In this document: positions 1 to 64,000 of the stretch, in pieces
Layout of the letters: the number at the start of each line of letters is the position of its first letter
Position numbering within the stretch: the stretch's first letter is position 1
Source of the DNA: Yuukianura sp. NJ FZ-2021
Lineage: Eukaryota
Direction of reading: 5' to 3'
DNA length: 64,000 nt
Assembly: GCA_046563655.1 (NCBI GenBank)
Contig: CM102287.1
Span: forward strand, 1,922,001 to 1,986,000
Notes under the pieces: generated by a model
The model's database searches: none
What the model was told of the DNA's origin: nothing
Seen by the model: only the letters and a program-made list of their open reading frames with translations
Translations under genes and position numbers: made by a program

Positions 1-1790
1 TCTCCACATCCCACAACTGTAACTTCTGTTTTCTTTCTTTCATCTTCTGTAGAAACGACAGGGCTTTGTTGTCTGTGATAATTGTAAATTCTTGACCTTC
101 TATGTACTCCCTGAGTTTTCGATAAGCCCAAATGATCGCAAACAGCTCCTTTTCGTAAATATGATACCGAATTTCTGAATTTCGTAGAGTCTTGCTTATG
201 AACATCACTGGTCTCTCAACACCATTAAACACTTGCGTCAAGGCTGCTCCCAACCCTAACATAGACGCATCACACTTTAGCAAAATTGGATGATCATAGT
301 CCACAGCATGAAGCATGACATCGTTGCACATTGCTTCTTTAATTGCTTCAAATGACTTTTGTTGTTCTGGTCCCCACTGCCACGGTTGAGATTTTCTTAA
401 AAGTCGATACATAGGTTCTGCCTTTTCTGCAAAATGTTCTATGAAACTGGCGTACCACTGAGCCATTCCATGAAATCGTTGAACTTCTTTCACATTTTTA
501 GGCGTAGGAAAATCCACAATCGCTTGCACTTTTTTGGGACACTTTTTTAAACCAAGATCTGACAACTTATGACCTAAAACATCAATTTCACGTTGACACA
601 ACTGAAGTTTTTTGCGACTAAGGGTTAGGCCTGCCAACTTAAGCCTAGTTAACACTTTAGATAGATGCACCATATGCTCGTCCACTGTTTTACTGAAAAT
701 GATGATGTCATCCATGTATCCCTTCGCAAAGTTAGAAAAACCACGAATCACTCTTCTGATTAACTGTTGGCACGTTTTAGGACTATTTTTGAGCCCAAAC
801 GGCATCACTAAAAACTCATAATGTCCGTCTTGTGTCACAAATGCTGACTTTTCAACACTATCCGGATGCAACATCACTTGCCAGTAGCCTCTGTCCAAAT
901 CAAGCACTGAATACCAATGATTAGAAGGAATCGAATGTAAAATGGAATGTGCACTTTCCATTGGAGTTTCATTCGTCTTCGTTTGCTGATTTAAACAAGT
1001 ATAATCCACACAGAGTCTTTGGCTGCCATCTTTCTTCGGTACTAACACAACTGGTGCTGCATACGGTGATCTTGAATCCCGAATTATCCCTTCCTTGAGT
1101 AACTGTTCAATTTGATCATTTATCACCTTCTGAATCGCTGGTGACTTTTTGTAAGGATTCCTCGCAGGCGGGTATCCTTCATCTTCAATAATATGATGAG
1201 TCCAATCCGTTCTTCCTAATTTTCCATCGTCCCTAACCACAGTCGGGAACTGTTTTAACACTTTTTGCACTTTTTCTTGAATTTCACTATCACTTTCACT
1301 GTTATTGCTTTTTGGCAAAGCAACTGCAAAGTACGCTGAACCAGTCGTACCATGGGCGAAAGCCAAAGTAAATTTATGACTCTCATTCGCACCAAACCAA
1401 AACTGCTTTGACTTTAATCGAAGCACAATGTCGTTCTGAGCAATGTAGTCAGAACCCAAAACACACGGAACAGGAAGAGATTCTGCCACGAAGAACCTAA
1501 ATCTAACTGTTCTCTCCCCGATTTTTATGTACACAAAGGTGAAACCACTTAACTGTAGCTCCTGATTGTTCATTGTCGTTGTAGACTTATTTTCTAAAGG
1601 CACTACAACTGAATTTAACTTTTTACACAAACTTCTTTCAATTAGTGACTGTGAACATCCCGTATCGAAAATAGCCAAGAACTTTGACTCGTACGCAGTC
1701 ACAGTCACAAATGGTATAGTTTCGTCCGAGATTTGAATTAATGTTGGGTGAATGATGGACGACTCGTCATTCCCCTCCTTTAGTTTAACT
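1..1790 (-). CDS. pol: Gypsy Pol (protease, reverse transcriptase, RNase H), partial; -1 frame relative to gag
   Basis: Manual translation gives FDTGCS (about 1669-1652), YMDD (718-707, same frame), DASMLGLGAAL and YDKELFAIIW. It is absent from the ORF track, presumably because the frame is open past position 1. Confidence 0.9.
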
Positions 1791-3318
1791 TTTCTTTCAT
1801 ATTTGTAGAAGTAGAAGGCCCTTGAGCCTGGTTCACATCTTCACTTTGAGCCACAGCTTTCTTAGCCGCCTCACTAAATGATACTAGAGCCGCACCCATG
1901 TTCGTAGGACACTGAAACTGTCGATGACCGTAACCACTACATTTGTAGCACTGTACGTCTTCTGGATTCACTGGCTGCGAATTACCATTCCCACGACCAT
2001 TACCACGACCACTGGAACTACCACCACGATTTCCACGATAGCCACCTCTACCACGCTGCACTGACTGAGTTTGACTTTGAACAGAACTGTCTGAAACAGA
2101 AGGTCTTTGATTTTGACCTTGACTTTGACCTTGGTTCTGAACATCACCATGATTTGGGGGGAAGCCAGTGAACTGACTCCCATTAGCTGTCTGAACCGGG
2201 CTTTGCTCCTGGTTTTGATTATGGTAGCCACCTCTGCCGCGATAATTTGAGCCACGGTAACCACCACTGTAATTTCCTCTTCCTCTGTAGTAATTTCCGT
2301 TATTTCCATTATTCTTGTGATTAGCACTGGAACTAGCACCATCACTTCCACTTTTTTCATTTTCTGAATTTTTTGATTCAACTTTCACAATTGGTGGCAA
2401 CTTTGGGTATTTTTCACGATTAATTCGATCTTCTGCACTTAAATTAGCGTGAGCAACACGACACGCTTCAAACAATGACTCAACTGTAGGAAAACTGCCA
2501 GTACCTAGAGCTGTACGAAGTCTAGGGTATAGCGCCAGTTTTGCCCTCATAACAGCCTCAGCTGTTGTTTCATTTGGATACACCAATTTAGCACTGCGCA
2601 CCATATCGTAGATGAAATGTTCAGTTGGCTCATGTAATTGTTGTCTTCGGGTGTGCAAGAGTCTAGTCCGCTCTGCCACATCCATCCAATTGTCGTAACG
2701 ATCAATAAATGCATCTTTAAACTCATCCCACGTTGTCACTGTATTTAGAATATGCTCAAACCATGGCTGAGACTCACTTGGCAACACTGTTTTTACTAGG
2801 TACAAAAACTGTTGATCTGAATGTCCTTGTGCTGTGTAGTAGCGTTCCACATCAGCAAGGTATCCTGCCGCTGACATCTTCCTGGTGTCGAATTTTGGAA
2901 CTGGTAACTTTGATGACAACGAGGTAAACTTCACGTTCTTTAAGGCAGTAATCAGCGCCTCTGTCTGACTTTCACTTTCACTCACAGTGGAGGCCGCAGT
3001 AGCGACTCCCGTGGACACTCTGGACACTATTTTGTCTTCCACGCCTTTCATGGCTTTTGCTACCGCAGCAGCAACTATCTTGTCCACGTCATCTTTACTG
3101 TATGTTGCCATTGTCGATGCACCCGCAGGAACTGACACTATAGCACTAGATGTAGGAGTTGGAGATACACTCGGAGAAGTTTTGCTTCTCAAGAACGGTC
3201 CTTCCGCGTCAGGAGATAGTCCCTCTACCTCCACGCCGAATGCGACTGATTTGTCGATTTTTAACTTGGAAAGTTCACTAGGAACTTTCTTTTCACTCAT
3301 GGATGAACTTTGACACAA
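1780..3318 (-). CDS. gag: Gypsy Gag
   Basis: 512-aa ORF with a retrotransposon capsid-like region (WFEH...TWDEFKDAFIDRY), RG-rich tract and zinc knuckle CYKCSGYGHRQFQC. Confidence 0.9.
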   Translation of the reverse strand: MCQSSSMSEKKVPSELSKLKIDKSVAFGVEVEGLSPDAEGPFLRSKTSPSVSPTPTSSAIVSVPAGASTMATYSKDDVDKIVAAAVAKAMKGVEDKIVSRVSTGVATAASTVSESESQTEALITALKNVKFTSLSSKLPVPKFDTRKMSAAGYLADVERYYTAQGHSDQQFLYLVKTVLPSESQPWFEHILNTVTTWDEFKDAFIDRYDNWMDVAERTRLLHTRRQQLHEPTEHFIYDMVRSAKLVYPNETTAEAVMRAKLALYPRLRTALGTGSFPTVESLFEACRVAHANLSAEDRINREKYPKLPPIVKVESKNSENEKSGSDGASSSANHKNNGNNGNYYRGRGNYSGGYRGSNYRGRGGYHNQNQEQSPVQTANGSQFTGFPPNHGDVQNQGQSQGQNQRPSVSDSSVQSQTQSVQRGRGGYRGNRGGSSSGRGNGRGNGNSQPVNPEDVQCYKCSGYGHRQFQCPTNMGAALVSFSEAAKKAVAQSEDVNQAQGPSTSTNMKEKLN

Positions 3319-3493
3319 CGGAGGCCACTGTTAGTGACTCCCAGAATGAATAAATGGGCGAAAGCCGCTGTTAGCGACTCTCTTAGGTGATTTTATGCAC
3401 ACACACTTTTTTAATGCAAAATTTTTCACAAATTTTCTTACTTTTATCTTTCGTGACCTTTGATGACCTCCAGGTCACTGGATCTGGACACAA

Positions 3494-3503
3494 ACGGTCG
3501 CCA
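3494..3503 (-). promoter_or_regulatory. Gypsy primer-binding site TGGCGACCGT
   Basis: TGG-starting motif immediately inside the LTR end. It resembles the tRNA-Arg-type PBS of Drosophila 412/mdg1 (from memory). Confidence 0.65.
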
Positions 3504-3878
3504 TGTGTAACGCCCTCCGACGCTAGAACAACTGGAAAACAATCCTCACCAGACTCTCTCTGAGCCCACAGGCTCCCAGACCCAAATAACCTCCAGAAAT
3601 CACCACTGCAAAACCATCGACGAATAATAAATATAGGTATATATTTATTGAGTCGATGAATAATATACACTGAAACAACTGCTAAATACTGATCATAACT
3701 ACCGATCGCTCCAACTCACTCAATAGCCAATCCAAGACTAACTCTAATACACTAAATCTCCTCTCTCTCTAAAACCACACCGCATCTCAAAACTCCCGCG
3801 ACTCTCTCGCCGCATCTCTACCAAATCTCAATAAGACATAATCCTATGGCTACTAAACCTACGCAGCGACGCCCAACA
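3504..3878 (-). repeat. Gypsy 5' LTR
   Basis: Minus strand starts TGTT at 3878 and ends CA next to the PBS. The partner LTR is outside the window. Confidence 0.75.
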
Positions 3879-3879
3879 C

Positions 3880-4668
3880 CGAATACAAAAGGAATTCGAA
3901 GTAAAACGGATCCAGTGGATATTCAATCCTCCAGCATCTCCGTGGTGGGGAGGATTTTGGGAGCGGCTGATTCGATCAGTGAAAGACATTCTCAAAAGAA
4001 TTTTGGGTAAACGAGTCTTAAATTATGAACAATTGCTAACTTGCTTGTGTGACGCAGAAGCAGTTGTCAATTCTCGTCCCCTAACCTGTGTCACTGAGGA
4101 TTCGGAAGATCTGATCGCCTTGACACCAGCCATGTTCCTGCAAGAAATCACTGAAGTTCAGTTCCCAGAAGTTGATCAAGTCACACCGAAGGAACCTGAA
4201 CTACAAAAACAATTCCGTCATCTGACCCGTGTTCGTGAGGAGATCAAGTCCAGATTCAGAAAGGAGTACTTGTCTCTTCTGGTTCAACGTGGGAAGGAAA
4301 AGAAGATGAGGGAAATCAAGATTGGCGACATTGTCATCATCGGGAGTGACGATATGAAGCGACTCGTGTGGCCATTGGCAAAGGTGATTGAAATCATCCC
4401 GGGAAAGGACGGAGTCAAGCGTGTCGTCAAAGTGAAGACTGCAGTAGAAACCTTACTCCGCTCCATTCAGCGCTTATACCCACTGGAAGTGTCATTGGAT
4501 CTACCGGAAGTAGCTGCGATGCCACTACAAGAAGCTGCGACTGAAGTCGGAGTGGAACCGCGGAAGAAACTGACGACTGTTGTGGAAGAAGAATCTCCGA
4601 TCGAAGAGAAGGGCGTCACTACTCGTCGTGGTAGAACCATTAGACAACCGCAAAGATACGGCCAGTAA
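3880..4668 (+). pseudogene. BEL/Pao integrase C-terminus, cut by the Gypsy insertion
   Basis: WIFNPPASPWWGGFWERLIRSVK, EAVVNSRPL, LTPAMFL and WPLAKVIEIIPGKDGVKRVVKVKT are typical BEL/Pao motifs. Confidence 0.9.
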
Positions 4669-4784
4669 TTACTGATTTGAATTTTTGTACAATTTGATTA
4701 ATCTTCCATTCATTTCATTAATTGACTAATTTAGTTTTACATTTTAATTGTTTCTTTAACTCCCGTCAAAGAAAGGTGGGAAGA

Positions 4785-5133
4785 TGTTAGAAATATGAGA
4801 CTTTTTGTATGGGAGGAGCCAGAAGGGCTCTAATTTTAAAATAGCATTTTTGTCGGTTAGGTTTCTTTTGTATTTGATTTTTGTTCAGAAATCCTAACCT
4901 TTTGTGTGTGTAATAAGTATAAGTTGATAGGAAGAAGTGGAGCCGTTAGGAGCTAAGTTTTTTGCGCTCTCACTTCAATGGTGTAATTTGATTAATTCGG
5001 AATAATTAAAAGTAATAATCGTTTACATCTCCTGTCTCTTCATTGAGTTCTTTGAGTTCTCAATTAATTGGTTAACGGATACTCGGACCGGAGGTCGAGT
5101 AGTCCACATTTGAAATTCAGTATTGTTAATACA
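4785..5133 (+). repeat. BEL/Pao 3' LTR
   Basis: Starts TGTTAG right after the PPT and ends AATACA where the 508-bp repeat sequence begins. Confidence 0.75.
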
Positions 5134-5726
5134 GGAGTTCTCACTTTGATACTAGGAATCACGATCACTCAGTTGCCTATGGAATTTCAGGGAATATTCG
5201 ATTACAACACTGTCCAAATAAAAATTGAACATTCACCATTATTTGCAATTATTGGTTGGAATTTTCAAGAAATACTTTTGTATGTTTTACTAACATCGTT
5301 CACTTCAAATAAAGGACATCTTAATAACTTGTGTCCAAAAACAATCCGAAATTTTATTTTAGCACAACTTTACTATGCAACAAGTGCATAAATCTAACAG
5401 TCATTTAGGTTTAACTAAGTGGTGAACTATACAACAAAGCCTGAAACACTAAAACATGGAATTTACCTTTGTTACCGTTGATAACCATCTTTATCTTATG
5501 CATCAAATACCGGTCCACTTTGTCGTACTGCATCAACGACAAAATCACCCAGTGAACCACATGTTGTCAGGGTTCATCTTTGAGCACAAACGAGAAGTGC
5601 CGGTGAAATGTCGAGCTTGCCCTCACTCCAGATACCAACCAGGAGTTCTCACCTTGATACTAGGAATCACGATCACTCAGTTGCCTATGAAATTTCAAGG
5701 AATATTCGATTATAACACTTTCCAAA
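5134..5726 (+). repeat. About 1.2 units of the 508-bp repeat, opposite orientation to the main array
   Basis: Reverse complement of the 42021-64000 unit, with the same MEFTFVTVDN ORF on the + strand. Confidence 0.95.
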
Positions 5727-7733
5727 TGTTGAAAATAGCAAACAAGAATATGTTATAGTTATGACTCATGATGTGTGGTAATGACTAATCTTGATCTAGG
5801 ACACATTTATCTTAATTAGAATAAGAACAGGATTTGGTGGCATATTAATTATCAGGTTATTAGGTTGAGGTTAGAGTCATCAATACGATAGGCATTGCAT
5901 TAGGTCATTACGTCCTTAGACTCCAAGAACACGACGTTTTTAATTAAGGTTATGCTAATATGACTAATGCTAATTGTAGGTCAGTTAAGTAGTATAAATA
6001 CTGCCCTGTTAGATTGTATTAATCAGTATGTGCCTCGTAAGCTTCGAGATAAGAAGTTTATTGTTACTCTAAATAAAATCAACAAAATCCAAAGTGTGCA
6101 GTTACAGTGATTGATTTATTCAAAATCTTCAACACGTTATCAGCACGAAACTACTTCAGAGGGTCCCTTCTCCACTTTCTCCAAAGAAGACGAAATGGCT
6201 AACAACCCGAATACTTCAGCAGTAGCTGTACCTGGTGAGACCGTTACAAGCTATCATTTTGTCAATAAGAAATTTGACACTGACTCTATAACAAAGTTAA
6301 ACGACGAAAACTACATTACCTGGAAGTTGAGGCTCGAGAGTCTTTTTCGGGCTCATGATATTCTAGGCGTAGTGACAGGCACTGTACCAAGGCCTGCTGC
6401 GGCAGGGGCAGACCAAACAAAATGGGACCGACAGAATAACGAAGCCATAACGAGCATTTATTTATGCATCAAAGATAAAGAACTTAGTTCCATCGCAGGT
6501 TGTTCCACAGCTTCAGAAGCTAGGAACAAATTGGCTACCATACATCAAGATGTAAGTGGTGAGTCCAAAGGTTTACTGTGGCAAAAATTTTATAACGTGA
6601 AAACTAGTAGTGACAAAAATGCACTACAAGCGATGATTGAAATACAAAACATCGCAGTCCAATTGAGGACGTTAGGTTCTACAGTAGACGAAGAATCAGA
6701 AGTATCTAGGGTCATCACTAGTTTAGATGACGGAAGATACAAGCACTTTAAAGAAGCATGGAAATCAGTTGAAAGTTCTAAAAGAACTACTGGAAATTTA
6801 CTGTCCAGGCTTAAAGCTTTGGACATTGATAAGTCAGCAGAATCAAAAACAGAGGAAAGTACGTCAAAGTCGTTTTTCTCTAATGATGGGAAAGCGGGAA
6901 AATTCAAAAACCAAAACTACAAGGACAAATCAAATGACATTTGTAAAAACTGTTCCAAAAAGGGACACTGGGCTAGGGATTGCTTCTGGAATAAAGCTTC
7001 AGTCTCTCATAAGCATATCCCTAAAGGCACTAAAATTCGTCCTTATACTGGCTCTTGGAAAAGAGATCCAAATTATGTCCCAAATGAGCAAGCAAAGAGG
7101 GACACAAGAGAAAAGCATGCATACATGGTATGGCAATCAGATGACCTCGCAGAACAATGGATTAATGATTCCGGGGCTGACCAACACTACTGTGGAAATC
7201 GAGAGTGGTTCTCCGATTTCACAGTATATGAAGAGCCAAAACGGATTTCTTTGGCCAATAACTCTTGTAGCCATGCCGTTGGATTCGGTACAGTCAAAGT
7301 AAAGGCTTTAAAACAAGGGAGATGGGAAGTGATTGAACTACAGAATGTGGACTATGTTCCACAAGGAGTAAACCTTGTCTCAGAAAACGTACTTCTGGAG
7401 AAAGGTTTCGAAGTCGTTAAAAACAAGTATGGAGACATAACGTTTTTCTGGAATAACGAACCAGATATTGAAGCCGTCAGGAAAGATGGGCTTCAGATCA
7501 TGAAGTTTCGGCCTATAAGGAGACATGCGTTTACTTGTATCAAAGAAGTGACATGGCACAAGCGCCTTGCTCACATTAATGGCGAATTCATAAAACTTAC
7601 AAAAGAAAAAGAAGCCGCCCTTTGACTAGAAAAAATGAAGGAAGAGGATTACACTTGTAATTCCTGTGTCCTCGGAAAATCAAAACGGCAAGGTTATAAA
7701 ACCAGTTCAAGTGAAAGTAATTTTAAAGTTGGC
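5727..7733 (+). mobile_element. Ty1/Copia element, 3'-truncated at the Polinton TIR
   Basis: LTR 5727-6134 (TGTTGAAA...TTCAACA), PBS CGTTATCAGCACGA, gag-protease and start of integrase. Clearly homologous to the 19401-26324 element. Confidence 0.92.
6195..7733 (+). pseudogene. gag: Copia Gag-protease-integrase zinc finger, in-frame TGA at 7623-7625, truncated
   Basis: KLNDENYITWK, CKNCSKKGHWARDC, WINDSGADQHY, WHKRLAHIN...C..C. Confidence 0.9.
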
Positions 7734-7860
7734 AGTAGTATGATAATATCAGGTAAGAACGTAAAACGTTCTTAAATCGTTTGGTGAGTCACACATTTAA
7801 CTCATAAAGAATGCAAGGTTAGGTGCAAAGGTTAGGTTTTCGAAAGCTTTGAGTTGAGGG
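7734..7860 (+). repeat. Polinton left TIR
   Basis: AGTAGTATGATAATATCAGG...GAGTTGAGGG is the reverse complement of 32544-32670. Confidence 0.96.
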
Positions 7861-8162
7861 TACAAAGTCCGAACGTTTTTTCGAAGACGGAAGGAGGAGG
7901 GGTGACGCATGACCCTTTGGCAAGAATGCAAGGTCAGTTTAAGGCTGAAAGTCTGTTTTCGAAGGCCTTGTAGTCGTTGGTCCAAAGTCCGAAATGTTTT
8001 GAAAGACACCAGGACAGTGGTGAGTCATTTCCCAAAGTGTGCAAAGAAGGATCGTATTTTAATCGTGATTTCATCATGCACTATAAAAAGAGGAGCGCAA
8101 ACTATGTTTTGCGCATGTATATAAATTTAGTTGTGCTTAAGTTGTAGCAAGTCATTCAAAAT

Positions 8163-9082
8163 ATGGAAGTCCTCTTGACGTATGAGGGGAGATTAAAAAC
8201 GTACCAGAACGCTCAAGTCAGATGGCCGTTGAGTTTTGTGACCCCGGAAGCATGTTCGTGTGCGGGATTTTACTACCTTGGAGTAGATGACATGGTGGGT
8301 AATTTTCAACTTTTTCAAAAAAAAAAAAAAGAAGTCACGCTGTTGAATAATAATTTTTTGAACAGGTTGCTTGTCCATATTGTCGAGGTGTCGTTGGGCA
8401 GTGGGTGGTTGGTGACGACCCGTTGTTGGAGCACCGTAAACATTTCCCGCGCTGTCCGTATGTTGTAGTTCTAGTAGGTCTGCTGTCCGGGGTTGGATTC
8501 GTAGTTGCTCCAGATGCAACTAGAACCGTGGCGGGTGCCACGGCTGGATTTGACGTTTCCGGAAATGCAAACACTCGAACCGGAATGCCCAGCGCGGGAA
8601 GTACCGATGTTTCCGGTTCTGCTAACACTGCCGCCGACCCTGGTTCGTTGGGAATACATGGTTCCGGTGCTGGAACCGCAGGAACTCAGGCAGCCGAGCC
8701 CGATGCCGGCATTCCTGGCTCGGCAAGAACCGACGTGGCTGGGGCAACCGCGGCAGAAACCGACATAGCTGGCTCGGCAAGAACGTATGTGAACGAAATA
8801 ACTACACTCGAGACGGACATACGCGGCGCGGGAGGAACGCTACCCATCTTAAGAGCAGCATCCTGTGCTTTGGCATATGACGTTTATAATTTGGCGGCTG
8901 CCGACGTAACCCGCGACAATTCGAGTAACAGTCTTACTTGTAAGATTTGTTGGGACAAAGAAGCCTGTGACGTATTCCTACCGTGCAAACATCTGATTGC
9001 CTGTCCAACATGTTCGTTATCGTTAAAAAGTTGTGCAGTTTGCCGAGAACCTATACTAATTAGATTGAAGGTGTTTACTTAG
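8163..9082 (+). CDS. iap: Inhibitor of apoptosis (one BIR + C-terminal RING), intron 8295-8365
   Basis: Splicing GT..AG joins RLKTY..WP..AGFYYLGVDDM to VACPYC..W..GDDPLLEHRKHFPRCP. RING is CKICWDKEACDVFLPCKHLIACPTC...CAVCR. Confidence 0.92.
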
Positions 9083-9317
9083 TAGTGAAGTAGTGATATT
9101 CTATATTCAGTTTTCTAAGTCATCTCACAACCCAATTCATGTATCATTGAATTGAGTTGTGGGATGACTTTTGTTGCTGTGAGTTCGAATCTTAGTTTGG
9201 TATATGAATAAAAAAAAAGCAATGTGTTTATGCAACGTTTGGATGACGTGTTTTTGAATTAGTATTTAATGAGCTAAACTTCTGAGTAACTAAACATTCG
9301 TTGTCGGAGCTGAGACC

Positions 9318-12300
9318 ATGGACGGGATCAGGAAATTTAAGTGCGACAATTGTGGTGACCGTTTTGATTCACAAGACTCTTATTGGGATCACGCGTTTCA
9401 ACTTCATGTTTACGACCTTCGCATACCACGTCAAGGTATTTTTGAACAAAAAAAAATAAGATTTGAGTTGGGCACCTTTTGAGGGTATGTTACTTTGGCT
9501 AGAGTGGGAGCCTCGGGACGATCAGGTTCCGGGTCCAAGTCGTCCCAGAGTAACAGGAAGTGACGGATCTGAAGCGAGGAATTTTGGAAGTCCAGAAGAA
9601 CCAATTCTTGATGCAATTTTAGAAGGGCTGCTTGATTATGAAGGTAGCAACAAGAGAAAATGACTCAATTGCATAGTCCTGAAATACAAAAAATTTTTTT
9701 TGTAGAAGAATTGTCAGAGACTCAGCAATCGGTCATGAATGCAGACTTGGCAAACTATCGCGAGAGATTCTGTTCACACTGCGCCATCAAGTTTGAGAAC
9801 GCCGGAGAGCTCGATTACCATCGGTTCGAGTTTCATCGGGAACTCTACACTGATCATGCGGAAGGTCAACAGTGGGGAGGAACTGAAAGTCGGCTTGAGA
9901 TTCGAGAAGTCATGAGGGCTGGACGTCGCCGAAATGGCGGTGATGGTGGCATCGTAAGAGAATTCGAAGTCGATTTGACTGAACGACTGTTTGCAGACGT
10001 GACTGGCGTGATGCGAAGTACAGCTAACGCCCTGACAATTTTGCTCGAGGGACTTGTTCAAGAGTTTAGGGGTCTGAAATTGATTGGAACATTGATTGCA
10101 GAGATGACTAGAAGATCAAGGGACCGGCCAGGTGAAGCCGAAGTCGAACGGTTTCCATTCAACAGTTTTCTACATGGGTGTTTTCATCAAAGTATGATTC
10201 AAACTATTCTGAGGCAGATGTTCTCGAAAATGAGGTTGTCTTTGGAATCATTCATTCACCACGGTTCGGGCTGGAAACTGAAGCGCTTCTTGCTACTTCA
10301 AGTTAGAGTTTTTGAGTTTAGGATGGACCGAGGGTCGGCTTGGATTCCAACTCCCAAAGTCATTCGCGACAAACGGTGCATCATAAATATTCGGAACAAT
10401 GACGAATTCTGCTTCAAGTACGCCGTCCTTGCAGAACTGAACCCACTTTACAAGAACCCAAATGTTGACTGGTACGCCTTTACCAATCCTAGGAATTATC
10501 AGAGAAATTGTGCCGAGATTGACTGGGATTGCTTAAATTTTCCGGTGACAATCGGACAACTTGACAAGTTCCACCACTTCAACCCACAGATTGCAGTTAA
10601 TGTGTTTGGCTACGAATCACGAGACGAACTTGCTCCAAGTTTGAAAGGCAAAAAGAAGATTGACATTTTCCCTCTTTATATTTGTAGAGAGAAAAGAGCA
10701 AAAAGTGTGGATTTGTTGTTAATAATCGATGGGAACAATTCTCATTACACACTGTTGCGTCAAAGTGATTATAATCCGACGGAGGGCTTGTCTCGATTAC
10801 TCGGAGAGGGTGAACGTAATTATGAAAAGTTTGTGTGTCGATTCTGTATGTGCTTCTCAACAAGTGGACTGAATTTGCAAACTCACCAAAAGTATTGTGC
10901 GTCACTGGACCTACAACGCGTCGTGTTACCAACCCAACAAATGTACACGTCGGACTTCATTGTGCAACGGCTTCCGGTGCCATATGTCATTTATTTAGAC
11001 TTTGAGGCACTTTTAGTACCTACGGATGGGATTGGTACTCGACAAATTGGTGATGTTTATAACGAACATTTTGACTGCGGCTGGTCAATGAGTATCATTG
11101 GACCTGACGGGTTTCTTGCGGACCGTGTTGTGACATTTTGTGGTCCGAATGCTGCACTGAAGTTGATTGACGAACTCGTATCTGTTGCAGCAAAGATATA
11201 TCCGATTTTGAAAAAAGATGTCGGCCGTGACCCGCGCTGGATCTAATCTGACTATACTAATCTCCTGTCAGCTTCAACTCACTGTATCCATTGTGGTTTA
11301 GAGTTTGTGCAAGGAGTTGACACTAAGTGCATTGACCATTGCCATATTACATCAGCAATTCGGGGAGTGAGTTGCGGTCCGTGTAACTTGAAAGCACAAG
11401 TCTGCTCATTTATTCCAGGTTTGTGTCATGGTTTTCGGCATTATGATTCAAAATTTATTGTGCAAGCATTACGTGCTAGTACAATTAAATCTGTGGAAGT
11501 GTTGGCGAGCAGCAGCGTCGAAAAGTTTACTTCGCTTCGCTTGACAACCCATGGAGACCATGTCTTACGAATGATTGACTCGTATCAGTTTATTAGTGCA
11601 AGCTTAGCAGAGCAAGTAAAAATGCTTGCCAAGGAGGGAAAAGACAAGTTTCCTGTGACATGTCAACATTTTGAAAAGTACGAAAGTAAAATCGATCTAC
11701 TTTTAAGGAAAGGGGTTTACCCCTACAGTTATTTTGACTGTATGGAGAGATTTGAGGAAACGTGTTTGCCACCAGCCGACAAATGGAAAAGCGATTTGAC
11801 TGGGAAATCCATCAGTCCTGAAGACTTTGAACATGCGCACACAGTTTGGAGGGAATTTGGCTGTCAAACATTGAGAGATTATCACAACTTATACGTTTCT
11901 CTTGATGTCTGTCTGCTGGCGGATTGTTTTCAGAATATGAGAAGAAGTATGCTCGAGAGCTTCCGTTTGGATCCTGCACATTATCTAACTCTTCCAGGAA
12001 TAGCATACGACGCTGCAATGTTGGCCGGAAAAGTGGATTACGAGTATTTGCGCGAGATTGACAAGTACATGTTTTTTGAACGCGGAATTCGGGGTGGAAT
12101 TTGTTCCGTCGGACTACGTTACGCAAAGGCGAATAACCCTTACTTGGGTGATTTGTATGACCCTACGCTTCCATTGAGTTACATTTGTTACTTGGATGCA
12201 AACGCCTTGTATGCAACTTGCCTTAGGAACTACGTTCCGTGGAAGGATTTTGTGTGGGAAAAGTCATTGGAAAACAGAACGAGAAATTTGGATGCTGTGG

Positions 12301-13566
12301 TGAAAATGATCATGGAAATGGAGGATTGTGGTCCGGAAGGATTAGTTTTGGAGGTAGATTTGGATTACCCACCGGAGTTACATGATTCTCACAATGACTA
12401 CCCATTAGCAGTACAACGAAGTGAAATAACATACGATTGGCTCTCCGACTACACGAAAGAAGTTTTGAAGAACGTGGGAGCTACACCTGGATCTTGTAAG
12501 AAAACAAAACTTCTTGGGACATTGTGCAACAAACGAGACTACGTTATTCATTACCGACTTTTGAAGTTATTTTTGGAGCTGGGCCTGAAACTTGTGAAAG
12601 TCCACAGGGGTATTCGGTTTACTCAAGGTCCATTGTTTCGTGTATACACTGACATTTGTATAACACGTCGTCGTCAAGCAACGAATCCAGTGGATAAGAA
12701 TTTTTACAAGGCGATGGGAAATATTTTGGCGGGCAAAGTTTACCAAAATGTTCGAAAATATAGACGGATCAACATTGCATTATCAAGAGAGAAGATGAGA
12801 GAATATGCCCGAAAGCCAACCGTTGCGGATGTCAAAATCATTCATGATGAGTGTGTTTTGTTTGTGATGAAGAAGTTAGCTGCTAGGCTGGATAAACCGA
12901 TATTTGTTGGGCAGTGCATTTTGGATGATTCCAAATGTAGGATGTACAGCTTTTACTACAAATGGTTGAAGCCGCGATATGGAGACAACATGAGACTGAT
13001 GTATACAGATACTGACAGTTTTTTGCTTCATATCAAGGCAGAGGATGTGTATGCAGATATTGCTGAAAGTGTACGAAACAATGAAGGAGTTTTTGACACG
13101 TCAAAATATGATCGAGAAAATAAAAGGTTCGGACATTTGTGGAGTGACCAATTTGAAGGAGTCGGTGGTTGTTTCAAGGATGAATGTGCCAACGAGGTAA
13201 TTTTGGAGGCTGTTGCATTGAAGCCAAAAATGTATGCAATAAAGATGTTGAAGGAAGATGGAACCCACGCTCAACTGAAGAAGGCAAAAGGTACTGTACG
13301 CTCTGTTGTCGAGAATGAATTGGATTTTGAAGATTACAAAAAAGTTTTGGAAGAAGGACGGTTCAAGGCTTACAGCATGAATATAATTAGAAGTTTAAAT
13401 CATCGTTTGTATACAACTACATTGTACAAAAAAAAGTTTGTCAGCGTATGAAGATAAGAGTTTTTATTTGTCACCAATTGATTCATTAAGATTTGGTCAT
13501 TATAGAATTGAGTTAGAAAAAAATTTGCATCGAATTGTAGATGATGATGTTGATGAAGATGAATAA
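9318..13566 (+). pseudogene. polB: Protein-primed family B DNA polymerase; introns 9436-9502 and 9644-9705, in-frame TAA 11244-11246, poly-A frameshift near 13430
   Basis: C2H2-like fingers, exonuclease YLDFEA, endonuclease VII-like CIHC...DHCH...CGPCN, YLDANALY, K...N...GK, YTDTDS, KKAKG. The shifted frame supplies the expected LSAYEDKS...FGHY tail. Confidence 0.92.
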
Positions 13567-13624
13567 AGCCAATCAGATCAATTGTCCGTCCAGTTAGTAG
13601 TTGTTTGGTGTTTGATTTGTTAAG

Positions 13625-14284
13625 ATGGAAATTCAATGTTCGTTGCAGCATCCGTTTGTTATGGTTTTGGCGGGTCCTACACAAAGTGGGAAAAGTACTT
13701 TGATAAGAAAAGTTTTGGAACGCATAGACGAAGCTGTTGAGCCGGAAATCAAGCGTATAATCTATTGCTATGCGGAGGATGAACCGGATTTTGCAAAAAC
13801 TGTAAAAGGAATTAATAGGAGAAACGGTGTTGAAATTGATTTTCGCCAAGGTATGGATCAACTTGATGTTGACGTTGGAAACAAGACGCCAACACTTGTT
13901 GTGCTGGATGACTTTATGGAAGACCTTGGGTCATCATTGGATATTTGTAAAATGGTTACCCGTGGTTCTCATCACCGGTCACTCTCCCTGATGATTACGA
14001 TTCAAAATTTTTTCTTCAAGGGATGTAGGAATTTGACATTAAATGCAAAGTATGTTGCGTTATTTCGTAATCCGAGAGATAAAACTATAATAAAATATCT
14101 GGGACGACAAATGAATGGCGGAAAATCAAATTCGACACTGGAAGAAGCATTTGAGGATGCAACAAAGAATAAGCCAAATAGCTATTTGTTTTTAGATATG
14201 TCTCAAAGTCAAAATGATGACTTTCGAATACGATCAAATGTATTTGCAGATCCAGAATCTTGTATAGTATATTTGAAAAAGTAA
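13625..14284 (+). CDS. A32/FtsK-like DNA packaging ATPase
   Basis: Walker A GPTQSGKS, Walker B LVVLDD, TRGSHHR..S...TIQN, FRNPRD. Confidence 0.93.
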   Translation: MEIQCSLQHPFVMVLAGPTQSGKSTLIRKVLERIDEAVEPEIKRIIYCYAEDEPDFAKTVKGINRRNGVEIDFRQGMDQLDVDVGNKTPTLVVLDDFMEDLGSSLDICKMVTRGSHHRSLSLMITIQNFFFKGCRNLTLNAKYVALFRNPRDKTIIKYLGRQMNGGKSNSTLEEAFEDATKNKPNSYLFLDMSQSQNDDFRIRSNVFADPESCIVYLKK

Positions 14285-14290
14285 CATACC

Positions 14291-14785
14291 TTAGTTTCGT
14301 TTCAACTTTGACAGTCCTTCTGTGAGACAATCAAATAAATGAATTGGAATCACAACACTAGATCCAGCATCGTAAACATTTTTAATATGTAAATGTGTGA
14401 GCGGTCCTTGGTCATTTCCTTGTTCATTGCCAATGTAGAGCTGCCAACCATCTTCCAAATTTACTCGTGGTGGTGGATGTGGTTTAGGAAATTCTTGACG
14501 AACTTCAACAACCATTGCCAAAGATGTGACTTTACGAGGAATCTTGGGAATTCGAACTCGTTTGCGTTGTTTTTTTTCTTGGGTAGTATCCGTGAGTATA
14601 TTTGGGTTTAGGTTAAGAAAATCTTGAATTGGAGAATCCATTTCGACTGGCTGGAGTTCCGACGTTTTATTGAGGTTACAGTTACAAGAAAAGGTTTCAC
14701 AAACAGTAATTGTTGTAGTTGAATTTTTTTTGAAGCAAAAATTTGCAAAAGAACGCCACAGAGAGCAAATTTGACACGAGCTCAT
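14291..14785 (-). CDS. Polinton hypothetical protein
   Basis: 164-aa ORF packed between the integrase and ATPase stops, with a basic KKQRKRVR stretch. No recognised domain. Confidence 0.5.
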   Translation of the reverse strand: MSSCQICSLWRSFANFCFKKNSTTTITVCETFSCNCNLNKTSELQPVEMDSPIQDFLNLNPNILTDTTQEKKQRKRVRIPKIPRKVTSLAMVVEVRQEFPKPHPPPRVNLEDGWQLYIGNEQGNDQGPLTHLHIKNVYDAGSSVVIPIHLFDCLTEGLSKLKRN

Positions 14786-14797
14786 GTCACGACGAAG

Positions 14798-15760
14798 TTA
14801 AACTGAAGACTGAGGAACGCGTTGCAGCTCTTCGTTGTAAAATATTCCAAATATGTCTTCACCTTTGCCGTCTTTTAACTTGTAAGTGATGGGAACGGAG
14901 TTGCAAACTTCAACAATCTGGAAAATTTCTTTTGTCCAGCTTTGGGCGTATCCCTTTTCAAAAAGTGTTTTATATTTACTAAGTAGTACGGAGTCTCCAA
15001 CATTGAAGGTAGCAGGTTTCCGTTTCGTTTGGTTTTGTTTTGGTAAGTGTCCGTACAAATTTAGAAATACTTCAGTTTTTGTGTCGTCATTGACTTGGTT
15101 TGGTGTACATTTTATGGAGCGATGATATGTGTTGTTGTATGAAGTTACAATATTTTGCAAAACATCTAAGAATTTTGTGGTCTGATTGTGTGTCATATAT
15201 CTCGCCAACCTTCTCATTAATGTTTGGTTAAATCTTTCAACAATAACTGCCTTCAGTTCTGATCTAGTACTAAAGAATGAAACAGAGTATTGTTTTAAAA
15301 GCTGTTTAACATTTCGATTTAAAAATTCTTTCCCTTCGTCAAATTGAATTGACTTTGGAGGGCCTCTTTTCTTAAAGATTTTTTGTAAAGCGTTTGCTAC
15401 TTGACTCCCAGTTTTATTTTTTAAAGGGATGACGTCAGCGACTTTAGAAAAACCGTCAATACAAGTCAACAAGAACTTATGATTCGTATTTGCTTCAGAA
15501 TACTTTGAAATATCGATTAGATCAATTATATACTGATATCTTATGGACGGAATAAAAACTTTTCGTCTTTTGTAGCGTTTCCGAGCCGGTTTGTGAAGAG
15601 TATAAGCCGGAATTTGTTCTAATGCTTTTACTACATCAGTTTTTGTGACCCCACTCTTCTTTTGAACTTTGAAAGTTCCTTCTAATCCTGAAAATGCAAA
15701 ACTTGAACGAGGATTGACGTAGTCTTTGCGTATTTTGTCTATCAAATGTTTCTGCTCCAT
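14798..15760 (-). CDS. int: Polinton retroviral-like (rve) integrase
   Basis: YTLHKPARKRY, IDLID, IDGFSK, IQFDEGKEF, VERFNQTL, YNNTYHRSI, FEKGY..SWTKEIF, FYNEELQ. Confidence 0.95.
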   Translation of the reverse strand: MEQKHLIDKIRKDYVNPRSSFAFSGLEGTFKVQKKSGVTKTDVVKALEQIPAYTLHKPARKRYKRRKVFIPSIRYQYIIDLIDISKYSEANTNHKFLLTCIDGFSKVADVIPLKNKTGSQVANALQKIFKKRGPPKSIQFDEGKEFLNRNVKQLLKQYSVSFFSTRSELKAVIVERFNQTLMRRLARYMTHNQTTKFLDVLQNIVTSYNNTYHRSIKCTPNQVNDDTKTEVFLNLYGHLPKQNQTKRKPATFNVGDSVLLSKYKTLFEKGYAQSWTKEIFQIVEVCNSVPITYKLKDGKGEDIFGIFYNEELQRVPQSSV

Positions 15761-15886
15761 TGTCTAAATGAAATCTGACCCTAAGAATTGAAAATCCTAA
15801 ACTTTTTATAGGAGAGGTATACACAATGAAATGAGTCATTTGAAGTTTCAACATGAAACTGGTCACACGCATAAGTTCACACAACC

Positions 15887-16222
15887 ATGTCTACAACTGT
15901 GAAAGAAAACTCAGACTTTTTGAGATATTTAATCAAGTGTTCACCACAACAAAGAAAAGCGTTAATTAAATATGCTAGTAGTGGTGAAGTCAAAAGTATT
16001 TGTGAATGTGTTTTGAATATGTACAAAAAAAATGTTGGTCTAAAAAAGTCTACAGTTGAAAAGTTACGTCCATTCAAAAGAACAATACTTTCAATTGTAA
16101 AGAAGAGACGCTCATCATTGGCAAAAAAGAAAAAACTTTTGTCTCAAAGGGGTGGTGCAATAATTCCGTTGCTATTAGGATCTATGATCCCAAGTGTTCT
16201 ATCAGCCATCTTTCAAAAATGA
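15887..16222 (+). CDS. Small basic Polinton virion-type protein
   Basis: Lys/Arg-rich, ICECVLN motif, QRGG followed by a hydrophobic C-terminal helix (AIIPLLLGSMIPSVLSAIF). Confidence 0.75.
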   Translation: MSTTVKENSDFLRYLIKCSPQQRKALIKYASSGEVKSICECVLNMYKKNVGLKKSTVEKLRPFKRTILSIVKKRRSSLAKKKKLLSQRGGAIIPLLLGSMIPSVLSAIFQK

Positions 16223-17235
16223 AACGAATGCGTCTAATATCGGAATCAGAGTACAAGAACAAGTATGAAGAACCAAACAAAAGTTCCATAGAGTCACCAA
16301 AGATTGTGGGGGGCGAAGATGAAGATTTGGAACACAAGAAGCAAACAATTTTATCAGTTGACGATGTACCAGATGATATCAAAGCTCTTTTATACTATGA
16401 TTTTTCTCGCCGCCTACTCCAAAAAAAAAAAATTTTGTCAAATCGTCCAGTTTTAGTCAAGTCTATTTCTGAAACTAGTTCAAATTTGACATCAACCTCA
16501 AACACCAGTAACAACAACAGCAACAACAACAACAACAACAATCCATCCAACTTGGTACAAAAAATTGAGTATGTTACAGAACCATACATTTTAAAACAAG
16601 TACCAGGAAAGGATGCCAAAAAGTTTATAAACTTTATGAAATTGAGTAACATCACTTGGAATTCAGACTTGGAAATTTTGATTGATAATAAGCGAATTCC
16701 TTCTTCAAATATCATCAATGTCCTCTCTCAATTTATTTCATTTAAAAAGAAAAATTTGACCGAAAGGCAAAAACAAAATCTCCTATTTAATCTACCAGTT
16801 GGATGGAATGAAGTTTATGAACATTTACAAAAATTTGAAGAAATCCAAACACCACCACAAACTGTTCGTAGAATTCTTGAAAAAGTACCAACAGGAGAAG
16901 TTGGTAGTAGAAGAGAAAATTTAACTACTACAACAGTTGCCAGTGAACCAACAACCCCCCTTTCATCCCTTTTTAAAGGAGATTCTGAAGGAAATATTGA
17001 GGAGGAAGGGGATGATGATGATGATGTGGAAAGTAATACATTTGGTACACCACCAACCTTGTCTCCACAACAACATCAAAAATCATCTCCACTCAAATCT
17101 CTACCAATCAAAGACAGACTTCGAAAACGAGGAAACTTTACTACTACTACTACTACTACAAATGACAGTACAAAAAGTAAAAAAAAAATTGTCAAAAAAC
17201 AACTTGCCAAAAGTTGGGAAGCATATAAAAATTAA
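16219..17235 (+). CDS. Polinton conserved hypothetical protein
   Basis: 338 aa, ATGA overlap with the upstream gene. The ITWNSDLEILIDNKRIPSSNIINVL motif resembles a recurrent Polinton ORF (from memory). Confidence 0.7.
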   Translation: MKRMRLISESEYKNKYEEPNKSSIESPKIVGGEDEDLEHKKQTILSVDDVPDDIKALLYYDFSRRLLQKKKILSNRPVLVKSISETSSNLTSTSNTSNNNSNNNNNNNPSNLVQKIEYVTEPYILKQVPGKDAKKFINFMKLSNITWNSDLEILIDNKRIPSSNIINVLSQFISFKKKNLTERQKQNLLFNLPVGWNEVYEHLQKFEEIQTPPQTVRRILEKVPTGEVGSRRENLTTTTVASEPTTPLSSLFKGDSEGNIEEEGDDDDDVESNTFGTPPTLSPQQHQKSSPLKSLPIKDRLRKRGNFTTTTTTTNDSTKSKKKIVKKQLAKSWEAYKN

Positions 17236-17330
17236 AAAAAAAAATTCTTTTGTGTGTGTATTTGAAAAAAAAAATCCTTGCTTCCATGCTTGCAGGGATA
17301 CGCGCGCGCGCGGTCCCTGCTTTGCCATGG

Positions 17331-17570
17331 TGGGTTTTAAACCCAACAAGGCTACGCTGGGTGTTACTCCCTGCTGACCACGTGGGTTTTAACCCTGCGT
17401 GCAACTTGGGTTTAAGCCCTGCGTGCAACTTGGGTTAAAGCCCTGCGTGCAACTTGTATTTAAGCCCTGCGTGCAACTTGGGTTTAAGCCCTGCGTACAA
17501 CTTGGGTTTAAGCCCTGCGTACAACTTGGGTTTTACACCTGCGTGCAACCCGGGGTTTTTAACCCCTGTG
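17331..17570. repeat. 24-bp tandem array with palindromic core
   Basis: About 7-8 copies of CTTGGGTTTAAGCCCTGCGTGCAA with degenerate flanking copies. Confidence 0.92.
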
Positions 17571-17672
17571 CCCCCTCTACTTTTTTTTTCTCAAGTAGTA
17601 AGTAAACGTTGTATTTATATCTTAGTGTGATTTTGTATTTCGTCAAATAAACACGTGAATCTCAAAAAGAAA

Positions 17673-18473
17673 ATGGCGCATCAACAGCGTGACACCTCAT
17701 TTTTTGTAACATTACAATCAAACGCATGTATGGATTTATTTCCAGATAATAAAATTTCAAATTTCAAGAACCGTCTTTCCACAACAATCTCACTGCCAGC
17801 TGGGCAATGGGAAGTTGCGCTCACAGAAATTTCATACACATTTGGAAATGCAATAATACATTCTGGTGACGTGTTATTTTCAACTTTCAAAAAAAGTGAA
17901 GATGAGTCAGTATCAAGCCTACAAACATATGTTTGTAGCAGAAACATTACAAGTGAACAGGAACTGTTACAAGAACTTTCATCTGCTCTAACCGGAGCAA
18001 CTTTTGAAATTAGGGACCACATCTTCTATTATCAATTCCCTTTGCTACATGAAGGAATTATAGTTTCCCAAAAATTGGTTGATATACTTGGACTACCTAA
18101 AGCAAATCTTTCTGTAACAAGTAGTGCTAAAGCTACAGAAAAACTCTTTTTAAAACAACCTTTTCAACTCAAAGGTCAAGGAACAATGCCAGTGTTTTTT
18201 AATACTGGAAATACAAAAATGTTTGTATACTGTAACCTAATTAAACCACAATTTGTTGGAGATGTACTTGTACAGTGTCTGAGAGTTGTCAATTATGATG
18301 GACACATACGACGCCAAGTTGTAAATGAATTTACACATCCATATTTTTTGGACCTTGCCGTAAGTGAGTTTGACACTGTCAAGATCTACTTATTAAATGA
18401 AGTTGGAGAAAATCTGGCATTACAATTTGGAAACGTCACGGCGACACTTCGCTTCCGTCAGCGAAAATATTAA
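17673..18473 (+). CDS. Minor capsid protein (penton)
   Basis: FFVTLQSNACMDLFPDNKISNFKNRL...WEVALTEISY, FVYCNLIKPQFVGD...LRVV, TLRFR. Confidence 0.88.
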   Translation: MAHQQRDTSFFVTLQSNACMDLFPDNKISNFKNRLSTTISLPAGQWEVALTEISYTFGNAIIHSGDVLFSTFKKSEDESVSSLQTYVCSRNITSEQELLQELSSALTGATFEIRDHIFYYQFPLLHEGIIVSQKLVDILGLPKANLSVTSSAKATEKLFLKQPFQLKGQGTMPVFFNTGNTKMFVYCNLIKPQFVGDVLVQCLRVVNYDGHIRRQVVNEFTHPYFLDLAVSEFDTVKIYLLNEVGENLALQFGNVTATLRFRQRKY

Positions 18474-18486
18474 AACCAAAAACAAA

Positions 18487-18936
18487 ATGAGAGCCCTAGT
18501 CCCATACAATTGTGCCAGAGATAGTGCTCAAAATTTCTTCAAATTTTCAACCCATCCCTCCTCTCTTCATCAAGTTGGCTATGGATCCCCCATATTTTTT
18601 TCTGGAGTACGAAGACAAAGAGGAGCAGGGTTAGGAGCCGTACTAGGTACATTTGCAAGAAGGCTAGTACCATTTTTAAAAAAATATATCGCTCCACATG
18701 CATTGACTGCAGCCCGCTCAGTTGCATCCGACCTAATTGAACGTAAACGACCAATCTCTGAATCACTTCGTTCCCACGGTGTAGACGCTCTTAAAGGAGT
18801 AGGACGGGACTTGCTGAGTCAGACAGGATCTGGACGGCGAGCCGTAAAGAAGCGTAAAAAACGAAAGAAAGGGAAGAAGAAGAAGAAAATTATCAAAAAG
18901 AAAATAAAACCCTCCAAACCAAGATACCTATTTTGA
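18487..18936 (+). CDS. Basic virion/core or membrane-active precursor protein
   Basis: QVGYG, QRGAGLG followed by amphipathic LGTFARRLVPFLKK, QTGSG, and a poly-Lys tail. Confidence 0.75.
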   Translation: MRALVPYNCARDSAQNFFKFSTHPSSLHQVGYGSPIFFSGVRRQRGAGLGAVLGTFARRLVPFLKKYIAPHALTAARSVASDLIERKRPISESLRSHGVDALKGVGRDLLSQTGSGRRAVKKRKKRKKGKKKKKIIKKKIKPSKPRYLF

Positions 18937-19400
18937 ACAACAACAACAAAAAACAATGCCGAAAGTTAGGTCTTCTAAAGTTTCTCCTAGCACAGCTTCT
19001 TCTTCTTTGCCTTACACATTTGTTAGATCAGAAACACAACTCTTTGAAGAACCAATCTTTGATGTTAGTCTCGCATCAACCTCAGCTACGGAATTCCATT
19101 CAATCAACTCACTTTCAGACAATCAAGCCCCTCTGGAATTTTTTGTACAAGGAAATCAAACTGAACTAATCGACTTGTCTGAAACGAAACTTTATTTAAA
19201 AGTTAAAATTGTAAAGTCGAACGGCACGGATTTGGATGACAACAGCATTGTTGCTCCTGCCAACAATTTTCTTCACTCGCTATTTCTACAGTGTTCCATA
19301 TATCTCAATGAAGTTTTAATTACTCCTGCAAGTTTACAGTATGCCTACAGAGCATACTTGGAAACTTTACTCGGATATGGAAAAGAATACAAACGCTCTC

Positions 19401-19840
19401 TGTTAAAAATATGGTTAGAATAGATTAAATCATACAAACAAGAATATGCGTCAGAATAATGAATTAGAATTAGGACATCTGTCACTATTGACGTGAATGT
19501 AAATTAGGTTAAGGAGCAAAACAGGAATTGGTAAACTAATTATAAAGTAGGTAATTAAGTCACCTCATTTAGTTTACAATAACATAATAGACAAGGACAA
19601 GGAAAAGTCATAGTTGACGTAGGTTCTAAGAAAATACGTAGGAAATCGTTTTTGTCAAGGACACTAGGTCAGTGACTAATATTAAAATTAAGGTTAGTGT
19701 AGCCATATAAATACAAGTGATCTAGATAGGAAAAAGTGTCAGTGGTGCCTCGTAGAAACTACAAGTTTATAGTTCAAATAAATAAAACTTCAAAATCCAA
19801 AAGTGATTTATACGACTGAGTTTATTAGCAATTTTCAACA
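19401..19840 (+). repeat. Copia 5' LTR
   Basis: TGTTAAAA...TTTTCAACA, containing TATAAATA and AATAAA. One visible mismatch to the 3' LTR. Confidence 0.97.
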
Positions 19841-19854
19841 CGTTATCAGCACGA
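19841..19854 (+). promoter_or_regulatory. Copia PBS CGTTATCAGCACGA (half-tRNA-Ile type)
   Basis: Directly follows the LTR and is identical at 6135-6148. Confidence 0.75.
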
Positions 19855-19931
19855 TCTACACGATCTACGCGATCTTGACGATCTACCAAAAGAGTCCATT
19901 CTAGAAGAATCCAGCCAGCTTAGAAGACGCC

Positions 19932-22900
19932 ATGGCCTCCAACTCTAACCAATCATCTGTAGCTGTGCCCGGTGAGACCGTAACAAGTTACCATTTTTTA
20001 AACAAAAAATTCGATACTGATTCCATTACAAAACTTAACGAAGACAATTACATAACGTGGAAGCTGAGGTTAGAAAGCTTGTTTAGAGCACACGACATTT
20101 TGAAGGTAGTCAATGGGACTACGCCAAGACCTGCAAATGCAGGCGTTGACCAGAGCAAGTGGGACAAGCATAATAACGAGGCAATAAGTTGCATTTATCT
20201 TTGCATTAAGGACAAAGAGCTAAGTTCCATTGCAAGTTGTTCCACTGCTGCAGAAGCATGGAACAAACTGGCAACAATTCATCAAGACGTAAGCGGAGAG
20301 TCAAAAGGACTGCTCTGGCAAAAATTCTATAACGTCAAAACAAGCAGCGAAAAAGCGCTCTTCAGGCAATGATTGAAATCCAAAACCTTGCGGTTCAATT
20401 GAGGTCATTAGGCTCCGTCGTAGACGAGGAGTCTGAAGTCTCAAGAGTTATCACCAGTTTGGACGATAACAAATACAAGCATTTTAAGGAAGCTTGGAAG
20501 TCGGTCGAAAGTTCAAGGAGAACGACAGGAAATCTCCTGTCACGACTTAAAGCTTTGGATTTAGAGCAACCTAAAGAAAAACAGGCTGATGAGTCAGCAT
20601 CAAAATCCTTCTTTTCTAATGAAGGTAAAGAAGGAAAATTTAACAACCGCAAAGACAAGTCAAATGATATTTGCAGAATTTGCTCCAAGAAGGGGCATTG
20701 GGCAAGAGACTGTTTTCATAAAAATACTCCAGTCTCATACAAAAATATCCCTAAGGGTACAAAAATACGCCCGTACACAGGGACCTATAAACGAGACCCA
20801 AATTGGAAACCCAATGATCAGGGAAAACGGGAAAACAGAGATAGAAATGCCTACATGGTATGGCAGAGCGACGATCTAGCAGAACAATGGATAAACGATT
20901 CTGGCGCAGATCAACATTACTGTGGAAATCGAGAATGGTTCTCAGATTTCACAGTCTATGAGAAACCCAAAGAAATTCATATGGCAAATAATACGTGCAG
21001 TTACGCTGAGGGCTTTGGCACGGTCAAAGTAAATGCGTACAAACAAGGAAGATGGGAGGAAATTGAACTACATAACGTGGATTACATTCCCCAAGGCGTA
21101 AACCTAGTTTCAGAAAACGTGCTTCTGGAAAAAGGTTTTGAAGTAATGAAAAATAGATTTGGGGACATAACGTTCTTTTGGAACAATGAGCCGGATCTTG
21201 AGGCCGTTCGGAAGGACGGGCTTCAAATCATGAAATTCAAGCCCATAAAAGAAAACATGCTTTTACCTGCATAAAAGAAGTAACATGGCATAAGCGCCTT
21301 GCCCATATTAATGGTGAATTTCTAAAATTGACAAAAGAGAAAGAAGCTGCTCTTGGTTTAGAGCAAATGAAGGAGGAAGATTTTACTTGTGACTCCTGTC
21401 TTTTGGGAAAATCAAAGAAACAGGGATATAAATCCAGCCAGACGGAAAGCAATTTCAAAGAGGGTGAATGTCTTCACCTTGATCTGGGTTACGCAAATAC
21501 CACCTCCAAAAAGGGAAATAAATATTTCCTAGTCATTAAAGATCAGGCAAGCAACTTCAGGCAAGTTTATGCGCAGAAGACTAAAGATGAGACAGTGAAA
21601 AATATTAAGGACGCTGTTCACTTTATCGCTAATCAAACGGGAAATCATGTCAAAGTCATTCGGAGTGACAATGGCACTGAAATAATTAATGAGGAGTTAA
21701 AACAGTTTGTGTCCCAAAAGGGAATACAGTTGGGCACAAATGCTCCTTACTCAAGCGCGAGCAACGGTTTTATCGAAAGAGACATCAGAACCATTCAGGA
21801 TGCATCTCGTACAATGATAATAGAGGCAAATCTAAATGACACTTTCTAGGAAGATGCGGTAAAAACCGCAGTCTACTTTCTGAACAGAACTCTATCTTCC
21901 CGCAATAAAGTCAAAACGCCGTATGAGATGATTTTTGGTAAAAAGCCAAAATTACATCACGTCAAGACTTTTGGATGCGAAGCTTTCGCTCATAAAATGA
22001 CAAACGCAAACAAGTGGGAAGAGAAAGCAACAAGATGCATTCTGGTGGGGTACAACTCCGCCAACGATTTGTATAGGCTCTACAGTCCAGAAAATCGAGT
22101 TTACTTTGAACAAACAAAGCACGTGTCATTTAACGAAAAGGTCGAAAAAATCAAAATCAGAAATATCTTCCAAGAAGATATCACCGCAATAGAGACACTT
22201 CCAAAACCAGAGACAAAAATTGATTCAATGGATACGTCAAAATCTGAACCTGACAGCAATAAAATTGTTCTAAGGAAGGATTTGACAGGAGAATACAGAA
22301 TTGTTTCTCCCGCAGAAAACAAAAAATTTAACACGGATTGTGATTATGTAAATATTGAAAATTTACAAATCAAATCGGACACTGAAAATAATTCAGTCGA
22401 AATGACACCGGCACTCACGCATGACAATGAGTCTCTTAACGCAACGGTTAATACTACTGCTGGTAGTACTGAAAACACACTGCGCAGGTCCGCTCGCTTG
22501 CAGGCCAAAAATGCAAAATTCCAAATGTTTGTACAACAAACTGTTCCCAACTCTTACAAAGAGGCCATTCGAACACAAGAAGCTGACGAATGGAAACAGG
22601 CAATGGAAGATGAGTTCAATAGTCAACTCCAAAACAAAACGTGGATTTTAGTATCAAGACCCTTGGAAAGGAAAATACTCAAAAATCGATGGGTATTTCG
22701 CATTAAGACCAACCCTGACGGAACAATTGAAAAATATAAAGCCAGATTAGTAGTAAAAGGCTTTAATCAAGTAGAAGGGGTCGATTACGAAGAAACTTTT
22801 GCCCCGGTTTGTCGTTATGAAACAATTCGAATAATGCTGGCTCTAGCTGCTCAAGAAAGCTGGGATATGATTCAATTTGATATTGCCACAGCCTTCTTGA

Positions 22901-24192
22901 ATAGCAATTTAGACGAAGAAATATACATGGAGCAACCTGAAGGTTTCGAAGTTCAAGGTACTAGCATTAAAGGAGAGAGTTTAGTCTGTCTCCTTAAGAA
23001 GGGCTTGTACGGACTCAAGCAAGCGCCCCGGTGCTGGAATAATACTTTGAACAACGAACTTCAAAAATTAGGTTTTTCAGCTCTCACGTCGGATTATTGC
23101 GTTTACAAGAGAGCACAGGATAACAAAATTACTTTCATCATAATTTATGTCGATGACGGCATAATTATGGGAAATGACAAAAAGGAAAATCAACAAATCC
23201 TAGGGAGATTACAAAATGTCTTTAAATTGACAGTTGGAAACTTGACCAAGTTTCTTGGCATGGAGATCAAACAAAAGAAAAATAGCATTGTTATCAGTCA
23301 AAAAAGGTACATTGAATCTATGTTGGAAAGATTCAATATGTCAAATTGTAAACCACTTAACATTCCAATGAGCCCTGGTTTACAACTTAAAACAGCAGAG
23401 ACAAAAGGCAATTCAGACTTTGAATATCAGGAATTAGTAGGATCTTTATTGTTCCTGGCTAGATGTACTAGACCAGACATAGCATACAATGTTCACTATT
23501 TGTCACGTTTCTTTGGCGCCTATGACAAAGATCATTGGGAAGCCGCCAAAAACATTCTGAGATATCTAAAAGGGACAGCAGACTTGTCCATAGAATATAA
23601 AAAGGACTCGACCTTGACATTGGACGGTTATGTTGACGCAGATTATGGCTCAGACATCAACACAAGAAAGTCAACTACGGGTTGTCTATTCACCATAAAT
23701 GAAGCACCCATTATCTGGCTAAGCAGACGCCAAACATGCATTGCGTTATCTAGCACTGAAGCAGAGTACATTGCTCTGTCTCATGCCGGAAAAGAATCTA
23801 TCTGGCTGAGACACATTTTGGCTGAATGTGGTCATCCTCAAGAGCAAGTTGTCATTCAAACTGATTCCCAGAGTGCTATTAAACTGGCCAAAAATCCAGA
23901 ATATCATGACAAGACAAAACACATTGACATCCGCCATCACTACATACGCAACTTGATGGACAAAAAGTTGGTCACGTTACAGCACACTCCTGATAGTGTT
24001 CAACCGGCGGATATCCTGACCAAGGCAGTAAACAAAGAAACTTTTCTGAGAAAAAGAAAGTTAATGGGACTTGATGAACATCCCACATCCTATGCACATG
24101 CAGTAAAAAGGAAAATTTTGAAAACCACTGTCAGTTCTACTCCAGAGTCCGCGACAACAACCAACTCTAGTGCAACATTTAAAACTGGAAAA
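19932..24192 (+). pseudogene. pol: Copia Gag-Pol; frameshifts near 20353 and 21250, TAG at 21847-21849
   Basis: CRICSKKGHWARDC, WINDSGA, IRSDNGTE, NGFIER, YKARLVVKGF, QFDIATAFLN, LYGLKQAPRCW, IYVDD, YVDADY, SSTEAEY, KHIDIRHH, ADILTK. Confidence 0.95.
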
Positions 24193-25851
24193 ATGCATTT
24201 CATTTGCTGCCTTCTTCTTCTGATCACCATGGGTACCATCGGAGATGGCTCAGTGGTTCCTGCTCACAAGCAGGGTCAATTCGTTATCTGGCGACGAAAT
24301 CCTACTCCCGTTGTGACTGGCTTTCACATAGTTCAATCCAGAATTAAACTTGTGTCGCCGTGTGATCTTCTTTCACCACGTGACCCCGGAAGTCGATTCA
24401 TCAATGAAGTGATAGACAAGTGCGAGGACAATTATCACGAGATTGTATTGGACAATTTGAAAAAGATCTGCCCTCCACAACCAAAATCCTCAATGGCAAG
24501 AGGGAAGAGAGAGTTATTTCTTGCCATTGGTATTTTGGTAGTTGCCGCCATTGCCACCACCGGCATTGGACTAGGTGGACTAGCCCTCACCAAATCAATG
24601 TCAGTGCAAACACGACAAGAAGAAATGAAAATTGTGCTAGACGACCTCGAGAAAAAAGTTTTCCGAAACTTTGAAATCAACAAGAGTGTGCTACAAAAAG
24701 AAATTCTTAAATTGGCGGGAAAATTGGATCAAATTCGTAATCAAGTTCTGTATAACCAACAAGAAGCTGTGGAATGGGCTTATGTTGTTTCTTACTTAAT
24801 GGGTCGGATGTTAGAAGGAAGACAAGTCATACTCCAGACTGGAGAACTGTGGCGCAGCCGTCAACTAAGTAATGATTTTTTCTCTTACTTCAACATCACC
24901 TTACCTTGTGGAAGTAATTGCCCTGTGACCCACGGCACCTTTACTGGATGCTATATGGATGACGACGATGAAATCCATTTGGATTTTACCGTTCCAAATG
25001 TTGATCCGTCACTGATCTTGTTCGAGGCTGACACTTTCAAAATACGACAAACGGTAGGAAACAAAACATGTTTTCTTCAATATCGGGGTCCGAAGTCCGT
25101 CATCATGTCTACCACACGTGACTGCATTTTTGATACTTTCAATGAGAAATTGAACAAGGACTTTATTTTGAGCACGACGCAAACTTGCAAAAATTCGCTG
25201 CAGAAAACTCAGCAGGAATATTTCCAAGTAGATACTTGTGAAGCTACACAAACACCATTACCACCTTTCACCCAAGTGAAATTCTATGACAACGAATACT
25301 ATATCTACTGTCCGTCCAGCAACATAGAATACAATGGAAGAAAGATTCCGTGTTCCAACAGTGTGTTCACTCTTCCATTGTCAACATCCTTTACGTTGAA
25401 TGGGGTTAATTACACTGGCAACATTTTACAAAAAATCTACACGGAAACAGAAGATCCGATTCTAAGAAGCCAGTTGAATTGGCATCTCAATCCGGTGAAA
25501 GCGTCAAATCAATCCGTGGAAGAACTTGACAAGTTTTGGAACAAAGAAATACAGGACATAGAAGAAAAGACGCACCACATTAAAGAATTCGAATTTTCGG
25601 ATTCATCCTCCTCAAACAATTGGTGGGGATTGGCAGTACTTTTCATTCTCGTCCCTGGGAGCTTAATTGCCATGAAGATGGGAGTTCGTTATTACCACAG
25701 ACGCCAACACTTTCTAACTAGGCGACGTCTAGTAGCAACACGCTCAAGTCCTCCAGGAATTGAAATGGAGGTTTTGAATCCACCTGTCCCACGTCAACAA
25801 CCTGTACCGGAAACTCCAACCGTCAGCAATCATCACATCATTATCAGTTAG
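24193..25851 (+). CDS. env: Env-like class I fusion glycoprotein (552 aa), in frame with pol
   Basis: Signal-like MHFICCLLLLITMG, furin site RGKR (24499-24510), fusion-peptide-like LFLAIGILVVAAIATTGIGLGGLAL, heptad region, Cys-rich ectodomain, five N-x-S/T sequons, TM WWGLAVLFILVPGSLIAM and a basic cytoplasmic tail. Confidence 0.85.
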   Translation: MHFICCLLLLITMGTIGDGSVVPAHKQGQFVIWRRNPTPVVTGFHIVQSRIKLVSPCDLLSPRDPGSRFINEVIDKCEDNYHEIVLDNLKKICPPQPKSSMARGKRELFLAIGILVVAAIATTGIGLGGLALTKSMSVQTRQEEMKIVLDDLEKKVFRNFEINKSVLQKEILKLAGKLDQIRNQVLYNQQEAVEWAYVVSYLMGRMLEGRQVILQTGELWRSRQLSNDFFSYFNITLPCGSNCPVTHGTFTGCYMDDDDEIHLDFTVPNVDPSLILFEADTFKIRQTVGNKTCFLQYRGPKSVIMSTTRDCIFDTFNEKLNKDFILSTTQTCKNSLQKTQQEYFQVDTCEATQTPLPPFTQVKFYDNEYYIYCPSSNIEYNGRKIPCSNSVFTLPLSTSFTLNGVNYTGNILQKIYTETEDPILRSQLNWHLNPVKASNQSVEELDKFWNKEIQDIEEKTHHIKEFEFSDSSSSNNWWGLAVLFILVPGSLIAMKMGVRYYHRRQHFLTRRRLVATRSSPPGIEMEVLNPPVPRQQPVPETPTVSNHHIIIS

Positions 25852-25884
25852 ATTTACAGGTAACATATTCTTGTTTGAGAAGGG

Positions 25885-26324
25885 TGTTAAAAATATGGTT
25901 AGAATAGATTAAATCATACAAACAAGAATATGCGTCAGAATAATGAATTAGAATTAGGACATCTGTCACTATTGACGTGAATGTAAATTAGGTTAAGGAG
26001 CAAAACAGGAATTGGTAAACTAATTATAAAGTAGGTAATTAAGTCACCTCATTTAGTTTACAATAACATAATAGACAAGGACAAGGAAAAGTCATAGTTG
26101 ACGTAGGTTCTAAGAAAATACGTAGGAAATCGTTTTTGTCAAGGACACTAGGTCAGTGACTAATATTAAAATTAAGGTTAGTGTAGCCATATAAATACAA
26201 GTGATCTAGATAGGAAAAAGTGTCAGTGGTGCCTCGTAGAAACTACAAGTTTATTGTTCAAATAAATAAAACTTCAAAATCCAAAAGTGATTTATACGAC
26301 TGAGTTTATTAGCAATTTTCAACA
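25885..26324 (+). repeat. Copia 3' LTR
   Basis: Direct repeat of 19401-19840. Confidence 0.97.
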
Positions 26325-27227
26325 CTCTCAAAGTCAATGCTCCCTTTTCTACAAGGACAAAGATCCTAAATGTACAGATGAAACAAAAGAAGATGGATTT
26401 AAACAAAGATACACATTTGCAGTCAAAAGCAAAATAATTGAAATGGTTGGACGTCCGTTTACCGACCTTTGTGTCCAAAACAAATTTCTCGTTCCTTCAA
26501 TCGACTTACGCATTTCATTTTTAAGATCCACACCAGAGTTTTGTCTCGTTGCCAAAACAGCTGGTAACTACCAAGTTCAAATTCAAGATGCTCGCCTCAT
26601 TGTACAACGCCATCAACTTCTTCCCTCATTACTAACTTCAATTCTCCAAACTTGGGAGCATGGAAGGCCAGCAACATATCCAATGAAACGAGTTGAAATT
26701 AAAACATATACTCTATCCCCTGGCACAGTTACCAACGTCAACGAAAATCTCATTTCTGGTGTCATTTGTGATCGACTACTAATTGGACTTTTACCTTCAG
26801 AAAACTACATTGGATCTATAACCACAAATCCATTTGCATTTGAACACTTTGATTTGAGCTACATAAATGTTAGCATTAATGGTGACTCTGGAACTTCACT
26901 TGGGACACATGTAGACTTTACGCAAGATCAATATGTTCAACTCTACCACAATCTATTTTGTAGTCTCGGAATTGCCAACGATGACGTTGGACTAGATTTG
27001 AACCGTGAAGAATTCAAATCTCATCCGCTTATGCTATATAATCTCAGACATTCAAAAGAAGGTTTTCCTACTCCCAAATACGGCAACGTCAAAATTGATC
27101 TAAAATTTAAAACTGCACTCAAAAGCTCTGTCACCGTCCTTGTCTACGCCGAATTTCAATCCGTCCTACATATTGATTCCTCAAAATCAGTATACTTTAG
27201 AGACTACAGTCTTGCCAGCCTTCAACA

Positions 27228-27752
27228 ATGAATACACAACAAATTTACTCTTATCTGGCGAAAATTGTTGGCAAACATCCTTCCACTTTTGATGTAATTC
27301 CAATTGATCATTTAAATACCATGGAAATTTTCACCTACCCTCTTCTACTTGTCGTCAACAGTGCTCCTTCTCACCATCCAGGACAACATTGGCTAGCCCT
27401 GTTTAGAGAAAATTCAAAATCTCCACTAACATTTGTAGATTCTTATGGACTTGGTGTAGAAATGTATGATATAGCTCTGCAAAATTTTGCCAAACGTTTA
27501 AACACATCCATAATCGAAAACACAAAACAACTTCAAAGTATAAATTCTACAGTTTGCGGTGAGTATGCAATTTACTTTCTGTTTAAACTACTGCATTCCT
27601 GCTGTTTAATGTCAATCTACTGTAACTTTACTTCAAACACTATTACAAATGATAGGCTAGTAAAGCGGTTTGTTAGAAAACTGCTACGTCAAATAGTAAA
27701 AACTATCCCCCACTATGGCCCAACTCAATGTTGTACCCCACTTTGTAAATAA
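27228..27752 (+). CDS. Adenain-like cysteine protease
   Basis: VNSAPSHHPGQHWLA, FVDSYG, QLQSINSTVCGEYAIYFL (H-D-Q-C). Confidence 0.93.
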   Translation: MNTQQIYSYLAKIVGKHPSTFDVIPIDHLNTMEIFTYPLLLVVNSAPSHHPGQHWLALFRENSKSPLTFVDSYGLGVEMYDIALQNFAKRLNTSIIENTKQLQSINSTVCGEYAIYFLFKLLHSCCLMSIYCNFTSNTITNDRLVKRFVRKLLRQIVKTIPHYGPTQCCTPLCK

Positions 27753-27848
27753 GAACAACAAATAAACGCTTTTTTTTTCTTAATGCTGCACAACACTCAC
27801 AATGGAGCTTTTATTTTCAGAAAACATTATACCTTAAAAATAATATTT

Positions 27849-28172
27849 CTAATCGTGAGGCATATCCTCAATTTCCTCCTTGGCAGAAGCGACGTCTCTC
27901 AAGCAGCTTTGGAGTGTGTCCGTAGCTTTGTCCAAGTCACACCCGACGGCACGGCAATAAATGTTCGTAAGTTTCCGCATGACATATGGAATGTTCCGTC
28001 CCTCAAAGTTTACCACCTTTCCCTTGCGTTTAAAGTACACCCAAGTGTATGGTCGTCCTTGAAAAACCGAGTCCCGATGAAAAACTTCCAACTTTTTGTC
28101 ATCATCCACATAATTCAACACCTCACGCTCCACGCCGTCATCTACGACTGCTTCATCTCCTAATACACACAC
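27849..28172 (-). CDS. Polinton hypothetical protein
   Basis: 107-aa ORF convergent on the protease, followed by AATAAA. No recognised domain. Confidence 0.4.
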   Translation of the reverse strand: MCVLGDEAVVDDGVEREVLNYVDDDKKLEVFHRDSVFQGRPYTWVYFKRKGKVVNFEGRNIPYVMRKLTNIYCRAVGCDLDKATDTLQSCLRDVASAKEEIEDMPHD

Positions 28173-28464
28173 AAAAAATCACTTTTCCCCAAATTTGCTA
28201 TTGTAATAAAAAGAATTACCTCTCTTGTCCATTGTTAAAAGTAAGAGACTCCTTCTCCAAATGCTTCTCAAAAACTGAATGATTTGACATGCAACAAGTG
28301 CCATGATTTTATACCCCACACAAAACGTACAGACAACGACTTTTTATTCAAATCGAAAAGATAAGACAGCAAAACGTACAGACAACGACTTTTTATTCAA
28401 ATGGAAAAAATAAGACAGCAAAACGTTTACATTTCAGAACTAGGCATGAGTCATATAGTGACGA

Positions 28465-30013
28465 TTAACAAATTGCATAGTCAGCCGCAATCGTTTCCAA
28501 CTCCTTCACCAGCAAGTCCTTTGCTTCCATGTCCTCACCAAACTTAAATGTAAACGACTTTCCCGCCAAAATCTGCCCTCCGCGGGTGCTTGCTGAACTC
28601 CCTCTTCCGTTGTCCATCACCACAAGAACCCCCAAAGCATCAGCTGCAGCCAAAATCTTGTTCCAACATTCCTTGTCCTTCTCAAAGCTGAACCTTGTTT
28701 GCTGACAGACACCGGACAGTGAAATTTCTCGTAGGGCTGGAAGTCTCGGAACTAGTTCCATGAAAACAACATGGTCAACCCCGCAAGAAAAATCAATGTG
28801 ACTTCCAAGGCGATCCAAATGTAGTTTTCTCAAATTTGGTAGAGATGCAATCGATCTTACAAATTCTCCACGTAACACATTTGCTCCGACCAGTGAAAGT
28901 TTGTAAATGGACTTTGGATAATTCTGCTGACAGACAGTTTTGTGGAACCCTTGAAATCTTCCGTGTCCAAAGAAGAATGGGCTGTGGCTGTGGGGAATAA
29001 ACTCCAAACGCAATTCCGTCAAATTATTCAGTTCTTCCAACCCCTCAATCCGATATGGCGACCTCGCGTCCATCACCACGTTACTAACATCCAACTTGCG
29101 TAGGCTTTCTTTACTATTCTTGATTATTGTAGCCACCCGTTGCATTGAAACTCCGTCTAGTTCCACCTTCAAGCATTCAAAAGCATTTGGCAAGTCCACC
29201 AACTTCCACCAAATACTAAAAAACGTGGACGGGAATGCGTAGTGCGGAAGACAACTGATCTCCAAAACCCGCAACTTTGGCAGCACCACGTTTGCCACGG
29301 GGCCAATCTCTCCAAACTCCATGTTGACCCGCATACACGTCAACCTCAAAACTTCCAACTTCTCATGATGCCTTTGGATGAATTCGAAGAAGCTGTGAAC
29401 TGTGCCCGGCTTGAATTTGTGACACAACTGGAACTCGGAAAGTTGTGCTAGTACAAAGTCGGGTTTTGAACACAATATTTCAAACAACCCGGGCTGTTGG
29501 TGCCTTCCCGCATTTCCATTGGACAAGCAAGAGTCAATCTTGAGTATCTTCAAGTTCTGGAAGTGGCTCACCATTTGAGATGGCGTGAATTGGGCACAAT
29601 TGATCTTTCCAATTGCACCAACGTGAAAAAAGTTCATCGCCGGAACAAAGTAAAACGTCCGAATTGCGTTCCGGAGACCGCTCATTGAGCAAGCGCCAGT
29701 AAATGTTACCTCCTGGACCAGGCTGCGAAACTTGATTGCAGGCAGCGCTCCATCGCGGTAGTTTTTCAGAACGAGATGCTTCACTTTCGCCTCCTTCACA
29801 TGCGGAGGAAGCCACTTGTTGTAGCACACCAGCTTCCAACATCCCAACCTAAACCAAAAAAAAATTCTTAAAAAAAAAATAACTCAAAGTCTCAACAGGA
29901 GGCGCCGTGAAAAATGTAGCGAACCTGTCAACGCGTTTTCTCCACTCGCTTGACACAAGCCGCATTCTACTCAGCTCATTATTGTTCAAAAACGACAGAA
30001 CAAGGGCCACCAT
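28465..30013 (-). CDS. F-box / leucine-rich-repeat protein, intron 29849-29924
   Basis: Exon MVALVLSFLNNNELSRMRLVSSEWRKRVD (F-box-like) splices in phase to the 460-aa ORF with LxxLxL repeats (FQNLKILKI, LPKLRVLEI, LNNLTELRL, LPNLRKLHL, LPALREISL). Confidence 0.78.
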
Positions 30014-30851
30014 CTAGTTAACAGAAAATTCATTCATTTTCTCATATATATATATCCTTCGGGGCTAAAGATTTTCCTAGTTGGGGCAACGTCAGAATCG
30101 CCCCCCCTCCCCCGAATCGAAATTTCTCTGGAAAAAACTGTCAAATCTCGCAGTGCCCCGCCTGATGTAAACAGGTCTCACAATGCCACGAGTGATGTAA
30201 ATCCAAAAACATATAAATTCTCACATCACCCCGCTTGATGTAGATTCTAAAACAGCCGTATTCTCAAATAACCCTGCCTGATGTCAATCCTAAAACACCC
30301 TACCCAACTGCTCACCTCGTTCGGAAGGCTTTCCAACTTCGAGTCTTCCATTGCCCTAGATGATCTAAAATTTGTGCTCAAATTGGTTTTCTAACAAGCG
30401 AGAGGTACTGTTACAAATGACAAAACAACTCAATTATATACCCCAGATCAAGGACAAAAGAAACGTTTCGTCTACGTCCAAAGTCCAACAAAATGACGTC
30501 ACCGCATGAAAGTGGAAAGTAACGACAAGATTACGACAGAAAACGATGGGTTGCATCCAAAGTTTGTCTTCCCACCAAAATACTACCTTACCATCTACTA
30601 CGATGCGAAAGTCCAAGGTCATGAGCCACCAAACCAAACTCCTAATATGTGATTATGCTAAAGTTTTTTCACATATTGCATTTCGGTGATATCAAATTTG
30701 TCCAAATTCTCTTCACATTTCTTAAAAAACAAAGTTGTTCTAGCACAATTTCAAAATACAAATAGCAAACCCAAAATAACCAAAACGTACAACGAAAAGA
30801 AAAACTTCAATTTATTTTTGCAAAGAAACACCTAATTGTTAGGTTTTGAAC

Positions 30852-32243
30852 CTAAAAGCCAACTCGGGTAAGGCGCAGTCGCATGGTGCGGGTTTCGCAC
30901 ATTGGACCAGCAGACCCCCCACGCTTTTTTGGAGGGCGCCCCCTCGGGCGTTTTGGCGGGACTGTTTCCTCCACCTCTTCCACTTCAGGCACTTCCCGCT
31001 TCACGGCAACGTTAGCAAGCTCTTGTTTGAGTCGATTCAACTCCTCCACAGCTTCCCGTTTTGCCGTTTCAGCAGCAGACGCAACTACTTCGGCCACTTG
31101 CTGGTTGTCCTGGGCAATTTTAATACGCTCCCGAAGTTCGCGAACTTTCTCCTCCGACTCCTCAAGTTTCTTGTGAACAATGTCAAACCTTGCGGCATAA
31201 GACACTTGTTCCTCCTTGTGACGAATGTTCGCCATGTGCCACCGAGCCTCGGATTCAACGAGTTTTTGGCTCAAATCCGCGCAGCGGGATTCGGAGGCTG
31301 CTCCCCGCATGTTCGCTTCGTCAATTAATCTTAAGTTGTTCGCCATGATTTTGTCCCTAAACAAAAAGTGATATTATTAGTTACACGGAGAAACACAAAC
31401 AAAAAGTCGACAAAAAAACTTATTTATAGATAGACAACATTTATAGATTGCTAAACCAAAACAAAATACCACTTACCACGCCGTAGTACGACAGTTTAGC
31501 TCCGTTTCTTTCTTGTTGAGTTCCGCCTGCAAGTTCATAATTGCTTTTGTTTTTTGGCAACTGCCAAACTCCAACTCCGCAACTCTTTGACCCCTGAAAA
31601 AAAAAACGAATTAACAGATTTAATTTTCCCACATAAATTCAAAAACTACAAAACGCTTACAATGCGTATTGCACAGGCAAAGATGCGATCCTGGCCTGCA
31701 GATCAATCACCGTGCTTTCGATGATCTGAATGCGATCACTGAAGATTTTAAAACAAAAACAAATTCTGTTTAACGTTTTCAATTAAAAAGTAAAAATAAA
31801 CTTACCTGTCAGAAGTAGCCACCAAACCGGTCCAGGCCATCCCGACTTCCTGCATGGACAGAAACAACCTTCGCCCCTCCACTTTCTCCCCAGTGGTCTT
31901 CACCATGGCCTGGCACACTGGACATGCCGTTCTGAAAAGAAAAAACAATATATTAACAAAATATTATAAAGGTTGAACTTAACATATAAAGTAGTAGTAC
32001 TTACTCAACTGTGGCAGAATCTCCAAGGCACCCAGGATGGACAGAATTTGCCCAATTCAGCATGCAAATCCTAAAAACACAAAGTTTTTTTTTAAATCCT
32101 GACCAAATATGCTAATCATAAGAATCTGATATAAATACTTACCAGTGCAACACGTGGTTGCACTCCGTGGAGATGACGATGGCCTTCACGTCCATCGGCT
32201 CATGATCCCCGAACTTGTCCAAACACACCGGACAAATAACCAT
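30852..32243 (-). CDS. RING-H2 + coiled-coil + AT-hook protein, six exons
   Basis: Exons about 32243-32143, 32070-32005, 31931-31806, 31738-31661, 31593-31478 and 31357-30852 join in frame through GT-AG introns. CPVC...CNHVLHWIC...CPVC, heptads, PKRPRGRPPKK. Confidence 0.85.
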
Positions 32244-32543
32244 GGATTTTTTTTTTACGGCAGAGATTGACAGCACGAACTCAACTTTCAAATTAACTTT
32301 GAACTTACAACAAACCTCTTTATATCTTACGAACAACTCGGACTTAAAAAACAAAGCATTTAGAAATTGTGCAACTAACAAATACTTCAGCGGGGTCAAA
32401 GGTTGGAATCCAAGCGCTCCAACAAATTGTCACTGTGTCACAAGGACAGAAACGACATATTTCCGTCCACATCCCAAAAGCATGCCAAGGACGTTCAACA
32501 TTCAAAAGCAACATCAAATGCCACGTGCATGACTCATTTTGTG

Positions 32544-32670
32544 CCCTCAACTCAAAGCTTTCGAAAACCTAACCTTTGCACCTAACCTTGCATTCTTTAT
32601 GAGTTAAATGTGTGACTCACCAAACGATTTAAGAACGTTTTACGTTCTTACCTGATATTATCATACTACT
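32544..32670 (-). repeat. Polinton right TIR
   Basis: Ends ...GATATTATCATACTACT, the inverse of 7734-7860. Confidence 0.96.
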
Positions 32671-32900
32671 AGTGTTTCAGGCTTTGTTGTATAGTTCACC
32701 ACTTAGTTAAACCTAAATGACTGTTAGATTTATGCACTTGTTGCATAGTAAAGTTTTTCTAAAATAAAATTTCGGATTGTTTTTGGACACAAGTTATTAA
32801 GATGTCCTTTATTTGAAGTGAACGATGTTAGTAAAACATACAAAAGTATTTCTTGAAAATTCCAACCAATAATTGCAAATAATGGTGAATGTTCAATTTT
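32671..32900 (-). repeat. Partial 508-bp repeat unit between the Polinton and Helentron
   Basis: AGTGTTTCAGG...GTTCAATTTT continues in register at 42021 (ATTTGGAAAG). Confidence 0.95.
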
Positions 32901-33982
32901 AGTCTTCTGGAGACGCACGTCTACGACGTGCTGAAGAAGACTATTGATACGACTTTGTCCGTCCGTCCGTCACACTTTTTAGGACTTTTTGCACTGAAAC
33001 ATTAGCCCCATTATTGACCGGGGGTTCTGTATCGCTCAAGTGTTTTCATTATGTCTACATTCCACTCAAAGTGTTATCTTAACAACGTAGAAGTGGGCGG
33101 CTACTTTACGTACCCGCAGTATCGTGGCTCCGCAATGCTGTTTTGGTTTCGATTGCACTCAAAGTATTTATAAACAACGGAGTTTTGATCTGGTCATTTT
33201 CTGGCAGTTAGTTTAATTACGTTGTTAAATTAAGCCAAATTAGAGGGTAGAAATTCCGGCTTAAATTCGTAATACGTAAACAGTGCCTTGTAGGGTTCAA
33301 AGTTCCTTTCTCAACAATTTTGATTATAAACAAGGGATATTCGAGTTTATAACTTATGCACTTCATTTAACACATGGTGCATTTATTTGAACCGATTTTG
33401 ATTTTATAGAAGCTATATTCGATGCCTACTCCTCAACGTTCAATTTTGAGCATGATGTACATTAATGACTACGAGAGATTCACTTTGTGCATATTTCAGA
33501 ACAAATGTGCGTCAAAATAATTTTGAAGAGAGTGAAAGTTGTTCACAGCAAAGTTTAAACATGTTCATGCAAACGGTTTTTTAAATATTATTTTGAGGCA
33601 TGTTGATTAACGCTGTTTGCTATTATAATGTCATGGCAACATGGACAATGCAGTTCCAGGTTGTTTAGTATGTTGTTTACTGCTATCAGTCATGTCTAAA
33701 AATTTTTTATCATTTTGAATTTAAGCAAACCATATTCGACCCCTCAACCTCCATCTTCAATTTTGTTGCCTTTTTATTTGACAATTCTTTGACTCTACGT
33801 TCATTCAAGTGTTAAATTTATAGTCTAATTTACAGTTCCCAGTTATAGTTTAGGTAGTACATAATTTCAATCTTTGGTACAAGTTTATAAAGTTTCGGCG
33901 GGTGAGAATATGATTTCTAATCTTATTTCTTACTATTACGCTATACCGAATTACATGTTACTTCATGATTTCAGATAGAATT

Positions 33983-36900
33983 ATGTCAAATCAACAACAA
34001 CGAGCCAGAGCGAGGCAACGACGACAGTTCCTACGGGCAGACGAATCTAGCAGACAAGGAGAACAGGATAATAATACCACAGCACGTCGCTTAACTCGCG
34101 AAAACAGAGATTATCGCGAAGTTGAACAAGATCGTAACTCCGATGCTCATCTAAATGCTAGATTGGACGATGATCGCCGTCGACAAGAACAAGTTTGTAA
34201 CTCCGATGCTCATCGCAACTTTCGTGCTCAGTTTCAAGATCAACCCTGGGAGTCCGTCGGTGAGTTGTTCGAAGCAAGCTGCAGAGAAGGTCCCTCGAAT
34301 ACTTGTCTGTGCTGCGGTGGTCTGTGGTTTAAGAAATCAATTAAGCACCTACAACGCTCAGATTGTGCTCAATGTGATGAAAACTTTTTGAACATTGTCT
34401 TTTCTAATCATAAACTGGAAGGAGACTTTTGTATCACATGTTATGCGGCGGTGAAATCTGGTCGTAACTCTCGACTGGGTTTAACCAATGGTCTCCAGTT
34501 CCCGGCCGTACCACCTGAAGTAGCGTCTTTGACACGGTTGGAAGCCAGATTAGTGTCGCCCTACCATGTCTTTCAAGCGATTTGGGCTGTGCAAGGACCA
34601 CAAGGTATACATTTTGATTCTTCAAAAATCAGCTCACAATTTGATTCGTTTGGCTAATAACAATATTTGTAGGTCAATTGAAGACGAAGGGACGGATTGT
34701 GAATGTTCCAGTTTCCGTGACAAATATTGTTCAAAGTCTGCCTCGCCTCCCTTCAGACGATTCAGTCCTGCATCTTCGGCTGGCCCGTCAGATGCATGTT
34801 GAGAAGAATTATACTTCCGGAAACATCCGTCCAGAAAAAGTTCTTCAAGCCGCTGAAGTTCTCTGCCAATCTCCGTTGTACACCCAACATGGTGTGAAAG
34901 TCTCCCATTCCTGGCTGGCGGATTCTCGTCGAGAATTGACTTCAGTGGACTCTAGCCTGGAGAGTCGGCTCGAAAACTCTCTTATTCTCTCGAGCGAAGT
35001 ACATCCGGGAGGAGAATTTGAAGAATCCACCACAAATGAAACTCTGCTGACCGATAGCGCTGGACTTCGGTTGGCCCCTGCAGAGGGAAATCGCCCCGTT
35101 TCTGTTCTCCTTGACGAAGATTCTGTATTCCTAGCTTTTCCTCAGTTGTTCGCCGGACACAAGATGAATCCCATTTTTGCTGGGAAGAAAGTGTCACGTG
35201 CTGACATGTTCAAGTCATTTGCTAGAAACAAGGACCGACGTGCTGCAGAATCAGTGGATTTTCTTCTCTTCATGGCAAAGACGCTCGAAATTTCGCGAAT
35301 CACTAGCAATCGAAATATTCACCTCAGAAAGCGCAGATTAAACGGGGAGCTCATTATTCCTACAGCTGGGCAAGTTCTACACTCAACTTATGTTGATGGA
35401 CTCATCAGAGACGATAATGCTTACAAAGTTCTGGCAGGCATCAGAAACGCAGGCACTCACTGGAAAAACGAGGGAAACAAAGTTCGTGCCATGATTCGAA
35501 CCTTTGGAATTGCTACATTGTTCGTGACCGTCAGTGCTGCAGAGCTGAAATGGAATGAGTTGGTTGTTTTGTTGAAAAAAGTTTTGGATGGCGTCGAAAT
35601 TTCCTGTTCTGAAGCACAAGAGTTACCGAACTCTGAAAAGGCACTGCTGATTCAGCGAGATAGAATCACATGTGCGCGGTACTTCGACCACCGTTACTCC
35701 GCGCTGAAGGCAACTTACCGCTCAAAAAACGGGCCATTTGGTGCCCATGAAATACTTCATTTCTACGAAAGAGTAGAGTTCCAGCACCGAGGAAGCCCGC
35801 ATGTGCATGCGATGTTTTGGCTCTCCGATGCTCCAGTTTTCAATCCTGAGAACGACGCACACGACGAAGTCATCGATTTCATTGACAGAATGATAACTTG
35901 CAGTACAAGCTACCCTGACGATGATCCAATCACTGGTTTACTATCGCTCCAAACTCATCGGCACACACATACGTGCTACAAGCGAACACACAAGGGAGTC
36001 CAATGTCGTTTTGGAATACCGTTCTTCCCGATGGACAAAACTCGGATCCTTATACCTTTGGAAGACCCGGCAGACTCCAAGGAGCTCAAGCTACAGCACA
36101 AATCGATTCGTGAATTTTTGGAAGCTCAAATCCCGAACGCGGGAATGTCATTTGAAGAATTCCTAGGTGCCATAACTTGCGATCTACCTATTTACGCGTG
36201 ATACAAGTTAAACTAAAGAAGCCTCATGTGTTTTTGAAACGTAAACCGAGCGAAATCTATATCAACGCCTACAACGAGAAGATTTTGCGACTGCAAAAGT
36301 CCAATATGGATAGTCAATATATACTTGATCCATACGCCTGTTGTAGCTATATTGTTGACTACATAAACAAAAGCAATCGAGGTCTTTCGGAACTGTTGAG
36401 GAATGTTGTGGACGAAGTGCGGAAAGGAAACACACCTCTAAAGGACAGCCTGCAAGCAATTGGAGCAGCTCATAACTTGAATAGTGAATTATCCGCGCAA
36501 GAAGCCGCCTACAATGTTCTACAGATGCCAATGAGCTACTCTTCGGAGAAGTGTGTCTTTGTTCAGACTGGTCCTGCCAGCCATCGTACAAGAATGTTGA
36601 AGTCTCAGGCGGATCTATCCCAGTTGGACCCCGATGACCAGAACATTTTTTTTACAAGTCCAACTGATCACTATGCTCAACGACCACTCGCATTGGAATC
36701 ACTGAATCTTGCTCAATTCTCTGCATGGTATGAATATTCCAAAACTATGAGAAAACAGGTAGTCGAACAACACGAAGAAGACGACGCATCTCCCAAAGAA
36801 GAAACGGGAACCGAAGTTTACAAGTTGAGAGACGGTTCTGGATACGTACGAAAGAGGAAATTTGCAAAAGTCATTCGCTTCGTGCGTTATAACAAAGAAA

Positions 36901-39547
36901 AAGATCCAGACAACTTTTTCCGGGAACTCTTGATGTTGTATAAGCCATGGAGAAACGAAGAGCAAGAGTGTGGGGAAAATACGGACTGTCGAAAAATTCT
37001 AGCTGAAAATATTGACTTGATCACCAGAAGCAGAAAAGAATTTAATTTCTTTGAAGATTGTATTCTTGACATTGCGATGGAGGAAGTTCTCGCTAGGCCA
37101 CCGGAGAATGAAGATGACTTGGATGAAAATCAGCCTTCGGCCGAAGACCTGCGCGAGTATCGTCTGGAAGATTCTTCAGGCACTAACGCAGTTGACTTTG
37201 GAAGCTACGAAAGACGACCATTTGCTGAAACTTTCAAGAATCCACAGTTGACTTCTAATGATGAGTACTGGGCGCTACTTGCGTCTTTGAACGACGAACA
37301 AAGGGATTTGGTGTATCATACTTTTGATCAAGTGAAGCGGCATGACAATATACAATTTCAGATCTACTTGAAAGGAGGAGCGGGTGTCGGAAAATCCCAT
37401 GTTATAAAGACATTGCATCAGGGGCTCGTCAGAATTTTCAACTCTGATGTCAATCGTAATCCGGACAAAATCTGTGTATTACTGGTGGCACCCACTGGAA
37501 AAGCGGCCTTCAACATTGGAGGCTCCACTCTTCACACTGCATTTCAGTTACCTGTTAACCAACGTGAAGCTGGCACCCTTTCGGCCGATGTTTCAAATAC
37601 GATGGCTGCAACTTACTCGGAACTGAAGGTCTCACATTCTTTCACATATTTTATGTTCTTAGCTTAATCTAACTTAACATGCTGATTTTCAGATCGTTAT
37701 ATGCGACGAAATTAGCATGGTGGGCGAACATTTGTTGGAACAAGTGGACAAGCGCTTACGTGATCTATTTACTTCAAGCGCACCTTTTGGGGGAATCTCT
37801 TTCATTGCCGTTGGTGACTTCTACCAGCTACCACCAGTTCTGGCTGTCCCGTTGACGCATGGCACGATGAGCAACTCCATTTCATCTTTATTCCATCGGC
37901 CTCTTTGGCACCACTTTCTTGTGCACGAGTTGACCACAATCATGCGCCAAAGCGAAGATATCGCCTTTGCTGTGGCCCTCAATAACATGGCCAGGGGAGT
38001 GATGACTGATTCAGATAAGGAACTGATGCGAAGCCGGTGCTTCGACACCCTGGCAACGGAAGTGGCGGAACTGAGACCTATCCACTTCTTCCAGACCAAT
38101 GCTGCAGTGACCGCGTTCAACGAAATGTTCCTTCAGCAGATGCCAGGAGAACTGATCCTCAGCAGAGCTACCGATAGTGTTCGTGGTGATCTCCCTCAGA
38201 CGTCAAGAGTCCGACTTCTGCAACGGTTTCAAACGAAACCGCTGAACGAAACAATGGGCCTTCCCATGGAACTTCAATTGAAAATTAACGCTCGTTATAT
38301 GATGACCAACAACGTCGATTGTGCGGACGGATTAGTAAATGGTGTAACTGGTATATTACGAAGAATCGATCTTGGTGTGGCGATAAACGACCCTAGCGAC
38401 CGTATTCCACTGCGACTATGGATAGAATTTGAAGACGCACGCAGTGGCCAGCAATTACGTTGCCGGTACCAATCAATTGCAGACAATTTGGGCGTTGAGT
38501 CAACTTGGACGCCAGTGGAGCTACTCACACAAGAGATACATCAAAAGAATGCCAGCATAAAAATCACACGGAAGCAGTTTCCACTTGTTCCTGCAGAAGC
38601 AATCACCATTCATAAGAGCCAAGGAATCACGTGTCAATCGTAAGTATATAATAAGTATTCCAATTTATTTTACAATTTAAGCATTCCGATTTATATTGTG
38701 CAGTGCTGTACTCCATATTGATCGTACTCGCCACCTTTCTCGAGCTTTGATCTACGTCGGCTGTTCTCGACCTACGAAAGCCAGTGGCCTTTACATTATG
38801 GGGGACTTCAGGCCTCCTAAACCAATTTCACCGACAAGTCCTCTCGCCTTGGAAATGGCTCGTCACGAAACCATGAAGCTGGTCCCAGTATTTCAATCGC
38901 TTCACAAAAGGGATGATGGTTTAATCCAGTTCCTTTACCACAACGTCCAGTCATTGCCAAAGCATTCCGCAATTTATTCTTCGGATGCAAGTTACAAAAT
39001 GAGCGACATTCTTCTCTTTGGTGAAACATGGACTCTGCCGGAAGACAATGTCACAATTGGAGATCATGTGAAAATCTGCAGTGTCGATTGTGTGACAGAA
39101 AGGCGACCACTCGGAGCCAGAATTTATTTGCGGCAGCATTTGACAAATCGCATCCTGAGTACTACTACTAGATTTGTCGAAGATGAGCATGGAAGTTGCA
39201 GCTGTGTAGCCATGAATTTTGCTGGAACAAACGTAATTGGAATTTACATCAGCCCACGTTTTCGTTGGTGTCTCTTTACCTCCATAATTTCATCTCTAAT
39301 CAACTCCCTTGGTGGCTCAAGGACGATCGTCGCCGGAGACTTCAACGTTAATTTCAATCTCATTGCTTCAGCTGAACGCAAGTCGATGTTGGATCTTGGA
39401 CTACAACTTCGTTCTACTGACTTGCCTACGACAAAGTTCGGTACCCAAATCGACGCGGTCTTTGCTTCATTTGAATTAGATGCGATTGGATTGTACACGT
39501 CCGCGACATCTATCCACGAGCCAATTTGGGGAAGGTTCTCTCAATAA
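33983..39547 (+). CDS. Rep-PIF1 helicase-AP endonuclease; introns 34605-34672, 37629-37692, 38640-38703; frameshift near 36185
   Basis: Zinc motif CLCC...CITC, HUH motif EFQHRGSPHVH, YIVDYINK, GGAGVGKS, APTGKAA, DEISMV (after splicing), GDFYQLPPV, TIHKSQG, and EEP motifs HNVQSL, GETW, AGDFN, IDAVF, SIHEPI. Confidence 0.93.
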
Positions 39548-39973
39548 TTATTTCAATAATCATATATTAAACATTAATAACCTTCAAAATGTAAATAAAT
39601 CGCACCATCTCAAGTGTAATACAATTAAATTTTCCATTTAAAGAGTTTTACTACTTAAACGCTACGAAGAATTTTTAAGAAATAAACCTTTTTCTGTTCT
39701 ATACAGTTGGTAGAATGCAGAAAAATTAAAGCTCAGCTCTAGCCTTCAACAAGTTCAACTTATTGTTACAAACTTCAGTAAGTTTTCCTAGTTTGTGTAT
39801 AGTTTGTAAAAAAAACTCAGGTTTAACTCTAGACTCGAACTTGAAACGATCTTAGCAAAGAACTTCAATTTCTAATAAATCAATACCATAAACACTTTTG
39901 TTGTATTTATTAGTTTAATTAGTTTCGTTCTTGTAAATTGATCACTTTGTATGAGAATTGATTCATATTTTCA

Positions 39974-41230
39974 CTATTGTAATAGTCGATTCAGCGTATC
40001 TGCCTCCGCGGCTTCGAACCACTCTAACAAAAGCTTGGCCGTGCTATGATCTTTTCCCACTAAGATCAAATCGCCGGGGTTGCATTCAATTGAGTTGACG
40101 CCGTTGTAACTTGAGATCTTCACCAGTTTGAACAGAATCACCTCAAAGGGGATGATTTCCTCCATTTCCACCAAGTGGTTCCACAATTTGGCATTGAATT
40201 TTCCCGTCTTGTCCACCAGAGTGATTTGTCGAAGCTTGCATGTAGGAAACTCACGAATCTCACCGACATCAATTACGAGTCCAGCCATATCGACAAATTG
40301 GCCATCGGACATCAACTTGAGATCTTCTGAGTCGATTGGAGTTAGTTTGACTTCATGACTCGCCCCTTTGGGCTCTGTAATGGAGGTGGCGTCAGTGCTG
40401 CTTGCATCAAATGATGCACTTGTCCATTTGTTTCGATTATCCTTTGGCCGAAGAAGAAAGCCTTCTACTCGAACAAAAGAGTTGACCTGAAACATGTTAT
40501 TTGATAACTTTTAATATATTTTAAAATAATGGTGATAGAAATAATACGTTACACATACCTGAAGCAGGGACTCCCATTGTGGTTTCATTACTCCGAATAA
40601 CGTGAACTGGATCTCCCCGGACTCGTCACCAAAAACAAAATGCTGCAGTTGGCCTCCGTTCCCGTACGTCATTGGTCGTGCAACCTTCAACACGAGGACT
40701 TCGATTGCACGAGATGTAACTGGGAGGTTAGGATGCAGCTGCTTCACAGCGATCACGGGAAGTTCAGCTGGGTCCTCGTTTGATTTCACTTGAGCTTTTT
40801 CAATCTGGCTTTTCCACTGCTGAAACGGCGACATGCAGCTTTGAGTACCGCTAGAACCAGGCATGGGTTCAATCAGAGCGGATCCACTTTGATTGGCTTA
40901 ATAAATAAAAATGATTAGTCATACTACTGTAAAAGCGACATTGGTTTTCAAAGTACATTTAACAATTACCTGAAGGTTGTACATTTTGTTCCGCACTTGA
41001 AGTATTGGATTCAAGGCTCTCACTCACATCACTGGCATTTTGCGCTTGATCAATAGTAGCGTCACACTTTTCGTTTTCTATTAAATAAATGAACGATTTT
41101 CAAAAAATGTATATTTACGATGTTGAAAATTTGTTCTATTTTAAGAATTACCATCTGTGTCTTGCAGTTTCAGAACCTTCGGAGCAGGTTCGCCTTTGGT
41201 ATTAGAGCACCCCTTCTTCTTAGGTGGCAT
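39974..41230 (-). CDS. RPA70-like ssDNA-binding protein (two OB folds), four exons
   Basis: Exons about 41230-41152, 41077-40970, 40897-40559 and 40486-39974 join in frame. FVFGDESGEIQFTLFG and FVDMAGLVIDVGEI...RQITLVDKTGKFNAKLW...VKISSYNG. Confidence 0.82.
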
Positions 41231-42020
41231 ATTGTCCCTTTACGAGTAGATACTTGACAATGATGTTGAAAAGTTACTAAGATTTAATGGAGGTCACTTT
41301 GATCAAGGCAAATCTGAACGAACTTCAACGGACTAAATCGGCTGCAAAATGGTTTTTGTTAACAAATTCGAAACGTATTTTAGGACTAATTCTTATAAAC
41401 ATTAAAAAATAAACATCAGTTTTGTTGTTGTGACGATTTGTTTACTTCATTGTTGTATAGTTAATTTTCAGTAATTAAATAATGTATTTTATATAACTCG
41501 AATAGTTAGAATTTGAAGAATGTCGTCAGACAGTTTTCTAGATTGATTCGTGACATATTTTAAATTCTTTTTACATGAAAATTATGTTTTTCTCAAAAAA
41601 AGTTATCAATTTTTGAAATGTTGGAAACTACATTTTTCACGTTTTCCAACTAGCCAAGGTTTCCCTGACAACATATATGACAGTGTTTCGTATTGTTTAT
41701 TACTATTTAAAACTACTCTACTCGTGAAACAAATTTCTGCCATGATGTAATTCGATGCCATGATGCCATGATGGCAAAACTTGAACATGATTTTAGTGCG
41801 TTTAAATGTCATTGGCAACCCAGTTTTGGTGCAACGCATGCACAAAATAGGACCTCACATCCGCGCTGAAAATTTTGAGCGACGTTTTGGTACATCCGCT
41901 GCATGAAAACGGTTTCTCAGTTCTTCTACAATTTTGAGGCAGGACGGTTTAAGTCGCATAAATTGTCAACTACCTCCAGAAGACCTAAGCTCAACCCTTG
42001 AGCATCGCCCTACCTTGTTT

Positions 42021-45000
42021 ATTTGGAAAGTGTTATAAACGAATATTCCCTGAAATTCCATAGGCAACTGAGTGATCGTGATTCCTAGTATCAAAGTGAG
42101 AACTCCTGGTTGGTATCTGGAGTGAGGGCAAGCTCGACATTTCACCGGCACTTCTCGTTTGTGCTCAAAGATGAACCCTGACAACATGTGGTTCACTGGA
42201 TGATTTTGTCGTTGATGCAGTACAACAAAGTGGACCGGTATTTGATGCATAAGATAAAGATGGTTATCAACGGTAACAAAGGTAAATTCCATGTTTTAGT
42301 GTTTCAGGCTTTGTTGTATAGTTCACCACTTAGCTAAACCTAAATGACTGTTAGATTTATGCACTTGTTGCATAGTAAAGTTGTGCTAAAATAAAATTTC
42401 GGATTGTTTTTGGACACAAGTTATTAAGATGTCCTTTATTTGAAGTGAACGATGTTAGTAAAACATACAAAAGTATTTCTTGAAAATTCCAACCAATAAT
42501 TGCAAATAATGGTGAATGTTCAATTTTGATTTGGAAAGTGTTATAATCGAATATTCCTTGAAATTCCATAGGCAACTGAGTGATCGTGATTCCTAGTATC
42601 AAAGTGAGAACTCCTGGTTGGTATCTGGAGTGAGGGCAAGCTCGACATTTCACCGGCACTTCTCGTTTGTGCTCAAAGATGAACCCTGACAACATGTGGT
42701 TCACTGGATGATTTTGTCGTTGATGCAGTACAACAAAGTGGACCGGTATTTGATGCATAAGATAAAGATGGTTATCAACGGTAACAAAGGTAAATTCCAT
42801 GTTTTAGTGTTTCAGGCTTTGTTGTATAGTTCACCACTTAGCTAAACCTAAATGACTGTTAGATTTATGCACTTGTTGCATAGTAAAGTTGTGCTAAAAT
42901 AAAATTTCGGATTGTTTTTGGACACAAGTTATTAAGATGTCCTTTATTTGAAGTGAACGATGTTAGTAAAACATACAAAAGTATTTCTTGAAAATTCCAA
43001 CCAATAATTGCAAATAATGGTGAATGTTCAATTTTGATTTGGAAAGTGTTATAATCGAATATTCCTTGAAATTCCATAGGCAACTGAGTGATCGTGATTC
43101 CTAGTATCAAAGTGAGAACTCCTGGTTGGTATCTGGAGTGAGGGCAAGCTCGACATTTCACCGGCACTTCTCGTTTGTGCTCAAAGATGAACCCTGACAA
43201 CATGTGGTTCACTGGGTGATTTTGTCGTTGATGCAGTACGACAAAGTGGACCGGTATTTGATGCATAACATAAAGATGGTTATCAACGGTAACAAAGGTA
43301 AATTCCATGTTTTAGTGTTTCAGGCTTTGTTGTATAGTTCACCCATTAGTTAAACCTAAATGGCTATTAGATTTATGCACTTGTTGCATAGTAGAGTTGT
43401 GCTAAAATAGAATTTCGCACTGTTTTTGGACACAAGTTATTAAGATGTCCTTTATTTGATGTGAACGATGTTAGTAAAACATACAAAAGTATTTCTTGAA
43501 AATTCCAACCAATAATAGCAAATAATGTTGAATATTCAATTTTTATTTGGAAAGTGTTATAATCGAATATTCCCTGAAATTCCATAGGCAACTGAGTGAT
43601 CGTGATTCCTAGTATCAAAGTGAGAACTCCTGGTTGGTATCTGGAGTGAGGGCAAGCTCGACATTTCACCGGCACTTCTCGTTTGTGCTCAAAGATGAAC
43701 CCTGACAACATGTGGTTCACTGGATGATTTTGTCGTTGATGCAGTACGACAAAGTGGACCGGTATTTGATGCATAACATAAAGATGGTTATCAACGGTAA
43801 CAAAGGTAAATTCCATGTTTTAGTGTTTCAGGCTTTGTTGTATAGTTCACCACTTAGTTAAACCTAAATGACTATTAGATTTATGCACTTGTTGCATAGT
43901 AAAGTTGTGCTAAAATAAAATTTCGGATTGTTGTTGGACGCAAGTTATTCAGATGTCCTTTAGTTGAAGTGAACGATGTTAGTAAAACATACAAAAGTAT
44001 TTCCTAAAAATTCCAACCAATAATAGCAAATAATGTTGAATGTTCAATTTTGATTTAGAAAATGTTATAATCGAATATTCCTTGAAATTCCATAGGCAAC
44101 TGAGTGATCGTGATTCCTAGTATCAAAGTGAGAACTCCTGGTTGGTATCTGGAGTGAGGGCAAGCTCGACATTTCACCGGCACTTCTCGTTTGTGCTCAA
44201 AGATGAACCCTGACAACATGTGGTTCACTGGGTGATTTTGTCGTTGATGCAGTACGACAAAGTGGACCGGTATTTGATGCATAAGATAAAGATGGTTATC
44301 AACGGTAACAAAGGTAAATTCCATGTTTTAGTGTTTCAGGCTTTGTTGTATAGTTCACCCATTAGTTAAACCTAAATGGCTATTAGATTTATGCACTTGT
44401 TGCATAGTAAAGTTGTGCTAAAATAAAATTTCGGATTGTTTTTGGACACAAGTTATTAAGATGTCCTTTATTTGAAGTGAACGATGTTAGTAAAACATAC
44501 AAAAGTATTTCTTGAAAATTCCAGCCAATAACAGCAAATAATGTTGAATGTTCAATTTTCATTTGGAAAGTGTTATAATCGAATATTCCCTGAAATTCCA
44601 TAGGCAACTGAGTGATCGTGATTCCTAGTATCAAAGTGAGAACTCCTGGTTGGTATCTGGAGTGAGGGCAAGCTCGACATTTCACCGGCACTTCTCGTTT
44701 GTGCTCAAAGATGAACCCTGACAACATGTGGTTCACTGGATGATTTTGTCGTTGATGCAGTACGACAAAGTGGACCGGTATTTGATGCATAACATAAAGA
44801 TGGTTATCAACGGTAACAAAGGTAAATTCCATGTTTTAGTGTTTCAGGCTTTGTTGTATAGTTCACCACTTAGTTAAACCTAAATGACTGTTAGATTTAT
44901 GCACTTGTTGCATAGTAAAGTTGTGCTAAAATAAAATTTCGGATTGTTTTTGGACACAAGTTATTAAGATGTCCTTTATTTGAAGTGAACGATGTTAGTA

Positions 45001-48000
45001 AAACATACAAAAGTATTTCTTGAAAATTCCAACCAATAATTGCAAATAATGGTGAATGTTCAATTTTGATTTGGAAAGTGTTATAATCGAATATTCCTTG
45101 AAATTCCATAGGCAACTGAGTGATCGTGATTCCTAGTATCAAAGTGAGAACTCCTGGTTGGTATCTGGAGTGAGGGCAAGCTCGACATTTCACCGGCACT
45201 TCTCGTTTGTGCTCAAAGATGAACCCTGACAACATGTGGTTCACTGGATGATTTTGTCGTTGATGCAGTACGACAAAGTGGACCGGTATTTGATGCATAA
45301 GATAAAGATGGTTATCAACGGTAACAAAGGTAAATTCCATGTTTTAGTGTTTCAGGCTTTGTTGTATAGTTCACCACTTAGTTAAACCTAAATGACTGTT
45401 AGATTTATGCACTTGTTGCATAGTAAAGTTGTGCTAAAATAAAATTTCGGATTGTTTTTGGACACAAGTTATTAAGATGTCCTTTATTTGAAGTGAACGA
45501 TGTTAGTAAAACATACAAAAGTATTTCTTGAAAATTCCAACCAATAATTGCAAATAATGGTGAATGTTCAATTTTGATTTGGAAAGTGTTATAATCGAAT
45601 ATTCCTTGAAATTCCATAGGCAACTGAGTGATCGTGATTCCTAGTATCAAAGTGAGAACTCCTGGTTGGTATCTGGAGTGAGGGCAAGCTCGACATTTCA
45701 CCGGCACTTCTCGTTTGTGCTCAAAGATGAACCCTGACAACATGTGGTTCACTGGATGATTTTGTCGTTGATGCAGTACGACAAAGTGGACCGGTATTTG
45801 ATGCATAAGATAAAGATGGTTATCAACGGTAACAAAGGTAAATTCCATGTTTTAGTGTTTCAGGCTTTGTTGTATAGTTCACCACTTAGTTAAACCTAAA
45901 TGACTATTAGATTTATGCACTTGTTGCATAGTAAAGTTGTGCTAAAATAAAATTTCGGATTGTTTTTGGACACAAGTTATTCAGATGTCCTTTATTTGAT
46001 GCGAACGATGTTAGTAAAACATACAAAAGTATTTCTTGAAAATTCCAACCAATAATAGCAAATAATGTTGAATGTTCAATTTTGATTTGGAAAGTGTTAT
46101 AATCGAATATTCCTTGAAATTCCATAGGCAACTGAGTGATCGTGATTCCTAGTATCAAAGTGAGAACTCCTGGTTGGTATCTGGAGTGAGGGCAAGCTCG
46201 ACATTTCACCGGCACTTCTCGTTTGTGCTCAAAGATGAACCCTGACAACATGTGGTTCACTGGGTGATTTTGTCGTTGATGCAGTACGACAAAGTGGACC
46301 GGTATTTGATGCATAAGATAAAGATGGTTATCAACGGTAACAAAGGTAAATTCCATGTTTTAGTGTTTCAGGCTTTGTTGTATAGTTCACCCATTAGTTA
46401 AACCTAAATGGCTATTAGATTTATGCACTTATTGCATAGTAAAGTTGTGCTAAAATAAAATTTCGGATTGTTTTTGGACACAAGTTATTAAGATGTCCTT
46501 TATTTGATGCGAACGATGTTAGTAAAACATACAAAAGTATTTCTTGAAAATTCCAACCAATAATAGCAAATAATGTTGAATGTTCAATTTTGATTTGGAA
46601 AGTGTTATAATCGAATATTCCCTGAAATTCCATAGGCAACTGAGTGATCGTGATTCCTAGTATCAAAGTGAGAACTCCTGGTTGGTATCTGGAGTGAGGG
46701 CAAGCTCGACATTTCACCGGCACTTCTCGTTTGTGCTCAAAGATGAACCCTGACAACATGTGGTTCACTGGATGATTTTGTCGTTGATGCAGTACGACAA
46801 AGTGGACCGGTATTTGATGCATAAGATAAAGATGGTTATCAACGGTAACAAAGGTAAATTCCATGTTTTAGTGTTTCAGGCTTTGTTGTATAGTTCACCA
46901 CTTAGTTAAACCTAAATGACTATTAGATTTATGCACTTGTTGCATAGTAAAGTTGTGCTAAAATAAAATTTCGGATTGTTTTTGGACACAAGTTATTAAG
47001 ATGTCCTTTATTTGATGCGTACGATGTTAGTAAAACATACAAAAGTATTTCTTGAAAATTCCAACCAATAATAGCAAATAATGTTGAATGTTCAATTTTG
47101 ATTTGGAAAGTGTTATAATCGAATATTCCTTGAAATTCCATAGGCAACTGAGTGATCGTGATTCCTAGTATCAAAGTGAGAACTCCTGGTTGGTATCTGG
47201 AGTGAGGGCAAGCTCGACATTTCACCGGCACTTCTCGTTTGTGCTCAAAGATGAACCCTGACAACATGTGGTTCACTGGGTGATTTTGTCGTTGATGCAG
47301 TACGACAAAGTGGACCGGTATTTGATGCATAAGATAAAGATGGTTATCAACGGTAACAAAGGTAAATTCCATGTTTTAGTGTTTCAGGCTTTGTTGTATA
47401 GTTCACCCATTAGTTAAACCTAAATGGCTATTAGATTTATGCACTTATTGCATAGTAAAGTTGTGCTAAAATAAAATTTCGGATTGTTTTTGGACACAAG
47501 TTATTAAGATGTCCTTTATTTGATGCGTACGATGTTAGTAAAACATACAAAAGTATTTCTTGAAAATTCCAACCAATAATAGCAAATAATGTTGAATGTT
47601 CAATTTTGATTTAGAAAATGTTATAATCGAATATTCCCTGAAATTCCATAGGCAACTGAGTGATCGTGATTCCTAGTATCAAAGTGAGAACTCCTGGTTG
47701 GTATCTGGAGTGAGGGCAAGCTCGACATTTCACCGGCACTTCTCGTTTGTGCTCAAAGATGAACCCTGACAACATGTGGTTCACTGGATGATTTTGTCGT
47801 TGATGCAGTACGACAAAGTGGACCGGTATTTGATGCATAAGATAAAGATGGTTATCAACGGTAACAAAGGTAAATTCCATGTTTTAGTGTTTCAGGCTTT
47901 GTTGTATAGTTCACCACTTAGTTAAACCTAAATGACTGTTAGATTTATGCACTTGTTGCATAGTAAAGTTGTGCTAAAATAAAATTTCGGATTGTTTTTG

Positions 48001-51000
48001 GACACAAGTTATTAAGATGTCCTTTATTTGAAGTGAACGATGTTAGTAAAACATACAAAAGTATTTCTTGAAAATTCCAACCAATAATACCAAATAATGT
48101 TGAATGTTCAATTTTGATTTGGAAAGTGTTATAATCGAATATTCCCTGAAATTCCATAGGCAACTGAGTGATCGTGATTCCTAGTATCAAAGTGAGAACT
48201 CCTGGTTGGTATCTGGAGTGAGGGCAAGCTCGACATTTCACCGGCACTTCTCGTTTGTGCTCAAAGATGAACCCTGACAACATGTGGTTCACTGGATGAT
48301 TTTGTCGTTGATGCAGTACGACAAAGTGGACCGGTATTTGATGCATAAGATAAAGATGGTTATCAACGGTAACAAAGGTAAATTCCATGTTTTAGTGTTT
48401 CAGGCTTTGTTGTATAGTTCACCACTTAGTTAAACCTAAATGACTGTTAGATTTATGCACTTGTTGCATAGTAAAGTTGTGCTAAAATAAAATTTCGGAT
48501 TGTTTTTGGACACAAGTTATTAAGATGTCCTTTATTTGAAGTGAACGATGTTAGTAAAACATACAAAAGTATTTCTTGAAAATTCCAACCAATAATTGCA
48601 AATAATGTTGAATGTTCAATTTTGATTTGGAAAGTGTTATAATCGAATATTCCCTGAAATTCCATAGGCAACTGAGTGATCGTGATTCCTAGTATCAAAG
48701 TGAGAACTCCTGGTTGGTATCTGGAGTGAGGGCAAGCTCGACATTTCACCGGCACTTCTCGTTTGTGCTCAAAGATGAACCCTGACAACATGTGGTTCAC
48801 TGGGTGATTTTGTCGTTGATGCAGTACGACAAAGTGGACCGGTATTTGATGCATAAGATAAAGATGGTTATCAACGGTAACAAAGGTAAATTCCATGTTT
48901 TAGTGTTTCAGGCTTTGTTGTATAGTTCACCCATTAGTTAAACCTAAATGACTGTTAGATTTATGCACTTGTTGCATAGTAAAGTTGTGCTAAAATTAAA
49001 TTTCGGATTGTTTTTGGACACAAGTTATTAAGATGTCCTTTATTTGAAGTGAACGATGTTAGTAAAACATACAAAAGTATTTCTTGAAAATTCCAACCAA
49101 TAATTGCAAATAATGGTGAATGTTCAATTTTGATTTGGAAAGTGTTATAATCGAATATTCCCTGAAATTCCATAGGCAACTGAGTGATCGTGATTCCTAG
49201 TATCAAAGTGAGAACTCCTGGTTGGTATCTGGAGTGAGGGCAAGCTCGACATTTCACCGGCACTTCTCGTTTGTGCTCAAAGATGAACCCTGACAACATG
49301 TGGTTCACTGGATGATTTTGTCGTTGATGCAGTACGACAAAGTGGACCGGTATTTGATGCATAAGATAAAGATGGTTATCAACGGTAACAAAGGTAAATT
49401 CCATGTTTTAGTGTTTCAGGCTTTGTTGTATAGTTCACCACTTAGTTAAACCTAAATGACTGTTAGATTTATGCACTTGTTGCATAGTAAAGTTGTGCTA
49501 AAATAAAATTTCGGATTGTTTTTGGACACAAGTTATTAAGATGTCCTTTATTTGAAGTGAACGATGTTAGTAAAACATACAAAAGTATTTCTTGAAAATT
49601 CCAACCAATAATTGCAAATAATGGTGAATGTTCAATTTTGATTTGGAAAGTGTTATAATCGAATATTCCTTGAAATTCCATAGGCAACTGAGTGATCGTG
49701 ATTCCTAGTATCAAAGTGAGAACTCCTGGTTGGTATCTGGAGTGAGGGCAAGCTCGACATTTCACCGGCACTTCTCGTTTGTGCTCAAAGATGAACCCTG
49801 ACAACATGTGGTTCACTGGGTGATTTTGTCGTTGATGCAGTACGACAAAGTGGACCGGTATTTGATGCATAAGATAAAGATGGTTATCAACGGTAACAAA
49901 GGTAAATTCCATGTTTTAGTGTTTCAGGCTTTGTTGTATAGTTCACCACTTAGTTAAACCTAAATGACTGTTAGATTTATGCACTTGTTGCATAGTAAAG
50001 TTGTGCTAAAATAGAATTTCGGATTGTTTTTGGACACAAGTTATTAAGATGTCCTTTATTTGAAGTGAACGATGTTAGTAAAACATACAAAAGTATTTCT
50101 TGAAAATTCCAACCAATAATTGCAAATAATGGTGAATGTTCAATTTTGATTTGGAAAGTGTTATAATCGAATATTCCCTGAAATTCCATAGGCAACTGAG
50201 TGATCGTGATTCCTAGTATCAAAGTGAGAACTCCTGGTTGGTATCTGGAGTGAGGGCAAGCTCGACATTTCACCGGCACTTCTCGTTTGTGCTCAAAGAT
50301 GAACCCTGACAACATGTGGTTCACTGGGTGATTTTGTCGTTGATGCAGTACGACAAAGTGGACCGGTATTTGATGCATAAGATAAAGATGGTTATCAACG
50401 GTAACAAAGGTAAATTCCATGTTTTAGTGTTTCAGGCTTTGTTGTATAGTTCACCCATTAGTTAAACCTAAATGATTATTAGATTTATGCACTTGTAGCA
50501 TAGTAGAGTTGTGCTAAAGTAAAATTTCGGATTGTTGTTGGACACAAGTTATTAAGATGTCCTTTATTTGAAGTGAACGATGTTAGTAAAACATACAAAA
50601 GTATTTCTTGAAAATTCCAACCAATAATTGCAAATAATGGTGAATGTTCAATTTTGATTTGGAAAGTGTTATAATCGAATATTCCCTGAAATTCCATAGG
50701 CAACTGAGTGATCGTGATTCCTAGTATCAAAGTGAGAACTCCTGGTTGGTATCTGGAGTGAGGGCAAGCTCGACATTTCACCGGCACTTCTCGTTTGTGC
50801 TCAAAGATGAACCCTGACAACATGTGGTTCACTGGGTGATTTTGTCGTTGATGCAGTACGACAAAGTGGACCGGTATTTGATGCATAAGATAAAGATGGT
50901 TATCAACGGTAACAAAGGTAAATTCCATGTTTTAGTGTTTCAGGCTTTGTTGTATAGTTCACCACTTAGTTAAACCTAAATGACTGTTAGATTTATGCAC

Positions 51001-54000
51001 TTGTTGCATAGTAAAGTTGTGCTAAAATAAAATTTCGGATTGTTTTTGGACACAAGTTATTAAGATGTCCTTTATTTGAAGTGAACGATGTTAGTAAAAC
51101 ATACAAAAGTATTTCTTGAAAATTCCAACCAATAATTGCAAATAATGGTGAATGTTCAATTTTTGATTTGGAAAGTGTTATAATCGAATATTCCCTGAAA
51201 TTCCATAGGCAACTGAGTGATCGTGATTCCTAGTATCAAAGTGAGAACTCCTGGTTGGTATCTGGAGTGAGGGCAAGCTCGACATTTCACCGGCACTTCT
51301 CGTTTGTGCTCAAAGATGAACCCTGACAACATGTGGTTCACTGGATGATTTTGTCGTTGATGCAGTACGACAAAGTGGACCGGTATTTGATGCATAAGAT
51401 AAAGATGGTTATCAACGGTAACAAAGGTAAATTCCATGTTTTAGTGTTTCAGGCTTTGTTGTATAGTTCACCACTTAGTTAAACCTAAATGACTGTTAGA
51501 TTTATGCACTTGTTGCATAGTAAAGTTGTGCTAAAATAGAATTTCGGATTGTTTTTGGACACAAGTTATTAAGATGTCCTTTATTTGAAGTGAACGATGT
51601 TAGTAAAACATACAAAAGTATTTCTTGAAAATTCCAACCAATAATTGCAAATAATGGTGAATGTTCAATTTTGATTTGGAAAGTGTTATAATCGAATATT
51701 CCCTGAAATTCCATAGGCAACTGAGTGATCGTGATTCCTAGTATCAAAGTGAGAACTCCTGGTTGGTATCTGGAGTGAGGGCAAGCTCGACATTTCACCG
51801 GCACTTCTCGTTTGTGCTCAAAGATGAACCCTGACAACATGTGGTTCACTGGGTGATTTTGTCGTTGATGCAGTACGACAAAGTGGACCGGTATTTGATG
51901 CATAAGATAAAGATGGTTATCAACGGTAACAAAGGTAAATTCCATGTTTTAGTGTTTCAGGCTTTGTTGTATAGTTCACCCATTAGTTAAACCTAAATGG
52001 CTATTAGATTTATGCACTTGTTGCATAGTAGAGTTGTGCTAAAATAAAATTTCGGATTGTTTTTGGACACAAGTTATTAAGATGTCCTTTATTTGAAGTG
52101 AACGATGTTAGTAAAACATACAAAAGTATTTCTTGAAAATTCCAACCAATAATTGCAAATAATGGTGAATGTTCAATTTTTATTTGGAAAGTGTTATAAT
52201 CGAATATTCCCTGAAATTCCATAGGCAACTGAGTGATCGTGATTCCTAGTATCAAAGTGAGAACTCCTGGTTGGTATCTGGAGTGAGGGCAAGCTCGACA
52301 TTTCACCGGCACTTCTCGTTTGTGCTCAAAGATGAACCCTGACAACATGTGGTTCACTGGGTGATTTTGTCGTTGATGCAGTACGACAAAGTGGACCGGT
52401 ATTTGATGCATAAGATAAAGATGGTTATCAACGGTAACAAAGGTAAATTCCATGTTTTAGTGTTTCAGGCTTTGTTGTATAGTTCACCCATTAGTTAAAC
52501 CTAAATGACTATTAGATTTATGCACTTGTTGCATAGTAGAGTTGTGCTAAAATAGAATTTCGGATTGTTTTTGGACACAAGTTATTAAGATGTCCTTTAT
52601 TTGAAGTGAACGATGTTAGTAAAACATACAAAAGTATTTCTTGAAAATTCCAACCAATAATTGCAAATAATGGTGAATGTTCAATTTTGATTTGGAAAGT
52701 GTTATAATCGAATATTCCCTGAAATTCCATAGGCAACTGAGTGATCGTGATTCCTAGTATCAAAGTGAGAACTCCTGGTTGGTATCTGGAGTGAGGGCAA
52801 GCTCGACATTTCACCGGCACTTCTCGTTTGTGCTCAAAGATGAACCCTGACAACATGTGGTTCACTGGGTGATTTTGTCGTTGATGCAGTACGACAAAGT
52901 GGACCGGTATTTGATGCATAAGATAAAGATGGTTATCAACGGTAACAAAGGTAAATTCCATGTTTTAGTGTTTCAGGCTTTGTTGTATAGTTCACCCACT
53001 TAGTTAAACCTAAATGACTGTTAGATTTATGCACTTGTTGCATAGTAAAGTTGTGCTAAAATAGAATTTCGGATTGTTTTTGGACACAAGTTATTAAGAT
53101 GTCCTTTATTTGAAGTGAACGATGTTAGTAAAACATACAAAAGTATTTCTTGAAAATTCCAACCAATAATTGCAAATAATGGTGAATGTTCAATTTTTAT
53201 TTGGAAAGTGTTATAATCGAATATTCCCTGAAATTCCATAGGCAACTGAGTGATCGTGATTCCTAGTATCAAAGTGAGAACTCCTGGTTGGTATCTGGAG
53301 TGAGGGCAAGCTCGACATTTCACCGGCACTTCTCGTTTGTGCTCAAAGATGAACCCTGACAACATGTGGTTCACTGGGTGATTTTGTCGTTGATGCAGTA
53401 CGACAAAGTGGACCGGTATTTGATGCATAAGATAAAGATGGTTATCAACGGTAACAAAGGTAAATTCCATGTTTTAGTGTTTCAGGCTTTGTTGTATAGT
53501 TCACCACTTAGTTAAACCTAAATGACTGTTAGATTTATGCACTTGTTGCATAGTAAAGTTGTGCTAAAATAGAATTTCGGATTGTTTTTGGACACAAGTT
53601 ATTAAGATGTCCTTTATTTGAAGTGAACGATGTTAGTAAAACATACAAAAGTATTTCTTGAAAATTCCAACCAATAATTGCAAATAATGGTGAATGTTCA
53701 ATTTTTATTTGGAAAGTGTTATAATCGAATATTCCCTGAAATTCCATAGGCAACTGAGTGATCGTGATTCCTAGTATCAAAGTGAGAACTCCTGGTTGGT
53801 ATCTGGAGTGAGGGCAAGCTCGACATTTCACCGGCACTTCTCGTTTGTGCTCAAAGATGAACCCTGACAACATGTGGTTCACTGGGTGATTTTGTCGTTG
53901 ATGCAGTACGACAAAGTGGACCGGTATTTGATGCATAAGATAAAGATGGTTATCAACGGTAACAAAGGTAAATTCCATGTTTTAGTGTTTCAGGCTTTGT

Positions 54001-57000
54001 TGTATAGTTCACCCATTAGTTAAACCTAAATGACTGTTAGATTTATGCACTTGTTGCATAGTAGAGTTGTGCTAAAATAAAATTTCGGATTGTTTTTGGA
54101 CACAAGTTATTAAGATGTCCTTTATTTGAAGTGAACGATGTTAGTAAAACATACAAAAGTATTTCTTGAAAATTCCAACCAATAATTGCAAATAATGGTG
54201 AATGTTCAATTTTGATTTGGAAAGTGTTATAATCGAATATTCCCTGAAATTCCATAGGCAACTGAGTGATCGTGATTCCTAGTATCAAAGTGAGAACTCC
54301 TGGTTGGTATCTGGAGTGAGGGCAAGCTCGACATTTCACCGGCACTTCTCGTTTGTGCTCAAAGATGAACCCTGACAACATGTGGTTCACTGGGTGATTT
54401 TGTCGTTGATGCAGTACGACAAAGTGGACCGGTATTTGATGCATAAGATAAAGATGGTTATCAACGGTAACAAAGGTAAATTCCATGTTTTAGTGTTTCA
54501 GGCTTTGTTGTATAGTTCACCACTTAGTTAAACCTAAATGACTGTTAGATTTATGCACTTGTTGCATAGTAAAGTTGTGCTAAAATAGAATTTCGGATTG
54601 TTTTTGGACACAAGTTATTAAGATGTCCTTTATTTGAAGTGAACGATGTTAGTAAAACATACAAAAGTATTTCTTGAAAATTCCAACCAATAATTGCAAA
54701 TAATGGTGAATGTTCAATTTTTATTTGGAAAGTGTTATAATCGAATATTCCCTGAAATTCCATAGGCAACTGAGTGATCGTGATTCCTAGTATCAAAGTG
54801 AGAACTCCTGGTTGGTATCTGGAGTGAGGGCAAGCTCGACATTTCACCGGCACTTCTCGTTTGTGCTCAAAGATGAACCCTGACAACATGTGGTTCACTG
54901 GGTGATTTTGTCGTTGATGCAGTACGACAAAGTGGACCGGTATTTGATGCATAAGATAAAGATGGTTATCAACGGTAACAAAGGTAAATTCCATGTTTTA
55001 GTGTTTCAGGCTTTGTTGTATAGTTCACCACTTAGTTAAACCTAAATGACTGTTAGATTTATGCACTTGTTGCATAGTAAAGTTGTGCTAAAATAAAATT
55101 TCGGATTGTTTTTGGACACAAGTTATTAAGATGTCCTTTATTTGAAGTGAACGATGTTAGTAAAACATACAAAAGTATTTCTTGAAAATTCCAACCAATA
55201 ATTGCAAATAATGGTGAATGTTCAATTTTTGATTTGGAAAGTGTTATAATCGAATATTCCCTGAAATTCCATAGGCAACTGAGTGATCGTGATTCCTAGT
55301 ATCAAAGTGAGAACTCCTGGTTGGTATCTGGAGTGAGGGCAAGCTCGACATTTCACCGGCACTTCTCGTTTGTGCTCAAAGATGAACCCTGACAACATGT
55401 GGTTCACTGGGTGATTTTGTCGTTGATGCAGTACGACAAAGTGGACCGGTATTTGATGCATAAGATAAAGATGGTTATCAACGGTAACAAAGGTAAATTC
55501 CATGTTTTAGTGTTTCAGGCTTTGTTGTATAGTTCACCCATTAGTTAAACCTAAATGCCTGTTAGATTTATGCACTTGTAGCATAGTAGAGTTGTGCTAA
55601 AATAGAATTTCGGATTGTTTTTGGACACAAGTTATTAAGATGTCCTTTATTTGAAGTGAACGATGTTAGTAAAACATACAAAAGTATTTCTTGAAAATTC
55701 CAACCAATAATTGCAAATAATGGTGAATGTTCAATTTTTATTTGGAAAGTGTTATAATCGAATATTCCCTGAAATTCCATAGGCAACTGAGTGATCGTGA
55801 TTCCTAGTATCAAAGTGAGAACTCCTGGTTGGTATCTGGAGTGAGGGCAAGCTCGACATTTCACCGGCACTTCTCGTTTGTGCTCAAAGATGAACCCTGA
55901 CAACATGTGGTTCACTGGGTGATTTTGTCGTTGATGCAGTACGACAAAGTGGACCGGTATTTGATGCATAAGATAAAGATGGTTATCAACGGTAACAAAG
56001 GTAAATTCCATGTTTTAGTGTTTCAGGCTTTGTTGTATAGTTCACCACTTAGTTAAACCTAAATGACTGTTAGATTTATGCACTTGTTGCATAGTAAAGT
56101 TGTGCTAAAATAGAATTTCGGATTGTTTTTGGACACAAGTTATTAAGATGTCCTTTATTTGAAGTGAACGATGTTAGTAAAACATACAAAAGTATTTCTT
56201 GAAAATTCCAACCAATAATTGCAAATAATGGTGAATGTTCAATTTTTATTTGGAAAGTGTTATAATCGAATATTCCCTGAAATTCCATAGGCAACTGAGT
56301 GATCGTGATTCCTAGTATCAAAGTGAGAACTCCTGGTTGGTATCTGGAGTGAGGGCAAGCTCGACATTTCACCGGCACTTCTCGTTTGTGCTCAAAGATG
56401 AACCCTGACAACATGTGGTTCACTGGGTGATTTTGTCGTTGATGCAGTACGACAAAGTGGACCGGTATTTGATGCATAAGATAAAGATGGTTATCAACGG
56501 TAACAAAGGTAAATTCCATGTTTTAGTGTTTCAGGCTTTGTTGTATAGTTCACCACTTAGTTAAACCTAAATGGCTATTAGATTTATGCACTTGTTGCAT
56601 AGTAGAGTTGTGCTAAAATAAAATTTCGCACTGTTTTTGGACACAAGTTATTAAGATGTCCTTTATTTGAAGTGAACGATGTTAGTAAAACATACAAAAG
56701 TATTTCTTGAAAATTCCAACCAATAATTGCAAATAATGGTGAATGTTCAATTTTGATTTGGAAAGTGTTATAATCGAATATTCCCTGAAATTCCATAGGC
56801 AACTGAGTGATCGTGATTCCTAGTATCAAAGTGAGAACTCCTGGTTGGTATCTGGAGTGAGGGCAAGCTCGACATTTCACCGGCACTTCTCGTTTGTGCT
56901 CAAAGATGAACCCTGACAACATGTGGTTCACTGGGTGATTTTGTCGTTGATGCAGTACGACAAAGTGGACCGGTATTTGATGCATAAGATAAAGATGGTT

Positions 57001-60000
57001 ATCAACGGTAACAAAGGTAAATTCCATGTTTTAGTGTTTCAGGCTTTGTTGTATAGTTCACCCATTAGTTAAACCTAAATGACTATTAGATTTATGCACT
57101 TGTTGCATAGTAGAGTTGTGCTAAAATAGAATTTCGCACTGTTTTTGGACACAAGTTATTAAGATGTCCTTTATTTGAAGTGAACGATGTTAGTAAAACA
57201 TACAAAAGTATTTCTTGAAAATTCCAACCAATAATTGCAAATAATGGTGAATGTTCAATTTTGATTTGGAAAGTGTTATAATCGAATATTCCCTGAAATT
57301 CCATAGGCAACTGAGTGATCGTGATTCCTAGTATCAAAGTGAGAACTCCTGGTTGGTATCTGGAGTGAGGGCAAGCTCGACATTTCACCGGCACTTCTCG
57401 TTTGTGCTCAAAGATGAACCCTGACAACATGTGGTTCACTGGGTGATTTTGTCGTTGATGCAGTACGACAAAGTGGACCGGTATTTGATGCATAAGATAA
57501 AGATGGTTATCAACGGTAACAAAGGTAAATTCCATGTTTTAGTGTTTCAGGCTTTGTTGTATAGTTCACCCATTAGTTAAACCTAAATGCCTGTTAGATT
57601 TATGCACTTGTAGCATAGTAGAGTTGTGCTAAAATAAAATTTCGGATTGTTGTTGGACACAAGTTATTCAGATGTCCTTTATTTGAAGTGAACGATGTTA
57701 GTAAAACATACAAAAGTATTTCTTGAAAATTCCAACCAATAATTGCAAATAATGGTGAATGTTCAATTTTTATTTGGAAAGTGTTATAATCGAATATTCC
57801 CTGAAATTCCATAGGCAACTGAGTGATCGTGATTCCTAGTATCAAAGTGAGAACTCCTGGTTGGTATCTGGAGTGAGGGCAAGCTCGACATTTCACCGGC
57901 ACTTCTCGTTTGTGCTCAAAGATGAACCCTGACAACATGTGGTTCACTGGGTGATTTTGTCGTTGATGCAGTACGACAAAGTGGACCGGTATTTGATGCA
58001 TAAGATAAAGATGGTTATCAACGGTAACAAAGGTAAATTCCATGTTTTAGTGTTTCAGGCTTTGTTGTATAGTTCACCCATTAGTTAAACCTAAATGACT
58101 GTTAGATTTATGCACTTGTAGCATAGTAGAGTTGTGCTAAAATATAATTTCGGATTGTTTTTGGACACAAGTTATTAAGATGTCCTTTATTTGAAGTGAA
58201 CGATGTTAGTAAAACATACAAAAGTATTTCTTGAAAATTCCAGCCAATAATTGCAAATAATGGTGAATGTTCAATTTTGATTTGGAAAGTGTTATAATCG
58301 AATATTCCCTGAAATTCCATAGGCAACTGAGTGATCGTGATTACTAGTATCAAAGTGAGAACTCCTGGTTAGTATCTGGAGTGAGGGCAAGCTCGACATT
58401 TCACCGGCACTTCTCGTTTGTGCTCAAAGATGAACCCTGACAACATGTGGTTCACTGGGTGATTTTGTCGTTGATGCAGTACGACAAAGTGGACCGGTAT
58501 TTGATGCATAAGATAAAGATGGTTATCAACGGTAACAAAGGTAAATTCCATGTTTTAGTGTTTCAGGCTTTGTTGTATAGTTCACCCATTAGTTAAACCT
58601 AAATGACTATTAGATTTATGCACTTGTTGCATAGTAGAGTTGTGCTAAAATAGAATTTCGCACTGTTTTTGGACACAAGTTATTAAGATGTCCTTTATTT
58701 GAAGTGAACGATGTTAGTAAAACATACAAAAGTATTTCTTGAAAATTCCAACCAATAATTGCAAATAATGGTGAATGTTCAATTTTGATTTGGAAAGTGT
58801 TATAATCGAATATTCCCTGAAATTCCATAGGCAACTGAGTGATCGTGATTCCTAGTATCAAAGTGAGAACTCCTGGTTGGTATCTGGAGTGAGGGCAAGC
58901 TCGACATTTCACCGGCACTTCTCGTTTGTGCTCAAAGATGAACCCTGACAACATGTGGTTCACTGGGTGATTTTGTCGTTGATGCAGTACGACAAAGTGG
59001 ACCGGTATTTGATGCATAAGATAAAGATGGTTATCAACGGTAACAAAGGTAAATTCCATGTTTTAGTGTTTCAGGCTTTGTTGTATAGTTCACCACTTAG
59101 TTAAACCTACATGACTGTTAGATTTATGCACTTGTTGCATAGTAGAGTTGTGCTAAAATAGAATTTCGGATTGTTTTTGGACACAAGTTATTAAGATGTC
59201 CTTTATTTGAAGTGAACGATGTTAGTAAAACATACAAAAGTATTTCTTGAAAATTCCAACCAATAATTGCAAATAATGGTGAATGTTCAATTTTTATTTG
59301 GAAAGTGTTATAATCGAATATTCCCTGAAATTCCATAGGCAACTGAGTGATCGTGATTCCTAGTATCAAAGTGAGAACTCCTGGTTGGTATCTGGAGTGA
59401 GGGCAAGCTCGACATTTCACCGGCACTTCTCGTTTGTGCTCAAAGATGAACCCTGACAACATGTGGTTCACTGGGTGATTTTGTCGTTGATGCAGTACGA
59501 CAAAGTGGACCGGTATTTGATGCATAAGATAAAGATGGTTATCAACGGTAACAAAGGTAAATTCCATGTTTTAGTGTTTCAGGCTTTGTTGTATAGTTCA
59601 CCCATTAGTTAAACCTAAATGATTGTTAGATTTATGCACTTGTAGCATAGTAGAGTTGTGCTAAAATAGAATTTCGGACTGTTTTTGGACACAAGTTATT
59701 AAGATGTCCTTTATTTGAAGTGAACGATGTTAGTAAAACATACAAAAGTATTTCTTGAAAATTCCAACCAATAATTGCAAATAATGGTGAATGTTCAATT
59801 TTTATTTGGAAAGTGTTATAATCGAATATTCCCTGAAATTCCATAGGCAACTGAGTGATCGTGATTCCTAGTATCAAAGTGAGAACTCCTGGTTGGTATC
59901 TGGAGTGAGGGCAAGCTCGACATTTCACCGGCACTTCTCGTTTGTGCTCAAAGATGAACCCTGACAACATGTGGTTCACTGGGTGATTTTGTCGTTGATG

Positions 60001-63000
60001 CAGTACGACAAAGTGGACCGGTATTTGATGCATAAGATAAAGATGGTTATCAACGGTAACAAAGGTAAATTCCATGTTTTAGTGTTTCAGGCTTTGTTGT
60101 ATAGTTCACCACTTAGTTAAACCTAAATGACTGTTAGATTTATGCACTTGTTGCATAGTAAAGTTGTGCTAAAATAGAATTTCGGATTGTTTTTGGACAC
60201 AAGTTATTAAGATGTCCTTTATTTGAAGTGAACGATGTTAGTAAAACATACAAAAGTATTTCTTGAAAATTCCAACCAATAATTGCAAATAATGGTGAAT
60301 GTTCAATTTTGATTTGGAAAGTGTTATAATCGAATATTCCCTGAAATTCCATAGGCAACTGAGTGATCGTGATTCCTAGTATCAAAGTGAGAACTCCTGG
60401 TTGGTATCTGGAGTGAGGGCAAGCTCGACATTTCACCGGCACTTCTCGTTTGTGCTCAAAGATGAACCCTGACAACATGTGGTTCACTGGGTGATTTTGT
60501 CGTTGATGCAGTACGACAAAGTGGACCGGTATTTGATGCATAAGATAAAGATGGTTATCAACGGTAACAAAGGTAAATTCCATGTTTTAGTGTTTCAGGC
60601 TTTGTTGTATAGTTCACCCATTAGTTAAACCTAAATGACTATTAGATTTATGCACTTGTTGCATAGTAGAGTTGTGCTAAAATAGAATTTCGGACTGTTT
60701 TTGGACACAAGTTATTAAGATGTCCTTTATTTGAAGTGAACGATGTTAGTAAAACATACAAAAGTATTTCTTGAAAATTCCAACCAATAATTGCAAATAA
60801 TGGTGAATGTTCAATTTTTATTTGGAAAGTGTTATAATCGAATATTCCCTGAAATTCCATAGGCAACTGAGTGATCGTGATTCCTAGTATCAAAGTGAGA
60901 ACTCCTGGTTGGTATCTGGAGTGAGGGCAAGCTCGACATTTCACCGGCACTTCTCGTTTGTGCTCAAAGATGAACCCTGACAACATGTGGTTCACTGGGT
61001 GATTTTGTCGTTGATGCAGTACGACAAAGTGGACCGGTATTTGATGCATAAGATAAAGATGGTTATCAACGGTAACAAAGGTAAATTCCATGTTTTAGTG
61101 TTTCAGGCTTTGTTGTATAGTTCACCCATTAGTTAAACCTAAATGACTATGAGATTTATGCACTTGTAGCATAGTAGAGTTGTGCTAAAATAGAATTTCG
61201 CACTGTTTTTGGACACAAGTTATTAAGATGTCCTTTATTTGAAGTGAACGATGTTAGTAAAACATACAAAAGTATTTCTTGAAAATTCCAACCAATAATT
61301 GCAAATAATGGTGAATGTTCAATTTTGATTTGGAAAGTGTTATAATCGAATATTCCCTGAAATTCCATAGGCAACTGAGTGATCGTGATTCCTAGTATCA
61401 AAGTGAGAACTCCTGGTTGGTATCTGGAGTGAGGGCAAGCTCGACATTTCACCGGCACTTCTCGTTTGTGCTCAAAGATGAACCCTGACAACATGTGGTT
61501 CACTGGGTGATTTTGTCGTTGATGCAGTACGACAAAGTGGACCGGTATTTGATGCATAAGATAAAGATGGTTATCAACGGTAACAAAGGTAAATTCCATG
61601 TTTTAGTGTTTCAGGCTTTGTTGTATAGTTCACCACTTAGTTAAACCTAAATGACTGTTAGATTTATGCACTTGTTGCATAGTAAAGTTGTGCTAAAATA
61701 GAATTTCGGATTGTTTTTGGACACAAGTTATTAAGATGTCCTTTATTTGAAGTGAACGATGTTAGTAAAACATACAAAAGTATTTCTTGAAAATTCCAAC
61801 CAATAATTGCAAATAATGGTGAATGTTCAATTTTTATTTGGAAAGTGTTATAATCGAATATTCCCTGAAATTCCATAGGCAACTGAGTGATCGTGATTCC
61901 TAGTATCAAAGTGAGAACTCCTGGTTGGTATCTGGAGTGAGGGCAAGCTCGACATTTCACCGGCACTTCTCGTTTGTGCTCAAAGATGAACCCTGACAAC
62001 ATGTGGTTCACTGGGTGATTTTGTCGTTGATGCAGTACGACAAAGTGGACCGGTATTTGATGCATAAGATAAAGATGGTTATCAACGGTAACAAAGGTAA
62101 ATTCCATGTTTTAGTGTTTCAGGCTTTGTTGTATAGTTCACCACTTAGTTAAACCTAAATGACTGTTAGATTTATGCACTTGTTGCATAGTAAAGTTGTG
62201 CTAAAATAAAATTTCGGATTGTTTTTGGACACAAGTTATTAAGATGTCCTTTATTTGAAGTGAACGATGTTAGTAAAACATACAAAAGTATTTCTTGAAA
62301 ATTCCAACCAATAATTGCAAATAATGGTGAATGTTCAATTTTTATTTGGAAAGTGTTATAATCGAATATTCCCTGAAATTCCATAGGCAACTGAGTGATC
62401 GTGATTCCTAGTATCAAAGTGAGAACTCCTGGTTGGTATCTGGAGTGAGGGCAAGCTCGACATTTCACCGGCACTTCTCGTTTGTGCTCAAAGATGAACC
62501 CTGACAACATGTGGTTCACTGGGTGATTTTGTCGTTGATGCAGTACGACAAAGTGGACCGGTATTTGATGCATAACATAAAGATGGTTATCAACGGTAAC
62601 AAAGGTAAATTCCATGTTTTAGTGTTTCAGGCTTTGTTGTATAGTTCACCCATTAGTTAAACCTAAATGACTATTAGATTTATGCACTTGTTGCATAGTA
62701 GAGTTGTGCTAAAATAGAATTTCGGACTGTTTTTGGACACAAGTTATTAAGATGTCCTTTATTTGAAGTGAACGATGTTAGTAAAACATACAAAAGTATT
62801 TCTTGAAAATTCCAACCAATAATTGCAAATAATGGTGAATGTTCAATTTTGATTTGGAAAGTGTTATAATCGAATATTCCCTGAAATTCCATAGGCAACT
62901 GAGTGATCGTGATTCCTAGTATCAAAGTGAGAACTCCTGGTTGGTATCTGGAGTGAGGGCAAGCTCGACATTTCACCGGCACTTCTCGTTTGTGCTCAAA

Positions 63001-64000
63001 GATGAACCCTGACAACATGTGGTTCACTGGGTGATTTTGTCGTTGATGCAGTACGACAAAGTGGACCGGTATTTGATGCATAACATAAAGATGGTTATCA
63101 ACGGTAACAAAGGTAAATTCCATGTTTTAGTGTTTCAGGCTTTGTTGTATAGTTCACCCATTAGTTAAACCTAAATGACTATTAGATTTATGCACTTGTT
63201 GCATAGTAGAGTTGTGCTAAAATAGAATTTCGGACTGTTTTTGGACACAAGTTATTAAGATGTCCTTTATTTGAAGTGAACGATGTTAGTAAAACATACA
63301 AAAGTATTTCTTGAAAATTCCAACCAATAATTGCAAATAATGGTGAATGTTCAATTTTGATTTGGAAAGTGTTATAATCGAATATTCCCTGAAATTCCAT
63401 AGGCAACTGAGTGATCGTGATTCCTAGTATCAAAGTGAGAACTCCTGGTTGGTATCTGGAGTGAGGGCAAGCTCGACATTTCACCGGCACTTCTCGTTTG
63501 TGCTCAAAGATGAACCCTGACAACATGTGGTTCACTGGGTGATTTTGTCGTTGATGCAGTACGACAAAGTGGACCGGTATTTGATGCATAAGATAAAGAT
63601 GGTTATCAACGGTAACAAAGGTAAATTCCATGTTTTAGTGTTTCAGGCTTTGTTGTATAGTTCACCCATTAGTTAAACCTAAATGGCTATGAGATTTATG
63701 CACTTGTAGCATAGTAGAGTTGTGCTAAAATAAAATTTCGGATTGTTGTTGGACACAAGTTATTAAGATGTCCTTTATTTGAAGTGAACGATGTTAGTAA
63801 AACATACAAAAGTATTTCTTGAAAATTCCAACCAATAATTGCAAATAATGGTGAATGTTCAATTTTGATTTGGAAAGTGTTATAATCGAATATTCCCTGA
63901 AATTCCATAGGCAACTGAGTGATCGTGATTCCTAGTATCAAAGTGAGAACTCCTGGTTGGTATCTGGAGTGAGGGCAAGCTCGACATTTCACCGGCACTT
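42021..64000. repeat. 508-bp tandem repeat array, about 43 units, continues beyond right edge
   Basis: ORF starts recur every 508 bp (509 at three 1-bp insertions). Units differ at only a few sites. Confidence 0.99.

Follow-up and report, generated by a model that had tools for sequence, protein, structure and literature searches.

To our knowledge, the function of the non-core genes in animal Polintons/Mavericks is almost unstudied, and it is an open question whether these elements still act as viruses. Among nuclear DNA viruses, baculoviruses control their hosts with IAPs (which usually carry two BIRs), with the F-box protein LEF-7, and with proteins that combine a RING with a coiled coil or leucine zipper (IE2, PE38 and CG30). 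For the Polinton side, IAP and Bcl2 homologues have been reported in adintoviruses (Starrett et al. 2021, PMC8502044). In the accessible portions of the literature that combines Polintons, Mavericks or adintoviruses with IAPs, F-box proteins, RINGs or ubiquitin ligases, that sentence was the only relevant one; the words 'F-box', 'RING' and 'BIR' have 0 occurrences in the accessible main text of PMC8502044. Nematode Mavericks are described as carrying proteases, kinases and toxin-antidote genes (10.1101/2022.07.12.499685, a preprint whose accessible text has 0 occurrences of 'F-box'), and Polintons as moving host genes (PMC11131425, citing Widen et al.).

A Polinton/Maverick occupies positions 7734-32670 of the 64,000-nt window (by which we mean the whole stretch of DNA that was analysed), flanked by 133-nt inverted repeats. 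It displays the hallmarks of these elements, namely terminal inverted repeats (TIRs), a protein-primed DNA polymerase B (pPolB), an rve integrase, a double jelly roll (DJR) capsid gene, a packaging ATPase and an adenain-like protease (Table 1). A preliminary description of this DNA had placed a BIR-RING IAP gene by the left TIR and an F-box/LRR gene and a RING-H2 gene by the right TIR, all three inward-pointing, intron-containing and open-framed. Gene models and Pfam, PDB and Foldseek matches bear this out, the predicted introns being GT..AG and the joined frames open; a fourth spliced gene, on the minus strand at 28232-27849, must be added to the three then counted. What the element has in common with adintoviruses is the animal Polinton-type body with accessory genes beyond the core module, whereas here, as compared with the accessible account in PMC8502044, the accessory genes are predicted to be spliced and form an inward-pointing set on both arms. 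With nematode Mavericks it has in common that extra protein-coding genes are carried and spread, as far as the accessible parts of 10.1101/2022.07.12.499685 and PMC11131425 describe this. An IAP in adintovirus-type elements is already known; the pair of F-box/LRR and RING-coiled-coil genes appears to be new. By kind of protein, baculoviruses may offer a parallel, with the same three kinds in one nuclear DNA virus; unlike theirs, the accessory genes of the Polinton have introns and lie in an integrating element, and the IAP has one BIR. We consider it probable, as a single joint judgement, that 7734-32670 is an animal-type (adintovirus-like) Polinton/Maverick that integrated recently and is now defective, and that its lineage maintains a terminal accessory set whose genes (observed as structures here and, for the right arm, in sister copies) would re-aim the ubiquitin and cell-death machinery of the host.

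Table 1. Features of the Polinton/Maverick, by position in the window
Feature	Position	Strand	Evidence, exons or remarks
Left terminal inverted repeat	7734..7866	.	133 nt, 99% complementary to 32538-32670
IAP gene (one BIR, Gly/Ala/Thr-rich linker, C-terminal RING)	8163..9082	+	exons 8163-8294, 8366-9082; 282 aa
pPolB with endonuclease-VII-like insert	9318..13451	+	homologues; Endonuclease_7 4.4e-5
Packaging ATPase	13625..14284	+	weak AAA and Adeno_IVa2 matches; 37% identity to L003 ORF
Retrovirus-type integrase	14798..15760	-	Pfam rve 3.1e-12
Candidate minor capsid (penton) gene	17673..18473	+	27% identity to same-position L003 ORF
Major capsid gene, first part	18956..19400	+	ORF ends at copia LTR
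Copia-type LTR retrotransposon in capsid gene	19401..26325	+	RVT_2 2.9e-70
Major capsid gene, second part (DJR)	26326..27231	+	DJR-like_dom Atlas clusters, 0.96-0.97
Adenain-like cysteine protease	27228..27752	+	Peptidase_C5 19.6 bits, under 21.3 cut-off
Fourth accessory gene, 107-aa orphan	27849..28232	-	exons 28232-28220, 28159-27849
F-box/LRR gene, 502 aa	28465..30351	-	exons 30351-30316, 30013-29925, 29848-28465
RING-H2 + coiled coil + basic tail gene, 329 aa, six exons	30855..32243	-	gene model; exons 32243-32143, 32070-32005, 31931-31806, 31738-31661, 31593-31477, 31356-30855
Right terminal inverted repeat	32538..32670	.	133 nt, pairs with 7734-7866

The polymerase part of pPolB was not recognised in direct searches of Pfam, PDB and PHROGs. 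Its 3741 homologues (the best 54% identical) include many with PF03175 and/or PF02945, and some are annotated as DNA-directed DNA polymerase by their sources; the identity of the gene is thus settled by a homologue set that carries PF03175. In IMG/VR, close relatives of pPolB, of its nearest homologue P0008 and of the F-box/LRR protein were not found. A probable 5' exon of pPolB lies at 9318-9434, where the predicted product has a weak C2H2 match, so that the core genes are probably not all intronless. Other core genes gain support from L003, where the ORF resembling the ATPase carries Adeno_IVa2 and Pox_A32, and the ORF resembling the protease (35% identity) does reach the Peptidase_C5 cut-off. 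Similarly, the second part of the capsid gene has 31% identity to L003 and weakly matches an L002 ORF that carries DJR-like_dom at 2.8e-41. The ORF just before the capsid gene had no match in Pfam and is a candidate minor capsid (penton) gene, its function being assigned from position.

This copy of the Polinton is dead. It has two lesions, namely an in-frame TAA at 11244-11246 of pPolB and the copia insertion that splits the capsid gene. (Placing the TAA inside a 45-nt intron was ruled out, as colinearity with the homologues P0007 and P0008 continues through it.) The copia element is young: its 441-nt LTRs are identical at 440 of 441 positions, and a 5-bp duplication, CTCTC, flanks it, which rules out an insertion without target duplication. 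Contigs from sister copies join the first part of the capsid gene (..19400) directly to 26321 onward, so that in some sister copies the capsid gene is unsplit. The real infectious cycle claimed in the preliminary description does not follow, since this copy is defective and an unsplit capsid gene in a sister copy is not equivalent to particles or infection. As to the surroundings, which are repeat-rich, copia integrase coding sequence directly abuts the left TIR at 7734, and the 508-nt satellite of the window makes up 32671-32900 on the other side. Polintons typically duplicate 6 bp of target site; at the ends of this one no target-site duplication was found, and the left and right flanks differ, possibly through later rearrangement or an assembly join.

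On the left arm, the IAP gene has a predicted GT..AG intron of 71 nt. Positions 1-37 of the Pfam BIR profile are matched in the first of the two IAP ORFs and positions 36-69 in the second, which places the intron inside the BIR; in the spliced model the zinc-ligand pattern CX2CX16HX6C is intact. The RING matches zf-C3HC4_3 at 1.6e-11, and the best solved relative is cIAP1 (2.6e-16, with BIR and RING both matched); the RINGs of cIAP2 and XIAP are matched as well. These Pfam and PDB matches counter the idea that the BIR and RING of the IAP are spurious. Thus, a zinc-intact BIR and a C-terminal RING are what the protein has in common with cellular IAPs of the cIAP1/XIAP type, whereas, when compared to cIAP1, it has one BIR only and a long low-complexity linker in place of the UBA and CARD. 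Type II BIRs have a tryptophan in their peptide-binding groove; the residue of the Polinton BIR that aligns with the groove Trp of cIAP1 ('gddpWveh') is Leu. A word-seeded protein search with the second IAP exon gave no match.

On the right arm, the F-box of the F-box/LRR gene is matched by exon 2 alone (PF00646, at 21.4 bits where the cut-off is 20.5, over positions 10-38 of the 43 in the profile), and by eye exon 1 adds 'LESLPNE' to it. The AF2 model of the protein (pLDDT 63.7) consists of about 14 strand-helix repeats; Pfam LRR_4 scores 21.4 bits, under its cut-off of 27. In Foldseek the best matches of the model were TIR1 (9.9e-7) and COI1, with LRRs of NLRs also present and Skp2 at rank 17, the identities being 12-18% and the TM-scores only about 0.4. 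What the protein has in common with these SCF receptors (TIR1, COI1 and Skp2) is its domain order, with an F-box at the N-terminus and an LRR arc after it. Only 3 distant homologues were found among 1.8 billion representatives, which argues against a protein copied from a conserved gene of the host, and its conserved C-terminal module is common only to three environmental proteins. One homologue, P0001, lies across three frames of a 2163-nt metagenome contig, L001, on which no recognisable gene was found beside it. A word-seeded protein search with the F-box/LRR exon gave no match.

The RING-H2 gene is indeed present and is longer than first noticed, its model extending over six exons and 329 aa. 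The five predicted introns are all GTAAG..YAG and 67-120 nt long, and splicing in the model assembles a C3H2C3 pattern of eight ligands across exons 1-3. Exon 1, which encodes the first half of the RING, scores 0.0055 with zf-RING_2 on its own (under the cut-off) and matches the RNF4 RING (PDB 2xeu, 2.6e-4). Five PDB sequences of the RNF4 RING match, at 1.5e-7 to 1.7e-3, including the unusual '...IVSTEC.H' loop. By layout, however, the protein is not of the RNF4 type: in RNF4 the SIMs are N-terminal and the RING, a C3HC4 one, is C-terminal, whereas the Polinton protein has an N-terminal C3H2C3 RING with a 22-residue second loop and lacks an N-terminal SIM cluster. (Two SIM-like tetrapeptides, IQII and VIDL, were noticed in it by eye only.) In TRAIP a RING-H2 at the N-terminus precedes a long coiled coil, a layout that the Polinton protein resembles in architecture only. 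We did not retain the protein as a TRAIP homologue, since the nearest solved RING is that of RNF4 and TRAIP is absent from the 10 PDB matches of the exon. Searches of the Atlas and PDB with the coiled-coil exon found nothing.

The fourth accessory gene encodes an orphan with no match in Pfam or PDB, and its single-sequence model (pLDDT 52.9) has no recognisable fold. Its predicted intron is 60 nt long and GT..AG, and the joined frame is open. (An ORF on the plus strand, 27783-28163, was rejected as the gene here; the spliced minus-strand orphan agrees better with the intron indels and with the TATA and poly(A) signal.) All four accessory genes point inward within the TIRs, and at the two ends of the element 296 and 294 nt separate the inner edge of the TIR from the outermost ATG. 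Each has a TATA (at 8082 for the IAP, 28313 for the orphan, 30440 for the F-box/LRR gene and 32324 for the RING-H2 gene), the distances to the ATG being 81, 81, 89 and 81 nt, and each has AATAAA 34-125 nt past its stop codon (at 9207 for the IAP, 27815 for the orphan, 28397 and 28348 for the F-box/LRR gene and 30816 for the RING-H2 gene). All 9 predicted introns are GT..AG and every joined frame is open, splicing being here a prediction made from the DNA. (A common promoter motif was considered and dropped: for TGAGTCAY the window has 9 occurrences where 5.7 are expected, an excess without significance window-wide, and TGACGTCA was counted 2 times, with 1.1 expected.)

We compared the right arm with sister copies in DNA contigs from runs X1, X2 and X4 and from X3, which comes from a second organism and study. 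A contig of 4847 nt from X4 spans 27780-32506, differs there in 378 letters and has 108 gaps (about 8% divergence), and retains the gene order. Runs X1 and X2 contain identical as well as roughly 12%-diverged contigs over 29720-30431, and X3 gave pieces with 0-4 differences. Thus, the presence in sibling Polintons that the preliminary description named as a check is found for the right-arm genes, which recur in diverged sister copies.

Since these two genes are retained in diverged sister copies, the F-box/LRR and RING genes of the right arm probably serve the element via manipulation of the host cell. The host-manipulation module proposed earlier is to this extent supported, by the position of the genes inside the TIRs, by their own TATA and poly(A) signals and by the recurrence of the right arm. 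As we picture it, each accessory gene would be a transcription unit of its own, of the Pol II type, which is read toward the centre of the element and has a TATA, short introns that are spliced out, and a poly(A) signal; in the nucleus the proteins of an active element would redirect the ubiquitin and cell-death systems of the host. Through its BIR and RING, the IAP may curb caspase-dependent death or IAP-antagonist signalling; the F-box protein may dock onto host Skp1-Cul1, its LRR arc tagging a host protein for degradation; and the RING/coiled-coil protein may be a dimeric nuclear E3. (Note that we infer expression and splicing, as well as the targets, the timing and any benefit to the element.) If so, accessory genes with predictable biochemistry provide handles on how the element and the host cell interact (whether the F-box protein binds Skp1, whether the two RINGs act as E3s, and whether the IAP protects from cell death), and they also make up a marker set for locating active relatives. 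More tentatively, the IAP E3, the SCF adaptor and the dimeric nuclear RING E3 might make up a three-part kit, with the orphan in addition, that hijacks ubiquitin from inward, promoter-matched, spliced terminal cassettes, in convergence with what baculoviruses and herpesviruses do through their immediate-early and host-control genes, the elements being replicating viruses. We regard this as possible, though doubtful; were it true, the elements would be viruses that need a living, permissive animal cell.

The genes could instead be passengers, that is, fragments of host IAP, FBXL-like and RING genes that were captured with their introns, bring no benefit and persist by youth. In addition to the introns, the GC3 of the accessory genes (0.45-0.58, as against 0.25-0.31 in the morphogenesis genes) fits this explanation, as higher GC3 is also expected from host capture. 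Moreover, none of the accessory genes was found in five distant Polinton-type contigs of IMG/VR (0 of 92 ORFs of at least 90 aa, and 0 tblastn hits), in all 5 of which tblastn detected the integrase. Nor are the sister copies all intact: some variant contigs of X1, X2 and X4 lack 31365-31649, where exon 5 of the RING-H2 gene lies, or have other sequence in its place, the 5' part of the F-box gene is skipped in single contigs (29459-30472 or 29883-30799), and one low-depth X3 contig has a net length difference of 7 nt within F-box exon 3. However, gene order is retained at about 8% divergence, and the listed changes avoid coding sequence or favour third positions. In particular, 12 of 12 listed indels (70 more lie beyond the listing) fall outside the coding models, which make up about 62% of the stretch compared, and 7 are in predicted introns, among them those at 31597, 31612 and 31639 in RING-H2 intron 4 and at 28173/28174 in the orphan intron. 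Among the 40 differences listed of 774, on which all the substitution counts rest, 12 substitutions fall in F-box exon 3, 9 of them at third codon positions (binomial P = 0.004), with 7 synonymous and 5 non-synonymous. This pattern is looser than in the capsid gene, where 15 of 17 listed substitutions are synonymous (5 of 5 in the protease), and the non-synonymous changes would suit a passenger; none of the listed substitutions is in RING/coiled-coil coding sequence. The TATA-to-ATG spacing common to all four genes and the F-box/LRR protein with its 3 distant relatives also speak against capture without benefit, and we consider passengers unlikely. The variation of the right arm is consistent with constraint and, as judged from these comparisons, argues that the element maintains the right-arm genes, rather than that they are neutral passengers unique to one copy.

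Less likely still is that the cargo serves the host, the Polinton multiplying IAP and F-box genes that are selected via the host, for example for stress or immune tolerance. Polintons do move host genes (accessible text of PMC11131425), and some invertebrates have greatly enlarged IAP families (PMC13159474, PMC8905726, as far as their accessible text goes). Polinton-borne IAP and F-box genes could feed the large lineage-specific expansions of both families in some invertebrates. Neither IAP paper, however, mentions carriage by Polintons or considers this route in its accessible text (0 occurrences in PMC13159474, and the words in unrelated places only in PMC8905726). Moreover, the genes sit in a dead copy within a repeat-rich, satellite-flanked region, and the word-seeded protein search found no host paralogues.

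A selfish drive of the toxin-antidote kind, with a ubiquitin adaptor as the antidote, has as its one point in favour the precedent of such cargo in nematode Mavericks (10.1101/2022.07.12.499685, accessible text); no toxin candidate was identified, the orphan having no recognisable fold, and we give this explanation a slim chance. Finally, it is very unlikely that we are dealing with chance ORFs and spurious domains, as one might argue from splicing that is predicted and from Pfam LRR and zf-RING_2 scores under their cut-offs, since Pfam or PDB matches support the BIR, the IAP-type RING and the F-box, removal of the nine GT..AG introns leaves open frames and makes three split domains whole, and the fold search returns SCF LRR receptors.

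The Polinton carries four accessory genes, an IAP on the left arm and RING-H2, F-box/LRR and 107-aa orphan genes on the right arm, and the best-supported view, which we regard as somewhat probable, is that the element keeps these genes for acting on ubiquitin and cell-death control in the host. An inverted-repeat search returned a sole strong pair of TIRs (133 nt, 99% complementary), and alignment of both ends revealed that the identity begins and ends abruptly. The region between the TIRs carries Polinton/Maverick hallmark genes.

Features of the Polinton and its surroundings (window positions)
Feature	Position	Strand	Detail
Gypsy-like gag-pol	1-4668		window left end; with a separate integrase fragment
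Inverted satellite fragment	5068-5758		508-nt satellite; left of flanking copia element
Second copia copy	6111-7733		left flank
Left TIR	7734-7866
IAP gene	ATG 8163		intron 8295-8365 (71 nt, GT..AG); 282 aa from joined frame
pPolB 5' exon (probable)	9318-9434
pPolB	9648-11246 and 11247-13451		large ORF pair
Packaging ATPase	13625-14284
rve integrase	14798-15760	-	Pfam rve 3.1e-12
Tandem array	17340-17573		24-nt unit, ~7-10 copies
Copia in capsid gene	19401-26325		capsid gene split at 19400/19401
Copia pol ORF	21850-25851		RVT_2 2.9e-70
Adenain-like protease	27228-27752
Fourth gene	28232 (ATG) to 27849 (end)	-	TATA 28313; between protease and F-box gene
RING-H2 gene	32243 to 30855		six exons, predicted 329 aa
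Right TIR	32538-32670
Helitron-like Rep/helicase ORF set	33914-39547		right of Polinton
508-nt satellite	42000-64000		last 22 kb; 32671-32900 (230 nt) directly adjoins right TIR

Among 8000 scored candidates, 3741 were homologues of pPolB at E <= 0.001, of which many carry PF03175, PF02945 or both and some are named at source as DNA-directed DNA polymerase; the best is 54% identical, and the named ones, from gastropods, a sea anemone and snakes, are approximately 40% identical. The second half of the capsid gene is similar to double-jelly-roll clusters (Atlas 0.96-0.97) and to capsid ORFs of Polinton-type contigs in IMG/VR. The preliminary description held the structural genes to be intronless, and the capsid, protease, ATPase and integrase genes are indeed single ORFs. 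For pPolB, however, a 5' exon is probable; it matches C2H2 weakly, and C2H2 domains occur in several homologues. Of note, many homologues share with pPolB a T4 endonuclease VII-like module (PF02945; 11247-11400 in the window) that separates the N-terminal part from the polymerase domain. The tandem array lies in a mid-Polinton intergenic gap, directly upstream of a candidate penton gene.

The copy in the window is defective at two places. In pPolB, both ORF pieces flanking an in-frame TAA (11244-11246) are colinear with the homologues P0007 and P0008, with no space for an intron, so the TAA is a nonsense change; a splice across it was rejected on the same alignment. The capsid gene is split by a copia-type retrotransposon flanked by a CTCTC duplication, whose 441-nt LTRs are identical at 440 of 441 positions, so the insertion is young. 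A single mismatch in 133 positions between the TIRs makes the Polinton copy young as well. (The pol ORF of this copia runs in frame into a tail of ~580 aa without a match in Pfam. Inspected by eye, this tail shows a basic cleavage-like site and, after it, a hydrophobic stretch, heptad-like repeats, a region rich in Cys and a membrane anchor at the C terminus; on a copia-type element this would amount to an envelope-like extension.)

Next to the left TIR, the BIR-RING IAP that had been described there is borne out by Pfam matches to both domains and by its closest solved relative, cIAP1 (2.6e-16), which matches both. The intron lies inside the BIR: the ORF before it matches Pfam BIR positions 1-37 and the ORF after it positions 36-69. 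The predicted protein has an intact CX2CX16HX6C pattern, followed by a linker of Gly/Ala/Thr-rich repeats and, at the C terminus, a RING (zf-C3HC4_3, 1.6e-11). The Trp of "DDPW" lines the BIR peptide-binding groove; here a Leu aligns with this Trp of cIAP1, so the ligand specificity of the BIR is uncertain. Of note, by eye, a ~20-nt inverted repeat (hairpin) occurs in the 3' untranslated region at 9110-9160, between the stop and AATAAA 9207.

The F-box/LRR gene claimed for the right arm was likewise confirmed. The model predicts a 502-aa product from three exons. Exon 2 alone scores 21.4 bits against the Pfam F-box cut-off of 20.5, covering profile positions 10-38 of 43, and the 12-codon exon 1 supplies a "LESLPNE" start; the diagnostic domain is thus interrupted by an intron, just like the BIR of the IAP, and becomes whole in the predicted spliced product. 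When exon 3 (460 aa) was searched by HMMER against all 1.84 billion representatives, only six hits were returned. Three are true relatives, all from short environmental contigs: P0001 (33% identity, 8.7e-22), P0004 (22% identity, almost full length, starting with half an F-box) and P0005; the remaining three are repeat or NACHT-LRR proteins. An AF2 model from a 4-sequence alignment (mean pLDDT 63.7) has ~14 strand-helix repeats, and its best fold matches in the PDB by Foldseek are the SCF LRR receptors TIR1 and COI1 (9.9e-7 to 2.2e-5, TM-scores ~0.4), followed by NLR LRRs, with Skp2 at rank 17.

For the RING-H2 gene next to the right TIR, the RING reported earlier is present; what had been seen was the first exon only of a six-exon model. 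The frame is open via canonical GTAAG donors and YAG acceptors, and the C3H2C3 RING is distributed over exons 1-3, followed by ~190 coiled-coil-like residues and a basic "PKRPRGRPPKKRGG" tail. In the PDB, exon 1 (33 aa) matches the RING of RNF4 in five sequences (1.5e-7 to 1.7e-3); TRIM21, the family that comes next, reaches only 0.46. The layout predicted here, an N-terminal RING and then a coiled coil, differs from that of RNF4 and is reminiscent of TRAIP and baculovirus RING/coiled-coil proteins. The fourth gene is predicted to comprise a 13-nt exon 1, a 60-nt GT..AG intron and a 311-nt exon 2, with AATAAA 34 nt past the stop; the product has no relative in Pfam or the PDB, and its single-sequence structure model is poor.

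All four accessory genes point to the centre of the element, in agreement with the inward orientation first proposed. A TATA box lies 81, 81, 89 and 81 nt upstream of the four ATGs, AATAAA occurs 34-125 nt downstream of the stops, and the outermost ATGs are 296 and 294 nt from the inner TIR edges. GC3 is 0.45-0.58 in the accessory genes versus 0.25-0.31 in the ATPase, integrase, capsid and protease genes and 0.41-0.45 in pPolB. The main rival explanation, which we consider unlikely, is that the accessory genes were passively captured from the host; the higher GC3 and the introns are compatible with passive capture and with maintenance by the element alike. That the genes are expressed early and that the element has an infectious cycle, as first proposed, is an inference. 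(Seven of the nine TGAGTCAY, AP-1-like, sites in the window lie inside the Polinton, at 7785, 8021, 9660, 15832, 28447, 32529 and 32612, among them sites in both TIRs, 5' of the IAP and RING genes and in the divergent gap between the integrase and ORF15887; the whole-window count, 9 against 5.7 expected, is not significant, and the clustering was noticed post hoc.)

Sequence of the right arm occurs in DNA runs only, three (X1, X2 and X4) from one sample of organism A and one (X3) from organism B in another study; across the four runs, the shares of sampled words matching the right arm were 0.68, 0.64, 0.12 and 0.51. Contigs were aligned on 26100-32900. A 4847-nt X4 contig spans 27780-28363 and 28413-32506 with 378 differing letters and 108 gaps, and is a ~8% diverged sister copy in which gene order is unchanged from the orphan gene through to the TIR. 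Both identical and ~12% diverged contigs occur in X1 and X2 over 29720-30431, where the F-box gene has its 5' end. X3 has pieces with 0-4 differences, plus a piece of higher divergence. In contigs of X1 and X3, the first capsid part is joined at its end directly to 26321 onward; therefore, copies with an unsplit capsid gene exist.

All 12 listed indels (a further 70 lie beyond those listed) fall outside the coding models, seven of them in predicted introns (28173, 28174, 29878, 30101, 31597, 31612 and 31639) and the others in the copia LTR, the F-box gene 3' untranslated region and upstream of the RING ATG. Among the 40 substitutions listed of 774 in total, 12 are in F-box exon 3, where nine of the 12 affect the third codon position (binomial P = 0.004 versus one third) and seven are synonymous; synonymous changes make up 15 of 17 in the capsid part and 5 of 5 in the protease, and none of the 40 is in the RING/coiled-coil coding sequence. 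In contigs of X1, X2 and X4, the stretch 31365-31649, within which exon 5 of the RING gene lies, is missing or replaced; individual contigs omit 29459-30472 or 29883-30799; and in F-box exon 3 an X3 contig of low depth differs by a net 7 nt in length. These variants cut against all sister copies being intact.

A pPolB profile search of IMG/VR identified five Polinton-type contigs (31-38% identity). By tblastn, the integrase matched five of the five, the capsid three, the protease two and the ATPase one; the four accessory proteins had no match at E <= 0.1. BIR, RING, F-box and LRR were absent at E <= 0.001 from 92 ORFs of at least 90 aa on these contigs, a screen that small-exon genes escape. 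As no counterparts were detected on the five contigs, the accessory set is specific to its lineage. Their own accessory genes are PLA2-like/DUF5679, discoidin, TBP/TFIIB and dUTPase; in one contig, L006, TBP-like (8.8e-14) and TFIIB-like (5.4e-11) ORFs lie side by side (9822-11071), and a dUTPase is also encoded. In adintoviruses, Bcl2 and IAP homologues have been observed, and "Oncoid" genes are typically upstream of PolB (PMC8502044); F-box, RING and BIR do not occur in the accessible main text of that paper, supplementary figures aside. The accessible text of PMC11131425 lists coral polintovirus accessory genes, with no occurrence of "apoptosis" or "ubiquitin" and four of "ring" (one, seen in context, refers to tree-figure rings), and that of an IAP-repertoire paper (PMC13159474) has none of Polinton or Maverick. 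Full-text literature searches yielded nothing further joining Polinton, Maverick or adintovirus to IAP, F-box, RING or ubiquitin ligase.

No target-site duplication was found at the Polinton ends. The left TIR adjoins a point midway along the integrase coding sequence of the second copia copy, which has ~72% DNA identity to the copia inside the capsid gene; the rest of this element does not pick up again beyond the right TIR. The right flank is the 508-nt satellite, on which word depth reaches ~5e5 in run X1.
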